Of a DNA stretch of 64,000 bases, positions 1-64,000 are shown piece by piece. How positions within the stretch are numbered: position 1 is the stretch's first letter; every line of letters starts with the position of its first letter. Source of the DNA: a virus. Made by a program: the position numbers and the translations under genes. Below the pieces are notes generated by a model. The model had not been told where the DNA came from, made no database searches, and worked only from the letters and a program-made list of their open reading frames with translations. Location of the stretch: IMG/VR virus record IMGVR_UViG_3300044691_000229, positions 3,659-67,658 of that record. One strand, 5' to 3'.

Positions 1-96
1 CCAGGAGATTTGCAAGGTGCACACTGCCATCTATTGCCGGCGATCCCCAGTACCAAGCGCGTGGGCTAGGCCCGTGGGGAATTTGACCTTGGTACC

Positions 97-111
97 TTAA
101 CAAAAGGTTAA
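97..111. promoter_or_regulatory. CtrA-type box TTAA-N7-TTAA
   Basis: TTAA CAAAAGG TTAA matches the alphaproteobacterial CtrA consensus; non-coding region. Confidence 0.5.
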
Positions 112-146
112 AACGTCTTTTTTGGTCCTAGGTATTTCCGAAGGGG

Positions 147-163
147 GTCTCGCGCAGCGAGAC
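147..163. other. Hairpin with GCA triloop
   Basis: GTCTCGC-GCA-GCGAGAC perfect 7-bp stem. Confidence 0.5.
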
Positions 164-221
164 GGGGCCGCCCGGGCCAGGCTCCCCCGTGGGAAGGAGA
201 GCAGGGTAGGGGCGGGGTAGT

Positions 222-247
222 CCCCTCTGCCGCGTCGGGCAGAGGGG
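222..247. terminator. Terminator-like hairpin downstream of 258..536
   Basis: CCCCTCTGCC-GCGTCG-GGCAGAGGGG 10-bp stem; no U-tract follows it on the - strand, so orientation is ambiguous. Confidence 0.4.
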
Positions 248-257
248 TAAAAAGGTA

Positions 258-536
258 TCAGACTTTCAGCGAAGCGAACGAGACAGCCTTGGAACTCGTG
301 CGCTTGGTCTCCGCAAGGTCAATCGCGATGGACAGGCGGCCGAAGTTGTAAGAGAACACCAGGCGATGGGTCTTGGGCAGTTCCGCCGCTTTGGTGCAGA
401 GAGCTTCGAATTCCTTCCGAAACTCTTTCGCCGTGACATAGGCTTCTTTGTAGGTGCCAAATGCCTCAGCTACCTTCGGTTGAAGTGTGGCCGGATCAAC
501 TTCGTTCCAATCCAGCTTTGTGTCTGTCTTAGCCAT
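258..536 (-). CDS. Hypothetical protein (92 aa, MAKTDTKLDW...)
   Basis: Strong RBS AAGGAG before ATG at 536; protein-like composition; divergent from the early arm. Confidence 0.75.
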   Translation of the reverse strand: MAKTDTKLDWNEVDPATLQPKVAEAFGTYKEAYVTAKEFRKEFEALCTKAAELPKTHRLVFSYNFGRLSIAIDLAETKRTSSKAVSFASLKV

Positions 537-759
537 TGTGGTCTCCTTAGTTTGTCCCGTAGGACGTTCCAAGGGCCGAGGCAATCCCGGCCCCTGCAAT
601 CCTGCCCCGTCGGGCAACGGGGGGTCGCGCGTCGCGTGCACGCGCGCGTTACCGCGCTAGGAGAAGAGACGCGTTAGAAGGTGCTAAGCTAGAAAGCAGG
701 GCGTTTAGCCATGCGCAAAACACATAGCTCTCTAGTAATTAGATACCTTCGTGTTAAGG

Positions 760-1220
760 TTTAAATGTCCGGCTACCCTAAAAACAGCTAAGTCATTGAT
801 ATTGCTACCTTTTCACCGTAATAGGAACCCATATGTTTTAAATGTCCAAATGTCCGGGCATAGGGCGACCCCTCTGGGATTTTGCAAAAGTACCTCTCAA
901 GACGATACTAAAAGTTGTATTTTGACATTTTCGGACATTTAGGATGCATGAGAATAGAAAAATGTCCTTAATGTCCTTAATGTATTGATTTTAATAAGAA
1001 AAATAGGGTCGCGTGCTTTCTTTTGCCGTGGTTAATCAATATTAACCAGTTAAGGAAGTTGTAATGTAAATACAACCCCAGAGAGCCCGCGCCCTTGCCA
1101 GACATTTGGACATTTAAAACATTTAGATTGCCGAGGCCCAAAAACGTTAAGACATTGAATTCCCATTTCACATGGCTGGACATTTAAAGACATTTGGGCT
1201 GGCATTTAAAGACATTTAGT
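760..1220. repeat. AT-rich region with ~13 GACATT/AATGTC repeats in both orientations (origin/iteron-like)
   Basis: Hexamer near 764, 841, 849, 924, 934, 961, 970, 1101, 1109, 1151, 1179, 1189, 1211; markedly low GC; no credible ORF. Confidence 0.75.
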
Positions 1221-1470
1221 TGCCATTCTGTTCTCGCTTGCGCTCCTCTTCTGCCGATCTTCTTTGCAAGGTGCCAAGGTACCTCTTTCCAGCCCGTTTC
1301 GAGCTCCAAAACCCCACCGTCGCGCGTCTGTGAATTTGCCCGACGGGGCAAAGCGCGACCGCCGCGGCCCGAAAACCGGCCGTGGTTTGCGTCGCAACCG
1401 GGCCGTGTAGTAGGCCAAATCCGACGAATGCCATACTGCACGGCCCACACCTGCTGAGGAGCAGAATACC

Positions 1471-1728
1471 ATGTCCAAAACCCTTCGTTTCGGCTCACGC
1501 CCAATCGACCAGCACATCGCCAACCGGATTGACAGACATGTAATCAGGCGGCATACTACCTGTGGTTACCAGCGTCTCCAGGAGCTCGCTGCACAGGACT
1601 ATGCTCGGCATGTTGCATGGGAAGTCACTCCAGGGAACAAGGGTCGCCAGACCCCTTCTTTGCCGAAGGTCACCTATCGGATGGATGCGCCTGGCTTCGG
1701 CAAGCGGCACAACGGAGGGTCACGCTAA
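1471..1728 (+). CDS. Hypothetical early protein
   Basis: RBS GAGGAG; first gene of a coupled + strand run. Confidence 0.65.
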   Translation: MSKTLRFGSRPIDQHIANRIDRHVIRRHTTCGYQRLQELAAQDYARHVAWEVTPGNKGRQTPSLPKVTYRMDAPGFGKRHNGGSR

Positions 1729-1874
1729 TGGCAGTCCATGCGATGCGGAACTACTGCTGGGAGCGCGCCCATAAATCACAATCGCCAAAATGGCGGACGT
1801 TCTGGTTCAACCAGTTCGACGTGTTGGATGGGCTGCTCTGGGTCAGTGATCGTAATGGTGGAGGGGCACGCTGA
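1728..1874 (+). CDS. Hypothetical protein (48 aa, MAVHAMRNY...)
   Basis: TAATG overlap with the previous stop; RBS GGAGG. Confidence 0.55.
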   Translation: MAVHAMRNYCWERAHKSQSPKWRTFWFNQFDVLDGLLWVSDRNGGGAR

Positions 1875-2014
1875 TGCAACCTAATCCTCCCATCGCCTAC
1901 CTCCAGTATGAGCGCCGCTGGCATGTCAATAATTGGTGGTATCGCACCGCTCCTGATCAACCGTGGCAACTATGTGGTATCGCACTGGCCTGCCAGAATT
2001 TACCGTCACGGTAA
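1874..2014 (+). CDS. Hypothetical protein (46 aa, MQPNPPIAY...NLPSR), not in the ORF track
   Basis: TGATG overlap, RBS GGAGG; stop TAA is the end of the dispersed palindrome. Confidence 0.5.
   Translation: MQPNPPIAYLQYERRWHVNNWWYRTAPDQPWQLCGIALACQNLPSR
2000..2014. repeat. Dispersed palindrome copy TTACCGTCACGGTAA
   Basis: Perfect arms. Confidence 0.95.
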
Positions 2015-2095
2015 CAAAGTCTTAACGATGCGAAGGCTGCGCCTTCCGCGCAGCCCCAGCACCTTCTAACCATCTGACCGGCTGAGGAGCTTGGT

Positions 2096-2341
2096 ATGAG
2101 TGAACGGGATAGATTGATCGACGCGACTGCCGCCGAATTGCAACGGCTGCTGCGGCTAGAACTCACGAACCGTGAGCTCACCCTGGTCCTCTTCGAAGCC
2201 GAAACGGCTCTCGGCGAGAACCTTGTGTGGCTGACTGACAAGCTGGACTTGGACGTTCGCCAGAAGGACCCGGATACCCTGCGCCGTCTAGCCCAGCTAA
2301 ACGCGGCATGGATAAGCTGTGCGAAGGCGCTGAAGGTATGA
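2096..2341 (+). CDS. Hypothetical protein
   Basis: RBS GAGGAG; helical protein. Confidence 0.65.
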   Translation: MSERDRLIDATAAELQRLLRLELTNRELTLVLFEAETALGENLVWLTDKLDLDVRQKDPDTLRRLAQLNAAWISCAKALKV

Positions 2342-2577
2342 GCGATCACCCAAACACCCGTGCGCTGCCCGTCTGCATCGTGTGCCGTAAGCCCAAGTAT
2401 ATAGGCGCGCTCATATGCTGGCCCTGCCACAAGAAGCAGAAACATCTCAACTGGCAGAAGGAGTATGACTACGATCCCGTGATCACCGAGATCATGGACG
2501 CGTTCGAAGGTGGCAAGGTAGCCATCGACAACGCTGGAAATATCACAATTGAACTGATAGAGAAGGGAGAAGCGTAA
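2338..2577 (+). CDS. Hypothetical protein with CxxC...CxxC zinc-finger-like motif
   Basis: CIVC...CWPC; ATGA overlap. Confidence 0.6.
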   Translation: MSDHPNTRALPVCIVCRKPKYIGALICWPCHKKQKHLNWQKEYDYDPVITEIMDAFEGGKVAIDNAGNITIELIEKGEA

Positions 2578-2906
2578 TGTCGCCAAAATTTAAAGCGCGC
2601 TGGATCGCCGATCTGCGCAAGTACCCAAAGACCACGGGCTACCTCAAGACCAAGACGGGCTATTGCTGCCTCGGTGTGGCCTGCCTGACGCTGGGCGCTG
2701 AGTTCGAAGAGCGCTTAGTTTATGGCAACGTTAATAACGAGCGCCCCATCCTGAACGGTCGCAGCCTCGCAGACGGCGAGGGGCTCACTTACAGCGCGCT
2801 GGAGCTCATTGGTCTGACCCTGAGTAACCAGAACAAGCTGATCGACTTGAACGATCGTAGCAGCACGTTCGATCCTGTGATCAAGTATATTGAGGAGAAC
2901 CTGTGA
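2577..2906 (+). CDS. Hypothetical phage protein (YCCLGV motif)
   Basis: W..ALR / YCCLGV / LND...TF pattern common in phage early genes; coupled start. Confidence 0.7.
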   Translation: MSPKFKARWIADLRKYPKTTGYLKTKTGYCCLGVACLTLGAEFEERLVYGNVNNERPILNGRSLADGEGLTYSALELIGLTLSNQNKLIDLNDRSSTFDPVIKYIEENL

Positions 2907-3130
2907 TGAAGTTCCTCACCATGCCGCATGAAGCAGCGCGCATTACACTCAAGTTTTGGATGGGCGCCCTATATAGCTACCAGACCAACGAAGAATGGGC
3001 TGCTAAAATTCCCAATGCCAAGGAGATGGTGGCAGCAGCGCGCGATCGTATGGAGGAGCTGCAACCCGGGAGCTCGCACGACATCACGTTCCTCGGGCGC
3101 TCTGCCGGCGACCTATTGGAGGCAGCATGA
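2903..3130 (+). CDS. Hypothetical protein
   Basis: Coupled ORF with RBS GAGGAG. Confidence 0.6.
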   Translation: MMKFLTMPHEAARITLKFWMGALYSYQTNEEWAAKIPNAKEMVAAARDRMEELQPGSSHDITFLGRSAGDLLEAA

Positions 3131-3312
3131 CCCGCCTTAGCCTCGAAGAAATGCGCGACTATAAGTTCGTCCTCTCCTGCATGAAGGACGAGAGACTGGC
3201 GCAAGTCGTGATGTACAACCGCGATACGTCGCTGGCGCTGCCGTCTCACCCGTGGTCGTTCTACCATCTGGCGCGGGACGAGCAGATCAATCGTAACAAG
3301 GGAGCAGCGTGA
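3127..3312 (+). CDS. Hypothetical protein
   Basis: ATGA overlap, RBS GGAGG. Confidence 0.55.
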   Translation: MTRLSLEEMRDYKFVLSCMKDERLAQVVMYNRDTSLALPSHPWSFYHLARDEQINRNKGAA

Positions 3313-3665
3313 TGGACAAATCCAAATTCACCCGTGACCCGCAGCTGGACAGCGAGGGCTTCGACATACGGACGACTGACCCGCACCGCTACAATATAGA
3401 AGAGGATCGGCGCATCAATGCGGTGTTGCGGGAGCACGACATCAATCCCGAAGGGTGGCAAGAAGAGGAACGCCCCACCGATTTTGACTTCTCCGTGCAG
3501 GCCAAGAAGGCGTTGGCCGAATACTTCCTCAATGGGCCTGTGCAGACGTTCGACGGCGAGCACGGCACGTACAGTGATCCCAAGTGCGCAAAGTGCTCGC
3601 CGTGGTCCCGCATCGAACAGCGCGACCTTGCCACCTGTGGCAAGCTGGGCGGAGCCGTCCGATGA
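3309..3665 (+). CDS. Hypothetical protein
   Basis: Coupled ORF; C-terminal CSPWSRIEQRDL shared with the next gene. Confidence 0.6.
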   Translation: MMDKSKFTRDPQLDSEGFDIRTTDPHRYNIEEDRRINAVLREHDINPEGWQEEERPTDFDFSVQAKKALAEYFLNGPVQTFDGEHGTYSDPKCAKCSPWSRIEQRDLATCGKLGGAVR

Positions 3666-3830
3666 GTAGCCCCACCTGTACTTGTGGACACGCTATCGAA
3701 GAGCATGGGCATGATCCGAAATTTCCCGGCTCGACTGCCTGCACCGCCGACGGCTGCGACTGCATTGCATTCGAGGCCGACGAAGAGTGCTCGTGCTCGC
3801 CCTGGTCCCGCATCGAACAGCGCGACCTTG
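3593..3830 (+). repeat. 38-bp direct repeat (3593-3630 and 3793-3830, 1 mismatch)
   Basis: GTGCTCGCC(G/C)TGGTCCCGCATCGAACAGCGCGACCTTG, copies exactly 200 bp apart. Confidence 0.9.
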
Positions 3831-3895
3831 ACACGGTGCATCAGCTTTGGCTTGCTGAGCGCATTAGGCCGTATCCATATGGGGAGACGTTCTGA
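3662..3895 (+). CDS. Hypothetical Cys/His-rich protein (MSSPTCTCGH...)
   Basis: CxCGH...H...C...CxC metal-binding-like pattern; ATGA overlap. Confidence 0.55.
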   Translation: MSSPTCTCGHAIEEHGHDPKFPGSTACTADGCDCIAFEADEECSCSPWSRIEQRDLDTVHQLWLAERIRPYPYGETF

Positions 3896-4140
3896 TGCCG
3901 GACTATAGCATCATGACGAAAGGGCGCCGCGTCCGGTTCAAGTCGGGTGCTCCAGACTATAGCAAGACGGGCGCAGTAGCCGTGCCGTCTGCGCCAGCAT
4001 GGGCAGTGGCGATCATATGCGCGCTGGCGCCGACAGCGATCACGCTGTTGTTGGTTGGCGTGGCAGCGTTTGGCTATAAGCTGCTGCACGACGATGCCTC
4101 GTTTCTCTATATCATGCTGTTCATCGTGGGAGTTGACTAA
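3895..4140 (+). CDS. Hypothetical membrane protein
   Basis: Hydrophobic C-terminal half. Confidence 0.55.
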   Translation: MPDYSIMTKGRRVRFKSGAPDYSKTGAVAVPSAPAWAVAIICALAPTAITLLLVGVAAFGYKLLHDDASFLYIMLFIVGVD

Positions 4141-4355
4141 TGCCGAAGTTCACCGTCAACTTTGAGCGCGCTGCCTACGAAGTGAAAACTATTGTCGTTG
4201 AGGCAGACGACGAGCAGGAAGCGGAGCGTTTCGCAACCGAGGAGCTGGAGCGGCAAGGCCCCAATGCAGACCCGGCGATCTTGAGCCACACTAACGAGTG
4301 CTATCCGGATACGGAGAGCATGTGGGAGCATACGGACACAGAGGAGGCCCCGTGA
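4140..4355 (+). CDS. Hypothetical acidic protein
   Basis: V.VEA.D..EA pattern typical of small phage proteins. Confidence 0.65.
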   Translation: MPKFTVNFERAAYEVKTIVVEADDEQEAERFATEELERQGPNADPAILSHTNECYPDTESMWEHTDTEEAP

Positions 4356-4547
4356 ATGAAGATCGATCTATCTAGCGAAACATATTTCGACGCAACAGGT
4401 GGCGAGCATACAGTTATCGTTGCGAGCGTTGACGGCATTCAGAAAATATTCGGGACGAAAGACCAAGCCCGACTGTGGCTCTGGGAGACCTATCCCGAAG
4501 CTATGCTCGCCGAGTGGAAGACACTAAAGGGGGCGAGGAAGGAGTGA
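4356..4547 (+). CDS. Hypothetical protein
   Basis: RBS GGAGG; coupled. Confidence 0.6.
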   Translation: MKIDLSSETYFDATGGEHTVIVASVDGIQKIFGTKDQARLWLWETYPEAMLAEWKTLKGARKE

Positions 4548-4750
4548 TGGAAGAAGCGGCTAAGCTAACACCTGTCTACCAGCGTAAGATGGCGCAGATG
4601 GTGCTTGCTGGCTGGACGTTCACGTCCAACTACGAGAACCAGTGGTGGGTTGCAAGATCGCCGACAAACCATGGTACGCTCAATGTGGGTTTGGCTGATG
4701 CGGTGAAAGAGAGCTGGACGCGCCATATGCGGGAGCTGGAAGATGCGTAG
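4547..4750 (+). CDS. Hypothetical protein (MEEAAK...)
   Basis: TGATG overlap, RBS AGGAG. Confidence 0.55.
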   Translation: MEEAAKLTPVYQRKMAQMVLAGWTFTSNYENQWWVARSPTNHGTLNVGLADAVKESWTRHMRELEDA

Positions 4751-5048
4751 CAGCGACATCAACAAGCTCCGCAAGCTGCGGCACGCTCAGGCAATACTCT
4801 TGGGTGTGACGATAACCGATCAAGGTGCCTTCGGTAGTCTGCCATGGCTGTATGAGGCGCCGGACGGTAGCCTGCACGGGCATTGGAAGACCCGGCACGA
4901 GGCAGTAGACAGTGCGCTGAGATGGTTAGGAGTTGAATTAAACAAGTCTAATTACCGCCACGGTAACAAAACGGCAGCGGCGGCGCGCCGCCGCTGCCGT
5001 TTGATTTTTCCGCGCCGTCCGGATGACGGCAAACACTCGAAGAACTGA
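4743..5048 (+). CDS. Hypothetical protein
   Basis: Overlapping start; contains a palindrome copy (NYRHGN). Confidence 0.5.
   Translation: MRSSDINKLRKLRHAQAILLGVTITDQGAFGSLPWLYEAPDGSLHGHWKTRHEAVDSALRWLGVELNKSNYRHGNKTAAAARRRCRLIFPRRPDDGKHSKN
4952..4966. repeat. Dispersed palindrome copy TTACCGCCACGGTAA
   Basis: Perfect arms. Confidence 0.95.
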
Positions 5049-5057
5049 GGAGTTCAC

Positions 5058-5564
5058 ATGCACGTTGAAAATCTGCTGAAGCTGGCCGATCTGTTGGAGG
5101 CCGATGCCCTGAACGAAAAAGGTGTCAAGTTCGACCTGGGATACTGGGCAGCACCTGCGAACATTGCCAATACTGACCTGTTCCCTACCAACGATACAGC
5201 GATCCCGGTCGACTGCAACACGCGAGCTTGTGCGATGGGCCTCGCCGTGATCTCCGGAGCGTTCGAAGATCAGGGGCTGCATGCCTCCTACCACCTGGCC
5301 CATAATGGCGGCTACCGCATGATCCCGGCCCTGCCGAACCCATGGAGAGGTACGCCATACGAGGACTTCGAGGCAGCTGAGAAGCTGTTCGATATCGAGC
5401 ACACGGATGCGACCTACCTGTTCGATCAGGCCTACTATGGCGACCTCACGAGAGGTGCCGAGGCTGAGCTCACAGTTGCCCGGCGCATCCGCGACCTGAC
5501 GAACAGCATCATCGACAAGGATTTCCATCCGGACTACCAGGGTGACGACCGCGACGACGGCTGA
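5058..5564 (+). CDS. Hypothetical phage protein (C.T.AC.MG motif)
   Basis: RBS GAGGAG; CNTRACAMG pattern common in phage early proteins. Confidence 0.75.
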   Translation: MHVENLLKLADLLEADALNEKGVKFDLGYWAAPANIANTDLFPTNDTAIPVDCNTRACAMGLAVISGAFEDQGLHASYHLAHNGGYRMIPALPNPWRGTPYEDFEAAEKLFDIEHTDATYLFDQAYYGDLTRGAEAELTVARRIRDLTNSIIDKDFHPDYQGDDRDDG

Positions 5565-5593
5565 GGTTTGGTAAATTCTTAACCAAACCTTAC
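5564..5593. promoter_or_regulatory. Inverted repeat overlapping a near-consensus CtrA box
   Basis: AGGTTTGGT-N9-ACCAAACCT; TTAA-CCAAACC-TTAC at 5579-5593, upstream of 5701. Confidence 0.4.
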
Positions 5594-5700
5594 CAATCAC
5601 GAGTTTGTGTTTGGTCAAAATTGAACATAGTGTGTTAGTTCGGCACAGCAGGGATTAAGTTCCTATTGCTGAACCCGATAACCTTTAAGGAGAAACTACG

Positions 5701-6480
5701 ATGCCACAAACGAACCCAGCCCCAACGCTCTCGAACAAGATCACTTTCGACAATATTCGCGCCGACATGCGAGAGCTCGGGGCACAAGCAGGGCAAGGCC
5801 AGGACACCCAGATTAAGGCCTTGCTGCGTGCAGTCGAGGGCGGCTACCACAACGCCCTCGACTTGACAAAAGACAAGCACGGTCCGGATATCGACGACGC
5901 CACGCTCTTGGCGGAAGACTATGTGAAGGCCCGCAACGGGTCGGTGGTCTTTGATGCCAAAGACCCAAACCAAAGGAAGCTCGTCAGCACTGTCCGCACC
6001 TCGATCAAGCTCGGCAGCTGGCCCAAAGGCGGCAACGGTGAGCCCATCGCCACGGTGCAGAACCTGATGACGATGCGCAACAACCTCAAGAAAATTCCGG
6101 CTGAAGCGAAGAAATTGAACGACGCTGCGAACACCTTACTTAACTATGCTCGCACGCAGTTGAAGCGCGACACGCTGATCGAGGATGACGAGCTCAAAGG
6201 CTTCTGCTACAAAAAGCCGCAGGAGTTAGCCTCTGCCGAGGACATCATCGAACGATGTGCGAAGCAGCTGGAGAGCCTAGCCAACGGCAAGGCCGCACAC
6301 GGTACCGCACAGAACAATGGCAAGAACGTCACAGACGCAGCCAGAGCACTCCGCAAGGAGCTCGCCTCTATTGCGACTGCCAGGGGGCAGTCGGGCGCTC
6401 CGCAAGTCGGAAGGGCTACGCAGGCCAGAGGACAGGCCGCGCAAGCGTCGCCTCAACCTGCAGACGCAACAACTCCGTAG
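5701..6480 (+). CDS. Hypothetical protein (259 aa)
   Basis: Strong RBS AAGGAG, long ORF, followed by a hairpin. Confidence 0.85.
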   Translation: MPQTNPAPTLSNKITFDNIRADMRELGAQAGQGQDTQIKALLRAVEGGYHNALDLTKDKHGPDIDDATLLAEDYVKARNGSVVFDAKDPNQRKLVSTVRTSIKLGSWPKGGNGEPIATVQNLMTMRNNLKKIPAEAKKLNDAANTLLNYARTQLKRDTLIEDDELKGFCYKKPQELASAEDIIERCAKQLESLANGKAAHGTAQNNGKNVTDAARALRKELASIATARGQSGAPQVGRATQARGQAAQASPQPADATTP

Positions 6481-6538
6481 TTTCGCAGGGCTGACTGGTC
6501 GGCGGAGTAACGTCCGCAGGATGCAGCGCTCAGCGATA

Positions 6539-6585
6539 GGCCGGGAATGTGGCTCCTCAGCGCATTCCCGGCCACTATTGTTTCT
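6539..6585 (+). terminator. Probable intrinsic terminator
   Basis: GGCCGGGAATG...CATTCCCGGCC stem followed by a T-rich tract. Confidence 0.55.
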
Positions 6586-6609
6586 GGGGTACGCCATTAG
6601 GAGAGATAG

Positions 6610-6840
6610 ATGCATCCGATAGATGTTTTGATCGTCGTGGCTGAGAGCCTACCTGAAAAGCAGGGCCTCGACCTTGTGGGATGGTGGATGGCCAGCGAGA
6701 CCGAAGTGGCCACACGCAACGCCCGTATTGAGGAGCTGGTAGAGCTCAGCCAGCATCCGTCGATGAAGTGGTACGTCCTACGCCACATCGCCGCGATCAG
6801 CGCGCTCTACAACGAGCGCTATCCGATCAACCGACACTGA
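6610..6840 (+). CDS. Hypothetical protein
   Basis: RBS AGGAG. Confidence 0.6.
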   Translation: MHPIDVLIVVAESLPEKQGLDLVGWWMASETEVATRNARIEELVELSQHPSMKWYVLRHIAAISALYNERYPINRH

Positions 6841-6890
6841 GTTTTGCCCGACGTGGCAGAAAAACCCCAACCACAAACTGAGGAGGCTAA

Positions 6891-8039
6891 ATGAATATCT
6901 TGGAAGCACGGCGCCAGTCGATGGCGCTTTTTGAAGCGGGCAACGCGGCCCTATGGTCGAGCGGCTCTGGACTAGGTAAGTCGCAGGTGGCTTACAGCAT
7001 GTTCGAAGAGCTGCGCGATCGAGATGCCCCCAAGGGTATCAGCTGGGGCTTCTGTACGATCTTCTTAGCGACCCAGACGCCAACCGACTTGATCGGCGTG
7101 CAGTTCAAGGGTGAGCGCACGTATAAGATCACAAACCCGACCAGCGGTCAGGAGGAAGATCACACCATCACGATTACCGACCCGGCCATCCCGCTCTGGA
7201 TGATGTCCAGCGAGGGCAAACCGGCGTTCATGTACGATCGCATCTTCCTCCTGATTGACGAGTATGGTCAGGGTGAGGGCGACACCAAGCGCGGTGCCGC
7301 TGAAATATTCCTTAACGGTGGCACGCCGCCGTGGTATCTGCCCGCGGGCTCCGTCCGTATGGCCTGTACCAACCAAGGCGCACGCTACGGCGTGAGCAAA
7401 GACTTCGATTTCTGCATTGCCAGACGATTTATTCTTCCAATCGAGGGCGACATCGAGATCACGCTGCGGTATCTCGACAAGCCCTACTGGCACCAGGGTA
7501 AGCAGTGGCAGACCACGCCCGTCGTCAAGGCCTGGGCTGAGCAGAACCCGGCCGTCGTGTTCGAGCCCGAGCACAAGGAGCAAGGACCGTGGTGTAATCC
7601 GCGGCAGCTGTGCGCGGTCGATCGCTACATACAGACCATGTGGCAGCAGGCCGGCAACCAAGACGTTACTCCGGAGATGATGAGCGTGATCGCGGGTGGC
7701 ATTGGTATGCCCGCTGCGACTTCGCTACTCAGCCATCTGGAGTTTCTGACGCAACTGCCGTCGTATGCAGATGTGGTTAGTGATCCAGCCGGGACCGCGG
7801 TACCAACGCGCGCCGATCTGCAGATGCTGATGGCGTACCAGATGGCTGGATACACTCAAGTGGCGGACCTTGCTCCGTGCATCACGTATATCCAGCGACT
7901 GCCCAAAGACATGGGGGTCACCTATATTTCATCTCTCCTACGGAGAGATTATAAAGGCATCATCAACCAGCCGGCGATGCAAGCGTGGATCAACAAGAAC
8001 GCAGCATTGATCTCGATCATTTCTTCGCTTAATAACTAA
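6891..8039 (+). CDS. AAA+ ATPase, MoxR-like
   Basis: Walker A SGSGLGKS, Walker B FLLIDE, ACTN sensor, ARRF, NPRQ motif; VWA partner downstream. Confidence 0.8.
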   Translation: MNILEARRQSMALFEAGNAALWSSGSGLGKSQVAYSMFEELRDRDAPKGISWGFCTIFLATQTPTDLIGVQFKGERTYKITNPTSGQEEDHTITITDPAIPLWMMSSEGKPAFMYDRIFLLIDEYGQGEGDTKRGAAEIFLNGGTPPWYLPAGSVRMACTNQGARYGVSKDFDFCIARRFILPIEGDIEITLRYLDKPYWHQGKQWQTTPVVKAWAEQNPAVVFEPEHKEQGPWCNPRQLCAVDRYIQTMWQQAGNQDVTPEMMSVIAGGIGMPAATSLLSHLEFLTQLPSYADVVSDPAGTAVPTRADLQMLMAYQMAGYTQVADLAPCITYIQRLPKDMGVTYISSLLRRDYKGIINQPAMQAWINKNAALISIISSLNN

Positions 8040-8115
8040 GAACCCCGCGGGGGTAGGGGCGCTGACTAAGTGGCCGGACCTGAAATAGTAGGACCGGCAC
8101 CTCTCAGCGCCCCGA

Positions 8116-8130
8116 TTACCGTCACGGTAA
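8116..8130. repeat. Dispersed palindrome copy TTACCGTCACGGTAA
   Basis: Perfect arms; intergenic just upstream of 8145. Confidence 0.95.
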
Positions 8131-8144
8131 CAAGGTATCAACCA

Positions 8145-8609
8145 ATGTCGAAGTTGACCGAAATAGCCGACGCACTAGGCTGGTCACCACCTTCGATATT
8201 GGCCGATCCCCACGGCCTTGATCAACTCATCGAATGGAAGATGGGTTCGATAGATAGTTTGAGGAAGACCAGACTAAACACCATAGCGAGAGGAGCGCAG
8301 ATGCAACGCCAATTCACTATCGAACTACGCGTCGACTTTGTGGACACCGAGAAGCTTGGACCGCTGAAGCAGGTCCTGCAACAGGCTGCACGGCACGCCT
8401 TTGCCACGGCGATGCTGATCAGCGACAACCCCAAGTCTACCCGGGTCGCGATCTTCAGCGACGACTTCTTCACTGGGCATCAGGAGATCGCTCTTCTCGA
8501 AGATGTGATCCAGCAGGGGCTCGATGCAACTGGTGAAACGACCAGCGGCAGCGAGAGCATCTCCAGCGAGCTCATGGCGGCGGTGCAGAGCCCGAAAGAT
8601 GAAGGGTAG
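8145..8609 (+). CDS. Hypothetical protein (alternative start 8301)
   Basis: ORF; a better RBS (GAGGAG) precedes ATG 8301. Confidence 0.65.
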   Translation: MSKLTEIADALGWSPPSILADPHGLDQLIEWKMGSIDSLRKTRLNTIARGAQMQRQFTIELRVDFVDTEKLGPLKQVLQQAARHAFATAMLISDNPKSTRVAIFSDDFFTGHQEIALLEDVIQQGLDATGETTSGSESISSELMAAVQSPKDEG

Positions 8610-8637
8610 CTGGCCAGACTTAAGAGGGGTACTGACC

Positions 8638-8826
8638 ATGCCAAAGAGTGACCCGCGCTTTCGTAGCTTCTGTGAGCGTTACTTCGTAGCGCGTGCCAGT
8701 TATTTCAGGCAAGAACCGGATGGTCTCGCCAATGATACCTGGACGTGCATCCTCGACGCCAAACGCGCCTACGCCATGATCAAGCGCACTGGCGAAAATA
8801 TAGACCCAGAGGATGATAGCTTTTGA
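8638..8826 (+). CDS. Hypothetical protein (MPKSDPRF...)
   Basis: RBS GAGG; coupled to the next ORF. Confidence 0.55.
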   Translation: MPKSDPRFRSFCERYFVARASYFRQEPDGLANDTWTCILDAKRAYAMIKRTGENIDPEDDSF

Positions 8827-9068
8827 ACGCTCCGCCAAGCAAAGACATTGTCATGCAGCTGTGCCGGCGTGCGATGGCGCAGCATCACGCGCGCCTGGAG
8901 CGCGTGAGCTGTACGGCATGCATTCTACCCGCTGGATTATTGTTGTGGTTCGACCAGTGGGAGAGCTATCTCCTGATGACCAGAGATCGTCTAATCAAAG
9001 AGCGCGATAAGTATCAGGCAGCGAAGCGGCACGCCCGCGACCGTGCTCGACGCGGCAAACGAAAATGA
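8823..9068 (+). CDS. Hypothetical basic protein
   Basis: TTGA overlap. Confidence 0.45.
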   Translation: MNAPPSKDIVMQLCRRAMAQHHARLERVSCTACILPAGLLLWFDQWESYLLMTRDRLIKERDKYQAAKRHARDRARRGKRK

Positions 9069-9436
9069 AACGCCGCTGGTCACCAATGACAAAAAAGGAA
9101 CGTCATCGTTACTGGCGAGAGTGCATCGCGCAAGCTAAGCAACGATACCTCGCCCGGTGCCGAGCTCACGAGCCAGTGGGTGCATCGCATAAACACTGGT
9201 GCCAATGGTGCGAATGGAGAGACGAGCGGATCAAATACTTCAACGAAGAAAGGCAAAAAGTATATGGCGCAAACCGCAGTGAACACGCAGTCTACCTCAA
9301 CGGCCTTGCCGGAGATCAGCCCAGAGGAGCTCGAACGAGAGAGCCTCAAGCTGACCCCAACGCAGAAGAGCCAGTGGCAGGACACCATGTCGTTGATGGC
9401 GTGGACTTGCCCCGGGTTCCGGCATCTCTTCTATAA
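9065..9436 (+). CDS. Hypothetical basic/Trp-rich protein, overlapping the start of the VWA gene
   Basis: ATGA overlap with the previous ORF. Confidence 0.4.
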   Translation: MKRRWSPMTKKERHRYWRECIAQAKQRYLARCRAHEPVGASHKHWCQWCEWRDERIKYFNEERQKVYGANRSEHAVYLNGLAGDQPRGARTREPQADPNAEEPVAGHHVVDGVDLPRVPASLL

Positions 9437-10571
9437 GCTCCTCGCTAATAACAAGGGTGAGTATGGCGCGGTGCCAACTCACAGGGTCCCCGTAGCGGCC
9501 ACAGACGCGCGCAACATCCTGATCAACCCTCAGGAGTTCTTCAAGTACGACTTGAAAGAGCGCGTGTTCATCATGGGGCACGAGATCGTGCACAACGTCT
9601 ATGGCGACGTGGAGTTTCTCCGGAGATGTGCGCAAAGCGCGACGGTGTCAATGGACGACGGGACGACCATCCCGTTTCGCAACAGCACGATGCAGAAGGC
9701 GATGGACTATCGGATTAATGCTTTGCTGAAAGACAGCAAGATCGGCGCCCCGCCCAAGGACTGCTTGCTGGACGACACAATTGCCACAGCCAACGAGGGG
9801 GTGTGCGACGTCTACAAGAAAGTCTATGACGATGAAGAGAGCGGCGGGGCCAAGACAGGCAAGTATCAGTCGTTCGATCTGATCTTGAAGCCCGGCCAGA
9901 GCAACGGCACGGGAAGCTCGCAGCGCAATCAGCAGCAGTGGGGTGTCGAGATCGCCGCAGCGCAGACGCTGGAGGCGATGAAGTCCCAGGGCCGCGGCAT
10001 GGGCGCATTGAACAAGATGTTCGATCAGATGCTCAACCCCGTGGTGCCGTGGACGGACCACATTCGTGGTATTTTTAACCGCAAGGTGGGATCGGGCAGC
10101 TACAATTGGAAACGCCCTGACAGGCGTTTAATAATCCACGACATCTATGCGCCCTCAAGGTCTGGCAACGGCGCCGGCTGGGTAGTGTGCTGGGGTGACA
10201 CATCTGGCTCGTGCATCGCGGACGTGAACAAGTTCATGCCGGAGATAGCCTCCATCCTCGAAGACTGCCAGCCGCAGCGCCTGACAATCGTGTGGTGCGA
10301 TGACGGTATCCAGCGGATTGACGAGCTCGCCGAGCCTATGGACCTTGAGACCACCAAAGGCGACGGCGCCCCGGGCGGTGGCGGTACCAGCTGCACGCCA
10401 GTGTTCGACTGGATCGCCGAGCACACCGAGCGCCCCGAGGTGTTCATCGGCTTCACTGACCTGTATGTGGACTTCCCGCCTCAAGAGCCGGACATCCCGG
10501 TGATCATCTGGGCCTCGACCACGGACAAGGTGGCACCGTGGGGCGATACGGTTCAGCTCAACCCAAAATGA
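9264..10571 (+). CDS. Putative metallopeptidase + VWA domain protein (DUF2201-like)
   Basis: AATD, HEIVH (HExxH), DYRIN, MIDAS DTSGS, GGGGT and FTD motifs. Confidence 0.85.
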   Translation: MAQTAVNTQSTSTALPEISPEELERESLKLTPTQKSQWQDTMSLMAWTCPGFRHLFYKLLANNKGEYGAVPTHRVPVAATDARNILINPQEFFKYDLKERVFIMGHEIVHNVYGDVEFLRRCAQSATVSMDDGTTIPFRNSTMQKAMDYRINALLKDSKIGAPPKDCLLDDTIATANEGVCDVYKKVYDDEESGGAKTGKYQSFDLILKPGQSNGTGSSQRNQQQWGVEIAAAQTLEAMKSQGRGMGALNKMFDQMLNPVVPWTDHIRGIFNRKVGSGSYNWKRPDRRLIIHDIYAPSRSGNGAGWVVCWGDTSGSCIADVNKFMPEIASILEDCQPQRLTIVWCDDGIQRIDELAEPMDLETTKGDGAPGGGGTSCTPVFDWIAEHTERPEVFIGFTDLYVDFPPQEPDIPVIIWASTTDKVAPWGDTVQLNPK

Positions 10572-10774
10572 CTAAGTTAGAGCGGGCAGGGAGTATCCTG
10601 GCGTGCATAGAGCGCCACGACGCGAGATGGCACCGGCATCTTTGCTGTTTGCCAGAGCGTTGGCCAGAGGAATACGAGAAGTGCAAGGAGTGGTTCGAAG
10701 ACCGCGGAGAGTACCTTCGCAGCGAGTATCGCGCCAGCTTAGGAGGCCGCGAATTTAAATTACCGTCACGGTAA
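10568..10774 (+). CDS. Hypothetical protein (MTKLERAG...KLPSR)
   Basis: ATGA overlap; stop codon supplied by the palindrome. Confidence 0.5.
   Translation: MTKLERAGSILACIERHDARWHRHLCCLPERWPEEYEKCKEWFEDRGEYLRSEYRASLGGREFKLPSR
10760..10774. repeat. Dispersed palindrome copy (extends to AAATTACCGTCACGGTAATTT)
   Basis: Perfect arms. Confidence 0.95.
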
Positions 10775-10780
10775 TTTGCC

Positions 10781-10816
10781 CCCCTACAACTCCCGGAGTT
10801 GTAGGGGTATATTTTT
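10781..10816 (+). terminator. Intrinsic terminator
   Basis: CCCCTACAACTC-CCG-GAGTTGTAGGGG stem followed by TATATTTTT. Confidence 0.75.
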
Positions 10817-10845
10817 GGAAAAAGCAAAACACAAGGAGGTGATAA

Positions 10846-11565
10846 ATGCGTCGTCACGGGAGATATGTATCGCGTGCTCCAGACGAACGTTCTTCGATTG
10901 GAGATAGCTATGTTGTCGGGGCGGTGAGCAAGCTCAGCCGGACATGCGGAGCGACCGTCGCAACGATGACGCACTACCCGCACAGCCGGGAAGGCACGCT
11001 GCCCATGCTGTTTCGCGACGACGACCTTGCCAAGCTCGAAGCAGTACGCGGGATGGTCGATCCGATGAGCGACACTGAGGTCTATGGGATCGCCCCCGAC
11101 GTCCACCTGACTATCAACTATAAAGAGGCACGCGTGCCTACGATCGACGCTAACCGGCTCTTTATGCAGCAAGATCGCATCACACCGCTCGTGAGCTTCA
11201 TCGCCGAGGTAAAGGCCATCCACGACAAGTTCGAGGAAGTGAAGGCTGTCCTGCGTTGGCTTAATTGCAATGCCACCCCTGGAGCGATCCGGTATTACTG
11301 GCCGACGATACTTGAGCTCTGTCCCAACTCGCCGGCCTTTGCCGATCTTCAGAATGTGCCGACACGGTACCATAATCCCCCGGGTATCCATAACTGGTTG
11401 CAATCTATTAGGGATGCAGCAGCTACAGTAGCCGGCTCGCTGCTCCTCCCAAGTGATGCTGCGCCTCGCCTGAAGAAACAAATGTGGTTGACTTTCGCGA
11501 GTACGACTGTGCATCTGGGAAGCGAAATATTATATATTACGGACCAGATGACCTATTACCTCTAG
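10846..11565 (+). CDS. Hypothetical protein
   Basis: RBS AGGAGG; long ORF before the polymerase; the true start may be internal. Confidence 0.7.
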   Translation: MRRHGRYVSRAPDERSSIGDSYVVGAVSKLSRTCGATVATMTHYPHSREGTLPMLFRDDDLAKLEAVRGMVDPMSDTEVYGIAPDVHLTINYKEARVPTIDANRLFMQQDRITPLVSFIAEVKAIHDKFEEVKAVLRWLNCNATPGAIRYYWPTILELCPNSPAFADLQNVPTRYHNPPGIHNWLQSIRDAAATVAGSLLLPSDAAPRLKKQMWLTFASTTVHLGSEILYITDQMTYYL

Positions 11566-11572
11566 GACCCCC

Positions 11573-13597
11573 ATGCTGCCTTCACCGCCGCGCAAAAAGC
11601 ATCTTCTGCTGATCGACCTTGAGACCTACTGGGACAAGGACTATACCCTGCAGAAGATGTCTACCCCCGAGTACATCCTCGACCCCCGGTGGGAGTTGCA
11701 GATGGCGGCTGTGAAGGCTGACTACGAGCCACACCAGATCATCGACGGTCCCGATTTCGGAAAATGGTTGGGTCAGTATGACCCAACAATTACCACCACG
11801 GTAACTTTCAACAGCCTTTTCGACAACTCCGCGATCGCGTGGCACTACGGCTATGTGCCGCACACCATGCTGGACGCGATGGGCATGGCCCGTGCCCTCT
11901 TAGGGCACGAATTAACAAGCTTCTCGCTCGCCGCGCTATCAGAGTTTTTCGGTCTGCCGCCCAAGGGTCACCTGATGACGAAGGGCATGCGGCGGACTGA
12001 TATCATGTCGGCTGGGCTCTGGCCGAAGTTCTGCGACTATGCGCTCCGCGACAACATGAACGCCGAGCAGATTTTCCTGAAGCTCTATCCGCAGTTCCCG
12101 TGGTCCGAGCGTCGCATCATGGACATGGTGCTGCGCTGCTGCGTCGTGCCGCGGTTCCACGTCAATGTCCCCATGCTGAGGGATCACCTGAAGGACGTGA
12201 AGGCGGCCAAGGAGCAGATGCTGGTAGACGCTAATAACGTCGACCCCAAAATCATCATGTCTACGCCGAAGTTCAAAGCACTCCTGGAACAGCACGGCGT
12301 CGAAGTTGAGATGAAGCTCTCGCCGGCGACCGGCAAGGAGACGCCCTGCTTCGCCAAGACCGATGAGTTCATGGAGACACTGCAGGATCATCCTGACCCT
12401 GTGGTGGCCGCGTGTGCAGCTGCGCGCATAGGTTTGAAGAGCACACTTGAAGAGACACGAACCGAGAAGCTCTTAGGTATTGCCTCTCTGCCGTGGCCGG
12501 TCTCCGACGAGAAGATTAAAGCAAGTAGGGCCCTGGCAGCAGAGTTCGATCCTAACTTCACACCGTTGGATCACCCCACAGTCCCTCTGATGCCCATCCC
12601 ACTCAGATATGGCGGCGCCCACACGCACAGATTATCTGGCGAGTGGAAGATGAACATGCAGAACATGCCGACGGTGCGAGGCTCGAAAGGGAAGAGCAAG
12701 CTGCGGCTTAGCCTGCTCGCGCCTCCCGGCCACACCGTTGTCACTTGCGATCTCTCCCAGATCGAAGCCCGGCTCTCTGCGTGGATTTGCGGCTGTACGC
12801 GGCTGGTCGCCGAGTTCGCGAACGACAAAGACCCGTACAGCCTCCTGGCGGCCGAAATCTTCGGTAGGCCTGGGCTCAACCGCAAGCTCAAGGATGCTGC
12901 TGGAAATCTGGTCTACCCGATCGAAGGCTTCATCGGCAAAACCGGTATTCTGGGGCTGGGCTACGGTTGCGGCAAAGACAATTTCGACACGATGGTAGTC
13001 AAGTCGGCGCGCAAGGACGGGCTGGACATCTCGCAGAAGTATACGCGGGCGATCGGTGACAGGGCTGTCGACGCGTACCGCAGCCGCTACTACGAGATAC
13101 CGCGCGGCTGGCGCATCCTCGACCAGCTGATCTTCACCTCGTGGATGTCCGGCTCCGGGCAGGCGAAATTCGGCCCGTGTATAATCTCTCGCGGGAACGT
13201 GCTGCTGCCCTCGGGCCTGAGCCTTCGCTACGCCGAACCGCAACAGCGCATCAATAGCGCGACCGGGCGCACCGAGTATTGTTACCGCTACGGTAAATTT
13301 TGGCACAAACTCTATGGCGCCAAGTTCCTCGAAAACATCGTTCAGGCTCTGGCGCGCATCGTCGTGATGAATGCTGCGCTCCGCATCCGCGACCGCGGGC
13401 TTCACACGGTTAACCCTGCCGACTATTTCTTTAATTTACAGGCTCATGACGAACTTGTGTTCTTGGTTCAGAATGCAGAAGTTGACAGAGCGAAAGCGAT
13501 AATTTTAGAAGAGATGCGACGGCGCCCGTCGTGGGCACCAGACGCGCCAATCGATGCTGAGCTCGGTCAAGGCGCCTCATATGGAGCAGCAAAATGA
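11573..13597 (+). CDS. DNA polymerase, family A type with N-terminal 3'-5' exonuclease
   Basis: Exo DLETY / FNSLFD / YALRD; THRLSG...NMQNMP; motif A CDLSQIEAR; motif B GKTGILGLGYG; ENIVQ; motif C QAHDEL. Confidence 0.92.
   Translation: MLPSPPRKKHLLLIDLETYWDKDYTLQKMSTPEYILDPRWELQMAAVKADYEPHQIIDGPDFGKWLGQYDPTITTTVTFNSLFDNSAIAWHYGYVPHTMLDAMGMARALLGHELTSFSLAALSEFFGLPPKGHLMTKGMRRTDIMSAGLWPKFCDYALRDNMNAEQIFLKLYPQFPWSERRIMDMVLRCCVVPRFHVNVPMLRDHLKDVKAAKEQMLVDANNVDPKIIMSTPKFKALLEQHGVEVEMKLSPATGKETPCFAKTDEFMETLQDHPDPVVAACAAARIGLKSTLEETRTEKLLGIASLPWPVSDEKIKASRALAAEFDPNFTPLDHPTVPLMPIPLRYGGAHTHRLSGEWKMNMQNMPTVRGSKGKSKLRLSLLAPPGHTVVTCDLSQIEARLSAWICGCTRLVAEFANDKDPYSLLAAEIFGRPGLNRKLKDAAGNLVYPIEGFIGKTGILGLGYGCGKDNFDTMVVKSARKDGLDISQKYTRAIGDRAVDAYRSRYYEIPRGWRILDQLIFTSWMSGSGQAKFGPCIISRGNVLLPSGLSLRYAEPQQRINSATGRTEYCYRYGKFWHKLYGAKFLENIVQALARIVVMNAALRIRDRGLHTVNPADYFFNLQAHDELVFLVQNAEVDRAKAIILEEMRRRPSWAPDAPIDAELGQGASYGAAK
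11790..11804. repeat. Degenerate palindrome copy TTACCACCACGGTAA
   Basis: 1 arm mismatch; inside the polymerase (ITTTVT). Confidence 0.7.
13282..13296. repeat. Dispersed palindrome copy TTACCGCTACGGTAA
   Basis: Perfect arms; inside the polymerase (YRYGK). Confidence 0.9.
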
Positions 13598-14034
13598 GTT
13601 CGCCACCTGTCACTGTCTCTAAGAAAATTTATCTCGCCGGCCCCATGCAAAATATCCCAAACTTCAATTTCCCACGTTTCAACGCCGTCGCCCAAGCCCT
13701 CCGCGGCAGCGGCCATGAAGTATTCAACCCAGCCGAGAAAGACATCGAGCGCCACGGCGGCACCGACATCTCCGCAGGAAATTCCACCGGCTCCCTGGAC
13801 AAGTCCAAGACGGAGCACAAGTTCAACCTCCGACAAGCCCTCAAGGAAGACACGGCGTATATCTGCGACCATGCCGACTGTATTTGTCTCCTGCCGGGTT
13901 GGGAGAAATCCAACGGTGCGATGGCAGAGCATCGGCTGGCCGTGGCTCTCCTGTCCGAGGGGATGGAGATCGTCTACCTGGCCGACGAGCTGTGCGCGAT
14001 GATCGAGGGTACGGTGGACAAGTCCAATGCGTAA
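13594..14034 (+). CDS. DUF4406-like nucleoside 2-deoxyribosyltransferase-fold protein
   Basis: KIYLAGPM...FNFPRF...VFNPAE...LLPGWEKSNGA..E. Confidence 0.8.
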   Translation: MSSPPVTVSKKIYLAGPMQNIPNFNFPRFNAVAQALRGSGHEVFNPAEKDIERHGGTDISAGNSTGSLDKSKTEHKFNLRQALKEDTAYICDHADCICLLPGWEKSNGAMAEHRLAVALLSEGMEIVYLADELCAMIEGTVDKSNA

Positions 14035-14527
14035 GAACAACCCCTTCGACCACCAGTCCATCGGCAGCAAGAACGCTAGACGTGCCGCTACCGCGCACGC
14101 GCGGTCTCTTTCATCGGCCGCCGCGCACCCGCTTTTTCCCGCTAACGAAAATCCGCCCGCCGCCGCCGCGCCACCCGACCATCCGCCGCCGGCGCAGCGC
14201 CTCTTGCAGACTGACAGCAAGCAACGGAAGCGCTATCCGCTCTTCAGCGGCTTGATGGCCTATTTTCCCGATGCCTGCGCCGCGGTCGCCGAGGTGTCGC
14301 TTATCGGCAACGAGCAACACAACCCCGGCCAGCCACTACACCATGCTCGCGGTAAGTCGACTGACCATCTTGACTGCATCTTGCGGCACGCGGCTGAAGC
14401 GGGCGGGTTCGACGGCAAGATACGCCACAGCGCGGCCTTGGCGTGGCGGGCGCTTGCCAATCTACAGGAAGAGCTGGAAAACGAAATGGGTTTTCCTTTG
14501 CCCCGCGGCGCCAGGTCCGCGGAATAA
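14027..14527 (+). CDS. dATP/dGTP diphosphohydrolase-like (DUF5664-like) protein
   Basis: YFPDA..AVA.VS..GNEQH, D.ILRH, H.A..AWRALA.LQ. Confidence 0.7.
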   Translation: MRKNNPFDHQSIGSKNARRAATAHARSLSSAAAHPLFPANENPPAAAAPPDHPPPAQRLLQTDSKQRKRYPLFSGLMAYFPDACAAVAEVSLIGNEQHNPGQPLHHARGKSTDHLDCILRHAAEAGGFDGKIRHSAALAWRALANLQEELENEMGFPLPRGARSAE

Positions 14528-14542
14528 TTACCGCCACGGTAA
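14528..14542. repeat. Dispersed palindrome copy TTACCGCCACGGTAA
   Basis: Perfect arms; immediately after a stop codon. Confidence 0.95.
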
Positions 14543-14557
14543 CAAACGGGTTTAGAT

Positions 14558-14752
14558 TTGAGCACTCCGGCCAGGGACGAGCGACGAGAACAAGAACTGG
14601 CGCGCGGCCAGCAAGTGGCAGCGCTGCAGATTTTGTCGGAGCGGTTCAACCCAGACCATGTGCCGGAAACCCACCCCGTGCCGGTGTCCAAAGAGGAACG
14701 CCGGCGACGTGACGAGTACCGCCAACGTATGGGAGCGCAGGTCCAAAAATGA
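14558..14752 (+). CDS. Hypothetical protein
   Basis: Fills the gap, coupled to the next ORF; TTG start. Confidence 0.4.
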   Translation: MSTPARDERREQELARGQQVAALQILSERFNPDHVPETHPVPVSKEERRRRDEYRQRMGAQVQK

Positions 14753-14993
14753 ACAACAGCTTTATCACGGTGTCCGACGTAGAGCGTCTTGCCAAAGCCG
14801 GCGTCACGATCACGTTCGAGGCCATCAAGGATAAGGTCCTTAGCGATCCGATGCGACTGAGTTCAAGGACAAGGTCTACGTATTTGTGGCGCCGCGCACT
14901 GCTGAGCCGTTCATGCTGACCGACGCGGCATCTCTATATCCATCCGACAAACTCATGGCCGAACTGGCGTTGTGGGAAAGTACCAACAAATGA
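14749..14993 (+). pseudogene. Apparently frameshifted small gene (MNNSFITV... then ...VYVFV...LYPSDKLMAELALW)
   Basis: The 3' protein-like frame opens at 14844 after TAG without a start codon and ends coupled (ATGA) to the next gene; the 5' part is in another frame. Confidence 0.4.
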
Positions 14994-15724
14994 AGATCGA
15001 AGGTCACCCTAAAGCAGCGCCGCGCCAGAAGGCTTGGGCCTGGAGCTACTCCAAGCTGAAAAACTTCGAGGTGTGCCCGAAGAAGCACTACGAAGTCGAT
15101 CTCGCGAAGACCTACGAGGAAGAGGAAGAACCCGATGGCCCGCTCGCGTGGGGTAACCGGGTTCACAAGGCACTGGCGGCGGCTCTCTTAGGGACGGCTG
15201 CTCTGCCAGCTGAAATGAAAGAGTATGCCGGATGGGTTGACCGGGTTAAGCACGGTCGTGGGCAGCTGTTAGTTGAACAGAAATTTGCAATTAATCGGCA
15301 GTTCCAAAAGACGGCGTATTTTGCCGATGATGTCTGGTATCGCGGCGTCGGCGACGTCGTGCGTATCGACACCCCATTCGTTGCACGGGACGGCACTCCC
15401 TGCCATCTCGCGTTGGTGATGGACTGGAAAACAGGCAAGATTTTGGAGGACCCGGTTCAGCTGATGCTAATGGCCCAGTGTATCTTCAGTCACTATCCAA
15501 CTGTCACTCATGTGCGGAGTGAGTATGTATGGCTGAAGGACGACTGTACCACGCCAGAGCTCTTCACGCGTAAGGAAGTCGGCGACCAATGGATCGGGCT
15601 TCTCGACCGCGTCAACGCACTAGAGCACGCCGCCAAGACCATGAACTATCCCCCCAAGCCCGGTCGTCTCTGCAAGCGATACTGCCCTGTTGAAAGTTGT
15701 CCCTTTCACAAGAAGGGTGCGTGA
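14990..15724 (+). CDS. Cas4-like PD-(D/E)xK exonuclease
   Basis: WSYS...FE.CP, G..VH, VGDV, DWKTGK, QL..MA and C-terminal LCKRYCP...CP Fe-S cysteines. Confidence 0.85.
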   Translation: MKIEGHPKAAPRQKAWAWSYSKLKNFEVCPKKHYEVDLAKTYEEEEEPDGPLAWGNRVHKALAAALLGTAALPAEMKEYAGWVDRVKHGRGQLLVEQKFAINRQFQKTAYFADDVWYRGVGDVVRIDTPFVARDGTPCHLALVMDWKTGKILEDPVQLMLMAQCIFSHYPTVTHVRSEYVWLKDDCTTPELFTRKEVGDQWIGLLDRVNALEHAAKTMNYPPKPGRLCKRYCPVESCPFHKKGA

Positions 15725-15939
15725 TGGCAATCGAAGATCACTATCCCGATCACAATGACTGGACGCGCACGCCAGTCTGGCACCCCAGGTTCTGGTTGGG
15801 GTATCAGATGCGGCGTTGGCGTTGGGACGGCTACTCGATAGGAGACTTCTACGATGGCATCTGGGAGTATGCGAGCTACAGACGTTGCGCTCATGAAGCG
15901 CTGGAGCAAATCGGTACAGGATCATATGGCAAAGCATAG
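15721..15939 (+). CDS. Hypothetical Trp-rich protein
   Basis: Coupled start after the nuclease. Confidence 0.45.
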   Translation: MMAIEDHYPDHNDWTRTPVWHPRFWLGYQMRRWRWDGYSIGDFYDGIWEYASYRRCAHEALEQIGTGSYGKA

Positions 15940-16216
15940 TGGGCTCAGCGGTGTCGGCTCGTCGCCGCGTAACTGGCGCCCCGAGTGGCACCGCACACCG
16001 TGGTGGGCGTTCTGGCGGCCGGCGTGGCGCAGGGAAAAGCCCGGCATCTTTTTTGGCACCACGCCCGAGTGGGAGTACCAGACGCACAAGCAGCGTGCTC
16101 GCGAGTTTTTGAAGGAGAATTTTAGTGACGAAGAGCAACTTACGCGCAACGTTTGGGCCGCGAAAACGCCGCACTATACCACCATGGGGCTTGGCGGCAA
16201 AAAAGCCAAAATCTAA
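15926..16216 (+). CDS. Hypothetical protein (MAKHSGL...)
   Basis: RBS AGGA. Confidence 0.5.
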   Translation: MAKHSGLSGVGSSPRNWRPEWHRTPWWAFWRPAWRREKPGIFFGTTPEWEYQTHKQRAREFLKENFSDEEQLTRNVWAAKTPHYTTMGLGGKKAKI

Positions 16217-16391
16217 GCCTGCCCGACGCGGCAAGGTAAAACCGGTGAAATATACCGGGCCGGCGTGGATCGGACAGTCACACACAGCGAGGTTAGTCAA
16301 TGGAACATAAACGTGTTTTTGAGTTCACGATCAACTTCTGGTACGTCGCCTATTGGCTAGGCGTGCTGGTCGTCTATCTGGCGGTGTTCCG

Positions 16392-16706
16392 ATGACTACG
16401 CTTGAAGAAGCCCTCACGGAAGCTGCGCAGCGGGGCCTCACGCATCTCACGCTCTATCCGACGTGGAGCAACGACGGCAAGACCATCTATTGGAACGCTC
16501 GCGCGACGCCGTCGACAGGACACCAGTATGTCAGCGCCGCGCACAGCGACCCGGTGGAGGCCGTCCGCGTGGTGCTCACTGATCTGCCGCGTGCGAAAAA
16601 GCGAGTTACCGCCACGGTAACCGCGGAGCAGCTGTTGCGAGAATTCGGCAATAGCGAAGTTATATCCGAACCCGAACCGTCACTAAGTCCGGAGCAGTGG
16701 AAGTGA
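16392..16706 (+). CDS. Hypothetical protein (MTTLEEAL...)
   Basis: ORF coupled to VRR-NUC; contains a palindrome (VTATVT). Confidence 0.6.
   Translation: MTTLEEALTEAAQRGLTHLTLYPTWSNDGKTIYWNARATPSTGHQYVSAAHSDPVEAVRVVLTDLPRAKKRVTATVTAEQLLREFGNSEVISEPEPSLSPEQWK
16606..16620. repeat. Dispersed palindrome copy TTACCGCCACGGTAA
   Basis: Perfect arms. Confidence 0.95.
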
Positions 16707-17218
16707 CACCGGAAGGCAAAGTAAAGAAGATGGTCAAGAAGGCGCTGGACACTCTAGGCGCCGACTGCTGGCGCTTTATGCCTGTGCAGACTGGCTTTGG
16801 CTCGCCGGCCCTCGACTACCTTCTCTCTATACGTGGCCGGTTCGTGGCCATCGAAACCAAGGCTCCGGGGAAGACGCTCACACCCCTCCAGGAGGGGACT
16901 AAAGCCGCAATCGAAGCGGCGGGCGGGATAGTGCTCGTTGTCTGGGACGAGGGCTCGCTCGCTATTGCACTGAAGATTTTACTCGCCATGGAGTTCGCAC
17001 CTAATGCCCCCACGATTAACAACAAGTTCGGAAGTCTTTCCCAATGCCTCAAATACGGCAAAGGAGACTACACCGGGAAGATCGAAGCCAAGCGTATCGA
17101 CAATCCGAAAGTGCAAGGGGAGAGTGACCAACTCCTGCGCTCCCTCTACCACAGCGCAGCGACTTACCAGGCAGTTGGCCGGGATCATGGCGCACCTCCA
17201 AATCCACCCAAACGATAA
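16703..17218 (+). CDS. VRR-NUC family nuclease / Holliday junction resolvase
   Basis: TPEGKVK, FMPVQTG, LDY, FVAIETKAPG, TPLQ, AAGG. Confidence 0.85.
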   Translation: MTPEGKVKKMVKKALDTLGADCWRFMPVQTGFGSPALDYLLSIRGRFVAIETKAPGKTLTPLQEGTKAAIEAAGGIVLVVWDEGSLAIALKILLAMEFAPNAPTINNKFGSLSQCLKYGKGDYTGKIEAKRIDNPKVQGESDQLLRSLYHSAATYQAVGRDHGAPPNPPKR

Positions 17219-17267
17219 GCTCTCGCAGATGCGGGTGTCGAAAATCAACGATTTACTGCGACGGTAA
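17004..17267 (+). CDS. Small protein with a partial ribosomal S15-like motif, overlapping the VRR-NUC tail
   Basis: RBS GGAG; LTRQLAGIMAHLQIHPNDKLS; stop lies in a degenerate palindrome. Confidence 0.5.
   Translation: MPPRLTTSSEVFPNASNTAKETTPGRSKPSVSTIRKCKGRVTNSCAPSTTAQRLTRQLAGIMAHLQIHPNDKLSQMRVSKINDLLRR
17253..17267. repeat. Degenerate palindrome copy TTACTGCGACGGTAA
   Basis: 1 arm mismatch. Confidence 0.65.
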
Positions 17268-17270
17268 CAA

Positions 17271-17489
17271 ATGCGCCTGAAACATTTTCCGCAGATCAAA
17301 GCGCGCCGCGGGGACCCGAGGGGCTATACCAGCTGGTTCTGCACAAAGCGGTTTCTTGCCGAGTGTTGCGACTGCGCACTGGTGCATGAGTTTCAATTCA
17401 AAGTGATCGACGGCAAGCCTGCGTTTCGGCTACGTCGGGCCAACGGATACACGAGACGCCAAAGGAAACTTCGCAATGACCCTCGATGA
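17271..17489 (+). CDS. Hypothetical protein with CCxCxxxH motif
   Basis: ECCDCALVH; similar to 26032..26217. Confidence 0.6.
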   Translation: MRLKHFPQIKARRGDPRGYTSWFCTKRFLAECCDCALVHEFQFKVIDGKPAFRLRRANGYTRRQRKLRNDPR

Positions 17490-17721
17490 CAGACTAGAAG
17501 AGATAATCGACATGCTGCGAAACGAGGTTGCGGCGGCGATGCGCAAGCACCGCTCGATGGCAAGCCCACACGAAGGCCACTCGGTGATCCGGGAAGAGGT
17601 TGACGAGCTCTGGGAGCATGTTCGTGCCGACACCGGGGACACGCCAGAGGCACGCAAGGAAGCGCTACAGGTGGCGGCGATGGGCATTCGGTATGCAATG
17701 GACCTGTGCGATCCAAAATGA
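17476..17721 (+). CDS. MazG-like all-alpha NTP pyrophosphohydrolase
   Basis: HEG..VIREEVDELW...RKEALQVAAM. Confidence 0.65.
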   Translation: MTLDDRLEEIIDMLRNEVAAAMRKHRSMASPHEGHSVIREEVDELWEHVRADTGDTPEARKEALQVAAMGIRYAMDLCDPK

Positions 17722-19271
17722 CTGCACACTGCGTAATATCCAAAGCGAACAAGGCGCTGCTGGTCCCCACCACGGGGCAGACCACTAATATGTTTCCAGA
17801 GGCGCCGCCGCTGGATGACTGGCTGGTTGTGCCGCATGATCTGCCACGGACTGTGATGCTCCGGGCGCTGGGCTACGAAGTACCGAACCCCATGCTCTGC
17901 TACTACGACTGGCCCGGCGGGAAGCCATTTGCTGTGCAGCGCAGAACCTGCGATCTCATGACCACGGCAGCGCGCTGCTATGTGCTCAACTCCATGGGCA
18001 CCGGCAAGACGAAGGCGACGCTGTGGGCGTGGGATTATCTGCATAGCCATGGCTATGCAGGGAAACTTCTGGTCGTCGCGACGCTCTCGACGCTGCGGTT
18101 CGTCTGGCAGGCCGAGGCCTTCTCAACTCTCCCACACAGAAAGGTAGCAATCTTACATGGTACGAAGAAACAACGCCTCGAACGGCTCGCGGAAGACGCG
18201 GATATATACGTTATCAATCACGATGGACTTAGAACCATACAAGCAGAGCTTGTGCAGCGGACCGACATTGATGTGCTCTGCCTCGACGAAGTGGCTGTGT
18301 ACCGAAATAATTCAGATCGCTCAAAGGATATGCGAAAGTTCGGACAGCGATTTAAGATCGTCTGGGGTCTCACTGGACGTCCTATGCCAAATGAACCCAC
18401 CGACGTCTGGGGCATCTCCAAAGTCGTTACGCCTGGCACCTCGCCGAAATATTTCCGGCAAGCCCAGGAAATGCTGATGCACAAGATCAACGCCTTCAAG
18501 TTTGTGCCGAAGCCAGAGGCGATAGAACGCGCCATCGCCATGCTTCAGCCGAACGTGAGGTTTGATCTTGACGCTGTGGTGGAGCTGCCCGAGGTGATAC
18601 ACCGCACGATCGACGTGCCGCTGACGCCGCTACAGGCCAGCGTCTACAAGAAGCTCGCCAACGAGTTCACGGCAGAAGTAGGCAAAGCCCAGGTGACTGC
18701 AGTGAACGCCGCGGTCGCCATGGGTAAGCTGCTACAAGTGAGTGGTGGCTGGGTCTACGCCAATCCGGTCGGCGCCATCAACGTGTTCAAGGTCGACGAG
18801 CCGATGCCCAGGCATCAGATGCTGATCGACCTGATCAACGAGAACGAGCGCAAGGTGATCGTGTATGTGCCGTTCAGGCATGCGATCGAGGGGCTCTCTC
18901 CTATCCTCGCCGCCGCCGATATCGAGCACTGCGTGGTACACGGAGATGTGACCGGCCGGGGAGAGATATTTAACCAGTTCCAGTTCACTGACAAGTACAA
19001 AGTCCTCTTAGCTCACCCACAATGTGTGGCTCACGGTCTCACGCTGACCGCCGCCGACACCGTGATCTGGTACATGCCGATCACGTCGCTGGATATTTTC
19101 GAGCAGGCTAACGCCCGCATCACCCGCGTCGGGCAAAAGCACAAACAGAAAATCCTGATGCTTCAATCAACAAATGTTGAGCGCAAGATTTATGGCTTGC
19201 TGCAGCGGAAGCAAAAAGTGCAAGACACGCTGCTTGAATTACTCGCCGACGCTACAGAGAAAGCAGCCTAG
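17718..19271 (+). CDS. SNF2-family helicase
   Basis: MGTGKT, LDEV, LTGRP, KLLQ, HGLTL, QANARITRVGQ. Confidence 0.9.
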   Translation: MTAHCVISKANKALLVPTTGQTTNMFPEAPPLDDWLVVPHDLPRTVMLRALGYEVPNPMLCYYDWPGGKPFAVQRRTCDLMTTAARCYVLNSMGTGKTKATLWAWDYLHSHGYAGKLLVVATLSTLRFVWQAEAFSTLPHRKVAILHGTKKQRLERLAEDADIYVINHDGLRTIQAELVQRTDIDVLCLDEVAVYRNNSDRSKDMRKFGQRFKIVWGLTGRPMPNEPTDVWGISKVVTPGTSPKYFRQAQEMLMHKINAFKFVPKPEAIERAIAMLQPNVRFDLDAVVELPEVIHRTIDVPLTPLQASVYKKLANEFTAEVGKAQVTAVNAAVAMGKLLQVSGGWVYANPVGAINVFKVDEPMPRHQMLIDLINENERKVIVYVPFRHAIEGLSPILAAADIEHCVVHGDVTGRGEIFNQFQFTDKYKVLLAHPQCVAHGLTLTAADTVIWYMPITSLDIFEQANARITRVGQKHKQKILMLQSTNVERKIYGLLQRKQKVQDTLLELLADATEKAA

Positions 19272-19439
19272 TGCCCGACGCGGCAGAAGCGGTGCCAGTG
19301 CCCGACACGGCAGAGGATGTGATCGCGCGAAGGTTCGCGCCAGCGACTGGCTACTCGTTGATGGGCCAAGACTTGGCCCGTCTGCCACGCGACGATCTGA
19401 TCAAACTCGTCATCCTGTTAGGAACAAAGGAAGGAATTT

Positions 19440-19877
19440 ATGGACGCTATCTCAAACACGACGACAACGGCCTCTCCCACGGTTTCGACCACAGTCGAAA
19501 AGCGCGTTAAGCAATACATCGAACTCCGCGACGTGCTCAAGAAAATGGACGACGCCCACGACGAGGCTAAGAAGCCCCTCGTGGAGTTGCAGAATTTGTT
19601 AACCGGTTGGATGCAGAACTTCCTGGAGCAGGCCGGCGCCGATAGCGTCAAAACCAGTGAAGGCACGTGCTACTCAACCACCCGGTTCACTGCCTCTCTC
19701 GCGGACCCCGAAGCATTTATGGCTTTTGTCAAGACCACCGATAATTTCGATCTCCTCGACCGCAAGGCCAACGTCACTGCGGTGAAGGACTATGTTTCCG
19801 AGAATGGGACGCTCCCGCCCGGCGTTAATCTGAGCTCGATCCGCACGGTGGGGGTCCGACGCGCGTCGGGGAAATAA
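19440..19877 (+). CDS. Hypothetical protein of the replication module
   Basis: Strong RBS; coiled-coil N-terminus, SVKT..GT, LPPGVN pattern. Confidence 0.75.
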   Translation: MDAISNTTTTASPTVSTTVEKRVKQYIELRDVLKKMDDAHDEAKKPLVELQNLLTGWMQNFLEQAGADSVKTSEGTCYSTTRFTASLADPEAFMAFVKTTDNFDLLDRKANVTAVKDYVSENGTLPPGVNLSSIRTVGVRRASGK

Positions 19878-19880
19878 GGT

Positions 19881-20324
19881 ATGGGGGGCTGGGCCACACC
19901 GGAAGCACGTCGGCGGTGGAAAGACGCCAACCGCGAGAAGACATGCGCTCAGGAACGCGCACGGTATGCGGCCAATCCGACCCCGCGAAAAGCGCAGCGC
20001 AAAGCACACTACTACGCCAATCTAGATCGGCGCCGTGCATACGCGCGGGAGTACCAATTCCGGCAGAAGTTCGGAATTACAATAGAAGACAAGAAAAATT
20101 TACTCGCCGCACAGGGCGGCAGGTGTGCAATATGTAGCTCAGACAAACCTGGGAGCCGAAACGGCTGGGCTCTAGATCATTGCCACAAGACCAATTCAGT
20201 TCGCGGTGTCTTGTGTCACCCATGCAATATCGGGCTTGGCGGGTTTAGAGACAACCCGGCGGCTCTTACCGCGGCGATAATTTATCTGTCCCAACATGGA
20301 GTTTCGCAATGTCCACGGACTTAA
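19881..20324 (+). CDS. Endonuclease VII-family HNH endonuclease
   Basis: Q.GRCAIC...LDHCH.T..VRGVLC..CN.GLG.F.D; basic N-terminus. Confidence 0.9.
   Translation: MGGWATPEARRRWKDANREKTCAQERARYAANPTPRKAQRKAHYYANLDRRRAYAREYQFRQKFGITIEDKKNLLAAQGGRCAICSSDKPGSRNGWALDHCHKTNSVRGVLCHPCNIGLGGFRDNPAALTAAIIYLSQHGVSQCPRT
20266..20280. repeat. Degenerate palindrome copy TTACCGCGGCGATAA
   Basis: 1 arm mismatch. Confidence 0.55.
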
Positions 20325-21478
20325 TGAATATTTCTAGTTTCAAAGGTATCGCCCCCGCGGCGGCCTTCGCTGCGCTGGACCCCCACGCTGAAAGTCTGGC
20401 CGATGGTATCGGATCAAGCTACGGCATCGTCGGCTACAAAGGCAAAGTCTGGTCTCTTCGCTTAAGAGGAGAGACCTACATGTTCGTGCGGCCTGATGAC
20501 GGCTCACCGGCTGCGTTCCTCGACGTGATCATCCTGCGCCAGCTGCCGAACAAGTCGAAGAGCTACTACCCCAAAGACACCTATCAGGACGGCGCGATTG
20601 GCATTCGGCCCGTCTGCGCGGCACTGGATGGCATCACGCCTGATGCTGACATTGCCGAGCCGCAGAGCAACGCCTGCGCCATCTGCCCGCGCAACGTGTT
20701 CAAGATCAACCCCGAGGGCCGCAAGACCCGTGAATGCAGCGACTACAAGCGGCTCGCGGTGCTGATCCTGCCCTCCATGACCAAGGCGCTTCTCGGTGCT
20801 CCGCTGATGGAGCCAGTGTTCCTGCGTGTGCCGGCGGCGTCTCTGAACGATCTCGCTCTGATGGGGGAGGGCATGTCCGCCCAGGGCTTCCACTATTCGA
20901 GCTACATCACCCGGATTGGGTTCAACCCGGAGAAACCGCATCCCCAGATGACTTTTAGGGCCTTGCAGGCCTTGACGAACAAAGAAGGTCCAGTGGTGCT
21001 CCCGCTGCGTGAAGACCCCACGGCGCTCCGGATCACGGGTGAGAATGAGGTAGGGAAATCCAGGCCCGCGGCCATCGGACAGGTCCAGCCGGGGTCTGCC
21101 GCACAACCCCAATCCCAGCCTGATCCGGCCGCTGCCGCTATCGTAGCTGCTGCCAATGCTGCCGCTGCAGCGAAGGAAGCCCAGGTAGAGAAGGACTTGC
21201 GAGAAGCTAAAGCGGCCGAGGCGGCACGGGAAGCAGCCGCCGCCAAGACCGCCAGCGCGCCCGTGGATACAGGTTTCGGAGACGTTGGCGAGACGGCATC
21301 CCCGTCGCTCCAGCCCGCCCAGACCCTCCAGACCGGCGCGGTGGACGGGTTTGACACCAGTGGCGCGGGGGTAGCAACCCAGACCAGCCCCACCATGAAC
21401 ACCGTATCTGACACAGGAGCTCCGGAAGATGCCGATGCCGACCTAGACGCCCGGATCGCGGCACTCCTGCCGAAATGA
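20309..21478 (+). CDS. Putative ssDNA-binding/annealing protein with Cys motif and acidic tail
   Basis: Located between helicase and primase; C...CAICP..C motif; low-complexity acidic C-terminus. Confidence 0.55.
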   Translation: MSTDLMNISSFKGIAPAAAFAALDPHAESLADGIGSSYGIVGYKGKVWSLRLRGETYMFVRPDDGSPAAFLDVIILRQLPNKSKSYYPKDTYQDGAIGIRPVCAALDGITPDADIAEPQSNACAICPRNVFKINPEGRKTRECSDYKRLAVLILPSMTKALLGAPLMEPVFLRVPAASLNDLALMGEGMSAQGFHYSSYITRIGFNPEKPHPQMTFRALQALTNKEGPVVLPLREDPTALRITGENEVGKSRPAAIGQVQPGSAAQPQSQPDPAAAAIVAAANAAAAAKEAQVEKDLREAKAAEAAREAAAAKTASAPVDTGFGDVGETASPSLQPAQTLQTGAVDGFDTSGAGVATQTSPTMNTVSDTGAPEDADADLDARIAALLPK

Positions 21479-21481
21479 TCC

Positions 21482-24400
21482 GTGACGGACTGGAACGCAG
21501 TATCGGCCTTCATGGCCAATGTTGTTACGTGGCCGGGGACCCCACAGGACCCCGGTTACGTGAATTTGCACTACTCGATGCCCAACCAGAAGCCGACCCC
21601 CACGAGGCCCCTGATCAAGGGCATGGGGTGGCCGTTCAAGACCATAGAGAGCTTTATCGACCGCGCCTCGTGGGTCACCACGGTCCCGACTAAATTCAAG
21701 GACGTGTGGTTCTGCACGTCGCTCCAGAGCAGTTCTGCCACCAACACCAAGGGCAAGCCCAAGGCGGTTCGGCTGGCCGCCAATGCCATCAAGGTAAAAG
21801 CGCTCTGGATTGACGCAGACGTCGGTGCGCCAGAGCCCGGCAAGAAGCCGAAGTATTCGACGATCCAGGACGCCCTTAAGGCGATCCTCCTGTTTGCCAA
21901 GACTGTCGGGCTCCCTGACCCCAGCGCGATCGTCTACTCAGGCGGCGGTGTCCATGTCTACTGGATAAGCAAGGACCCTCTCGACCCCGAGCAGTGGGCG
22001 CCCTATGCCAGCGGCCTGAAGAACCTGCTGCTGGCGAACAACATCCTGTGTGACGCCGGCCTCACGACGGACATCGCGCGCATCCTGCGGGTACCAGGGA
22101 CCTTCAATCACAAGTACGACCCACCAAAGCCAGTAACGCTGGCAACCATGCCGCTCAAGCTGTATGATTTCGAGCTACAGCTGGCGTGTCTCAAAACCTT
22201 CGCTGGTCCGGTTACGTCGGCGAGCGCACCCAAACCCCAGCCGGAAATATTCGCCGAGGGGGCCGATCTCGAAAGTTTCAAGAGACCACCAGTGTTCAAG
22301 CCGGCCACGCCGGAGCCTGATCTGAACGCTGGCATAGACAAATTCGACGAGACGCTACTAAAGGCCGCACCCATCTTCAAAGAGTGCGGGTTCTATAAAG
22401 AAGCGCTCCTTAGCGGAGGAGCCAACTACGGGAACGAGCTATGGATGTACTCCGTGCTTGGCTCCACGTTCATGGAGAACGGCAATGCAATTGCACACGC
22501 GATATCGAAGGGGCATGCGACTTATTCCGAGGCTGACACACAGGCGCTCTATGATCGGAAAGTGGCTGAACGACATGATCGGGGAATTGGATACCCCAGC
22601 TGCACAACCATTCAGGGTGCTGGCTGCACGGCGTGCGCGACGTGCCCGCTGCTCGCGAAAGGGAAGTCACCGCTCAATATAAGGGACAAAATTACCGCCA
22701 CGGTAAATCCGAAGGTCCAGAGCGCCGCGGCGGCCCAGGTCGGCCTCCCGAACGGGTTTGACCTGAACGGTGACGGGGTGATCTGCAAAGTCCTAGAAGA
22801 AGAGGACGACGACGATGGCGAAATCACCCCCATCCTCGTGCCGCTGTTCCAGTGCACCATGAGCGACTTTTGGCTGCAGAAACACCCGGGCGAACATATA
22901 AATTTTACCATGACCGTGGATAAAGGTCACACCGAGCAGACATCAGTCGATCTTGGTCAAGTTGCAGCTCACGGTTTTCCAGCGTATCTCTGCAACCGTA
23001 GAGTTCTGATCGACACTAAAGGTGAGCGTTACCTAAAGGAGTTTTTCTTGCACCTGATTGGCAAATTGCGCGCAATGGCCGCCGCACAGACTTCAACCCC
23101 ATTCGGATGGTACAGCGTCAACGGAGTTCGACGCGGTTTCGTCTTCGGTGGGACCATCATGATGGACGATGGCACAGAGCGCCCGTGCGGTGCGACTGAC
23201 CCGAACATCTCCCGCATGTACCAGCCCAAGGGTGATCTCGAAGAGTGGCTGAAGGCAGCGAACAGCACCCTGGACCGGCAGCGGCCAGAGCTGACGGCGA
23301 TCATCCTGACAGCGTTCGCTTCGCCGTTGATCTCCTTCACCGATCACAACAGCTTGATGATCGCAGCAAGCGGGACCGATAGCGGGGCCGGCAAGTCGTC
23401 AGCTGCCAAGATCGGACTGTCCGTGTGGGGCGACCCAATCCTGACCAAGGGGACCGAGAGCCAGACGGTGAACAACATCACCACCGTGATGAAGACAATC
23501 CGAAATCTGCCCTTCTATTGGGACGAGATCACCGCCGAAGCCGAGCGCGAGAAGATCGCCAAGGTCATGATGGAGGCGGACGGTGGCAAGGAAAAAGGCC
23601 GCAACAAGGACGGCGCCACCACACAGGCGGCAGGGACGTGGCAGCTGATGCTGAGCTACACTGCCAACTTCAGCCTGAAGGAACATCTCCGGAAGCGTAA
23701 CAATACGACAAGCGCCCAGCTTATGCGCTGTCTGGAGTGGGAGGTGAAGCGTGTTCAAGGCGGCGCCGGCCACATGCAGACGGCCGACGCTGACGTGCTG
23801 GTAGGCCTGACCCGCCACAATCACGGCCTGATGGGGATGATCTACGCCAAATACCTCGCGCTCAACCACGAGCGTATCGCGCAGGAGGTTCTCGCCAAAT
23901 GCAAGGCAGTGCAGACGCTGCTGAAGCCAGGCGACGACGAGCGCTTCTGGACTACCGGCGTCGCACTGATGACCATCGCTGCGAAGTATGCGCGAGACTG
24001 CGGGCTCAACGTCGATCCCGATGCGGTCGAGAAATTCATGTATCAGGTCTACCAGAAAAATCTCGAAGAGCGGGATCGATTTGCAAGCGGCGGTCACGTT
24101 GACAACTCCGAGACCGTGCTGACCCGATATCTCAGAGAGCGTGAAGCGCAGCAGCGTGTCGTATGGACCAACTACATGCACAACAAGCAGGGAAAGCCAT
24201 CGAAGCCGGTGCTGATCCTGAAGGGGCCGATGGAAGCACGCAACAATATTGGCGCCGTCGAGGTGAGGTTCGCACAGCAGAACGAGATTTGCGTGATCGC
24301 GAAGACCGACTTCGACGCCTACCTGGCCGAATACAAACACTCCGAGACGCAGATTTATGCCTCGCTCGCGACGGTCTACGACTACAAGCAGCAGAAGCTG

Positions 24401-24646
24401 CAAATATGCTCCGGGTATGTACAGGACCCCGGCCGGGAAGACTGCATCGTGCTACACCTCAAGAAAGGCACGCCGCTGTGGCATTACCTTATGACTGGTA
24501 TGCCGCCCGAGGAGAAGGAGAAGCTAGAAGAGGGGCTGGAAGTAGAGCCAGTAGACACTGGTATACTAACTATCGATCCAGTGACCGGGCGGCCAAACGC
24601 CGCGTCCGTTATAGCATTCGTACAAGGAGCAACGCGTGGACCGTGA
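21482..24646 (+). CDS. Primase-helicase (RepB-like primase, Cys cluster, DUF927-like/P-loop domain)
   Basis: LWIDAD, SGGGVHVYW, D.ARILRVPGT.N.K; C..CATCP; SGAGKSS Walker A, WDE Walker B. Confidence 0.85.
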   Translation: MTDWNAVSAFMANVVTWPGTPQDPGYVNLHYSMPNQKPTPTRPLIKGMGWPFKTIESFIDRASWVTTVPTKFKDVWFCTSLQSSSATNTKGKPKAVRLAANAIKVKALWIDADVGAPEPGKKPKYSTIQDALKAILLFAKTVGLPDPSAIVYSGGGVHVYWISKDPLDPEQWAPYASGLKNLLLANNILCDAGLTTDIARILRVPGTFNHKYDPPKPVTLATMPLKLYDFELQLACLKTFAGPVTSASAPKPQPEIFAEGADLESFKRPPVFKPATPEPDLNAGIDKFDETLLKAAPIFKECGFYKEALLSGGANYGNELWMYSVLGSTFMENGNAIAHAISKGHATYSEADTQALYDRKVAERHDRGIGYPSCTTIQGAGCTACATCPLLAKGKSPLNIRDKITATVNPKVQSAAAAQVGLPNGFDLNGDGVICKVLEEEDDDDGEITPILVPLFQCTMSDFWLQKHPGEHINFTMTVDKGHTEQTSVDLGQVAAHGFPAYLCNRRVLIDTKGERYLKEFFLHLIGKLRAMAAAQTSTPFGWYSVNGVRRGFVFGGTIMMDDGTERPCGATDPNISRMYQPKGDLEEWLKAANSTLDRQRPELTAIILTAFASPLISFTDHNSLMIAASGTDSGAGKSSAAKIGLSVWGDPILTKGTESQTVNNITTVMKTIRNLPFYWDEITAEAEREKIAKVMMEADGGKEKGRNKDGATTQAAGTWQLMLSYTANFSLKEHLRKRNNTTSAQLMRCLEWEVKRVQGGAGHMQTADADVLVGLTRHNHGLMGMIYAKYLALNHERIAQEVLAKCKAVQTLLKPGDDERFWTTGVALMTIAAKYARDCGLNVDPDAVEKFMYQVYQKNLEERDRFASGGHVDNSETVLTRYLREREAQQRVVWTNYMHNKQGKPSKPVLILKGPMEARNNIGAVEVRFAQQNEICVIAKTDFDAYLAEYKHSETQIYASLATVYDYKQQKLQICSGYVQDPGREDCIVLHLKKGTPLWHYLMTGMPPEEKEKLEEGLEVEPVDTGILTIDPVTGRPNAASVIAFVQGATRGP
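22692..22706. repeat. Dispersed palindrome copy TTACCGCCACGGTAA
   Basis: Perfect arms; inside the primase (ITATVN). Confidence 0.95.
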
Positions 24647-24869
24647 GAAGCTCGCCAAGCTGTTGGCGCTGACGACATCGGATAATGACCATGAAGCGCT
24701 CAGCGCTATGCGCGCAGCAAACCGCATGCTCAGAGAGGTTGGCAAAATCTGGGAAGATGTCCTGGAGGGCCCGGAGAGGGTGCTCAGTATATCGATAAGC
24801 CGCCCTCACGCAGTGCCCGAGGAATTCTATCAGGCTATGGAAGAGTGGAGACGGAGACCAAAACGATGA
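24636..24869 (+). CDS. DUF2786-like small protein
   Basis: KLAKLLAL..SDN.HEA.SA...A.RML. Confidence 0.65.
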   Translation: MDREKLAKLLALTTSDNDHEALSAMRAANRMLREVGKIWEDVLEGPERVLSISISRPHAVPEEFYQAMEEWRRRPKR

Positions 24870-25105
24870 GCTTCGGAAATAAGGGTGGCGGATCACGCAT
24901 CCCGAGACAATACCCAGAACAGGTCACGACCAGCTTGACCGCTGAGCACTATGCCTATTTGCAGCTAAAAAGACGGCACGAGATCGGACACCTGTCGCTC
25001 GCCGACGTGATGCGAGAGTGCATCGAGCGCTGCCAGGAACTAGACGCCACCACCCTGGACAAAACAGAAAACATATCGACTACCGCCATACCCGCCTCCG
25101 CCTAG
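24866..25105 (+). CDS. Putative ribbon-helix-helix DNA-binding protein
   Basis: Beta strand VTTSL, helix EHYAYLQ, SLADVMRECIER. Confidence 0.5.
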   Translation: MSFGNKGGGSRIPRQYPEQVTTSLTAEHYAYLQLKRRHEIGHLSLADVMRECIERCQELDATTLDKTENISTTAIPASA

Positions 25106-25441
25106 GAAGATCACAGCGTGTCCTGTCGGGTTGCCGCGGTCCCACTTTAACTTGGTGTCCGGCACCTCGATCTCGGTACCGATCTCTACGTGTGGCCGGC
25201 CCAGCATCGCGTCGTCGCGATCGTCGGTGATGACAGCGTAGGTCTTGCCGTCTTTCACGAATAACTTATCTGCCCAGTAGGCGTCAGCCACGCCGCAACA
25301 CGAGGTCGTTGGGTTGTCCGGCTGCTTGAGGCTCTCATACCACTCGTTGAACTCTGGATGCTCCATATCGTGGGCGAACACTGGGATCGCCAGCCAGAAC
25401 AGCCAAGCGTAAATTACCGTCACGGTAACGACCTTTTTCAT
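25040..25441 (-). CDS. Secreted/periplasmic hypothetical protein (SCCG motif)
   Basis: Signal peptide MKKVV...VFA; W...L.QPD...SCCG.AD; FCF. Confidence 0.7.
   Translation of the reverse strand: MKKVVTVTVIYAWLFWLAIPVFAHDMEHPEFNEWYESLKQPDNPTTSCCGVADAYWADKLFVKDGKTYAVITDDRDDAMLGRPHVEIGTEIEVPDTKLKWDRGNPTGHAVIFLGGGGYGGSRYVFCFVQGGGV
25414..25428. repeat. Dispersed palindrome copy TTACCGTCACGGTAA
   Basis: Perfect arms; in the signal peptide (VTVTVI). Confidence 0.95.
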
Positions 25442-25665
25442 TTCATCCTCACTGAGAGATAAGTCCCCAAGGCGGCGCCGGTGGTGGCGGGGATAACCAG
25501 CCACGGATCACTGACATATTCGGTGATGGAGAACGCCCCGCACACCATGATGCCGGCGGCATAGAGGGCGGCAGCGGGAGCGCGACTGGCACTAACCGCA
25601 GTAGTCCAGGATGCATAAAAATAATCAGTCACAGCCATGGCGGCGAAGACGGCGAGCCACTTCAT
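25438..25665 (-). CDS. Small membrane protein (MKWLAVF...)
   Basis: Three hydrophobic segments; ATGA coupling. Confidence 0.7.
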   Translation of the reverse strand: MKWLAVFAAMAVTDYFYASWTTAVSASRAPAAALYAAGIMVCGAFSITEYVSDPWLVIPATTGAALGTYLSVRMK

Positions 25666-25826
25666 CGCAAATCCTCGCATTTTGAAGATCGCCCAATTGG
25701 ACTAGACTGCCTCATACAGCGATGCCACTCGGTTTCTTGATCCGGATTAGCAGGCTTGTCGTATGTGGCGAAGTCATCTCCACATCCAGACAGCAGAAGA
25801 AGCATTAGAGGGGCGAGCCACTTCAT
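25662..25826 (-). CDS. Predicted lipoprotein (54 aa, MKWLAPLMLLLLSGC...), not in the ORF track
   Basis: Lipobox LSGC; ATGA coupling on both sides. Confidence 0.7.
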   Translation of the reverse strand: MKWLAPLMLLLLSGCGDDFATYDKPANPDQETEWHRCMRQSSPIGRSSKCEDLR

Positions 25827-26035
25827 TGGGCCTCCAGCCGCTTGATGGTCTCCTGCACGCTCTCCTGCACGCAGGTAAAGCCGTTGCTGGTGACAATCTT
25901 GGCGTTGGCGTTGTCTTTGCAGAGGGTGTTTGGCTTGGTCACGGCGATGGCCTGGAGCTTGGCCACCCAGACGGGGGCGCCGGACGGATCGGTGAAGAGA
26001 GCGAAGATCGTGAAGAGGGGGGCGAGGTATCTCAT
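25823..26035 (-). CDS. Hypothetical protein
   Basis: Hydrophobic N-terminus; coupled. Confidence 0.6.
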   Translation of the reverse strand: MRYLAPLFTIFALFTDPSGAPVWVAKLQAIAVTKPNTLCKDNANAKIVTSNGFTCVQESVQETIKRLEAQ

Positions 26036-26217
26036 TTCGGTCTCCGCTTGAGCAGCTTCACCTGCTTGGCGCGGAATTGCAATTTGCCGTTCTTAACGCG
26101 ATAGTCGATCTTGTGTGACATCCCGCAGTTGCAGCACTGCTCGTGTTGGCCGAGCCACGAAATGGTGACCCATTCACCATCCCAAACCTGCAGTGTTGGT
26201 CGCCATCGCGGGGGCAT
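26032..26217 (-). CDS. Hypothetical protein with CCxCxxxH motif
   Basis: QCCNCGMSH. Confidence 0.6.
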   Translation of the reverse strand: MPPRWRPTLQVWDGEWVTISWLGQHEQCCNCGMSHKIDYRVKNGKLQFRAKQVKLLKRRPK

Positions 26218-26400
26218 TGATCACACCCAGTCCGGAAGATCGTATTCGAACAAAGGCTGCGGATCATCAGCCACATGATACTGGCGTCGGCGGGACCGGC
26301 CGGTCGCTGTTTTCTTTTGTCGGAGCTTTTGCGGCTGGCACATGATTTAACTCCGGATGACATCGGCGGCAGAGAACGGCTAGGATGTAGTGCTCGCAGA

Positions 26401-26691
26401 TCATTTTCGCGGCATAACAGTCTTAAGGACCTTGGTCTCACCCTCTTCCTTGCACTCTACGGGCTGGACGCCTTTGCCCTTGTTCACAGTGATTGCGCCC
26501 GGCTTGCCATAGGCGCTATCCTTGCCGTAGTCTTGGAGCTTGGCGTCAGGGTTCTTGTATGGCTTCAGGCTGGCGTAGCTCTGGTCCTCGCCGTCGCTTT
26601 CCTTCAGGAAACTACGGCTGCGCCCGAGGGCAGCGCCGCCCTTGGCAGCGTCCAGATCGCGAGGCTTCTCGCCCTTCACATAATCCGACAT
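26401..26691 (-). CDS. Hypothetical protein
   Basis: RBS GGAG; hydrophilic. Confidence 0.65.
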   Translation of the reverse strand: MSDYVKGEKPRDLDAAKGGAALGRSRSFLKESDGEDQSYASLKPYKNPDAKLQDYGKDSAYGKPGAITVNKGKGVQPVECKEEGETKVLKTVMPRK

Positions 26692-26707
26692 TTTGGCTCT
26701 CCGCTTG

Positions 26708-26722
26708 TTACCGCCACGGTAA
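26708..26722. repeat. Dispersed palindrome copy TTACCGCCACGGTAA
   Basis: Perfect arms; intergenic. Confidence 0.95.
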
Positions 26723-26740
26723 TTCTCCGGGCCTTAAAAA

Positions 26741-29700
26741 TCACCTACCAAACACATGATCAATTAGCCCTTCGAGAGGGCCATGGCCCCCCTGCCGGTA
26801 CCTCTGGGTGACGTCCTTGTGGCTCGTAATCGGTATTTTTCGCTCGTATTTCGCGGCCTTCGGGCTGACGTCCTTGATGTCCAGCGCCTGGTCGCGGATG
26901 GTGCGCCCAACGACCTTTGCGGCGCCCACGAGGCCCTTATCGTCAGGCCCTGCCTTCTTTGCCGTGGTGGCCAGCATGTTGTAGGGAGCCACGAGCCCAC
27001 GGGCCCAGTGTTCGCCTTCGGAGCCAATCGCCCTAGCCGCGCCGGCCACATGGCCCCTAGCGCCCTCCCTGACGTCCCCAGGCTCTACAATTGGCTTGCC
27101 TCGCCAGTCGTGATTGGCCAGGGCCTGTCCAGCGGTAGAGACCAGCGGTGACAGCGTGACGGCAGCGCGCGCCGGCGCCGCGATATCATCCTTGCCGTTC
27201 AGTGCACCCGCGATTTTGGACGGTATCGTGAGCGGGCCGCGGCGAGGTGCCTCGGCGTTATCGTTGCCAGTTAGCTTCTTGAACCCCTCGTCGGCCAGCG
27301 GTGCAAGGATCATCGCCATCAACCCGATGGACATGAGCTTGCCAGCTGCCTCGACCCGGTCGCCCATCGTCGAACGCGGAGAGATCAGGCCCTTGGCCAT
27401 GGAGGCATAGGCGTTGATCATGCCGTGGTGGTAGCGGCTGAACGTGAACATCGAGTTGTTGAAGAATTGCTGCGCGAGAAAGCGGCTACCGAACAGCTTG
27501 GTCGGCGCGCGGTAGTTCGGGATGTCGCGCTCCGCGTCAATGAGCGCCTCCTGCATGGGGAGTTTTTTGCGCTGTAGCTCGCGCAGCCGCAGCGTCTCCA
27601 TCACGTCACTGGCGGCCCACATCGACCCTTCGACATGCCGATAAACCGAGTTCACCAAATCCATCATCGGGACGCCGAACTTATCGGCAACGGGGCCCCA
27701 ACGCGACGGGTTACGCTCGACTTCCAGACCAAAGGCCTTCGCAAGTTGCCCCGGCATGTCGCGTGTCAACACTTTCCCGTAGACGGTGCCCGCACCGTTG
27801 ATGTTCATTTTGCGCTGGTAGCGCCCCTGCCGCAGCACGTCCTGCACTGCGAAGGGGATGTCGTGCAGGATCGCCATGGTCTTCGGGATCGATAGGTTGT
27901 CCCACCCGCGGCTGGCGAAGGTATGGCCGCCCACGTTGCCGATGGCATGGGCCGTCGGCGAGATGAAGATCAGCTTGGTCACAGCTGCGTTGAGCTTCTG
28001 CCACCACCCCTGAGGCTGGCCGGCGAAGTCATCGAACACCGCCCTCATATCAGGGTGCATATACATCCCTTCGAAGTTCGGCATGGTGGTCGGCGCCCAG
28101 CCGTCCTTCCTCTGCTCAGAGGTTGGGTGCTTGGTGCTCCACGTCTTGAACGCCTCTGAGTTCATGATGTTAGAGAGCACCTGTAGATGTCGCGCCATCG
28201 AGCCCATCTGGGCATTGGTCACCATGGCAGCGAAGCCTGCATCGTGGAAATACTTCGGCGCCTTCTTGTTGATCAGGACGTTGGCAGTCTTCTCGTCGGC
28301 CATCGCATGCCGCATCGTAAAGTCGATCTTCTGACCGTTCTTGGCAGTGACGGAGAACGCCTTCCCGTTCTCGAACTCAAAGCCAGGGTCAACGATGCGC
28401 GCGCGTTTGCCGTTCTCCCATAGGTCATAGCCCTTGTCGGTCGGCTCAACGATGAACCGCTTGCCGTCCGCATTGCGGGCGAGAGCGAAATACTTGCGGT
28501 CCTCAGCGGCGCTCGCGTTCACGGACAAGCCGCGATAGTGGCCCTGCTCCATCGGGTTGTCCCGATCCCGAAGCATGTTGAACTGATCGTCTGTGTCGCC
28601 GTTCATGATGTGGGCGACATGGTGCTCCATCGACGGATCGATCCGCTCTGGGTCAAGCGTATGGATGTTCTTGGCGTATGTGTCGTTCTCTTTGAACACG
28701 GGAGCCAGGTGCTTGTCGTATAGCGCCTTGAGATCGGCCGGCAGGCTCTCGACGTTGGTCTTGCCAGGCTGCTTGCCGGGAAGATCGACGTGAGCGTTAT
28801 CTGCATCGCGGGCCTGAAACACCTTCTCACGGGCAGCGCTATCGAACGCCTTCTTCGGCCACTCCCTGACAGACTTGTTCAAGGTGCTGGCCCAGCTGTT
28901 CACATCGAGCTTGCCGGTACGATGCAGGTCCGTGTTGAGTGACCGCATATAGTCGTCACGAACGCCCTCGCTCTTCCAGGCAAGGAAGCTCTTGTGCGGC
29001 GTCTTCTTCATACTGTCGACGTGGCGGGTCAGATCAGTTGCGTTGAGTAGCCGCTTAAAGTCGTTGTAGACTTTCCCGATGTCTACCGATGCACGATCGT
29101 CGGTCATGAAGTGAGTGAAAAGGTCCTGCGCTACACGCTGAACCTTTGGCTCAGGCGGCGGGCCTTCTCGTGCGATGACGCCACCTTCACGCCCCTTCGC
29201 CTTGTTGACAGCGTCAAGCAGGCGTTGGACTTCAGCTGGATCGCTGATCTTGATAGGTCGCGGTTCAGAGGCCTTGCGCGCCTCGGATGGCACGTTGGCG
29301 CTCTCCGACTTCTTGCCGGCCAGCTTTGCAGCCTCGGCCTTGCGCATGGCAGCGGCACTGATTTTGTTGGTGTCGATATCAGTCAGTGAAGTATCGCCGG
29401 CGTCAACTGTCTTGCGGGGAAGCTCCTCCATGTCGGCCGGGGTCTTCACAGGCGTGCGCTCGACCATGCTCTCCGCTTCTTCGTGCGGCACGTCGAAGCC
29501 AGGCGCGCGCTTGGCATCGAGATACTCCGCCATATTGTCTTCTTCGGTGTTCAGGCCGCCTTCGTTGGCGCGCTGGTTCTCGGCAACACCAACGGCCTTG
29601 TCGCCGGCGTTTCGGTTCAGCGCGATGTCGGCATCGACCCGATTACCGCCACGGTAATTTTCCACGTCTTCGTCGTTGCCGCGCAGAAGGCGCTCGGCCT

Positions 29701-31879
29701 CGCGGAATTTCTTGACGTTGCCAGGAGTAGCGTTGGAGAGGACCTTCTTGGCTTCCTTTGCCCACATCCACTCCTTCGGCGGTTTCGCTGGTCCGCGATC
29801 CCATCCTTCCGGCTTAAGCGCTTCTTTGGGGCCCTTGATGCGATCAAGGAGTTCGCCGTTGGTCTCGTCGTCTGGCTTCAGTTGTCCAGGCAAGGAGGCC
29901 TTCTCATACCAGTCGACCACCGCCTTGTGACCGCGGGATCGCGCCTCCGCGAGCGGCTTGGTGTTCGCTGTTGACCCGGGTAGACCCTCGACTGGGAAAT
30001 TTGCTGAGAAGCCGGTTTTGCTCGGGACGCCATACTTGCGCGTGCGCTTGCCCTCGATCGCCTTGGCGACCTGCTCATCCGGTGCTGCAAGCAGTTGATC
30101 TGCCTCCGCGTCTTTGCCCTGCGCCCTCAACCTCTGCACGGTGTCTTGCACAACCGCGCGCTCTTTCACTGGCTTGGAGGGAGCTGGGACCGGGGCGCCG
30201 TAGGGCTTCCTCTTGGAGGCGCCCTTCAGCCACTGCGTCAACTCGTCGGGGGACACTTCAGTGATGTCATGCAGGCGAGCAAGACCCTTCTCGTCGGAGA
30301 ACGCCTTCAGATAGGTGTCGCGCGCGTCGTCAAGGTCCTTGGCGTTAGCCATGACTTTGTGTTCATCGAACTTGCCAGTGTCAGGGTTACGCTGGTCAAC
30401 GATGAAGTGCTTGTCGCCGTTGCGAAGATTGTAGACGTCGACGTGATCCTTGTCGGCCCCGACGGTCTTCCGGAAGTAGCCGTAGTCAGCCGGCAGGGTG
30501 CTGGTCCACGGCTTGCCTTCGGCATCGGTGCCTGATCGCTCAGAGCCCTTCATGTTCTCGTAGGCAACCTCATGCCCTAGCAGGCGTTCGCGCGCCTTCG
30601 CGTAATTCCCTGCTTCCTTCTGACCCTCGGTCGGATCAGGATTGGTCTTGCCCTTGAGCTCTGGCCGCTCAGGCATAGGAGTAGCTTCGTTCTCGCCAGT
30701 AGCCACAGGTTCGCCAGGCTTGGGGAAGCCAGTTTCAACAGTCGGTTCGCCGTGGAGCTCCGACGCAAGAGGAGCTCCACCACGCGGGGCCATGTTTGGT
30801 GCCGGCTCTTCTTCAACGGGAGCAGGGGGAGCCGCTGGTTTTGGAGCGGTCTGCTCCGGATTTGCCGCTTCCAGTGCCGCACTGGTCGCCGGGTCCATGT
30901 CTCCCTTGGTCAGCATATCGCTCTGGGAAGGCTCATAATTCGCCTGCGCTATCTCGCGCGCTTCGGCCTCAGTGAGGCTTTCTTCGTGTGCAAATTGCCG
31001 CATGGCCTCGGGATCAGATAGGGCTTCGGCATAGCGTGCTTGTTCGGACGGCGAATTGGATTTGGCATAAACGCGCGAGGAGCGCGCCGGCGCGCTCTGC
31101 GGGTTGCCAGTTGTGCTCTGGTCGGGCCCGGGCGGCGGCTCAACCATTGAGGTGTCACCCACCGCGGTATACGGCGTGGTGTCGTCGACATCGGCGTGCG
31201 CCGGGGCTGCAGCGGGGTTGACTGGCATATTGGGGCGGCCTGGGACCATCCGTTCGGCTGCACCGTGAACGGCGCGCGTCGCGCGATTGCCGCCCGGAAA
31301 CACGCCACCGAACACCATGTCAGCCCCAACGCGCTTTGGATCGATACCTTGCCCTGAAGCAGCCTGCTGACCGACGCTGAATGCGCCCATAACACCGGCG
31401 TTAATGCCGCGCTGGGCGAGCGTCCCGACCGGATTACCGACAAACGGGGTAACTTCACCAGCCCAATCGGCGATCGGGTGCGCCTCGGCATTGGCTTCTT
31501 GCTGGGGACGATCATCTAGCGCCGGGATGAAGTCTTTGGCCACGTCCTGGGCTTTGCTTGCAGCGTAGCCGCCGGCGAGGGCACCAACAGCACCAGCGGC
31601 AAGAGAGCCGATTGGTCCCAGTGGGGCGCCGTATAGCGCAGCGGCTCCAGCACCTGCCAGCGCGCCGCCGGCCACAGCACCTGTCGCGGGGACTACAGAG
31701 CTTGCAGCCTTTCTGGCGAACGTCGCGGGGGCGCCTTCAGGCTCAGGATGGTCCGGAAGATCGTCCCATGAAGGCAACTCATCCCAGGCAGGGCGAGCCG
31801 ATTGCGACGCCTGCTGGGGCTCCGCATCGGGTAGATCGTCCCACGAAGGTAAGTCGTCCCACGCTGGTCTGGCGGCCAT
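26741..31879 (-). CDS. Large internal virion/ejection (polyvalent-type) protein with inorganic pyrophosphatase-like domain
   Basis: 1712 aa; PT..QKEAGNY.K...EN.KGS.RSG...W...YGY...GADKDHVDV...VDQ...FDEHKVM matches the InPase domain of polyvalent proteins. Confidence 0.8.
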   Translation of the reverse strand: MAARPAWDDLPSWDDLPDAEPQQASQSARPAWDELPSWDDLPDHPEPEGAPATFARKAASSVVPATGAVAGGALAGAGAAALYGAPLGPIGSLAAGAVGALAGGYAASKAQDVAKDFIPALDDRPQQEANAEAHPIADWAGEVTPFVGNPVGTLAQRGINAGVMGAFSVGQQAASGQGIDPKRVGADMVFGGVFPGGNRATRAVHGAAERMVPGRPNMPVNPAAAPAHADVDDTTPYTAVGDTSMVEPPPGPDQSTTGNPQSAPARSSRVYAKSNSPSEQARYAEALSDPEAMRQFAHEESLTEAEAREIAQANYEPSQSDMLTKGDMDPATSAALEAANPEQTAPKPAAPPAPVEEEPAPNMAPRGGAPLASELHGEPTVETGFPKPGEPVATGENEATPMPERPELKGKTNPDPTEGQKEAGNYAKARERLLGHEVAYENMKGSERSGTDAEGKPWTSTLPADYGYFRKTVGADKDHVDVYNLRNGDKHFIVDQRNPDTGKFDEHKVMANAKDLDDARDTYLKAFSDEKGLARLHDITEVSPDELTQWLKGASKRKPYGAPVPAPSKPVKERAVVQDTVQRLRAQGKDAEADQLLAAPDEQVAKAIEGKRTRKYGVPSKTGFSANFPVEGLPGSTANTKPLAEARSRGHKAVVDWYEKASLPGQLKPDDETNGELLDRIKGPKEALKPEGWDRGPAKPPKEWMWAKEAKKVLSNATPGNVKKFREAERLLRGNDEDVENYRGGNRVDADIALNRNAGDKAVGVAENQRANEGGLNTEEDNMAEYLDAKRAPGFDVPHEEAESMVERTPVKTPADMEELPRKTVDAGDTSLTDIDTNKISAAAMRKAEAAKLAGKKSESANVPSEARKASEPRPIKISDPAEVQRLLDAVNKAKGREGGVIAREGPPPEPKVQRVAQDLFTHFMTDDRASVDIGKVYNDFKRLLNATDLTRHVDSMKKTPHKSFLAWKSEGVRDDYMRSLNTDLHRTGKLDVNSWASTLNKSVREWPKKAFDSAAREKVFQARDADNAHVDLPGKQPGKTNVESLPADLKALYDKHLAPVFKENDTYAKNIHTLDPERIDPSMEHHVAHIMNGDTDDQFNMLRDRDNPMEQGHYRGLSVNASAAEDRKYFALARNADGKRFIVEPTDKGYDLWENGKRARIVDPGFEFENGKAFSVTAKNGQKIDFTMRHAMADEKTANVLINKKAPKYFHDAGFAAMVTNAQMGSMARHLQVLSNIMNSEAFKTWSTKHPTSEQRKDGWAPTTMPNFEGMYMHPDMRAVFDDFAGQPQGWWQKLNAAVTKLIFISPTAHAIGNVGGHTFASRGWDNLSIPKTMAILHDIPFAVQDVLRQGRYQRKMNINGAGTVYGKVLTRDMPGQLAKAFGLEVERNPSRWGPVADKFGVPMMDLVNSVYRHVEGSMWAASDVMETLRLRELQRKKLPMQEALIDAERDIPNYRAPTKLFGSRFLAQQFFNNSMFTFSRYHHGMINAYASMAKGLISPRSTMGDRVEAAGKLMSIGLMAMILAPLADEGFKKLTGNDNAEAPRRGPLTIPSKIAGALNGKDDIAAPARAAVTLSPLVSTAGQALANHDWRGKPIVEPGDVREGARGHVAGAARAIGSEGEHWARGLVAPYNMLATTAKKAGPDDKGLVGAAKVVGRTIRDQALDIKDVSPKAAKYERKIPITSHKDVTQRYRQGGHGPLEGLIDHVFGR
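29643..29657. repeat. Dispersed palindrome copy TTACCGCCACGGTAA
   Basis: Perfect arms; coding (NYRGGN). Confidence 0.95.
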
Positions 31880-31880
31880 C

Positions 31881-33293
31881 TTACTTCAGAGCCTCGTATT
31901 CCTCTTTGGTGTAGAGCTTCCCGTTAAACATCTTCTTAGGTCCGCCGGCGCCACCTTGCGGCTTAGCCTGCGCCGCAGGTTGTGCGGGCGCCGCGGGGCG
32001 CTGTTGTGGCGCGGGAGCTTGCTGTTGCGGTTCGGGAGTGGCCGTAACCATCTTATCCCACACCTGTTGCTCCGGTGCAGTAAGGCTTTCGCCGCTCATC
32101 TTTTTGGTGATGAGCCCCTTCATGGCCAGCGTCTGCCCGTTCCGAATGCCGGCAGCTTCCTGCTGGGCAACATGCGCCTGCATGTTATATAGCGCAGATT
32201 TCTCACGAGCCGCGCTGTAGTTCTTAGATTTCTCCACTCCCGCTGCGGCAGTAACTTCTGCAGCTTTCACGCGACTACCGCCAGTAGCTTCGTTGCCCTG
32301 GACGCGGAAGGTGCCCTGGATGTTTGCAACATCCTTCTTGTTCGTAAGCTCGGCTTCCTTCTGCTCCTGCGCCGTCATCCATTGTTCTTGCTGCTGCAGA
32401 GAGCCCGGGAACAACCGCGCCGCACGCGTCCTCATCTGCGGATCGTATCCAGTAGTGTCCGGAGCTGGCTCCGGCACCTCGTCGCTGCCCGATAGGTTCA
32501 AGCTCGACGGCGTCTTTCCGACGTTGGTCTTCGGCCGCTGCGTCTCGCCAGCGGGAGCACCTCTATAGGGGACACCGGTTACGGCCCCGGCCTGCGAAAG
32601 GCGCTGTAGCGTCGCGGGGACGCTGGCTTGTTGGAGTTTATCCCACTGGCCGTCATGGCCGACATCGGTATACTGCTTGAACTGGTCTACCGTTAGCGGG
32701 ATTTGCTGCGGCTGCGACGTTCCCGGCATTGTTACCGTGGCGGTAACACCGTTCTGCGAGGGGCTAAATTTTACATTGGACCCATCGGGGATGTGCTGCT
32801 CGGCCTGGTTCGCAGCGTCGATCGCAGCGTTGAGATCAGCCGGTTTTTGCGGGGAACCAATGAGGGCAGCGTGGGCAAACGACTGCTTAGCCATGAAGGC
32901 TTTGCGGTGTGCCTGCAACAATTGCCATTGCTTGGCGACGTCACCCGCTTGGTCGAGACCGATAAGATTGCGGTCTCCCGGCGCCATCTGTCCTTGAGGG
33001 TCAACTTGCTGGCCAACTTGATCGATCGCCTGGAGGGGGGCGGCGTCGGCACCTAGCAAATAGCTGACGATGCGCTTCATGTTCCCCGGGACGTTCGCGG
33101 GATTTAGGTCAGGCGTAAAATGCTGCTGACCGGCCGGCTGCTGACCGCCACCGGGCACAACTGGAGCGGCCCCAGAGTTGTCATCGGGGGTCGCCGCAAC
33201 GGGAGCTGCGCCGGAGTTGTCAGCCTGCTGGCTGTCGTCCCCAGTATCGATCGCCGCTTCGTTGTCAGTATCGTCTTCAATGCCGGCCATCAC
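31881..33293 (-). CDS. Putative internal virion/ejection protein
   Basis: Gln/Ala-rich, 470 aa, upstream of the giant protein. Confidence 0.65.
   Translation of the reverse strand: MMAGIEDDTDNEAAIDTGDDSQQADNSGAAPVAATPDDNSGAAPVVPGGGQQPAGQQHFTPDLNPANVPGNMKRIVSYLLGADAAPLQAIDQVGQQVDPQGQMAPGDRNLIGLDQAGDVAKQWQLLQAHRKAFMAKQSFAHAALIGSPQKPADLNAAIDAANQAEQHIPDGSNVKFSPSQNGVTATVTMPGTSQPQQIPLTVDQFKQYTDVGHDGQWDKLQQASVPATLQRLSQAGAVTGVPYRGAPAGETQRPKTNVGKTPSSLNLSGSDEVPEPAPDTTGYDPQMRTRAARLFPGSLQQQEQWMTAQEQKEAELTNKKDVANIQGTFRVQGNEATGGSRVKAAEVTAAAGVEKSKNYSAAREKSALYNMQAHVAQQEAAGIRNGQTLAMKGLITKKMSGESLTAPEQQVWDKMVTATPEPQQQAPAPQQRPAAPAQPAAQAKPQGGAGGPKKMFNGKLYTKEEYEALK
32732..32746. repeat. Dispersed palindrome copy TTACCGTGGCGGTAA (inverted core)
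   Basis: Perfect arms; coding (VTATVT). Confidence 0.95.
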
Positions 33294-34042
33294 GCTGTCT
33301 CCTCGGTGTCGATCGCCTGCTGGCTGTCGCCATCTCCATTGTCCGCAAGAGGGCGCGTCTGCCGCTGTCCGAACGGATTGTCCGTCGGAGGCAGGGGTCC
33401 TGGCGCCGGCTGGTCCGGAGGGAGGCCGCTATCCGACGGGTTACCCGGCCGGGACGGCATAGCATCGGCTCTCTTACCGAACGGGTTCGATGTCGGCGGG
33501 AGCGGGCCCGGCATGGGCTGCACGGGAGCGGCGCCACTCTCCGACTGGTTGCCCGGTCGGGCAGGCATACGCCCGTTCTGGTAGCCGGCGTCTGCGGTCT
33601 GGATACCGCCGCCTTCGTTGTCGCCACCGCCGAGACCGTGAAGTTTGCGCCCGTAGGCCAGGACGCCATCAACGGTGCTAAGCGCTTTCTGGATTGCATC
33701 TTGCTGCGGTGAGCCGTTGCTGTCGCCGCCATCTCCGACGTCGCCGCCATCTTCGAAAGAGAGGCCTGCGGCAGAGTAGGCTTGACGGTATGCACCGAGA
33801 TTGGCCGGGTTCATCGAGAAGCCGCCACCTACGGAAGAAGTCGGCTTCTGTGCGGATGCTTGCTCGTAAGCCGCATCGTTGGAAGGATTGGTCCCATAAG
33901 ATGGGCTACCCAACTGGCCGCTCCAGTCGCCACCTGACGACGGAGCAGCGGGAGCGGGTACAACTGAACCAGCTGAGCCAGTTGATGTGTTCACACCGCC
34001 AGCACCGGCAGCACCGTCCTGTGAAAAATCACGCGGGGGCAT
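33290..34042 (-). CDS. Low-complexity putative internal virion protein
   Basis: Gly/Ser/Pro-rich with a duplicated MP.RPGN...PGPLPPT.NPFG.R unit. Confidence 0.65.
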   Translation of the reverse strand: MPPRDFSQDGAAGAGGVNTSTGSAGSVVPAPAAPSSGGDWSGQLGSPSYGTNPSNDAAYEQASAQKPTSSVGGGFSMNPANLGAYRQAYSAAGLSFEDGGDVGDGGDSNGSPQQDAIQKALSTVDGVLAYGRKLHGLGGGDNEGGGIQTADAGYQNGRMPARPGNQSESGAAPVQPMPGPLPPTSNPFGKRADAMPSRPGNPSDSGLPPDQPAPGPLPPTDNPFGQRQTRPLADNGDGDSQQAIDTEETA

Positions 34043-34045
34043 GGT

Positions 34046-35719
34046 TTACCTCATCATATTCTGTTGGGGAGCCGTTTGCTGCGGCTTCGCCGGCGCCATC
34101 ACGCGCTTCTTGCGCGACTGGTCGATCAAGTTCTGGAAGAACTCCTGGCCCTTCCACAGCGCGACATCCTGCGGGATGACGAACTCGTGTGCGTTCAAAT
34201 TCATGTGCTGTCCGCGGGGACCCTGCGCCTGTACGTCGTCAACACGTTGTCCGCCAGACGGGCTCATCGCGGCAGGGACGGGACCGCCTGCTGCAAAGCC
34301 AGTATCTCCGTAAGACGACATGTCGACGCCGGAGCCGCTACCCCAGTCAGTGTTGGAAGGGTCATAGCCAGAATTATCGCCAGAGAATGGATCACTGTTA
34401 GTGGAACCAGTATAGTCTCCCCAGCCAGTGGCTTGGTTGGCGCTCTGGTCATAGTTGTATGCACCGAGACCGCTCTGGTCCGTGCCGCCGCCTCCAGTCC
34501 AATCTGATCCGACACCGCCACCGAACGTCTGGTCAGGGGTTCCGGTGGGGTTATAGGTGTTGCCGTTGCCCCAGTCTTGGCCGTAGCTGTTGCCGAAGGC
34601 GCCAGCGCCCTGGTCCGTGCCACTGCCATAATCGCCCGCAAACGCGTCGGGCCCATTGCCTGGAAGCCCGTATAGGCCAGCATCAGGGTTAGCATAAAAC
34701 CCGCCAAGAGCATCGTTGCTCGGCCAGCCACCCGCACCTTGATCAGAACCGTTCCCCATATTTTGCAGGCCGCTTTTATCATAGTTGCTGATCTGCAGGG
34801 AGTTTGGCTGGCTCCCGCCGCGCGACGCAGAAGCGCCGCCTTCGACCCCACCGCCGCCATGTTGTGGCATCCACGCGGGAGTAGACGCGGCATTGCCGGC
34901 GTTGTTACCTGGGCCTGGGTTACCGCCACCGCCACCGCCGCCACCGCTCTTGTCGGGGGACGAAGACGAGCCGCTGCCGTGCGACTGAGATTGTGAATTG
35001 TTCCCGGAGAACGGTAGCTTCACGCCCATCGCCGTCTGGAGATACTTGTCTGGGAGCGACATCAGGTTGGCGCCGGTGTTCGCGTTCGCGAGCGTCGCAT
35101 TCGTCGCGCCGGTGTTGGCCTGGATCGCCGTGTTGTTGACGTTCGCGATGGCAGCGGGGAGCGTCGCGCCGACCTGCACGGCCTCGCTGCGGAGTTTTTG
35201 ACCAGTTGCGATGTCGGCGTTGCGTTGCGTGTTCTCGGCGCCTGCGACGTTCGCCGCATTCTGTACCGCTGCGGCTTTGTCGAGCGCGGCATAGCGGCCG
35301 GAAGACGGATCAATACCGTACGACTGCAGCTGCTGCTCGCTGTTCTTCAGCGCCTGGTCACCCGCCTGCGCCTGTGTCGCGCCGGCTTGGCCCATGTCGA
35401 CCGCCATGCGCTGCGGCGACGCATATGAGTTGGCGTCCGCGACGAGCTGCGCGTTCTCCGGAGCAAAAAGATTATTGTACTGGCCAGTGAGGGTGTTCGA
35501 GAGCCCGAGCATCTGTTGGGATACGTTGAAGAAGTTCCCCACCGCCTGGTTGGTGATCTGGGACGTCTGCTGGAAGACACCTTGCGCCCAGCTATACATC
35601 TGGTTCGCGAGCCCGGATGCAACGCTGGAAATCTGGTCGATAATAGCATTTTCGGGGGTCTCGACGGGTGACGTCTGCGACGTCGAGTTGCTGTTACTGG
35701 AGTTTACGGACATGGACAT
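34046..35719 (-). CDS. Putative internal virion/ejection protein
   Basis: Ala/Gln helical N-terminus, Gly-rich middle, C-terminal DDV.A...EFVIP motif. Confidence 0.65.
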   Translation of the reverse strand: MSMSVNSSNSNSTSQTSPVETPENAIIDQISSVASGLANQMYSWAQGVFQQTSQITNQAVGNFFNVSQQMLGLSNTLTGQYNNLFAPENAQLVADANSYASPQRMAVDMGQAGATQAQAGDQALKNSEQQLQSYGIDPSSGRYAALDKAAAVQNAANVAGAENTQRNADIATGQKLRSEAVQVGATLPAAIANVNNTAIQANTGATNATLANANTGANLMSLPDKYLQTAMGVKLPFSGNNSQSQSHGSGSSSSPDKSGGGGGGGGNPGPGNNAGNAASTPAWMPQHGGGGVEGGASASRGGSQPNSLQISNYDKSGLQNMGNGSDQGAGGWPSNDALGGFYANPDAGLYGLPGNGPDAFAGDYGSGTDQGAGAFGNSYGQDWGNGNTYNPTGTPDQTFGGGVGSDWTGGGGTDQSGLGAYNYDQSANQATGWGDYTGSTNSDPFSGDNSGYDPSNTDWGSGSGVDMSSYGDTGFAAGGPVPAAMSPSGGQRVDDVQAQGPRGQHMNLNAHEFVIPQDVALWKGQEFFQNLIDQSRKKRVMAPAKPQQTAPQQNMMR

Positions 35720-35765
35720 AGGTCGGGCCCCTTAAAATGGCCCTTCCACAGCTAACCTGGGGGTC

Positions 35766-35781
35766 TTAAGTGGGGGTTAAC
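35766..35781. promoter_or_regulatory. CtrA-type box TTAA-N7-TTAAC
   Basis: TTAA GTGGGGG TTAAC, ~47 bp upstream of the 35719 start. Confidence 0.6.
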
Positions 35782-35784
35782 CCC

Positions 35785-36375
35785 TCAGAACGGCCCGGTC
35801 ACTTGGAGGGTGGCCGGATCAATGATGAAGTCGGCCGAGCCGCTCCGGTTAAAATTCTTGAACTTAGAAGACTGAATTGGGGGGCTAGTTGGAGGCTGAA
35901 CAATAGACCCAACCGGGATACCAGCCTTAAGTGCATTTTTCTGTATCGTCTCTACGAAAGCCAGCGGGGTCGAGACGGATGTTGTACACCTGGCTCGGAT
36001 GCGAAATGGCTGTGCCATCAACAAGGCAGTCAGCTGTAAAAATACCTGAACCTCGGAGCGCATCACATACCCGAACCCGGTCATATGCGCTCCGGCCGCG
36101 GTAGTAAGCTGTTTGTGCAGATCAGAATTGGTAACCGTATGAGACCCGCCCAAGGGCAAAGTGTACCATGGTCCCACCGGAGAACCGCTTTGTATCAGGT
36201 TAAAGCCTGGCGTCCCGCCCGCCATACCGGGAAAATCGAACGACAAACTGGTGCCATGATCACCGACGGTGGCCGACGCTACGATGGAAAACCATTGGCC
36301 GCCAAAATGAACGTCCGTGATCTCCTGAAAGAAATCCAATTCATAAGGATTATCCATCAGCGGTTCCAAGTCCAA
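35785..36375 (-). CDS. Hypothetical virion-associated protein
   Basis: Beta-rich ORF in the tail block. Confidence 0.6.
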   Translation of the reverse strand: MDLEPLMDNPYELDFFQEITDVHFGGQWFSIVASATVGDHGTSLSFDFPGMAGGTPGFNLIQSGSPVGPWYTLPLGGSHTVTNSDLHKQLTTAAGAHMTGFGYVMRSEVQVFLQLTALLMAQPFRIRARCTTSVSTPLAFVETIQKNALKAGIPVGSIVQPPTSPPIQSSKFKNFNRSGSADFIIDPATLQVTGPF

Positions 36376-36737
36376 GTCTGCTTGGTGTCTTTGTTGACCA
36401 TATTGAGCTTGTTGATCTGGTTGACCTCGACGAAGTTACCCGTGCTTGGATCGTTGTTCTGATATATTTTCACTTTATGTTCGACGCGGCTCTGTTCGAC
36501 CCAAGTACCTTTCGCACTGCTGTCTTTGCCGGCTTGCCCCGCCGCGCCGCGCGGACCCTGCGGCCCTTGAGCCAGCTGGCCCGTGAGGATCATGATGACC
36601 TGCCGCATCGCGTTCACAGTGCGATGGAGAGACTGCAAGTCGGCCGTCGCCGGCGGGATCGCAGGCAGGTTCGTAGGTCCAGGCTGACCTATCTGGTTTA
36701 CCGGCGGGATGTGACAGACGGGTCCTACGCTGCTCAT
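36357..36737 (-). CDS. Hypothetical protein with a short collagen motif
   Basis: GPQGPRGAAGQAGKD. Confidence 0.7.
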   Translation of the reverse strand: MSSVGPVCHIPPVNQIGQPGPTNLPAIPPATADLQSLHRTVNAMRQVIMILTGQLAQGPQGPRGAAGQAGKDSSAKGTWVEQSRVEHKVKIYQNNDPSTGNFVEVNQINKLNMVNKDTKQTWTWNR

Positions 36738-39487
36738 GTTTTTGCCAGCGCTTTAACGGAGGTTGCGATCTGCACGTTCGAGATCGGCACGCGAGCCTCG
36801 AACTCGAATTGCCACGTCTCGTATTTGAACCCAGATAGAATGCGAAGAAGCTCCTGCGGTGAGCGTATCTCGCGCACGGTAACCAGGTTCATCGAGTTCG
36901 ACATCTGGTCGCCATACCCAGCGAACACCCGCACGAAGCCATAGCGATCGGCAGGAAGCGTGTTCCAGAACGGATCGGTCGTGGCGTTCTCCGCACGCTT
37001 CGCGTTCAGCGCGGGAGTACCAGGCGGGATCGTGAACCAGATACGCATCACCTCGAAGTTCTTTTTGGCCTTCTGCTGGAACAGCTTCGATCTCCACTTG
37101 TACGTTTGCATGACCGAGGCCGGGTCGGTGAAGTCGTAATAGTAGACCGCGTTGTTCTGGATCACGAGGCAGACACTGGACCACGGGTCCAACCTCACGT
37201 TGTCGACGTTGAAGCCGTTAGGAGCGTTCAGCTGGTTGAAGCCCAGCCGATGCCCACCCGGCTGCGGCCAGATACTGAACGACTGACTGTCAGCCGCGTT
37301 GAGCTCGATCGTGAACCCCCGCTGTGCAACGCTGGTATCGCCATTCCGAGTGCATCCCAGGGCGAAGTAACTGGACACGAGAAACACGCACCGCAGGTTT
37401 TTCTGCGGTGTGAGCTGCTGCCATTTCTCTCGTGTGATCCACAGCTCCGACGTGTTGGTGACTGCGCCATACTGCGTCACGAGGACCAGCCCGTTTGGCG
37501 AGGCATAATAGACACCGTCGTTGTTTCCCCAGATCGAGCCGCGCGAGTGGCACGGCTCGCTGGTCTGAACTTTGGTCGCGCTCATCGTGCCCGGTGCGGT
37601 GCCAGTCGCAATGTGCGGGGCACCGCTCGTGCACGCGACAACGCTGTTGCCCGTGATGCCGAGCCCTATGATCGGGTACTCCGTCGTGATGACGTATGAG
37701 GGTGGCCACGCGTGCGGCCGGTACGGCTCGCAGAACCAAATCTCGTTCGCGCGCCAGCCAACCGCCATGCCGTTGGGCATGGAGATAATCCCCTGCAGGT
37801 CCTCCGGCGGAGGAAACCACAGCTGTGACTGTAGCTGCGGGTTGATGACCACCGCGGTATCGTCGATCACGTCGCTGTAGGTCGCCGTGTGCACGTCCAG
37901 ATCAGCAGACTGGACCTGAAAATAGGTGGTAGGCCCAGCGGTCGCGGTGAGGGACCTGTAGAGCCTGATCTTCGTGATGTTGCGCGTGATGCCTAGCTGA
38001 TCGGGCGGCGGCTGGAACAGCGAGATCGTCCAGGTGCCGTTGCTCCAGCCGGTCACAACAGTCGCCGGGGAGGGCGGGCTCTCCTCGCCATAGGCCGTGA
38101 TGTACGTGTAGACATAGGAGCGCGCCTCCTGCACGGCAGAAGACGTCAGATCGCCCCACAGCTGCAGATCGGGAAAGCCGACCTGGAGGTTGTTGATCGC
38201 CGGCGGAGGCCCGTTCGAGAAAGTGTTCAAGGAGACCACGCCAGCGGAGCCGGTCGTGTCTGCTTCCTGGATGTTGATCGCCGTGTCGATCATGATGCCG
38301 ATCCAATACTGGACGTTCATCAGGAGACCGGTCGGGTTCAGGAACGCGCTCGATGCGTTGACCCCGGCAGTGACGCCGTTCACTGGGGCGCCAACATTGA
38401 GAAGCTGGTGTGGCGACCCGTTCAAGTCGTTATAGACCACAGCGGCGAAGTTCGCACCTGCGGTGCTTTGGGGGAGGAACGTGACGTCGTTCAGGATCAT
38501 CGCCCCCGACGGCGTGACGGGGATCAGATAGACTATATTGGCTCCCGGGTTACCGGTAGCCGAGGTGGACGCGGTGGGAAACCCAAGGGTAACGGCGGAG
38601 CCGCCGCCCGTGACTGAGACGCCCGGCGAACACCCGGGCGCGGGGACGCCGAGGAGCCACGCTGGTTGGGCGGCCTGGATGCGGGCTCGGGTGTTATACT
38701 GCGGAGCCAGACTTGGGCTGGCAAAGTAGAAGCGGTCAAAAGTGTCATTGACAACTGGAGACCGCATGACATCAGTGTCGGGATCAGCAAATTCCAACCA
38801 GACAGAAGCTCCAGTGATGGAGGCATCGAAGGCCAGATTGGTGCCGCCTTGGAAGGAGACCGTCGCGACGCCGTTGTAGCGCCACACGAGGCGGGTGCCG
38901 CCCGTGTTGTCAGCGACAAGCGTCGTATTAAAGGCAGCTCCGCTGGAGGGAGCAAATACCTCGATACGTGGAATATCGGTCGCAAGGATATTCGTCGTGA
39001 TCGGAGAAGTCTGGTCAATCGCCGGGTTAGCGACGGTGCCGATACCGTAGTTGGTTCCTGCATTGGTGTTCTGTCCGTTGTCAACTGTGAACGCCTGGAA
39101 CAGGTTTGTTACCGCCACGGTAACAGATGCGCCAATCAACACGTCGTAGGCGGCACCGATCACTGTCCGAAATGTGTATACTTCTTCCCCCAGCGTGACC
39201 TGGTCCCCGTCGAGCGGGATCGAGAGAGCATAGACAATGGCGTTCGCGATGTTCTGCGTGGTGAGCGGCAGGCGGTAGGCGAATTTCGAGGTGTTGCTTT
39301 TGAGGGTGTAGAGCAGCTTGGGCGTGCGCCATCCCGCCAGCCCGCCGCTAAACAGATACCCGTTCAGAGATGACGCAGCTTGACCTTGCGGGATGAGATG
39401 GTCATCCCATGCCGGCAACATCCCGCCGAACTGCTCCAGCTTGAAGCTGTCTGAAGCTCCCGGGTCCTCTGGTCGTGCTGCGGCCAT
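36734..39487 (-). CDS. Tail stabilisation/tubular protein (nozzle-like)
   Basis: 917 aa; FGGM.P, YVYTY.T.YGEES.PS, FCEPY.PHAWP, YKWRSKLF patterns of podoviral tail proteins. Confidence 0.7.
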   Translation of the reverse strand: MAAARPEDPGASDSFKLEQFGGMLPAWDDHLIPQGQAASSLNGYLFSGGLAGWRTPKLLYTLKSNTSKFAYRLPLTTQNIANAIVYALSIPLDGDQVTLGEEVYTFRTVIGAAYDVLIGASVTVAVTNLFQAFTVDNGQNTNAGTNYGIGTVANPAIDQTSPITTNILATDIPRIEVFAPSSGAAFNTTLVADNTGGTRLVWRYNGVATVSFQGGTNLAFDASITGASVWLEFADPDTDVMRSPVVNDTFDRFYFASPSLAPQYNTRARIQAAQPAWLLGVPAPGCSPGVSVTGGGSAVTLGFPTASTSATGNPGANIVYLIPVTPSGAMILNDVTFLPQSTAGANFAAVVYNDLNGSPHQLLNVGAPVNGVTAGVNASSAFLNPTGLLMNVQYWIGIMIDTAINIQEADTTGSAGVVSLNTFSNGPPPAINNLQVGFPDLQLWGDLTSSAVQEARSYVYTYITAYGEESPPSPATVVTGWSNGTWTISLFQPPPDQLGITRNITKIRLYRSLTATAGPTTYFQVQSADLDVHTATYSDVIDDTAVVINPQLQSQLWFPPPEDLQGIISMPNGMAVGWRANEIWFCEPYRPHAWPPSYVITTEYPIIGLGITGNSVVACTSGAPHIATGTAPGTMSATKVQTSEPCHSRGSIWGNNDGVYYASPNGLVLVTQYGAVTNTSELWITREKWQQLTPQKNLRCVFLVSSYFALGCTRNGDTSVAQRGFTIELNAADSQSFSIWPQPGGHRLGFNQLNAPNGFNVDNVRLDPWSSVCLVIQNNAVYYYDFTDPASVMQTYKWRSKLFQQKAKKNFEVMRIWFTIPPGTPALNAKRAENATTDPFWNTLPADRYGFVRVFAGYGDQMSNSMNLVTVREIRSPQELLRILSGFKYETWQFEFEARVPISNVQIATSVKALAKT
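39109..39123. repeat. Dispersed palindrome copy TTACCGCCACGGTAA
   Basis: Perfect arms; coding (VTVAVT). Confidence 0.95.
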
Positions 39488-39494
39488 CTATCCC

Positions 39495-39950
39495 TCATGC
39501 GTCTTTCCCGAACGCCCCGAGTTTCCCCGTAACAGGGTCCGGAACGCGGTCGCCAGGACGATAGGCCGGAGTAGTAAACCCTTCCTTGGGGTCGGCCGGC
39601 GGGACCGGACGGGACGCCTGCTGAGCCTCTGCCTTCTGCTGCGCGCGGCGGCCGGCTTCGAGCTCTTCCTCCAGCGCTGACATCTGGCGCTCGGTACGGG
39701 GCGGCGGAACGTATTCCTTGGGCTTGCTGCGCGCGGCATGCTGGCGCAAACCCTCCAGAAGCGCTTCGCGGCCCTGCGCGGCGAGGCCTATAACCGAGAC
39801 CGGCTCTTGGGATGCACCTTGCTCGTTTTGGAGCTCGATCAGCTTGCGCGCCCTAACGGCGTTTTCTTCCTCCGCCGCTGCTAGTTGCTTCGCCGTCGGC
39901 CCGATCAGTTCCGCTGATGCTTCCGGGCTCTTGTCCTGAACTGCTTCCAT
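39495..39950 (-). CDS. Hypothetical protein (MEAVQDK...)
   Basis: RBS AGGAG; an upstream GTG at 40016 is possible. Confidence 0.65.
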   Translation of the reverse strand: MEAVQDKSPEASAELIGPTAKQLAAAEEENAVRARKLIELQNEQGASQEPVSVIGLAAQGREALLEGLRQHAARSKPKEYVPPPRTERQMSALEEELEAGRRAQQKAEAQQASRPVPPADPKEGFTTPAYRPGDRVPDPVTGKLGAFGKDA

Positions 39951-40066
39951 TGTCTTCTCCTGAGAATGCGCGTTGGGTTCCGCCACGGGCAGCGCGATTG
40001 GCTCCGTGGTCGGCACGTTGAGAGTGCCCTTCAGTGAAAGGCGGTGTTTGTTCTTGTTTGACACGC

Positions 40067-40252
40067 CTACCGGCCACGGTTGTGGTTGATCTTGGCGGCG
40101 GTCTTGACGAGGTTCGCCTGCTTCGCCGTCTTGCCAGAATGCGGCTTTGCAGCGTAGGCCTCCGTGCTCATGCCAGCTTTCTTGGCCTTTGCCTTGAACT
40201 GGCCATGCGAATTGGCGAACGCTTTTTCCATCCAATGGGGGTCGTTGGCCAT
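40067..40252 (-). CDS. Small basic protein
   Basis: W...A....G.F..KAKKAG...KQANL pattern. Confidence 0.6.
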   Translation of the reverse strand: MANDPHWMEKAFANSHGQFKAKAKKAGMSTEAYAAKPHSGKTAKQANLVKTAAKINHNRGR

Positions 40253-40485
40253 CAGAGTGTCTCCTTCTCCGGTTCTTTCTCACACGAGAACTTGACGGTG
40301 ACGCGACCTTCGTTCGACGCGATGAACTTGTCCAGTTCTTGTTTCGCCTCCACCCCGTCGGTGGTGTCAAAGAAGTTCATGCAGGCTTCTTCAGTCGGAA
40401 AGACTACTTTATTCCGCATATGGCCGATTTCGTCGGCTGGTTGTCCGTTGACGACAGCGAAAAGGATAGCGATCAGCTTGAACAT
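40252..40485 (-). CDS. Hypothetical exported protein (MFKLIAIL...)
   Basis: Hydrophobic N-terminus, two Cys; RBS GGAG. Confidence 0.6.
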   Translation of the reverse strand: MFKLIAILFAVVNGQPADEIGHMRNKVVFPTEEACMNFFDTTDGVEAKQELDKFIASNEGRVTVKFSCEKEPEKETL

Positions 40486-40486
40486 T

Positions 40487-40930
40487 TTACTCTCCAGCTT
40501 TGTTGCGATTGAAGTACATATGGCCAACGCTTGCCACGGTTCCAGCACCGAAAATGCCGGCAAGGATAACGCCAGCCCATGTGCCAACGATGCCAGTAAT
40601 CTCTGGGGTGAACCCGTACACGCCGTACAACCACTTACAGACGATGTTGTCCCAGATGACGACCTTCCACTCGTAGACGATCCACGGAGCGGCAAAGCCA
40701 CCGACAAGCCACATCAAAAACTTGCTCTGCGATACCGTGCTGAGGAACGCGACGCGCACCTGTCCCTCGGCAACGATGCCAGTCACCAGCTGCTTCGCCA
40801 CGTTGACGTCTCCGCCAATGCGTGCGGTGGTGAGCTGAACCTTCGCGTTATAATAGGCGTTCGTGAAGTTGTTGATCCCGCCCATGATAGCCGGGACAGC
40901 CTGGAAGAACGCAAGGATCGCAGTGATCAT
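40487..40930 (-). CDS. Membrane protein, holin-like
   Basis: Several TM segments; in the lysis cluster. Confidence 0.5.
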   Translation of the reverse strand: MITAILAFFQAVPAIMGGINNFTNAYYNAKVQLTTARIGGDVNVAKQLVTGIVAEGQVRVAFLSTVSQSKFLMWLVGGFAAPWIVYEWKVVIWDNIVCKWLYGVYGFTPEITGIVGTWAGVILAGIFGAGTVASVGHMYFNRNKAGE

Positions 40931-41175
40931 TTGATCGACCCGTCCTCGTGATACTCGGCGCCGCGCCGGCGGAGTAGCTCGTTCATGACGTTGGAGAAGA
41001 TGACGTAATACATCATCCACTTTGGTTCCTTGAGGACCGGTGATAAGTCGACGCCCTGCAGGGCCAGCCACACGGACATCGCAATGACCTGCAGCCGCGA
41101 CCAGACGATGACATCGCTTCCGTGGAACGTACCGTAGAGGTACGCATATTCTTTCTTGATCCAGTCCAACATCAC
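40927..41175 (-). CDS. Small membrane protein
   Basis: Two hydrophobic segments next to the lysin. Confidence 0.55.
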   Translation of the reverse strand: MMLDWIKKEYAYLYGTFHGSDVIVWSRLQVIAMSVWLALQGVDLSPVLKEPKWMMYYVIFSNVMNELLRRRGAEYHEDGSIK

Positions 41176-41819
41176 GAGGTTGCCCTGTTGTGGATGACGA
41201 AGCCGACGATAGCGGCGACGGCCACTACGATAACGATGATCGCGACGGTCGTGTGGTTGGCGCCTGCAGCGTGAGCCGCCGCGCCGGCGGCCCCGGCCGA
41301 AGTGAGGACGACTGCCATCTTCTTGTGGACAGGGTGAACGACGGGAGCAGCAGTGGGAGCGGCGGGAGTTGCGGTCGAAACAAACCCACCGAACACGCGC
41401 TTCTGCGCCTCTGCCCAGTCAGCGTCGGGAGCTGGATACGTCTTACCCGCTTCGTGCCCAGCCTGCGCCTTGAGGAAACCGATCGCCAGCGGGCCGCGCC
41501 AGAACGTATCGTCCATGACTGTATCGCGGGTCATCCCAGGCACGCGCTGGAGGACGTAGGCGATATAGCTCTCGACGTGGTTATGTCCTGACCAGATCGC
41601 GATGGCGTCGGCGAAGCGCTTGTTCTTGTAGTTCGGCGAGGTGCGCCACAGGTCGAGCTGCGCGCAGATACCCTGCACGTAGGTCGGGAACACCGCGATG
41701 TTGTTGCCCTGTCCCAAACCATCGTGGAGCGTCACGGTATCCGTGGAGCCCCACTTCTTGGCAAGAGCGTTGCCCCACATAGCGCCGGGGTTCTTGTAGC
41801 GGATCGATGCTGGCTCCAT
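41172..41819 (-). CDS. Putative lysozyme-like endolysin with C-terminal TM segment
   Basis: SIRYKNPGAM, F.T...G..A, IAIWS, HEAG resemble the NNPGN-type lysozyme-like family. Confidence 0.6.
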   Translation of the reverse strand: MEPASIRYKNPGAMWGNALAKKWGSTDTVTLHDGLGQGNNIAVFPTYVQGICAQLDLWRTSPNYKNKRFADAIAIWSGHNHVESYIAYVLQRVPGMTRDTVMDDTFWRGPLAIGFLKAQAGHEAGKTYPAPDADWAEAQKRVFGGFVSTATPAAPTAAPVVHPVHKKMAVVLTSAGAAGAAAHAAGANHTTVAIIVIVVAVAAIVGFVIHNRATS

Positions 41820-41833
41820 TGGAGCCTCCTTGG

Positions 41834-42130
41834 TTACGCAGCCGGTGCGGCGGGGGCCGGAGCAGCGGGGGCGGGAGCCGGATTTACCGCCACGGTAACT
41901 GGGGGCTTCTCGGCCGGGGGCGGCATGGGCGCCAGTTTGTGGACCAGTGACGCCTGATAGTTCTTGACGTCGGCCAGGATGCCGCTCTCCACCGACTTCA
42001 ACCCTGTGCGAAGATCAGACGGGACGCCGCTAAACCAGTCCTTGATCTTCTGGCTGAAAACGAGCGTGGCGACAGAGACGGCGACATAGCCGGCGAGCGT
42101 CAAATCGACGTAGGATAGCAAACTGGACAT
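41834..42130 (-). CDS. Hypothetical membrane protein
   Basis: N-terminal TM segment, Pro/Ala tail. Confidence 0.6.
   Translation of the reverse strand: MSSLLSYVDLTLAGYVAVSVATLVFSQKIKDWFSGVPSDLRTGLKSVESGILADVKNYQASLVHKLAPMPPPAEKPPVTVAVNPAPAPAAPAPAAPAA
41884..41898. repeat. Dispersed palindrome copy TTACCGCCACGGTAA
   Basis: Perfect arms; coding (VTVAVN). Confidence 0.95.
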
Positions 42131-42143
42131 TGTGGTCTCCGAA

Positions 42144-42443
42144 TTAGGGGGCGACGATCCTGAACGCCATAGTGTCGTTCTTGATCTCCGATCGGCTGTC
42201 TACTGCTTGAACGTCAATAGTGAACACTTCGTTAGCAGAGCCGCCGGCGACCGTGAAAATAAGGCGCGTGTTCGATCCAACCGTTGGGGCGCCGATCACG
42301 ATGTCGGTGGGTTGTGGGCTGTTCTTCGGGTCGAGTATCACCGTCCCGCTAGTCAGGCTGGTACCTTCTTCCAGCCAGTTCGAGTAGTCTAGCTCGTAGC
42401 GAATTTTGTCGCCAGCGCTTTGAATTCTTTGTGCGATCAACAT
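42144..42443 (-). CDS. Fibre adaptor-like small beta protein (paralog of the fibre N-terminus)
   Basis: QSAGDKIRYELDYSNWL vs [17 protein letters not shown] in 42457..43938. Confidence 0.7.
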   Translation of the reverse strand: MLIAQRIQSAGDKIRYELDYSNWLEEGTSLTSGTVILDPKNSPQPTDIVIGAPTVGSNTRLIFTVAGGSANEVFTIDVQAVDSRSEIKNDTMAFRIVAP

Positions 42444-42456
42444 TTTCAGTCTCCTA

Positions 42457-43938
42457 TTATGCGCTACAGAATTCAGTGACGACGACGAGACCAGCCGCGC
42501 CGGCGCCGCCGGCCGCAGTCCCTCCACCACTAAACGATTGCCCGGCTCCGCCACCAGAACCAAACCCGCTTGCAGCACCACCAGCGGCAGAGGTGAGAGA
42601 GTATATGGAGATGCCACCGCTACCGAACATAGAAGATGCGCCGGCTCCGCCGACACCGGACGTATTACCGCCGGCAATGACGCAACCACTTGATCCTTGA
42701 GTTCCAGGGCCCGCAACATCGCCGGTACCCGCTACGCCGCCAGCACCACCAGACGCAGCTGGGTTGCTCGATCCGTTGCTACCTCCGCCACCGCTGCCGC
42801 CTTTGCCAATGCAAAGAGACCCAACAGACGTATCACCGCCCGCACCGCCGGCATTATTGCCCGCCGCGCCAGCAGCGCCAGCAGCGCCGATTGTCACGAC
42901 CTGAGAAGCGCCGACAAGTGCAGCTGTCGACGACTTTCTGGAATACCCTCCAGCACCTCCTCCGCCCGCAACGGAGGCAGTGTTTGTGGCCGGACTAGCG
43001 GTACCACCGCCACCACCGCCACCACCGAAGCACTCTATGGTGCACGAGACCATCTTCGTATTAGGTGTGTATGTCCCTGATACGGAGAACTTTTGGTACC
43101 TTACCACGCCGCCGACCGTCCCTGTTGCGCCAGTAGCTCCGGTCGGACCAGTGTTTCCCGTCGGGCCAGTTGCTCCAGCCGATCCTGCGGCGCCAGTCTG
43201 GCCAGTTACGCCCTGGATACCCTGCGCACCGGTCGGTCCAGTCACTCCCTGGATGCCTTGTGCTCCCGTCGGGCCCGCCACTCCCTGGATGCCTTGTGCT
43301 CCAGTGGGGCCAATTACGCCCTGAATACCCTGAGCACCAGTTGATCCTGTAGCGCCTGTTGCACCGCCTACTCCAGCGTTTCCGGTAGGCCCAGTTGCGC
43401 CCAGAACACCTGCCACTCCGCTAGGTCCGGTCGGCCCTGTCGCACCAGGCGAACCAACTCCTCCCGCAGGGCCTTGTCCTCCAGTCGGGCCTCCGGCGCC
43501 GGTAGGACCTGTCGCGCCAGCGCCAGTCGGGCCAGTACCTGTTGGACCTGTTGCGCCAGTGACCCCTGTAGCTCCATTCACGCCTCCTGGCCCGGTCGGA
43601 CCCAAGATAGAGAGCATCAACCCGACGTTGCCGGGGTTGGTAGTCGATCCGCCGTTGGTGACGATCGTAAAATTAACGTGATCGTTCCGAATTTCCCCGC
43701 GCGACGTCGACTGCACGAAGATCGCATTGAACACCGCGTTCAGCGCGCCGTTACTTACAAAATAATAAAATCCCCGCCTGGTGTAGTCGATCAGGATGCC
43801 ATCGCACACCGCGGAGCCGCTATCGATCGTCGCGGTCACCCCGGTGAGGGCTTCCCCATCGCCAAGCCAGCTGTCGCAATCCGCATGGTAGCGGATGCGA
43901 TCGCCGACGGACTGCACATAGGAGTTGAGCAACGGCAT
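42457..43938 (-). CDS. Collagen-like (Gly-X-Thr) tail fibre with Gly-rich C-terminal domain
   Basis: Long [12 protein letters not shown] repeats; GGGGGGG domain. Confidence 0.85.
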
Positions 43939-43941
43939 GGG

Positions 43942-44067
43942 TTACTTCTTCGTTGGCACATAGATGACGCGATCCTGCGCCGGGATCATCACCACGCGAG
44001 AGCACGCCGGGATCATCACCGTGCGGCTCTGTGGGGGAATTACAATGACGATCGCGGCGTTGCTCAT
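43942..44067 (-). CDS. 41-aa protein of 9-residue RxVxIPxxx repeats, not in the ORF track
   Basis: MSNAAIVIVIPPQSRTVMIPACSRVVMIPAQDRVIYVPTKK; RBS GAGG; fills the gap. Confidence 0.6.
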   Translation of the reverse strand: MSNAAIVIVIPPQSRTVMIPACSRVVMIPAQDRVIYVPTKK

Positions 44068-44074
44068 GGTGCCC

Positions 44075-44857
44075 TCAACAAATCAGCGCAGATTTGCTCT
44101 GCGTGAACGCCGGGGCGCTCGGAGCCGCAAATGCCATCACGACGCCGTACCAATAGTTGTCGCTATAGTTCGTAGGCACAGTCACGGCGGCCTGCGTCGC
44201 TACGACATTCTTCGTCTGGACCATCGTGTGGTGCCCCGACGCACCGCCACCGTTAGCAATAGGACTGCCAGATATCTGTGCCCAGCCCGTCCCCGCGGAT
44301 GGCGTGGCGTCAGTCGTGGGGTTGTGGTTCGCGAAGAATGCGCAGAGAAGATCATTCGCGTTCGTTGTCGTCAGCCCGGCGACCTGCAAAGCGCTCGATG
44401 AGCCACTCGAATTTTTCTGTGTGATCGGGGTCGTCACGTTGCCGTCGAAGGGATTGTTGATGTCCGTAAGTCCTGAAACGCCGAACACGAACACCGAACC
44501 ATGGTTGACAAAGCCGTCGCCGCTCATTGTGGATGAAAACGTCACAGCAGATTGGGCAGTCGCAGCTGGGGCTGTGAAGATATCGATCGAGTGCGACGCT
44601 ACAGGGAAGCTGGCGTCTCCGGTGGCATCGCTATAGGTCCACGACACGTCATGGAAAATCCGCGTAAAAGTGAGGCCAGCAGCCGTGATCGCAGTGACCT
44701 GATTTATATCCGCAGCAGTGTTTTCACGGCTGGTGATGCATATGATCACTACCGTCCTGTTGGGGCCGCTGGTCGTGATACCGCTGCCTGAGCTAACCGG
44801 CGACGCCCCGCTACCGTTGTAGAAGCCTCCGGATACATTTTCAATTGCGGCGGCCAT
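44075..44857 (-). CDS. Virion structural protein (Ser/Thr-rich beta protein)
   Basis: TTTNANDLL, Thr/Ser-rich; in the tail block. Confidence 0.65.
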   Translation of the reverse strand: MAAAIENVSGGFYNGSGASPVSSGSGITTSGPNRTVVIICITSRENTAADINQVTAITAAGLTFTRIFHDVSWTYSDATGDASFPVASHSIDIFTAPAATAQSAVTFSSTMSGDGFVNHGSVFVFGVSGLTDINNPFDGNVTTPITQKNSSGSSSALQVAGLTTTNANDLLCAFFANHNPTTDATPSAGTGWAQISGSPIANGGGASGHHTMVQTKNVVATQAAVTVPTNYSDNYWYGVVMAFAAPSAPAFTQSKSALIC

Positions 44858-45690
44858 TAGCTTCTGAGCGCCTTAAGGTCGACGGTCACGCGCTGTATCG
44901 TGGTGACCGAGTTGACATTGAACCCCAAGATGTCTCCCGCGCTGACCGCAACGGTCCAGCCGCTCAGCGTGGCGTCTTGCGCCTTCAGAGCAGAGGAGAT
45001 GGTAGGCGGGGCCGACGCGGTGATCTTGTCAGCCACGGCAGGATGCGTGGGCGGGGCAAAGTTCGCGAAGTTGCACTTGAAGATGTCGACCACCACCGAG
45101 CCGGTCTGGTCGGCAAGCAGCGTCACTTGCTGTAGTGTGCAAGCGAAGTCGACCTGCAGATAGCCCTTGATGCCTGTCGTCAAGACCGAGCCGCCGCCGT
45201 CGATGACAAACTGCAGACCAGCGATTTGAGATGGACCGGTCGAGCCAGTGTTACCCGTCACGCCTGTTGCGCCCGTTGGTCCGGTCGGACCACCAGAGGG
45301 GCCAGTGTATCCCGTTACGCCGGTCGGACCCGTGCCGAGCGGGCCCGTTGGACCTACTGGGCCCCCAACGCCTTGGCCGCCGGTCGGACCGGTCGAGCCG
45401 ACGCCGGTAGGGCCTTGCGGACCTGCAACAGTAGACGCCGCGCCAGTGGACCCCTGGTTGCCCACAGGACCAGTGAAGCCAGTCTGGCCGCGCGGGCCAG
45501 TCATGCCGGTCGGACCGGTCGCGCCGGCGCCAGAGGGGCCAGTCGGACCGGTGAATGATGGCGCAGTCGGGCCAGTCGGACCCGTGGTGCCCGTGACACC
45601 CGTCGGGCCACCAGAAGGACCCGTGGGGCCGCCGACCAGAACAACCGGCTGCGCCATGATCGGGGCTGGAGAGATTACGGTAACGGTCAT
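44857..45690 (-). CDS. Collagen-like GPT-repeat protein with C-terminal beta domain
   Basis: ~130 aa of GPT repeats followed by VIDGGG...TG.KG...GSVVVDI. Confidence 0.85.
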
Positions 45691-45691
45691 T

Positions 45692-46063
45692 TTAGCTCTC
45701 CGTGATGCCCTGTTGGACTTCCAGCTCGCCCTGCATCAACCCCACGCGGATCGGCGGCGTTGAGCCGTCGAACATCACGAGATCGTAGACGTAGGTCGCG
45801 ACCGGCAGCACAGCGAGGATTGCGCTCTCCGGAACGTTCATGTGCAACACACGCTGCACGACATCGTCGACGATGATCGACCCGCCAGAGCTGGTCGCAG
45901 AGAAAAGCGCCGTCGCGTCATCCGCGCTGGCCTTCACCTCTAAGTGAAAACTCTGGCCCGTGAAACTCCAAGTCGTATCTCCGGGGACGCCGAACTGAAA
46001 CGCGTCGTTCCACGTCACGGTGTTCTTGATCGTGATGTCAACAATTGCGCATGTGTTGGCCAT
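45692..46063 (-). CDS. Virion structural adaptor-like protein
   Basis: YVYDLV...G.L.V..GIT pattern. Confidence 0.6.
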
Positions 46064-46746
46064 CAGAAGCTCCTCTCGTTGGCGCTACCGATCGCCGGGA
46101 CGCCGCTCTGTTGGCTGGCCGCACGGAACTGCTGAGGGAAGCGCCACGCCGAGGCGCCGTTGGTGTTGGCACGCAATTTAGAGGTGCGGGCCCGCGCGAT
46201 CGCATCGCGAAACCGTTTGAGGTGATAAGCGCTCTGCTTGTCGTTGGCGTAGGACTTGCCGGGCTGTGACAGCATCTTGCCAAGCAGCCCATCAAGAATG
46301 CCGACATGCCAGACCGGCAAGACCCACGAGGGCGCGATCGGCATCTGATGACGGTCAGTCGGCAGGGATACGTTCGTCACCACGGTGACCTGATAGTATC
46401 CAGAGACGTTCGGCGCCTGCATGAGAACAAGCGTGCCCAAGTCCGGCATCAACGCCGGAACAAACGATGTGTTAGGGTTCGGAACGATCGGTACTGGTGG
46501 AACGGTCGTTCCCCAGTCGCTGACGCCAATAAGCCGGATGATCTGCCCCTCTACTGGCTGGACCGGGTATGACTGAACTTGCGGCTGGTAGGGGACCGTC
46601 AGGTCTTGGGTCCAGCAGGAGCTGTCGTTGAAGAACTCGGTCAGCACCTCGTAGAGCTCACCCTTCAGGCCCGCGTCGGACGCACCGGTGAGCTTGATGC
46701 GCGCCTGGTTCATCAGCTGATCAAAATCCACTTGATTGATGGCCAT
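46063..46746 (-). CDS. Tail tubular / head-tail adaptor protein
   Basis: Position after the capsid; EFF...CW, I.DG.LG.M..QP.K.Y pattern. Confidence 0.6.
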   Translation of the reverse strand: MAINQVDFDQLMNQARIKLTGASDAGLKGELYEVLTEFFNDSSCWTQDLTVPYQPQVQSYPVQPVEGQIIRLIGVSDWGTTVPPVPIVPNPNTSFVPALMPDLGTLVLMQAPNVSGYYQVTVVTNVSLPTDRHQMPIAPSWVLPVWHVGILDGLLGKMLSQPGKSYANDKQSAYHLKRFRDAIARARTSKLRANTNGASAWRFPQQFRAASQQSGVPAIGSANERSF

Positions 46747-46749
46747 GGC

Positions 46750-47157
46750 TTACCCCACCGCCGGCTGCGGCATGACCGCGCTACGGCCGACCAGAATATT
46801 GTTGAATATCGCCATGAACTTCGCGGCGCGGTCGTCCTGGATGTCTTCCTGGTCGCGCTCCAGGGCGTGCGCGATGAGCCCGTGCAGGAACGCCAGCCGG
46901 AACGGCCCTTCGATCAAGACCTTGGAACCGTCGTTGAGCGGGAAGAACTGGACGCCTGAGGGAGCGTCGATCTTCTTGTTGTAGACGAAGAGATCGGCAC
47001 GGATACGCCGCCCCTCCAGGAGCGTCACGTTCATGGCCGTGAGTAAGCTAGTGTCGTCGTAACGGTACGGCTGGATCGTGTCCTGCAGGAGGACACGCGC
47101 GTCGTTGATATAGTCCGTGATCGTTTCGAGAGCGGAGGATGTCGTCACCGCGGCCAT
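46750..47157 (-). CDS. Head-tail adaptor-like protein
   Basis: I.DAR.LLQD...YRY.D..LL...N pattern. Confidence 0.6.
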   Translation of the reverse strand: MAAVTTSSALETITDYINDARVLLQDTIQPYRYDDTSLLTAMNVTLLEGRRIRADLFVYNKKIDAPSGVQFFPLNDGSKVLIEGPFRLAFLHGLIAHALERDQEDIQDDRAAKFMAIFNNILVGRSAVMPQPAVG

Positions 47158-47167
47158 AGGGCACCTC

Positions 47168-47206
47168 AAAAAATAAGAGCCCCGGAGAGGTAACTCCAGG
47201 GCTCTT
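47168..47206 (-). terminator. Intrinsic terminator after the major capsid gene
   Basis: AAGAGCCCTGGAG...CTCCGGGGCTCTT followed by ATTTTTT on the - strand. Confidence 0.8.
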
Positions 47207-47226
47207 AAGCATTACTTTACGCCCGA

Positions 47227-48237
47227 TTAGGAGTTCGGGGTCACCTGAGCCTGGACCAGCGCCTTGCCGTCCACGACCTGGTAGCCGTAGACCTGCAAAC
47301 CGCGCAGGATTTGGCCGAAGGTCAGCTCGGACCGAAGGGTCTCGACCTTGCTGATCTGGGAGGCGAACGTCAGGCCGTGCGCGTGGCCCGCGAAGATCGG
47401 CCATTCACCGGCGTTGAAGTTCGCGCTGTCGGTGCTGTTGTTCGGCAACAGGTTGGAGACGTAGATCGTGAACCGATCGATCATGCCCAGCCGGCCGTTA
47501 CGCAGCATCGACACGCTGTCGCCCGACAAGTACGCCTGACGAAGCTCAGACTGCTTGATCATGCGGCCAGCCCACGACGGCATCACGGCCCAGCGGCCGA
47601 TCTCCGGAATGTTCTGTTCGTCGAGCACCTGGCCCATGCGCATCAGCACGTCCAGAAGTTCGATGTCGCCGACGCCAGGGTTCTTGGACACGACCGAGAG
47701 GGGCGTACCCTTGACACCGAGGTTGATGTTGCCGGTGATAACGCCGGCCGAGGTGCCGCGGTTTGCCGCGACCATCTGACCGACGATACCGTCCAGCACG
47801 TCGCTGTCGACGGTGATCTTGAGCTGCTGCGCCGCGTCGTCCGACCACATCGAGAGGATGTTCAGATCGCTCTGAATTTCCATGACGTCGTCGAGGATCA
47901 GCGAGAAGTATTTGCCGTTGCCGATATACAACTCCACGGTGCCGCCGGTCGGCCGGTCGAGGCCGAGCAAACCGTCAGACGAGTAATTGTGGATCGAGAT
48001 CGTGGGCTTCGTGCGAATTTTGACGCGGTCGCCCTTGTTCTTGATCTCGCCCTCGTAGTCGGTGTTCGAGATCGCCGCAAGAACGGTTGACGCGTAGAAT
48101 TTCTCCACGAGCTTACCAGACCAAATTTCCGGAATGAAACCCGTCGCCTGGAGGGCATTGCCCGAGCTCCCTACTGGGTAGAGGGCGGGGGAAGAGCCCG
48201 ACGTTGCGCCGGGAAAACCTGCACTGGGAATGGCCAT
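47227..48237 (-). CDS. Major capsid protein
   Basis: FIPEIWSGKL..KFY...N.DYEGEI...GD.V.I; RGLQVYG; follows the scaffold. Confidence 0.9.
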   Translation of the reverse strand: MAIPSAGFPGATSGSSPALYPVGSSGNALQATGFIPEIWSGKLVEKFYASTVLAAISNTDYEGEIKNKGDRVKIRTKPTISIHNYSSDGLLGLDRPTGGTVELYIGNGKYFSLILDDVMEIQSDLNILSMWSDDAAQQLKITVDSDVLDGIVGQMVAANRGTSAGVITGNINLGVKGTPLSVVSKNPGVGDIELLDVLMRMGQVLDEQNIPEIGRWAVMPSWAGRMIKQSELRQAYLSGDSVSMLRNGRLGMIDRFTIYVSNLLPNNSTDSANFNAGEWPIFAGHAHGLTFASQISKVETLRSELTFGQILRGLQVYGYQVVDGKALVQAQVTPNS

Positions 48238-48291
48238 AACTGGGCCCCTTTACGTTTAGGGGCTCAGCACATTGGTGTTAGAGGCCCCCGA

Positions 48292-49434
48292 TTACCGGAT
48301 GCGCCCTTCAGCCATTGCTGCCTGGAAATCTGCCTCTTGCGCCCGGTACTCGGTCTCTCGACCGGCCCATAGGCCTTTCTGGCTTTCTCGGTAGAAATTG
48401 CTGATTTGAGCGCGTGAATAGATCGGCTTATCGGCGGGCATCTGGCTGTTGCCTGATGCCGGGCGGGCCCTGCCGGGGGCTGCGAGCGTCTCCAGGTTCA
48501 GCGCGGGGGTTCGAGGAGCTTGCTCTTGTGGAGCGGGGAGCTGTTCAAACTGCGCTGCCGGAGCCGTCTGGCCCGTGGCTTGTACTTCCGCAAGGAAGTC
48601 TCGGAATAGAGCGATCACTTTCGGGGCTTCCGCGCCGTTGACCGCTGCATCCAACATCTGCTTACGTATCTGCCCAGTATAAACGTTTGGTAAACGCAGC
48701 CAGTTGATGAACTGGGGCGACGTGTTGATCGCCCTCCAATTCGGAAGTTTTCCATCCAACACCGAGAGCAGCTCTCGCTTGCCGGTGTTTTGCACGCGTT
48801 GGGTCAGGCGTTGATTATCCGCCCGCAATTGCTCGATTTCTGGGTTCACCACCGACATCGCGGCGCGGCGCGCGAGATCAATCATCTCGTCGCCGTAGTT
48901 GGCGCGATCCTCGTCCGTGATCAAGTTTGCGTGAGGAGTGTCCGAACGGGCTGGTTGGGCCGCCTGGGGAGCCTGCTGTCCGATCAAAGCCTGAGTTCGC
49001 ACGAGCTCCTCGCCAAGCTGGCGCATCTGCTCTTCCATCGAGCCGATTGTCCGCTGGTTCGCGTGAAAGCGCCCCTGCATCGAGAGAAACCGCCGGCGCC
49101 ATTCGGCGGCGTCGACGTTCTGGTCGTCCGGCTGTGGCTGCGGCTGCGGTTCTGGCTGCGGCTGCGGTTGTTGGGCGGCGCGCGCGGCTGCTTCAGCTGC
49201 TTGTGCTTCGGCGTTCGGAGGATCAGAAGAGTGTAGCGGCTCAGGGGTGGGGGGCTGCGGCACGGCCTCCTTGTTGGGCGCCGGGGCCTGCTCAAGGTCC
49301 TTCGGGTAGTGCTGCTGGTGGATTGCTTCGGCTTCGGCCGCGGCCCGGCGCACATGCTCCGGAACGACCACATTAGGGTCGGCGGATAGCTGCGTCAGTT
49401 TGTCGCCAGGTTTGATGTTCTCAGAAACGGCCAT
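48292..49434 (-). CDS. Capsid scaffolding protein
   Basis: Pro/Gln-rich coiled coil directly upstream of the capsid; C-terminal A..EGRIR. Confidence 0.7.
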   Translation of the reverse strand: MAVSENIKPGDKLTQLSADPNVVVPEHVRRAAAEAEAIHQQHYPKDLEQAPAPNKEAVPQPPTPEPLHSSDPPNAEAQAAEAAARAAQQPQPQPEPQPQPQPDDQNVDAAEWRRRFLSMQGRFHANQRTIGSMEEQMRQLGEELVRTQALIGQQAPQAAQPARSDTPHANLITDEDRANYGDEMIDLARRAAMSVVNPEIEQLRADNQRLTQRVQNTGKRELLSVLDGKLPNWRAINTSPQFINWLRLPNVYTGQIRKQMLDAAVNGAEAPKVIALFRDFLAEVQATGQTAPAAQFEQLPAPQEQAPRTPALNLETLAAPGRARPASGNSQMPADKPIYSRAQISNFYRESQKGLWAGRETEYRAQEADFQAAMAEGRIR

Positions 49435-49444
49435 TGGTTAGCTC

Positions 49445-49687
49445 CTAGGGGGACTTCGGTTGGGGTTGGACGTGGCAAGTCCTGAACAGCGCCAGGAGAT
49501 GCAGAAAAGCCTTGGCTTTGCCTTGGGCGACCAGGATTTCGTGTTGCTCGGCGTTTGTTACCGCCACGGTAACATCGGTGGCATAGGCGTCGAAGCACTC
49601 GACAAACGTCTCCCACTCACGCGGAGCGGCGACCCGGAGCGCTTGGGAATAGACGCGGAGGACGTCAGACGGGGTGGTCGAGCTCAA
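49445..49687 (-). CDS. Hypothetical protein
   Basis: QG.A.A pattern typical of small portal-scaffold region genes. Confidence 0.6.
   Translation of the reverse strand: MSSTTPSDVLRVYSQALRVAAPREWETFVECFDAYATDVTVAVTNAEQHEILVAQGKAKAFLHLLALFRTCHVQPQPKSP
49558..49572. repeat. Dispersed palindrome copy TTACCGCCACGGTAA
   Basis: Perfect arms; coding (VTVAVT). Confidence 0.95.
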
Positions 49688-49914
49688 GCAATACCGTTCC
49701 CGCTCCAGGAACCAGAACCAAGGCCGTCAGGCGTGGGAGCAGGTCGCTGGGGCTGCGCCATTGGGGTGGCTTTGCCGTAGGACTGAAAGCTCGCCGGGCC
49801 ACCACCAGAGGCGGCGCCGGGGAGGGTGCGCTGGCTTGATCCCTTGTCGGGGGCGTTGTCCAGGGAACCCTTTTTAGAGTGTGGCTGCAGGGGCGTCATA
49901 TGCTTCTTGAACAT
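49684..49914 (-). CDS. Hypothetical protein
   Basis: Coupled; YGK motif shared with its neighbour. Confidence 0.55.
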   Translation of the reverse strand: MFKKHMTPLQPHSKKGSLDNAPDKGSSQRTLPGAASGGGPASFQSYGKATPMAQPQRPAPTPDGLGSGSWSGNGIA

Positions 49915-50132
49915 CAGATGCCTCCGATACGTGACCCACCATCAGTGGGCCCAAAAGGACTTGGCGATGGCGCCGGCGGCGAGATGGCGGGCGCCGGCTT
50001 GCCGTAGTCTCGCGTGTTCTTGACGCGCGGGGAGGGGGCTTTGCCCGAAGGACCAACAGCCGACGCTGACCCCGGATTGGGGACAGTCATCGGCGCGGCG
50101 ATCCCGCGTGGCTTGATGGTCTGGCGCTGCAT
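49914..50132 (-). CDS. Hypothetical protein
   Basis: Coupled; Pro-rich. Confidence 0.55.
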   Translation of the reverse strand: MQRQTIKPRGIAAPMTVPNPGSASAVGPSGKAPSPRVKNTRDYGKPAPAISPPAPSPSPFGPTDGGSRIGGI

Positions 50133-50133
50133 G

Positions 50134-50382
50134 TTAGCGAGCGCTGGTCTTGCCGGCCTCGGCAGATTGCGATCCGGCGTACCCGAACATCTTGTTCGTG
50201 CCGCCCTTGGCGAACTTGTCGCCGGACCCGCCGTCGGGAGAATGCTCGGTGACGCCGGGCTTCTGCTCGCCGGCCTGCTCCTTCGGAGCGGTCACGGTGC
50301 GGTCACCCTTGCCGAACATCGGGGTGTCGCCGCCTTTGGCGAAGTCAGCGTTCTTGGGCTTCTTGGGAAGGAAGGATGCCAT
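50134..50382 (-). CDS. Hypothetical protein with a duplicated FAKGG..MFG motif
   Basis: FAKGGDTPMFG / FAKGGTNKMFG; RBS AGGAG. Confidence 0.65.
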   Translation of the reverse strand: MASFLPKKPKNADFAKGGDTPMFGKGDRTVTAPKEQAGEQKPGVTEHSPDGGSGDKFAKGGTNKMFGYAGSQSAEAGKTSAR

Positions 50383-50435
50383 GGTCTCACTCCTGGGGAG
50401 AAAAAACTATCAGGAGCGAGATAGAGCCCAGCAGC

Positions 50436-50450
50436 TTAAAAACTACTTAA
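50436..50450. promoter_or_regulatory. CtrA-type box TTAA-N7-TTAA
   Basis: TTAA AAACTAC TTAA, ~54 bp upstream of the 50382 start heading the scaffold/capsid run. Confidence 0.6.
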
Positions 50451-51003
50451 TGCCGACGACAAGGACTTCAGGCTTCGGGGTCGAGAGTGCGCAGATAGCC
50501 CGGTATCCCTTGATGTGGTCGTAAAGATCGCGCTCGATACCGTTTGGCATTTTGTAGGGGCCCACATCCTCCATGAAGTAACGTCCGCCTTCCTTGAGGT
50601 ATGGCGCGAGGGAGTTCATCAGGAAAATTTGAGGGGCTGGGTCATGCACGGCATCGTCGACGATCATGTCAAACTCGCCGCCGAAGTGGTCGATCGCCTC
50701 GTGCAGTTGCCAATCATTGTACGCGTCACACTGCATGGTGCGGATGCGCTGCTGGTCGTTGAAGATGAAGCGGCCATCGTTGTCCAGGCCATAAATCTCT
50801 GCATAAGGGAAGAAGTCTCTCCAACAAAACAAACTCGCCCCGACGACATTACCAGGGATGTCGCGATAGCCGCAGATGCCGATCTCCAGCACTCGCTTCA
50901 CTTCGAAGCGGCGTGGTCCCATCAACTTCTCGTAATACTCGGTGTAGCCCCAGATGCCTTTATCAGTGCCATACTTCGTGAACAGGCTTTCGAGGTGGCT
51001 CAT
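50443..51003 (-). CDS. Class I SAM-dependent methyltransferase (sugar O-methyltransferase-like)
   Basis: YGTDK...Y...Y, VLEIGI, GASL..W..FFP.A.IYGLD, FDMIVDDAVH, L..GG.Y..ED. Confidence 0.8.
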   Translation of the reverse strand: MSHLESLFTKYGTDKGIWGYTEYYEKLMGPRRFEVKRVLEIGICGYRDIPGNVVGASLFCWRDFFPYAEIYGLDNDGRFIFNDQQRIRTMQCDAYNDWQLHEAIDHFGGEFDMIVDDAVHDPAPQIFLMNSLAPYLKEGGRYFMEDVGPYKMPNGIERDLYDHIKGYRAICALSTPKPEVLVVGIK

Positions 51004-51662
51004 GATTTCAGCTCCAGATTGTTGAACATGCTGACGTCGTGGTCGGCCTTGTACCAGTGGAAGGGGAGTTTGCCCTTGGCCTCGATCCGGGCCCAGGTAT
51101 TCACTTCCCACTCGACGCTCTTAGTCGAAGAAATATGCTGACGTGCAGCAACACGACAAGCGTAGTCAAGCTGATCCACCAGACGGCGAGGAACGGCAAG
51201 CACAGAGCCGCAAAAGCGCCAACAAGGATACGCCGCCTCCACGACTTGTGGCTTGTCCCAGCAGCCGGGCGTGTAAATCGCTTTGTCATCCAGCTTCTCC
51301 ATGAACTCGTAGATCGCCTGATTGTTGACACCCGTAAGTCTGAACACGCCGTAATCGACCCACACGAGGATATCTGCCTCGGGGTCCTCGTCCGCCGCCT
51401 GTACGAGCCACGACGTCTTCTGGTGGTTGACGCAGTGGTAGGCCAGCGAGTTCTTCATCGGATTGTCGTGCTCCGACGACCGCGGCACGAACGGTAGCTT
51501 CTGGATGTACTTGTGCATCCAGGTGTCCTGGACCTTCATGTAGAAGGCTTTCTTGCGCACCGGGACGCCGCTTAGTTTCTCTCCGAGCTCGCCATACTCG
51601 CTTGCGGTGCGGGGGTGGTTGGGGATCGGAACATAACCGGTGACGAGCTTAGCCTTCAACAT
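51000..51662 (-). CDS. HtrL/WlaTC-like putative glycosyltransferase
   Basis: LVTGY, Y.....K..W, WVDYG, PCWRFCG, WEVN.WA, WY.ADH patterns. Confidence 0.6.
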   Translation of the reverse strand: MLKAKLVTGYVPIPNHPRTASEYGELGEKLSGVPVRKKAFYMKVQDTWMHKYIQKLPFVPRSSEHDNPMKNSLAYHCVNHQKTSWLVQAADEDPEADILVWVDYGVFRLTGVNNQAIYEFMEKLDDKAIYTPGCWDKPQVVEAAYPCWRFCGSVLAVPRRLVDQLDYACRVAARQHISSTKSVEWEVNTWARIEAKGKLPFHWYKADHDVSMFNNLELKS

Positions 51663-53697
51663 GGTGAGCTTTCCAAAGCAGTTGAGCAACATCTTCTTGC
51701 GATACCGTCGCGATCCACGCTTCAGCATCGCGCACGCCGAACGAGAGTATCAAGTCGTTCATATTCGGGTGCTGCGCGAGACCTGCACAGAACTCGATCT
51801 GACGATCTAGGAATACGAACGGCATGCTTAGACGCCTGAATGTCCCATCGTGATCGAAGTAGGCGAAGCGGTGCCAGTAGGTGCGCTTGCCGTCTGGGCC
51901 AGTGAGCGCCTCATGCACAACGGCAAGCCGGCCGCCACGGAACACGATAAGCTGCGACCCTCCGCTGATGTTGTCAGTGTATATCCCGTTCTGGTAGATC
52001 GTGGCACCAGATGGTGACGCATCAGCATGGACAATTTCGTTAAGGCGATAGACGAAGTCCTGGACGCCATCGCGAGGGAGCGGCATCCAGTTTTTCTCGT
52101 GCTTGTCTTCGCCTGACATGATCTGCCATGCGGCAACGCGCCATTCTGTAGGACCATCAGCCCGGAGATTATCGCGCCACATTTCGAGCCTGCCCCTGGC
52201 CTGCTGGCAGGTGCCATTTGGGCTGCACTCGCGAACGCAGGCGCTGAACCAAAGTTCGCCACGTGAGCGACGTGAGCGACGTGAGCGATAGAGCCTGATA
52301 TCTTCGAGGCCGGTCACTTGTGGGAAGGCCGCGGGCGGCCGATCCCAGATAATCTCCGCGACATCCTTCACATCGAGCTTGGTGTCTAGCCTGGCGAGGA
52401 AATTGCGCGTGTCGATCGGAGCGTCGTTGCACTCCAGAGGGCCAATCATATAGCGGCCATGCTCGTCGATCTTGTAGTTCACGCAGCGGATGTTGCACGT
52501 GATCTTGCCGTTACACTCTTCGACCGATGGGTTCATCGCGGTGTAGCCAGACGGCGGAGTGAACTGTAGTTGCTTGGGGTTGAACGAGGGGCAGTGCTCT
52601 TTCAGTGGCTTCGTGAAGTGGTAGAGGCTGTTGCGCGCGCTCCAGCGGAAGGCTTCCGGGCACGTTTTATCGAGCGCGAGATCATCCGTAACCTCAAACG
52701 CGCGGCCACGCTCTTTCTCGTCGTAGTATCCAGCGATCGAATACTCATAACGAAGACCGTGGCTGTAGACAAAGTCATTAACAAAAAGAAGGTCATCTGG
52801 TCGCTTTAGGTTGGTGCCGGCTTTCGCAAACAGCAGGGCAGGGTGGTTGTGTCCCTTCTCGCGATATTGTTTCGCAAGATCATACAGCGGCTCGGCCCGG
52901 GATGGGCGAAAGCGGTAGGCGTCCAACATCCCAAGTACGAAGCCGGCTTCATCCAGGGTGTCTTTCAAGCAAGTGGCGAGGTTCATCATCGCGCTGTGGG
53001 TTTCTTCTTCCCAGCCGCCTAACGCGATCCTCTTCCGGTACGCTTCGATTGCCAAGTCGTAACGGCCCCAATCACGGTACGTGTTGCCCAGATAATATAG
53101 ATAACGACCATTGTTTGGGTCTTCCTTCAGGGCATCTTCCAGGAGTTTTGCGTCGCGCGGATATTTGTCGGCGCGGTTCGAGCCGTCGGCGTGATCGATG
53201 AAGCTGGCGCCGGTGATCATCCCAGCAGCGGGCACATCGAGATATTCATGCGTCACACCGACGTATGGCGATGTCGGCCATGAGAGATTGACGATGCGGC
53301 GGTTCGCATATGACACCGCGCCAGCTTTCTGCATCATGTCGTAGGACAGTGCGTTTGCATCTAGGAGCATCAGCGCGTGCGGGTTATCTACCACAAGCTC
53401 CATGTCGGCATCGACAAGCAGCGCGAACTGGCACCAGCGATCGCCAGTATTGTAGTCGCGGGCGACTTCGAACGCCAGATTGCGGGCCTGTGAGAAATTC
53501 TCGAACGGCCCCTCGGCGATCACATACGGCACGCTATGGTCTTCGCACACTCGCTGGATGATTTCTTTGGTGTCATCAGTCGATCCAGTGTCGAGGATCG
53601 CGACGGCTTTGACGGAAGGGAGGACGGAAGAGAGGCAGCGCTCGATGCGATCTGCCTCGTTCTTCACGATCATGTTTAGGCACAGCGAGGGCTTCAT
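51649..53697 (-). CDS. GT2 glycosyltransferase + TPR + C-terminal beta-propeller (glycoside hydrolase-like) fusion
   Basis: LNMIVKNE...IERCL, LDTGSTD, NFS.ARN, DADM, HE; TPR RYLYYLGNTY; NPSV, GLEDIRL, EKNWMP, IEFCAGL, SFGVRD. Confidence 0.85.
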   Translation of the reverse strand: MKPSLCLNMIVKNEADRIERCLSSVLPSVKAVAILDTGSTDDTKEIIQRVCEDHSVPYVIAEGPFENFSQARNLAFEVARDYNTGDRWCQFALLVDADMELVVDNPHALMLLDANALSYDMMQKAGAVSYANRRIVNLSWPTSPYVGVTHEYLDVPAAGMITGASFIDHADGSNRADKYPRDAKLLEDALKEDPNNGRYLYYLGNTYRDWGRYDLAIEAYRKRIALGGWEEETHSAMMNLATCLKDTLDEAGFVLGMLDAYRFRPSRAEPLYDLAKQYREKGHNHPALLFAKAGTNLKRPDDLLFVNDFVYSHGLRYEYSIAGYYDEKERGRAFEVTDDLALDKTCPEAFRWSARNSLYHFTKPLKEHCPSFNPKQLQFTPPSGYTAMNPSVEECNGKITCNIRCVNYKIDEHGRYMIGPLECNDAPIDTRNFLARLDTKLDVKDVAEIIWDRPPAAFPQVTGLEDIRLYRSRRSRRSRGELWFSACVRECSPNGTCQQARGRLEMWRDNLRADGPTEWRVAAWQIMSGEDKHEKNWMPLPRDGVQDFVYRLNEIVHADASPSGATIYQNGIYTDNISGGSQLIVFRGGRLAVVHEALTGPDGKRTYWHRFAYFDHDGTFRRLSMPFVFLDRQIEFCAGLAQHPNMNDLILSFGVRDAEAWIATVSQEDVAQLLWKAHHVEG
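52261..52287. repeat. 9-bp tandem repeat (ACGTGAGCG)x3
   Basis: In frame; encodes RSRRSRRSR in the glycosyltransferase. Confidence 0.8.
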
Positions 53698-53729
53698 TTG
53701 CTTTCCTGAGTTGGGTTCAGGCGTTGCAA

Positions 53730-53744
53730 TTACCGTGGCGGTAA
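53730..53744. repeat. Dispersed palindrome copy TTACCGTGGCGGTAA (inverted core)
   Basis: Perfect arms; intergenic, just upstream of the GT2 gene. Confidence 0.95.
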
Positions 53745-53768
53745 CAACCAGAGCAAAACACTTTTACG

Positions 53769-54476
53769 TCAGCGGTTGATATTGGACCCGCCGGTCGAGA
53801 TGTCGAAGAACGCGCCGGTCGATCCGATGAACGTGCCGGTCTGGCTCGTTCCGGTCAAGCCAGTGACACCTACGTAGTTAAATCCGGTCATGCCGACTGG
53901 ACCAGTTCCGCCATTGACGTTCCAGATCGCGCCGGCGATACCAGGATCGAAGTTGGGCGGTATCCACACCGTCGTGGTGTTGAGCGGGCCCTTCAGACCT
54001 TGCATGTCGGCAGCTTTGCCAGTGACACCAGCAGGGCCAGTTGCACCGGTAGCCGAAGCCGCACCTGTGTTGCCCGCGGGGCCCGTTGAAGCTCCCTGCG
54101 GACCGGTATTGCCCGTCGGGCCAGTTGCGTTGCCGTTCTGAGTAGCCGAGGCCAGCGGTCCCAGAGGACCGAATGGTCCCTGGTACCCTTGGTTGCCAGT
54201 GAGACCTGTCGGACCAGTACCGAGACCGCCCGAGATATGCGGGCCAGTCGGGCTCGATCCCGTGGGACCCGTCGGTCCAGTGAACGCCGCGGCGCCCCCG
54301 CCGGTCGGGCCTTTGCCGCCAGTATTACCCAGCGGCCCAGGGATGTTCTTGGTGTTGATGAGATCGACAACCTGCTTCAATATCGAAGGGATGCGATTGT
54401 CGTCATAGGTATCCTTCGCGACCGCGGGCGGATCGGGGACGACTGGAACACCGAATACTTTGTTACCGATGGCCAT
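53769..54476 (-). CDS. Collagen-like GPT-repeat protein
   Basis: GPT repeats; LKQVVDLIN and IPP..DP...G.IW motifs shared with the next gene. Confidence 0.8.
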
Positions 54477-54488
54477 CTGTGCCCCCTA

Positions 54489-55007
54489 TTAACCAGCGGA
54501 CACGGTAAGCACACCGCTATTGACCCAGACCTGTCCCGCGACGTGCGGATCAGAGGTTGGCGGGATGATCACGACGCCGACGATGCCGGACGGACCGGTC
54601 GGGCCTGTTGCCCCGGTGGCACCTACCGCCCCAGTCGGACCGGTCACGCCGGTGCCCGTCGGGCCGGTATTACCGGTCACACCGGGAGTGGCGCCAGTCG
54701 CGCCAAGAGGACCTGCTGGGCCAGTCTGGCCTTGACCAGTTGCGCCGGTCGCTCCGGTTACACCAGCGGCACCTTGCGAGCCCTGCGGACCCTGCGGGCC
54801 TGTAATACCAAAAATTGGACCGGTCGGGCCGGTATTACCAGAAGGACCAGCAGGGCCGGTCGCGCCAGTGGATGAACCTGTCGGACCAGCCGGGCCAGTC
54901 ACACCCGTCGGGCCGCCTACAGAGCCGTTATTGATGACGTCGACAACCTGCTTTAGCACGTTGCCCAACATATTGCGGTCGTAATTGCGGCTCGAAAGAA
55001 TGCTCAT
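54489..55007 (-). CDS. Collagen-like GPT-repeat protein
   Basis: ~110 aa Gly-X-Thr; LKQVVDVIN; [14 protein letters not shown]. Confidence 0.85.
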
Positions 55008-55097
55008 CGCGGTCCCCTGTCAGGTGTCCCTGGCCTCGGCGAAATGCCGAACATATTTCACGGGTAGGGGAGAACCCTTACCAATTACTTTACGTCC

Positions 55098-57086
55098 TCA
55101 AAAAGGTCCCGGAAGTGCCGCATACATTGAGTTGAACAGGGCGGCGAAGGTCGCGTCCGTCGCGCTCTTTTTCAGGTATGAGATATTGCCCGGCGTGCCG
55201 GGAACGTAGGTATTCAAGCCGGTGCTTGAATTGACCGTCATCGCGCTCTTCAGGCCGGCCAATTGCAGACCAGAAGACGGCCCGCGCGCCGCATAAAGTA
55301 CACCGAGTTGACCCCAGCATGGACGCGGCGATGTGCCGCCGTTCGTAACCCAATCGTGGAAAGCCTGTTGCACGGGATTAGTGGCAGACGCCGTCGTGCT
55401 CGCGGGTGCTGCGGTGATAGTGGTCCCCAACTCGTCACCACATATGATGACTTGCGTCGGCCAGTTTGCGATAACGTCGGCGCTGTTCGCAGCCGGGCCG
55501 TTCGCAAAATTAAAATCTGCCGATCCAGCGTTCGGCATGAACCCGGCAACCCAAACAAGCAGCGCATTTTTTGCGATAATAAGCGCGGCCCCGCTGGGAA
55601 GACCATCGCCACCCGCGTTTGCCGCCGATGTCAATAGCCCGTCGAACGTCGTGGCAAAGCCTGTGCCGACCAAGATTGGGATGCTTCCATCCGGTACAGA
55701 AGCAAGGAGCGCCCTTAGTTTTTGCACGCCGTCCGTGAAGCTGGCGCGTCCGAGATTGGCACCGAACGTAGCCGAAATGTCGGCTGTATAGAAACTGTTA
55801 GATGGACCGCCTGCAGGGACGGCACCCTGCCATGCTCCAACAAACGCCGTGGTTTTCGTCGGCTGCATATACCGGGTGATCGCGTAGCAGGTATCGGCGC
55901 CCCGGTCGTTGATCGAGTCGGAGACGATGCCGAGCAGGTTAAATTCGCCGCGCAGGTCCAGGGCGTTTGCGAGGGCCACGTCCCCGGCATCGTCGATATC
56001 GCTTGCGATGTCGGTCGAAAGAATGACGTTTCGAACACCACTCGGAAGCGACGGCTTCGTGCGGCCCAGCGAGAGACTGGCATGTAGACCCGGACGTTCG
56101 GCGCTGAATATAGTTGCAGGTAGCAGCGACGCGACGGTCGCAATCCCCGTATTGTAGATCGCCAGTTCCTCGATGTTGCCATTGAAGAAGTTTGAAACGC
56201 CGCCGATGCTCCCGATTTGCGGGACGATCGAGTTAATGATCGTGTTGGCGCCAAGCGTGTTCGTGGTGATCGTTACGGTCTCGGGGATGCCGTTGACCCA
56301 CATCTGAACGCCGGCACCTACGCCACTGCCGTCGTAGGAGATGACGACATGCCAGTTGCTACCATTTGTAAGGTCCGTGGAGCCGTGACAGTCGAGAAAC
56401 TTAGCGCCACTTACACTGTTCATCAATGTGAAGCTTAGAAACTCTTTGGCCCCACCAGCAGTGAGGCACTGCACGCCAATGCGGATACCTGGAGTCGTGA
56501 AAACGTTGTTGAACTTGGAGAAGATCGTATCGACGTTGTTATTTGTCGTGCGCGCGAAATTTGGCCGAATGATTGCCTCAACGGTGAACGGCTGTGTGCG
56601 ATCATAGTTGTGAAAGAACGTTTCGCCCGCTGCACCCAGCGATGCCGTGCCCGAGGTTCCGTTGAATAGCGCCGAAGATTGTCCTGCGAGCAGAGCAGTC
56701 GAACCCAGCGTGACGCCGGCCACGATCGTCGCTGGTACGCCAGACGGAGATGCATCGGCCAATGTCGGCGACGCAACCGCATCGGTGCCGCGCCAGTACC
56801 CAACCAGGGAGGTGATCGACAAAACGTCCGCCACATAGAGCGGGTTGCCACCTGCAAAGCCAGAAATAAACACATTCTTGTGGCCGCCGGTCAGGCCGGT
56901 CGGGCCAATGTTGTAGACCTTCTCCAGCACACCAGATGGACCGGTCGCACCTGTAGCCTGCAGCCACTGCGCAATATTTCCAGTCGGCCCAGTGTAGCCG
57001 CTCAAAATGTTCACACCCTTGATCGTTCCGGTCGGGCCGGTCGGACCCCCGAGCACAACAACTGTTTTGCGCGGATCAGCGGTCAT
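55098..57086 (-). CDS. Virion-associated protein: short GPT segment + LamG/ConA-like domain + nucleoside-hydrolase-like domain
   Basis: LVGYW, FNGTS, FTVEA, WHVV.SYDG, WVNG, F.GNIEELAIYN; then VILSTDIASDIDDAG. Confidence 0.65.
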   Translation of the reverse strand: MTADPRKTVVVLGGPTGPTGTIKGVNILSGYTGPTGNIAQWLQATGATGPSGVLEKVYNIGPTGLTGGHKNVFISGFAGGNPLYVADVLSITSLVGYWRGTDAVASPTLADASPSGVPATIVAGVTLGSTALLAGQSSALFNGTSGTASLGAAGETFFHNYDRTQPFTVEAIIRPNFARTTNNNVDTIFSKFNNVFTTPGIRIGVQCLTAGGAKEFLSFTLMNSVSGAKFLDCHGSTDLTNGSNWHVVISYDGSGVGAGVQMWVNGIPETVTITTNTLGANTIINSIVPQIGSIGGVSNFFNGNIEELAIYNTGIATVASLLPATIFSAERPGLHASLSLGRTKPSLPSGVRNVILSTDIASDIDDAGDVALANALDLRGEFNLLGIVSDSINDRGADTCYAITRYMQPTKTTAFVGAWQGAVPAGGPSNSFYTADISATFGANLGRASFTDGVQKLRALLASVPDGSIPILVGTGFATTFDGLLTSAANAGGDGLPSGAALIIAKNALLVWVAGFMPNAGSADFNFANGPAANSADVIANWPTQVIICGDELGTTITAAPASTTASATNPVQQAFHDWVTNGGTSPRPCWGQLGVLYAARGPSSGLQLAGLKSAMTVNSSTGLNTYVPGTPGNISYLKKSATDATFAALFNSMYAALPGPF

Positions 57087-59410
57087 CCGACGCCCCCGCT
57101 AACCGGCTTGGCGCCGGGCCCGGGCTGGTTGCCCATGAGATGTGTCTGTGGTCCCATGCTGTTCGAAAGCTGGCTGGGCTTCGCTCCCTGTGCCTGCGCG
57201 GCGCCGTGCGCCACCGATCCGGGAGCCTGCGGCGATGACTGCTGCTGTTCACCGCCAAGGTCCATCCCAGGATTGCTGGTGGTGCTCACCCCGCCTGGCG
57301 TGCCAATGTGGGCTGCAGGGCCCTCTGGCATCTGCTCCTGCATGGCGAGCTTGCCCGCCGTCAATTCAGTGACGATACGCTTAACGCCAGCAGCCACGCC
57401 CATGTCGACCGCTTTGTTCACAGCGGCGTCGATAGCTCCCTGACCGTTCTGCTGTTGCTTCTGCTCGGCTTGCGCCATCTTCTCGATCTGGTCTTCCGGC
57501 GGCACGATCTCCTCGCCAGGCATGCCGATCGTTGTCGACACAGAGCGCAGGACGACTGCCCGCCCCTTGATGCCCATGATCTTCATGTCGGTCGGGTTGT
57601 TCGTCGCCGTCAGGAACTCGATCTGGCGCTGGCGCAAGGTCTCGCGTTGAATCGCAACATTCACGCCCTGCACCGTCAGCCGTTCTTCGCCAGTCAAAAG
57701 TCCGCTCTTGTCCGTGAGCAACAGCAGGTCCTGGAGCTGCATCATCGATCCCTCGATCACGTCCCGGTCGATATTCGCCGACACCGTCTGAAGGATTTTG
57801 CTGGCGTTGCCCATCAGCATCGCGAGACCCGACGCCGTCCGACCAGCACCACCACCAGCCTGTCCACCAACATACTTCGGGATCGCCGAAACGTCGTCCG
57901 CAATGCTGACAAACTCCTGGAAGCAGCTGATCATTGTCTGCGCGTTCGACGCCGGCATGAAGAAGCTGATCGGCTGCTTCCCGCTCGACGTCATCGGATC
58001 GTTGCGCGTGTGCCATCGTTTCCATGGATACATGTCCTCGCCGTTCTCTTCTGGCGCCAGCATGTCGTCGTTGATGACAACTTGGGGACCAGACGAGATC
58101 GAGATGTTGTTGATCAGCGACCGCAAGGTCGCGTTCGCGGCTTCTTGTAGATCGGCCAGCAGATCAGTCAAGCCGTTCCCTACAGGAGTGCCGGGGACCT
58201 TCTCGAACGACGTGATGAAATAAGGATGGCGCTGCCGCGGGCTCGGTGATAGATGGCACTTGATGACATGTGATCCGATCACCCAAATTTGAACGTGGTA
58301 GTCGCGCAGCTCGTCCTGTACGGGCATCCCGTAATCCTGCAGGAGGCGCCCTTGAACGTTCCCGTTGAACTCCATCATCGATATCATACCCGACCGGTTC
58401 CAGGCTGGGTTCTCGCGCTGCTCCAGGACACTCCGTTCCGCGTCGGTGGTGTCCCAGTTGTCGTAGAGACCGCCACGGCCATACTCATCGAGAACCGCTC
58501 GTATCTCAGGTTGGTTATACCCGGGCAGATCGAGCAGGTCATTGAGCTCGGCACGTGTGACACGCAGCTTTTCGATCACATTGGCATTCTCAATATCCGA
58601 GACGCCGGGAGTGAACCAGATATCGAACGGCGAGACCCGGTTCCATGTTAGCTTTGGGACTTGTTTGACTTGCGGTTGGCCGCCACCGGGGGGCCAAATC
58701 ACAGTCGGGATCACCTTGACCACTGGTCCCTTGATGCAGGCGAACGGGAAGATCGGCAGGTCGACAAGGAACTCCGCGAGCGCGTGGTAGTAGCCGCCCT
58801 GTGTCAGCATATCCTGGATTTTGTCTTCGCTCACACGCGCCTGCTGCGCGGCCTTGCGCTTGGCGGCCTCTTCGGCCTGCTCGACCAGGTGGCGCTTGCG
58901 CTCGGCCAGATCACTCGGGTTCGGCGGCTGGCCCAGCTGCTGCGTGACCTGCTGCGCCTCCTGCTGGATCAGCTGGTCGATCTTCTGGAGGATGTCTGGC
59001 GGGATTTGCGGCTCTTTGGGGGGCTGCAAAGACCACGGGACATCCTGGCCCAAATAAATGTCTCGAAGAAGCGATGAAGCAGCACGGCACTTCTGTGCAA
59101 TAAGACGTGCGTAAACCGTAGACCCGCCCCATTTTGTGATCTCGATCAGTTTGGTGGGATCATATTGCCCGTTGAAGGAACGCAGCGCGGCGAGCATGCG
59201 ATTGCTCCAGCCGGCGACGGTGTTGCGGTGGTTCCGGAATATCTCGAACTGCCCTTTCACGTAGCCGGCGAGCTCCGGATACTGGGGTTGTGACGATTGC
59301 TGAGCCGCTTGCGCCGCCTGGGCTTTCTGTGCCGCGGCGGCAGAAAGCTGCTGTTCCAGCTGCTCGGGCGGAGTAAACTGGATCACGCCGTTCTGGCCAA
59401 GGTCCGACAT
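57083..59410 (-). CDS. Portal protein
   Basis: 775 aa after the terminase; KCR.A, RVSPFD, G.GL.DL..D.Q, SGPQV, RTASGL.MLM. Confidence 0.85.
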   Translation of the reverse strand: MSDLGQNGVIQFTPPEQLEQQLSAAAAQKAQAAQAAQQSSQPQYPELAGYVKGQFEIFRNHRNTVAGWSNRMLAALRSFNGQYDPTKLIEITKWGGSTVYARLIAQKCRAASSLLRDIYLGQDVPWSLQPPKEPQIPPDILQKIDQLIQQEAQQVTQQLGQPPNPSDLAERKRHLVEQAEEAAKRKAAQQARVSEDKIQDMLTQGGYYHALAEFLVDLPIFPFACIKGPVVKVIPTVIWPPGGGQPQVKQVPKLTWNRVSPFDIWFTPGVSDIENANVIEKLRVTRAELNDLLDLPGYNQPEIRAVLDEYGRGGLYDNWDTTDAERSVLEQRENPAWNRSGMISMMEFNGNVQGRLLQDYGMPVQDELRDYHVQIWVIGSHVIKCHLSPSPRQRHPYFITSFEKVPGTPVGNGLTDLLADLQEAANATLRSLINNISISSGPQVVINDDMLAPEENGEDMYPWKRWHTRNDPMTSSGKQPISFFMPASNAQTMISCFQEFVSIADDVSAIPKYVGGQAGGGAGRTASGLAMLMGNASKILQTVSANIDRDVIEGSMMQLQDLLLLTDKSGLLTGEERLTVQGVNVAIQRETLRQRQIEFLTATNNPTDMKIMGIKGRAVVLRSVSTTIGMPGEEIVPPEDQIEKMAQAEQKQQQNGQGAIDAAVNKAVDMGVAAGVKRIVTELTAGKLAMQEQMPEGPAAHIGTPGGVSTTSNPGMDLGGEQQQSSPQAPGSVAHGAAQAQGAKPSQLSNSMGPQTHLMGNQPGPGAKPVSGGVG

Positions 59411-59459
59411 GGTTATACTGTTCTCGCGAGTTGAGTATAACGCCGTCGCATGGCGGGGG

Positions 59460-59474
59460 CTAAAAACTCCTTAA
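59460..59474. promoter_or_regulatory. Near-consensus CtrA box between the divergent portal and holin-like genes
   Basis: CTAA AAACTCC TTAA (1 mismatch), ~50 bp upstream of the portal start. Confidence 0.45.
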
Positions 59475-59534
59475 TGGTTCTGAAGTGTTAACCGCGAGGT
59501 GCCACCAGTAGGGGTGCAGAGGAGCACTCCCTAC

Positions 59535-59798
59535 ATGGACCAGCATCAGTCTATCGCCTCATGGGTGAGCAATATCGTTACAGGCGGGGTTGTCACAGCA
59601 ACCTTGTTCGGGCTGGCGCCGTCGTTCGCTGCCGTGATCGCCTTCATCTGGTACGGCATTCAGATTTACGAGAGCGCAACGGTACAACGTTGGCTGGCCA
59701 CTCGTCGAACCCGGAAGCTCGCGCGCCTGAAGGCCCGGGTGATAATGCTGGAGGCTCAGTCGAAGGCGTCGCTCCCTGGACCGGGGGGCGGTCTTTAG
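59535..59798 (+). CDS. Holin-like small membrane protein
   Basis: RBS GAGGAG; hydrophobic segments and a basic C-terminus. Confidence 0.6.
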   Translation: MDQHQSIASWVSNIVTGGVVTATLFGLAPSFAAVIAFIWYGIQIYESATVQRWLATRRTRKLARLKARVIMLEAQSKASLPGPGGGL

Positions 59799-59899
59799 CT
59801 TTATCCAAGACACACTTGTTCCCCCAGCACTGTGTTTGATTGCACAAGCCGCTAGGCGAGTTTGCACACCCCCATGTGGTCCCTGATGCAGCCACGGAC

Positions 59900-61360
59900 T
59901 TAAGTCCATCCCGCTGACGAGACTGCCACGCGCTTCTTAGTGCGCGGGCGTAGCCGGCGGCTAATTTCAGGGACAATGCCACCGTGCACGACAAGAGCAA
60001 GATATTGAAGATCGTCAGCCACATGCGAGAAACCCTCCTTGTCTTGCTTGTCGGGAACAACCCGCAGCGCGCCGGTCTTCATCTTCGTAAATCGGTAGCC
60101 GCCGCTCATGGCGCGGCAGAGAAACGGACATCCAGCGCGCGAGATCATTAGGGTCGGGCCGCTGTTGGTCTGGCGTCCCAGGAGGGCCTCCACTGCGCGG
60201 ATGCGTGGCTCGATGTCGTTGGTCGGGGCCGGGAAGTGCGGCAGGCCCAGGCGCCCCAGCGCGTCAAAGCAGCTCTCCTCGCTGACAGAACCTTTCGCGA
60301 TGCCACTGGGATCGCCGACGACGCACACTCTGAAGCCCATGTATTTGTCCGAGAACAGGATCGGCTTCAGGCTCTGGTTGACGTGCTTCTCCAGGCCTAC
60401 GTTGGTCGCCGGCACTTCCTGATGCACAACAAGTCGTCCGAGGTGGTCCATCTGCGCGATGAGGCTCCACGGGTTTCGTCCGAAGTCTTGGCCAATGAGA
60501 ACGGGGTATCCGGGAATGAGTAGGGTATCGGCGACAATGTGAAAGTCGGATCGAAACGTATTTTTAAATACAGCTGCGCCAGAAGGATCGTCACCGTACT
60601 GGGCTTTGACGTATCGATTAACGAACTCACTGTCTTCTCCATGCTGCTCGACCATGCGTTCATAGTAGCGCCGCCCCTGAGCTAGGCGCACCGGATGATC
60701 AACTGGTAATTTGATCGTGTCCTCTGTTTGAGGACCCAGGAAGTTTAGATTTTCCGCGAGGGGCGACAAGCCCGACGGCTGCTTGAAGATGGACACCCCG
60801 AGCGGCGGGTTCTCCATGTACTGCTGCCACGGTGACATCTCCGTCGGGAAGTTGGTGTCGGCGATCCAACCGCACCACGTCGGCACGCCGCGGTCTGCGG
60901 AGGGGTACCGGCCTAGGCGCCCTGAGATAGGGCCAAGCACGTCCAGGTCCATCTCAATGCACTCAGACAGCCACGCGGCGGTCAGCTGTGACGAAAGCAG
61001 GCGGGCCTGGTCCTCGGCGTTTTCCAGGGGAATGAAAATCCACTCTGACTTGACGTCGCCAAACTCCACGTGGAAGACACCTTCCGACACCCGCCACTGG
61101 CAACCCAGCGCGCCCAGCCACTGCTGGCAGTCCTTAAGGACCGTGTCCTTGAGTTGTTTAAGCGTCTGCCGCACGATCGCAAAGCGGGTGTAGCGGAAGC
61201 CGTCCTTGCCCTTGTTCTGGGCGATCGCGCGCCGCAGCAGCTCAATAATGCAGGCGACGGTTTTCCCCGATCCGACGGGGCCCGCAATGAGCCGGCCGTA
61301 GGTCTCGCTCTTCATGAAGGAAGCGCAGGTCGGGGGTGCTTTGAAATCAAGCGACGCCAT
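59900..61360 (-). CDS. terL: Terminase large subunit
   Basis: GPVGSGKT Walker A, VRQT, WLSE Walker B, DTN, GQDFG, DPSG, SHVADDLQY nuclease motif. Confidence 0.92.
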   Translation of the reverse strand: MASLDFKAPPTCASFMKSETYGRLIAGPVGSGKTVACIIELLRRAIAQNKGKDGFRYTRFAIVRQTLKQLKDTVLKDCQQWLGALGCQWRVSEGVFHVEFGDVKSEWIFIPLENAEDQARLLSSQLTAAWLSECIEMDLDVLGPISGRLGRYPSADRGVPTWCGWIADTNFPTEMSPWQQYMENPPLGVSIFKQPSGLSPLAENLNFLGPQTEDTIKLPVDHPVRLAQGRRYYERMVEQHGEDSEFVNRYVKAQYGDDPSGAAVFKNTFRSDFHIVADTLLIPGYPVLIGQDFGRNPWSLIAQMDHLGRLVVHQEVPATNVGLEKHVNQSLKPILFSDKYMGFRVCVVGDPSGIAKGSVSEESCFDALGRLGLPHFPAPTNDIEPRIRAVEALLGRQTNSGPTLMISRAGCPFLCRAMSGGYRFTKMKTGALRVVPDKQDKEGFSHVADDLQYLALVVHGGIVPEISRRLRPRTKKRVAVSSAGWT

Positions 61361-61656
61361 CAGGCGAGGTCCATATGTCTATAATTGCGGGCCGTCTCTC
61401 TACCCTTCGGTGAATTTTGGTATCGCCATTTTGCTTCTACACCGACCGGACTAGACCGATAGCGGCGTTCGCATTCGCGGCCTTTTGGGGTTGTCTTTCT
61501 TCGGCGGATGGCCTCTCTGCCCTCTGGCGTCGTTTTATAGTGTGCCCAGTACCCGGGCCGGTAGGCCGCCATATAATCTCTATGTGTGGTGGTCTTCCGG
61601 TACTCCTTCATATATTCCCGCATGTAGGCGGCTCTCTTCTCTTTCGTCCACGGCAT
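61360..61656 (-). CDS. Small basic protein with 13-aa (x-x-S/T-P-x-G-x-E-x-x-x-R-Y) repeats
   Basis: Four repeats; TGATG coupling at both ends. Confidence 0.6.
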   Translation of the reverse strand: MPWTKEKRAAYMREYMKEYRKTTTHRDYMAAYRPGYWAHYKTTPEGREAIRRRKTTPKGRECERRYRSSPVGVEAKWRYQNSPKGRETARNYRHMDLA

Positions 61657-62777
61657 CAGGCGCTCATCCTCGTGTCGGCGAAGTTCTGCCACGACACCCA
61701 CGGCTTCGCGGTGGTCAGAGGATTGAGCTGTCCTTCGAGATAGACTTGCCAGTGAGCAGTGATGCCGTGCTCGGGGTGGGTAAACCAAAGAGCTTGCGAC
61801 GGGCGAGAGTACGGCGCACGAAGTACGAGATGGGCGAACTCGTCATATCCCTTGAGGGAATTGTTAACAATGAGGCCGGGAAGCGTGATGTATTGGTGCC
61901 AGTGGCCGACGAGCAAAGTATCGAAATCACGGCCAATCTGCGCCTCCGATCGGTGCGTCTTAAGAGTGCCTCGCATGATCGGTCCAAGAGCACCGATGAT
62001 GCCATCTCCGCCCTTAGTGCCAAGACTATCGCCGTGGGTAAGCATGTATCGATGGCCAAAGAGATTGAACGCGCAATCCGCCGTTTCCGGGATCGAGAAC
62101 TGGACATGCTTGCTCCTCCGGAAGTGTCGGGCAACGCCGCAGTAAACGTTCCACTCGTGTGACGTGAACACGCGCTGCTTCATCTGCATCTTCTTGGTGG
62201 AGCGCCCGTGGTTGCCGACGACACACGGCACGTAAATCTTGCCGAAGCTGGAGGCCATCATTTCGAGGCCGCCACTGATCAGGTCTATCAAGTCCTCGAT
62301 CGCTTGCTGCGTCGTGCGATCGTTGGTCTTCATCAGCTCCTCATGAATGTCACCACCCAGCATATCGCCTCCCAGAGCGACGACGCAGCCCGGGTAGCTG
62401 ATCTTTGCACGGCCCATATGGTTGAAAGCCAGATCAACGGTGGTCTCTGCCAGTCGTTTAATCCGGCGCTTGGCGACGGCCTTGTCGTAGGTGTTGATCC
62501 CTGGCATGCGGACGACTTCACCATAGTGCCAGTCGCTCCAGATCGTAGCCGGCACGCCGCGAGCGCCCGCTCGGCCCTCTCGGACAAGCCACTCAGGGGG
62601 GTCGGGGTCATACGCTGCGATCTTGTATATATTTTCTCGAATTGTCCGCGCATCGTCCCCCTCCTCTGTCAGCCGCGTGATCGTCTTCTTCGCGTCGAGG
62701 AGCTCGGCATTCTTCTGGCGGATGATCGCTACCGCGTCGGCCAGCCTCTCAGCGTCTGTTTTTTGCGTGCCAGCCAT
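61656..62777 (-). CDS. Calcineurin-like metallophosphoesterase with N-terminal coiled coil
   Basis: SDWH, GGD...GDIH, GNHGR, THGD, GHWH. Confidence 0.85.
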   Translation of the reverse strand: MAGTQKTDAERLADAVAIIRQKNAELLDAKKTITRLTEEGDDARTIRENIYKIAAYDPDPPEWLVREGRAGARGVPATIWSDWHYGEVVRMPGINTYDKAVAKRRIKRLAETTVDLAFNHMGRAKISYPGCVVALGGDMLGGDIHEELMKTNDRTTQQAIEDLIDLISGGLEMMASSFGKIYVPCVVGNHGRSTKKMQMKQRVFTSHEWNVYCGVARHFRRSKHVQFSIPETADCAFNLFGHRYMLTHGDSLGTKGGDGIIGALGPIMRGTLKTHRSEAQIGRDFDTLLVGHWHQYITLPGLIVNNSLKGYDEFAHLVLRAPYSRPSQALWFTHPEHGITAHWQVYLEGQLNPLTTAKPWVSWQNFADTRMSA

Positions 62778-62990
62778 TAGTCTTTCTCCATACTCTTTCA
62801 ATGCCTGCCGGCGATGTCGCGTGGCGACGGTATCGTTCTTGTCCTAACGGGGAATTATCATACCGCGCGTTCGCGGCACGCCCCTTCGCGGTCATCTGAT
62901 AGCGGCGTCTGGCTTCGTAGCCCTTAGCCGAGTGCCCATATCGCCAGACCCTAGCTGTTCCCTTGCTCGATTGTGCGTAGACCTTCGACG
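62749..62990 (-). other. Second 13-aa-repeat reading frame overlapping the terS 3' end, with no clear start
   Basis: AQSSKGTARVWRY/GHSAKGYEARRRY/QMTAKGRAANARY/DNSPLGQERYRRH/ATSPAGIERVWRK. Confidence 0.45.
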
Positions 62991-63619
62991 AGATGCGGTT
63001 GAGCAGCTGCCGGCGGAGGCGTCGTCGCGCTGACGACGAGCTTCTGGTCTCCGCCAAGGTCAATGTTAATGATGAAGCGTTCGCCAGGAGTGCCTGTCCC
63101 AAGTTCGCGCTCACCAACACCGGCGACTTTCGCAAAGAGCTTAGCAGCCTCCACGACGCCGGTGAGCGGCTCGGATTTGGTCCGCATGCGAGAACCGATA
63201 TCCAGCAGGCTGTCTTCGAGGATGGCTGCAGCCTCAACCTTAATCCGTTCCTGCGTGGTGAGAGGCGCGTGCCACTCGATGCAGGCGGCTTGGAGGGCGG
63301 CTTTGTAGAAGTCGTTGTTCGCTTCGAGGAACTCATACTGGGTCTCGGTGAGTTTGTATTCCTTCAGAACGCCGGGGCGCTCCTTGATGTCCATCGCGAT
63401 CTCGCGCGCGAGACGCGCCAGCTCTGACGGGCTCATGGGGGGTAGCTGGACCAGCGCCTTGGCGGCCTGGACACCCTCTGGGGATAGCTTTGTTACCGTG
63501 GCGGTAACAGGCACAGCTTCGAGCGCCTCGACTAGGTCAGCCTCGCGCATCGGCTCTGGCGCTTCCCACTTCTCGCCGGCCAAGACCGCGTCAAACCCTG
63601 TGTCGACACTCTCGCTCAT
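62951..63619 (-). CDS. terS: Probable terminase small subunit
   Basis: Helical protein upstream of terL with C-terminal F.INIDLG. Confidence 0.65.
   Translation of the reverse strand: MSESVDTGFDAVLAGEKWEAPEPMREADLVEALEAVPVTATVTKLSPEGVQAAKALVQLPPMSPSELARLAREIAMDIKERPGVLKEYKLTETQYEFLEANNDFYKAALQAACIEWHAPLTTQERIKVEAAAILEDSLLDIGSRMRTKSEPLTGVVEAAKLFAKVAGVGERELGTGTPGERFIINIDLGGDQKLVVSATTPPPAAAQPHLVEGLRTIEQGNS
63493..63507. repeat. Dispersed palindrome copy TTACCGTGGCGGTAA (inverted core)
   Basis: Perfect arms; coding (VTATVT). Confidence 0.95.
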
Positions 63620-63764
63620 AGCCGTTCCCACAAGAAGCGAAAGCCAGGGTGGCGGCGCCACGCGAGAAGCCAGCGCATCTTTCCATTATTCCAGCCGATG
63701 CCGTAGCTCGGGCCCCGGGTGAGGAAGAAGCCGATCGGAACAACGTCTTCACTTGAGATAATCT

Positions 63765-64000
63765 TCAATGGACTTTGTCCTCGCTAGTCGGGCACTGCAG
63801 GAGGCGCGAGACGATGTCGGCCACCGTGCCGGACTGTTTCTGGACCAGGTTCGTGAGCCCACCGATCGCCTTGTTGATGTTTTCCTCGGTGACGTCTCCG
63901 CGATCGTGGGAGACCTTGATGTTCAGCATCATCACCAGCTTGGCGGTCTGGCTATAGAGCCCCAGACACGAGAGCGCCATCTCGGCGAACTCCTTGCGCG
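63765..64000 (-). CDS. Hypothetical protein, probably 5'-truncated by the window edge
   Basis: The frame stays open to the end of the window. Confidence 0.5.
   Translation of the reverse strand, partial: RKEFAEMALSCLGLYSQTAKLVMMLNIKVSHDRGDVTEENINKAIGGLTNLVQKQSGTVADIVSRLLQCPTSEDKVH

Follow-up and report, generated by a model that had tools for sequence, protein, structure and literature searches.

What does a 15-bp palindrome, TTACCG-N3-CGGTAA, do when it is dispersed over the genome of a soil phage, and which protein reads it? The stretch of DNA analyzed here (the window, 64,000 nucleotides) corresponds to positions 3659-67658 of the roughly 67.7-kb phage genome G000 (67,658 bp). A preliminary description of the window had listed 17 perfect copies, with the spacers CCA (nine), TCA (four), CTA (one) and TGG (three), and three one-mismatch variants; every one of these was recovered as described, and an 18th perfect site lies outside the window, at genome position 2178. 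Imperfect sites are few: besides the three with one mismatch, G000 contains only two with two mismatches. The array is far above chance, as had been claimed, and is under selection. Specifically, not one of 100 dinucleotide-preserving shuffles contained a copy, against the 18 real ones, and 500 codon-preserving shuffles, built on our own ORF calls, gave a mean of 0.198 copies and a maximum of 2. The enrichment is confined to the paired form: of 30 TTACCG and 27 CGGTAA occurrences, 18 each belong to palindromes, and isolated half-sites are at chance level. The sequence is also, as stated earlier, distinct from known parS, matS, SlmA and stoperator sequences.

The palindrome is best read as a protein-recognition site with dyad symmetry. 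With the flanks of the G000 sites included, the extended dyad is W-W-R-TTACCG-Y-S-R-CGGTAA-Y-W-W, in which each arm has six invariant and one to three preferred bases around a 3-bp centre. Since all 36 half-sites have a pyrimidine at position 7 and C or G occupies the centre in 34 of 36, the constraint noticed earlier in the spacer (Y, S, R) is real, but the "spacer" belongs to the site; the AT-richness ascribed to the flanks holds at positions -2 and -3 only. The centre base has a plus-strand bias in G000 (15:3) and in its close relative G001 (14 of 16 on one strand), which we do not take as a property of the system because it is absent in G002 (9:12) and G006 (11:8). In G000, the orientation of the centre base is independent of gene strand.

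The sites are over-dispersed and never clustered, the closest pair of perfect sites being at least 1,246 bp apart (P ~0.0009). Gaps in the early region are ~3 kb, the overall density is about one site per 3-4 kb, and in the related genome G009 the gaps run from 1.8 to 3.8 kb with a CV of 0.21. The ~3-kb spacing would be accounted for if the palindromes were single-stranded DNA hairpins, for example lagging-strand start signals for the primase-polymerase/helicase, or nicking sites. Such hairpins are consistent with the quasi-regular gaps, with perfect arms of 6-9 bp around a 3-nt centre, with the tolerance of 5 or 6 central bases in the relative RHph_TM3_14A (hereafter TM3_14A), and with a genome that encodes a PrimPol/DUF927 helicase, endonuclease VII, VRR-NUC and a PD-(D/E)XK nuclease. 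We nevertheless consider this explanation improbable: the stem sequence is conserved family-wide, beyond pairing, the Y at position 7 and the R at position 9 are set independently and not by complementarity, and relatives that lack the array retain the replication genes.

By our own ORF calls, some 7-8 of the 18 sites are intergenic, and about half lie within genes, long essential ones included. Several are found 3-32 nt upstream of start codons or directly upstream of terminators, placements that do not fit promoter elements. This distribution bears on the possibility that the sites act in RNA, as small hairpins that stabilize, process or anti-terminate transcripts. In TM3_14A, 13 of 34 sites are intergenic or at a gene boundary, against 11% expected, and of 33 strong terminators in nine genomes, 5 are preceded by a site at a distance of 0-40 nt, where 0.39 would be expected. 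However, the other 28 terminators are without a site, the intragenic half of the array is difficult to place in such a scheme, and the conservation of the stem again exceeds what pairing demands. Moreover, the sense-strand loop is inconsistent (12 YYA versus 6 TGR in G000, with genes taken as plus strand up to ~24.9 kb of the window and minus strand elsewhere), and action in RNA therefore seems decidedly improbable. In a lax terminator scan reaching window position 40000, the sites did not in general qualify as intrinsic terminators, with a G+C-rich stem and a T run: only 16606, 22692 and 25414 passed, the first two in antisense orientation to the genes that contain them, and the strong terminators that adjoin two of the sites are separate hairpins.

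Table. Palindromic sites and associated features (window coordinates except for gpW)
Feature	Position	Strand	Remarks
gpW, 188 aa, small N-terminal HTH and C-terminal CtrA-like winged helix	G000 465-1031	minus	outside window
Palindrome, TTACCG-TCA-CGGTAA	2000..2014		amid small early ORFs
Palindrome	4952..4966		directly after TAA stop; 2 nt upstream of strong terminator
Strong intrinsic-terminator-like hairpin	4969..5002	+	upstream of gpX operon; preceded by site 4952
gpX, 259 aa, all-helical, no known family; proposed site reader	5701..6480	+	presence matches array in all genomes examined
ATPase, AAA+-type, phrog_1297	6891..8039	+	array-bearing genomes only
Palindrome	8116..8130		14 nt upstream of ATG within gpX-ATPase-VWA operon; kept in G002
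DUF2201_N putative metallopeptidase and DUF2201 VWA-like protein	9180..10571	+	array-bearing genomes only
Palindrome	10760..10774		6 nt upstream of strong terminator; kept in G001
Strong intrinsic-terminator-like hairpin	10781..10807	+	3' of VWA gene; preceded by site 10760
One-mismatch site, TTACCA..CGGTAA	11790..11804		in DNA polymerase gene; identical variant in G001 and G002
Palindrome	13282..13296		in DNA polymerase gene; perfect at equivalent position in G001 and G002
Palindrome	14528..14542		immediately 3' of stop codon of ORF 14027-14527
Palindrome	16606..16620		within ORF 16353-16706; codes for VTATVT
One-mismatch site, TTACTG..CGGTAA	17253..17267		3 nt upstream of ORF 17271-17489; variant also in G001 and G002
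One-mismatch site (CGATAA arm)	20266..20280		G001 counterpart perfect
Palindrome	22692..22706		in primase-helicase gene; arms perfect in G001 and G002, spacers differ
Palindrome	25414..25428		codons 5-9 of minus-strand ORF 25040-25504
Palindrome	26708..26722		between 1712-aa gene and ORF 26401-26691, 16 nt upstream of the latter's ATG; kept in G001 and G002
Palindrome	29643..29657		within gene of 1712-aa virion protein
Palindrome	32732..32746		within 470-aa gene
Palindrome	39109..39123		in gene for 917-aa internal virion protein; G001 and G002 keep it
Palindrome	41884..41898		within ORF 41834-42130
Palindrome	49558..49572		within small minus-strand ORF 49445-49687; kept in G001 and G002
Palindrome	53730..53744		intergenic, 32 nt upstream of ATG of 682-aa glycosyltransferase/TPR gene
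Palindrome	63493..63507		within ORF 62951-63661; kept in G001 and G002

Beyond what the preliminary description had proposed, the array is a family trait, positionally conserved, over-dispersed and tied to one early operon. It belongs to a family of podophage-like elements from soil and rhizobia, with 16-22 sites per complete genome. Among the array-bearing records that are related to G000 by polymerase, portal, terminase or capsid, G001 has 16 sites, G002 21, G003 18, G006 19, G004 10, G005 6 and G009 11; the unrelated contigs G007, G008 and G012 have one each, and phage Rollin has none. Site positions are kept between relatives although the flanks diverge. Of 13 G000 sites alignable to G002 (flank identity 0.73-0.83), nine are perfect at the same place, one has a single mismatch and three are absent; the arms are fixed while the spacers vary, and sites in coding sequence retain synonymous positions. 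This pattern indicates that purifying selection acts on the sites. The motif itself varies by lineage. TM3_14A carries TTACCT-N4-AGGTAA together with an N5 form, 34 sites in total, with spacings of N5 (8 sites) and N6 (26 sites) both accepted; G003 has an R-N-Y spacer, and further variants are TTACGG in G027, TTACTG in G028 and TTACC[G/T] in G025 and G026.

Which gene accompanies the array? The array occurs in 12 of 12 genomes that carry the early operon encoding gpX, the ATPase and the VWA protein, and in none of 11 that lack it. Specifically, G000, G001, G002, G003, G005, G006 and TM3_14A have all three proteins and the array, while G021, G022, G023 and G019 lack all three and contain 0, 1, 4 and 4 TTAC-N7-GTAA matches, respectively, with few or no palindromes among these. 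In a further set of 12 records, the five with the operon have 19, 19, 22, 21 and 9 TTAC-N7-GTAA matches and the seven without it have none. All 22 gpX loci in IMG/VR are likewise accompanied by TTAC-N7-GTAA sites, at 0.30 per kb. The pattern is phylogenetically structured. In a five-marker tree, G019 groups with G005, which has the array (support 1.0), and G021-G023 group with G003, which also has it (support 0.79); midpoint rooting places TM3_14A outermost. The tree implies at least two independent joint losses of array and operon; of the two losses that the tree places, one is at the weak support of 0.79, and the seven further array-less records are outside the tree. Because the operon is lost as a whole, the reader could be any one of the proteins it encodes or some other factor that disappeared at the same time. 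Within the operon, gpX diverges faster exactly where the motif differs: the ratio of gpX identity to the mean identity of the ATPase and VWA protein is 0.83-0.90 in 6/6 TTACCG genomes and 0.69-0.73 in 5/5 variant-motif genomes, a measure that ignores phylogeny and includes the sisters G025 and G026.

Homology and fold searches give gpX no detectable DNA-binding family or fold, which counts against it as the reader. Searches of Pfam and PHROGs returned no family, the best Foldseek match had an E of 0.33, VIA gave Z values of at most 6.8 with the helical hairpin alone covered, a PDB profile search produced nothing meaningful, and there was no match among 50,697 deposited phage records at E <=0.01.

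A recognized DNA-binding protein of suggestive specificity, gpW, is encoded elsewhere in the genome, and its presence also counts against gpX. The reader could accordingly be gpW, acting as a CtrA mimic or repressor that has no receiver, is always on and binds TTAC-N7-GTAA at dispersed operators, much as CtrA binds TTAA-N7-TTAA. Its Pfam Trans_reg_C score is 34.7 bits in G000 and 37.4, 26.7, 31.0 and 29.3 bits in its orthologues in G002, G003, G005 and G006, all above the cut-off of 26.2. CtrA (NF045991) is the top NCBIfam family in four of five gpW orthologues, over the DNA-binding part only, the recognition helix and wing are nearly identical to those of Bradyrhizobium CtrA, and structural comparison pairs gpW with OmpR/PhoB DNA-binding domains (probability 1.0, TM by target 0.5-0.6, E 0.03-0.2). 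gpW is not a CtrA equivalog, however: it scores 22-34 bits on NF045991 against the >=350 of that profile, aligns at profile positions ~151-222 only, and has no receiver domain. It is found in 7/7 TTACCG-array genomes that cover its region. However, gpW homologues are also retained in 11/11 array-less relatives (G019, G021-G023 and G029-G035), and TM3_14A has the array with no gpW detected by tblastn, although it does have a weak, minimal winged-helix ORF (E 1e-4) with a different helix. The gpW helix also does not track the motif variant, that of L234 (TTACGG) being nearly identical to that of L238 (TTACCG). On this evidence, we regard gpW as an unlikely reader.

The site itself can be compared with the CtrA box, TTAA-N7-TTAA in the passages available from PMC9437464, with which it shares a 15-bp dyad frame, TTAN-N7-NTAA. 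Unlike the CtrA box, the palindrome has C and G at bases 4 and 12 in 18/18 sites and a conserved inner CCG/CGG; its sites are scattered and do not gather in a control region, and the array is absent in relatives that retain gpW. It was thus rejected as a CtrA-binding site on two counts: the ends are TTAC...GTAA in place of TTAA in all 18, and what should be a variable 7-bp spacer has an invariant inner CG/CG, Y/R at positions 7/9 and S at the centre. Across the whole genome, canonical TTAA-N7-TTAA is present at just three places, window 97, 35766 and 50436. The same resemblance of frame, and the fact that Alphaproteobacteria phages are known from the same passages to carry CtrA sites (PMC9437464), could suggest that a host protein, CtrA or another host regulator, binds the sites and couples the phage to host physiology. 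That seems a very remote prospect. Beyond the non-canonical ends and the conserved inner CCG, the exact motif has no copy in 5/5 bacterial genomes carrying related elements, which are of candidate-host type and may not include the host of this phage; the relaxed form GTTAC-N7/8-GTAAC is found there almost only in phage-like contigs or regions (10/11 matches in G014, 6/7 in G015 and 10/10 in G013); and the motif varies between closely related phages while the array vanishes along with phage genes. The earlier suggestion of "a phage or host protein" can thus be narrowed, with a phage-encoded reader favoured and a host protein less so, given this absence from bacterial chromosomes, the prophage-bound relaxed forms and the variation among related phages. 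The accompanying proposal that the protein coats the entire genome, for silencing, condensation, protection or pacing of packaging, stays conjectural.

Taken together, we consider the chances about even that the palindromes are recognition sites in the double-stranded DNA of the phage itself, read by a factor that is part of the early operon or relies on it, most likely gpX. The array's constant company with a small early gene set suggests a system, so far undescribed, with which the phage reads its own chromosome. In such a system, selection would keep the sites at their present density, a gpX dimer would bind each dyad as the specificity subunit, and the ATPase and VWA protein might assemble, remodel or remove the gpX-DNA complexes. 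The array would then work chromosome-wide, its regularly placed sites serving as anchors or roadblocks and not as the operators of individual promoters. The acceptance of both N5 and N6 spacing in TM3_14A would not be easy for a rigid dimer and counts against this gpX-dimer reading. A more specific version, which we put forward tentatively and consider rather doubtful, is that the palindromes are evenly spaced docks for an ATP-driven phage machine in which gpX is the reader and the ATPase and its VWA/metallopeptidase-like partner act genome-wide, for example in the timed assembly and removal of roadblocks or in forming DNA loops of ~3 kb. If true, soil phages of Hyphomicrobiales-type hosts would widely carry a genome-wide DNA system, encoded by the virus, of a class not seen before.

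Several known phage systems invite comparison. The stoperators of Cluster A mycobacteriophages (L5 gp71) are many dispersed repressor sites, within and between genes, that act on elongation; they are 13 bp long and asymmetric, follow the direction of transcription and are recognized by the immunity repressor. The soil-phage site has the many dispersed copies in common with stoperators but was rejected as one, being palindromic, with no orientation rule and a centre base whose orientation is independent of gene strand. An integrase is present in G000 and absent in G001 and G002. The conserved inverted repeats of phiC31, 17 bp long and at many intergenic places, are bound by one phage protein, repressor c. 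No match to that repressor type (Phage_Repressor_c, PF25746) was found in G000 at E <=10, and the only apparent link, an Atlas feature score of 0.81 for gpX, was within the chance range. The ATPase has homologues annotated "ATPase" (~21-22% identity) in N4-like phages of Escherichia, Achromobacter, Acinetobacter and Shigella, a gene that these phages thus have in common with the soil phage; no Mycobacterium phage was among the ten named organism groups of this search, six smaller groups being unnamed. In N4-like phages the ATPase gene also has a VWA neighbour, and we know of no report of a dispersed palindrome array in them.

In the literature, the nearest parallel comes from Cluster O mycobacteriophages, which have a still unexplained 17-bp repeat, TGTTCGG-N3-CCGAACA, as described in the available portions of PMC4351075. 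This dyad has 34 copies in the ~70-kb genome of Corndog; the copies are intergenic, near gene starts and intragenic, their positions are mostly conserved among relatives, their central asymmetry is independent of transcription, and the host genome contains no copy of the motif (PMC4351075). Its authors suggested a dimeric binding protein, considered promoter control unlikely and left the function open (PMC4351075). Both arrays have invariant inverted arms around a 3-bp centre and tens of dispersed inter- and intragenic copies at positions kept in relatives, and the two may share a logic if the chromosome-wide reading is true. They differ in sequence (TGTTCGG versus TTACCG), in host phylum and apparently in phage family, and the soil-phage array has fewer copies (16-22) than the Cluster O repeat (PMC4351075). 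To these features the soil-phage array adds an even spread, lineage variation of the motif and the link to gpX, the ATPase and the VWA protein, an operon link of a kind not reported for the Cluster O repeat in those portions of the source (PMC4351075).

The dispersed 15-bp palindrome TTACCG-N3-CGGTAA is a real array, and a better one than first described: a conserved, evenly spread, and lineage-specific set of dyads on phage DNA. All 17 copies placed in the window by the preliminary description are perfect, 100 dinucleotide shuffles contained none, and 500 shuffles that keep both the proteins and the codon usage, the control it had proposed, gave a mean of 0.198 copies and a maximum of 2. Its three one-mismatch variants are likewise present, an eighteenth perfect site lies upstream of the window, the genome holds only two sites with two mismatches, and lone half-sites are not enriched. 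The site exceeds the 12 arm bases: each half reads W-W-R-TTACCG-Y around a central C or G, with the pyrimidine at position 7 found in 36 of 36 half-sites. Intragenic copies use both stop-free frames, encoding V/I-T-A/V-T-V-T/N or Y-R-x-G-K/N in unrelated proteins, while in the third frame TAA is usable as a stop. Strand bias was rejected as a functional feature, as the related virus records G002 and G006 do not reproduce it.

Comparison with relatives indicates that the sites persist in place. In G001 (primase-helicase identity 87%, DNA identity ∼80–85%; 16 sites), 11 of the 18 sites of the present genome, G000, recur as perfect copies in the same place, another 3 do so with a single mismatch, 1 has disappeared, and 3 fall in DNA that cannot be aligned; in the more divergent G002 (primase-helicase identity 59%; 21 sites), where flanks are 73–83% identical, 13 sites can be aligned, of which 9 are perfect, 1 differs by a single base, and 3 are missing. 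In both comparisons the three central bases vary and the arms are constant, and the variants at 11790 and 17253 remain one-mismatch sites in all three genomes. Scanning IMG/VR for the pattern and then counting sites over entire records revealed further arrays in G003 (18 sites), G006 (19), G004 (10 in 43 kb), G005 (6), and G009 (11 in 32 kb). Every one of these is a relative of G000, as judged by polymerase, portal, terminase, or capsid; contigs that are unrelated and match by chance have one site apiece. Rhizobium phage RHph_TM3_14A (TM3_14A) carries a sister motif, with 26 copies of gTTACC-N6-GGTAAc, mainly TTACCT-N4-AGGTAA, and eight of TTACC-N5-GGTAA, and other records have the variants TTACGG-N3-CCGTAA (G027), TTACTG-N3-CAGTAA (G028), or TTACC[G/T] (G025 and G026). 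Collagen-like Gly-Pro-Thr repeats (G004, G005, and G019; L137–L142 and L319–L322; window 42.4–45.7 kb) could pass for a second array, ACCGG-N5-CCGGT, and the apparent palindromes of that form in G004 and G005 were discarded as a product of these coding repeats.

Phyletic profiles of all G000 proteins suggest a genetic link between the array and an early operon of three genes, which encode gpX, an ATPase, and a VWA/DUF2201 protein, support that is correlative and drawn from partly non-independent genomes. The three proteins occur in every array genome, including TM3_14A, a phage cultured on Rhizobium etli whose gpX homologue is EVB41_028. They are absent from G019, which retains three residual TTACC-type sites, and from the complete records G021–G023, where TTAC-N7-GTAA matches 0–4 times, never as a palindrome, and where an array of any other palindrome is likewise missing. 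Open reading frames (ORFs) 8070–8609, 10846–11565, and 61656–62801 follow the same pattern less consistently. In a tree built from five concatenated proteins, G019 sits beside array-bearing G005 (support 1.0), G021–G023 sit beside array-bearing G003 (support 0.79), and TM3_14A is outermost under midpoint rooting; this topology implies that operon and array disappeared together on no fewer than two occasions, and the array appears to decay once the operon is lost. Independent samples fit this pattern. Each of the 22 IMG/VR loci recovered with a gpX profile has TTAC-N7-GTAA sites, 100 of them palindromic over a total of 333 kb. Moreover, among 12 further records that bear gpW, a CtrA-like winged-helix protein, the five with gpX, ATPase, and VWA protein have 19, 19, 22, 21, and 9 TTAC-N7-GTAA matches, and the seven lacking all three have none. 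In total, 12 genomes have both operon and array and 11 lack the operon and have no array or a residual one, with no exception among the 23 examined.

Which protein reads the sites is a question with two candidate answers. gpW, which has a small HTH at its N terminus and a Trans_reg_C domain at its C terminus but no receiver, is attractive because of its CtrA-like DNA-binding helix and fold and because the site shares the frame of a CtrA box. Trans_reg_C scores above the Pfam threshold in gpW and in its orthologues of G002, G003, G005, and G006; CtrA is the best NCBI curated family for four of five orthologues, over the DNA-binding part only and with scores far short of the equivalog threshold; its recognition helix and wing align nearly identically with Bradyrhizobium CtrA; and the AlphaFold model (pLDDT 88) matches OmpR/PhoB DNA-binding domains. 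The CtrA box TTAA-N7-TTAA (PMC9437464) has the same 15-bp frame, with A/T where the site has C/G at positions 4 and 12. However, of the 79 IMG/VR loci that contain a gpW homologue many have no site, gpW is kept in the array-less G021, G022, and G023 as well as in G019, and its recognition helix does not follow the motif variant. By contrast, gpX, measured as its identity to the G000 protein divided by the mean identity of ATPase and VWA protein, gives a ratio of 0.83–0.90 in six of six TTACCG genomes and 0.69–0.73 in five of five variant-motif genomes, TM3_14A included; G027, the closest new genome by ATPase and VWA protein (70%), has a gpX only 48% identical. Because this ratio falls with the change in motif and the gpW helix does not track it, the comparison, which is small, correlative, and uncorrected for phylogeny, favors gpX as the specificity determinant. 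Since array-less relatives retain gpW too, it may mimic or compete with host CtrA. The search for it returned 107 homologues, two of them named CtrA by JGI. Canonical TTAA-N7-TTAA boxes number three in the genome (window 97, 35766, and 50436) and six in G002, four of them within 2 kb. The 104-aa EVB41_062 of TM3_14A (L001 34654–34968), 133 nt downstream of an N5 site, is a weak match to the gpW winged-helix profile (E 1e-4) with a different recognition helix.

That gpX binds DNA is inferred from the genomics only, because it has no known family, significant fold neighbor, or match in deposited phages. It is a basic, all-helical protein of 259 aa (good predicted model, pLDDT 85) with no Pfam or PHROG family. 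Its best Foldseek rows are sigma factors and are not significant (E 0.33, TM 0.14), VIA gave Z of at most 6.8 over a helical hairpin with no family nameable, a PDB profile search yielded chance-level matches only, and no match (E up to 0.01) came from 50,697 deposited phage genomes. A homologue search counted 213 proteins at E up to 0.001, and the 120 listed are from metagenomes and are named only “hypothetical protein.” An Atlas cluster pointing to phiC31 repressor c (score 0.81) was set aside, PF25746 giving it no support. PDB sequences gave no match at E up to 1 for either partner. Distant homologues of the ATPase bear the label “ATPase” in N4-like phages, and the VWA protein consists of a putative metallopeptidase domain and a VWA-like one. 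By analogy with AAA+/VWA pairs, the two might assemble, remodel, or remove gpX–DNA complexes. No HTH was detected by Pfam or PHROGs in small ORFs (40 window ORFs examined).

Site placement leans toward gene boundaries without being confined to them. In TM3_14A, 13 of the 34 sites fall between genes or at the edge of one, vs. 11% at random, and 17 are no more than 30 nt from a start or stop; in G000, about 7–8 of 18 are intergenic, the others lying in genes that include those for the polymerase, primase-helicase, and large virion proteins. A promoter reading was set aside, several sites being too near start codons or directly 5′ of terminators. N4-like hairpin promoters read by a phage RNA polymerase were likewise dismissed: no such family is found among the ten largest proteins, and D-x-D-G-D is in none of the called ORFs. 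A site directly precedes each of the two strongest plus-strand terminators (4969–5002 and 10781–10807), and these two site–terminator pairs flank the core block of G000. Among the 33 strong terminators of nine genomes, 5 are preceded by a site 0–40 nt upstream, vs. 0.39 expected; despite this enrichment, 28 of the 33 have none, so that coupling to terminators was rejected and the association is read as a by-product of intergenic placement. Perfect sites keep apart, with a smallest gap of 1,246 bp (P about 0.0009) and a gap CV of 0.59 (P about 0.013), and minimum gaps in G001–G006 are also 578–2,046 bp, P values for spacing not being independent because the genomes have common ancestry. The G009 fragment has a gap CV of 0.21 (range 1.8–3.8 kb), and TM3_14A is without spacing regularity. 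Density is greater in the early region, and on a rough count of a G000–G001 BLAST judged by eye, sites showed no significant relation to homology breakpoints.

The preliminary description had attributed binding to a phage or a host protein. The host chromosome search it suggested found the exact motif in none of five bacterial genomes, a result that upholds the phage side and counts against a host regulon. In three of these genomes, 10 of 11, 6 of 7, and 10 of 10 matches to a relaxed GTTAC-N7/8-GTAAC lie inside phage-like contigs or regions, the same regions containing gpX and ATPase homologues; genome-wide, a reversed control pattern is equally common or commoner than the relaxed motif. Since the exact motif is absent from all five genomes and its relaxed matches are mostly in phage regions, the motif family marks phage DNA. 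The five genomes are those in which capsid relatives were found: two Bradyrhizobium isolates (contigs ∼61 kb) and Pseudolabrys, Xanthobacteraceae, and Rhodospirillales MAGs. The host of this phage is likely a member of the Hyphomicrobiales. Related elements are integrated in the Pseudolabrys and Xanthobacteraceae MAGs, and parts of this phage family are thus temperate. One Pseudolabrys contig (L159/L160) has two identical tandem prophages (22–43 kb and 84–105 kb, ∼62 kb apart), each with a gpX and an ATPase homologue of its own and five relaxed sites of the GTTAC type. A tyrosine integrase (Pfam Phage_integrase, 62.8 bits) is encoded outside the window, and the close relatives G001 and G002 have no homologue of it.

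Tested as a CtrA box, stoperator, phiC31 CIR, or terminator (the last scanned over window 1–40000), the site failed each time. Dispersed dyad repeats of unexplained function have been reported in Cluster O mycobacteriophages (TGTTCGG-N3-CCGAACA; PMC4351075) and are alike in every structural respect compared. The openly accessible literature searched contained no description of this motif, of gpW, or of a CtrA-like phage protein, and no paper on TM3_14A. The array family, of roughly 100 genomes, is one of abundant, uncultured soil phages, and the three-gene operon provides the first concrete genetic handle on dispersed phage dyad arrays. The natural specificity variants TTACCG, TTACGG, TTACTG, and TTACCT can be swapped, making the protein–DNA system directly testable, and in this lies its high value. 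If confirmed, the system would explain what a large group of phage proteins annotated as “hypothetical” does, and would be a new way for viruses to mark and manage their own chromosome. It might also account for the ATPase of N4-like phages, which presumably has a VWA neighbor.

The window (G000 3659–67658, in a record of 67,658 bp) has a G+C content of 59%, and ∼90% of the genome is coding by our own ORF map (longest ORFs, high GC3, strand assigned per region). Early and replication genes occupy the plus strand from ∼1.2 to 24.9 kb, and the remainder consists of minus-strand virion genes; a search for tRNA genes found none in the genome.

Main features of the genome (window coordinates unless given for G000)
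Feature	Coordinates	Strand	Location
gpW (L226)	G000 465–1031	−	outside the window
Tyrosine integrase	G000 2417–3460	−	outside the window
gpX	5701–6480		early operon
ATPase	6891–8039		early operon
VWA/DUF2201 protein	9180–10571		early operon
Family A DNA polymerase	11573–13597	+	
SNF2 helicase	17706–19271	+	
Endonuclease VII	19881–20324	+	
PrimPol/DUF927 helicase	21482–24646	+	
PD-(D/E)XK exonuclease, VRR-NUC nuclease, DUF4406, dGTP_diPhyd_N protein		+	early/replication block
1712-aa protein with InPase domain; internal virion protein		−	virion block
Portal	57083–59410	−	
Large terminase	59900–61360	−	

No near-identical DNA was found in deposited phages, the closest of which are Rhizobium phages RHph_TM3_14A, TM27A, TM27B, and TM29 (helicase and portal identity 52–57%); HMO-2011-type marine phages are far more distant. 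The sequence is present in soil-metagenome contigs only (Logan contigs of three studies, most of the stretch in one run and small shares in two). Directly 3′ of the DNA polymerase (13594–14527), genes for a nucleoside 2-deoxyribosyltransferase-like DUF4406 protein and for a dATP/dGTP diphosphohydrolase N-terminal domain hint that nucleotide pools may be altered or the DNA modified; PHROGs and Pfam found no PurZ-type adenylosuccinate-synthetase family in the mid-size early ORFs searched. Two small, basic, Cys-rich ORFs, 17271–17489 (plus strand, beginning 3 nt past variant site 17253) and 26032–26217 (minus strand), have in common a CC-x-C...H...GK..FR pattern that belongs to no family found, and look like paralogues. 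An AT-rich divergent zone with GACATT repeats (760–1220) separates leftward from rightward gene blocks and contains no copy of the palindrome, the nearest being at −1480 and 2000. Finally, the ends of G000 (1–334 and 67317–67650) form a 334-bp mutual repeat with a ∼100-bp mid-repeat patch of many differences, a pattern suggestive of an assembly that is circular or terminally redundant and includes population variants, or else of local hypervariability within a gene on the minus strand.
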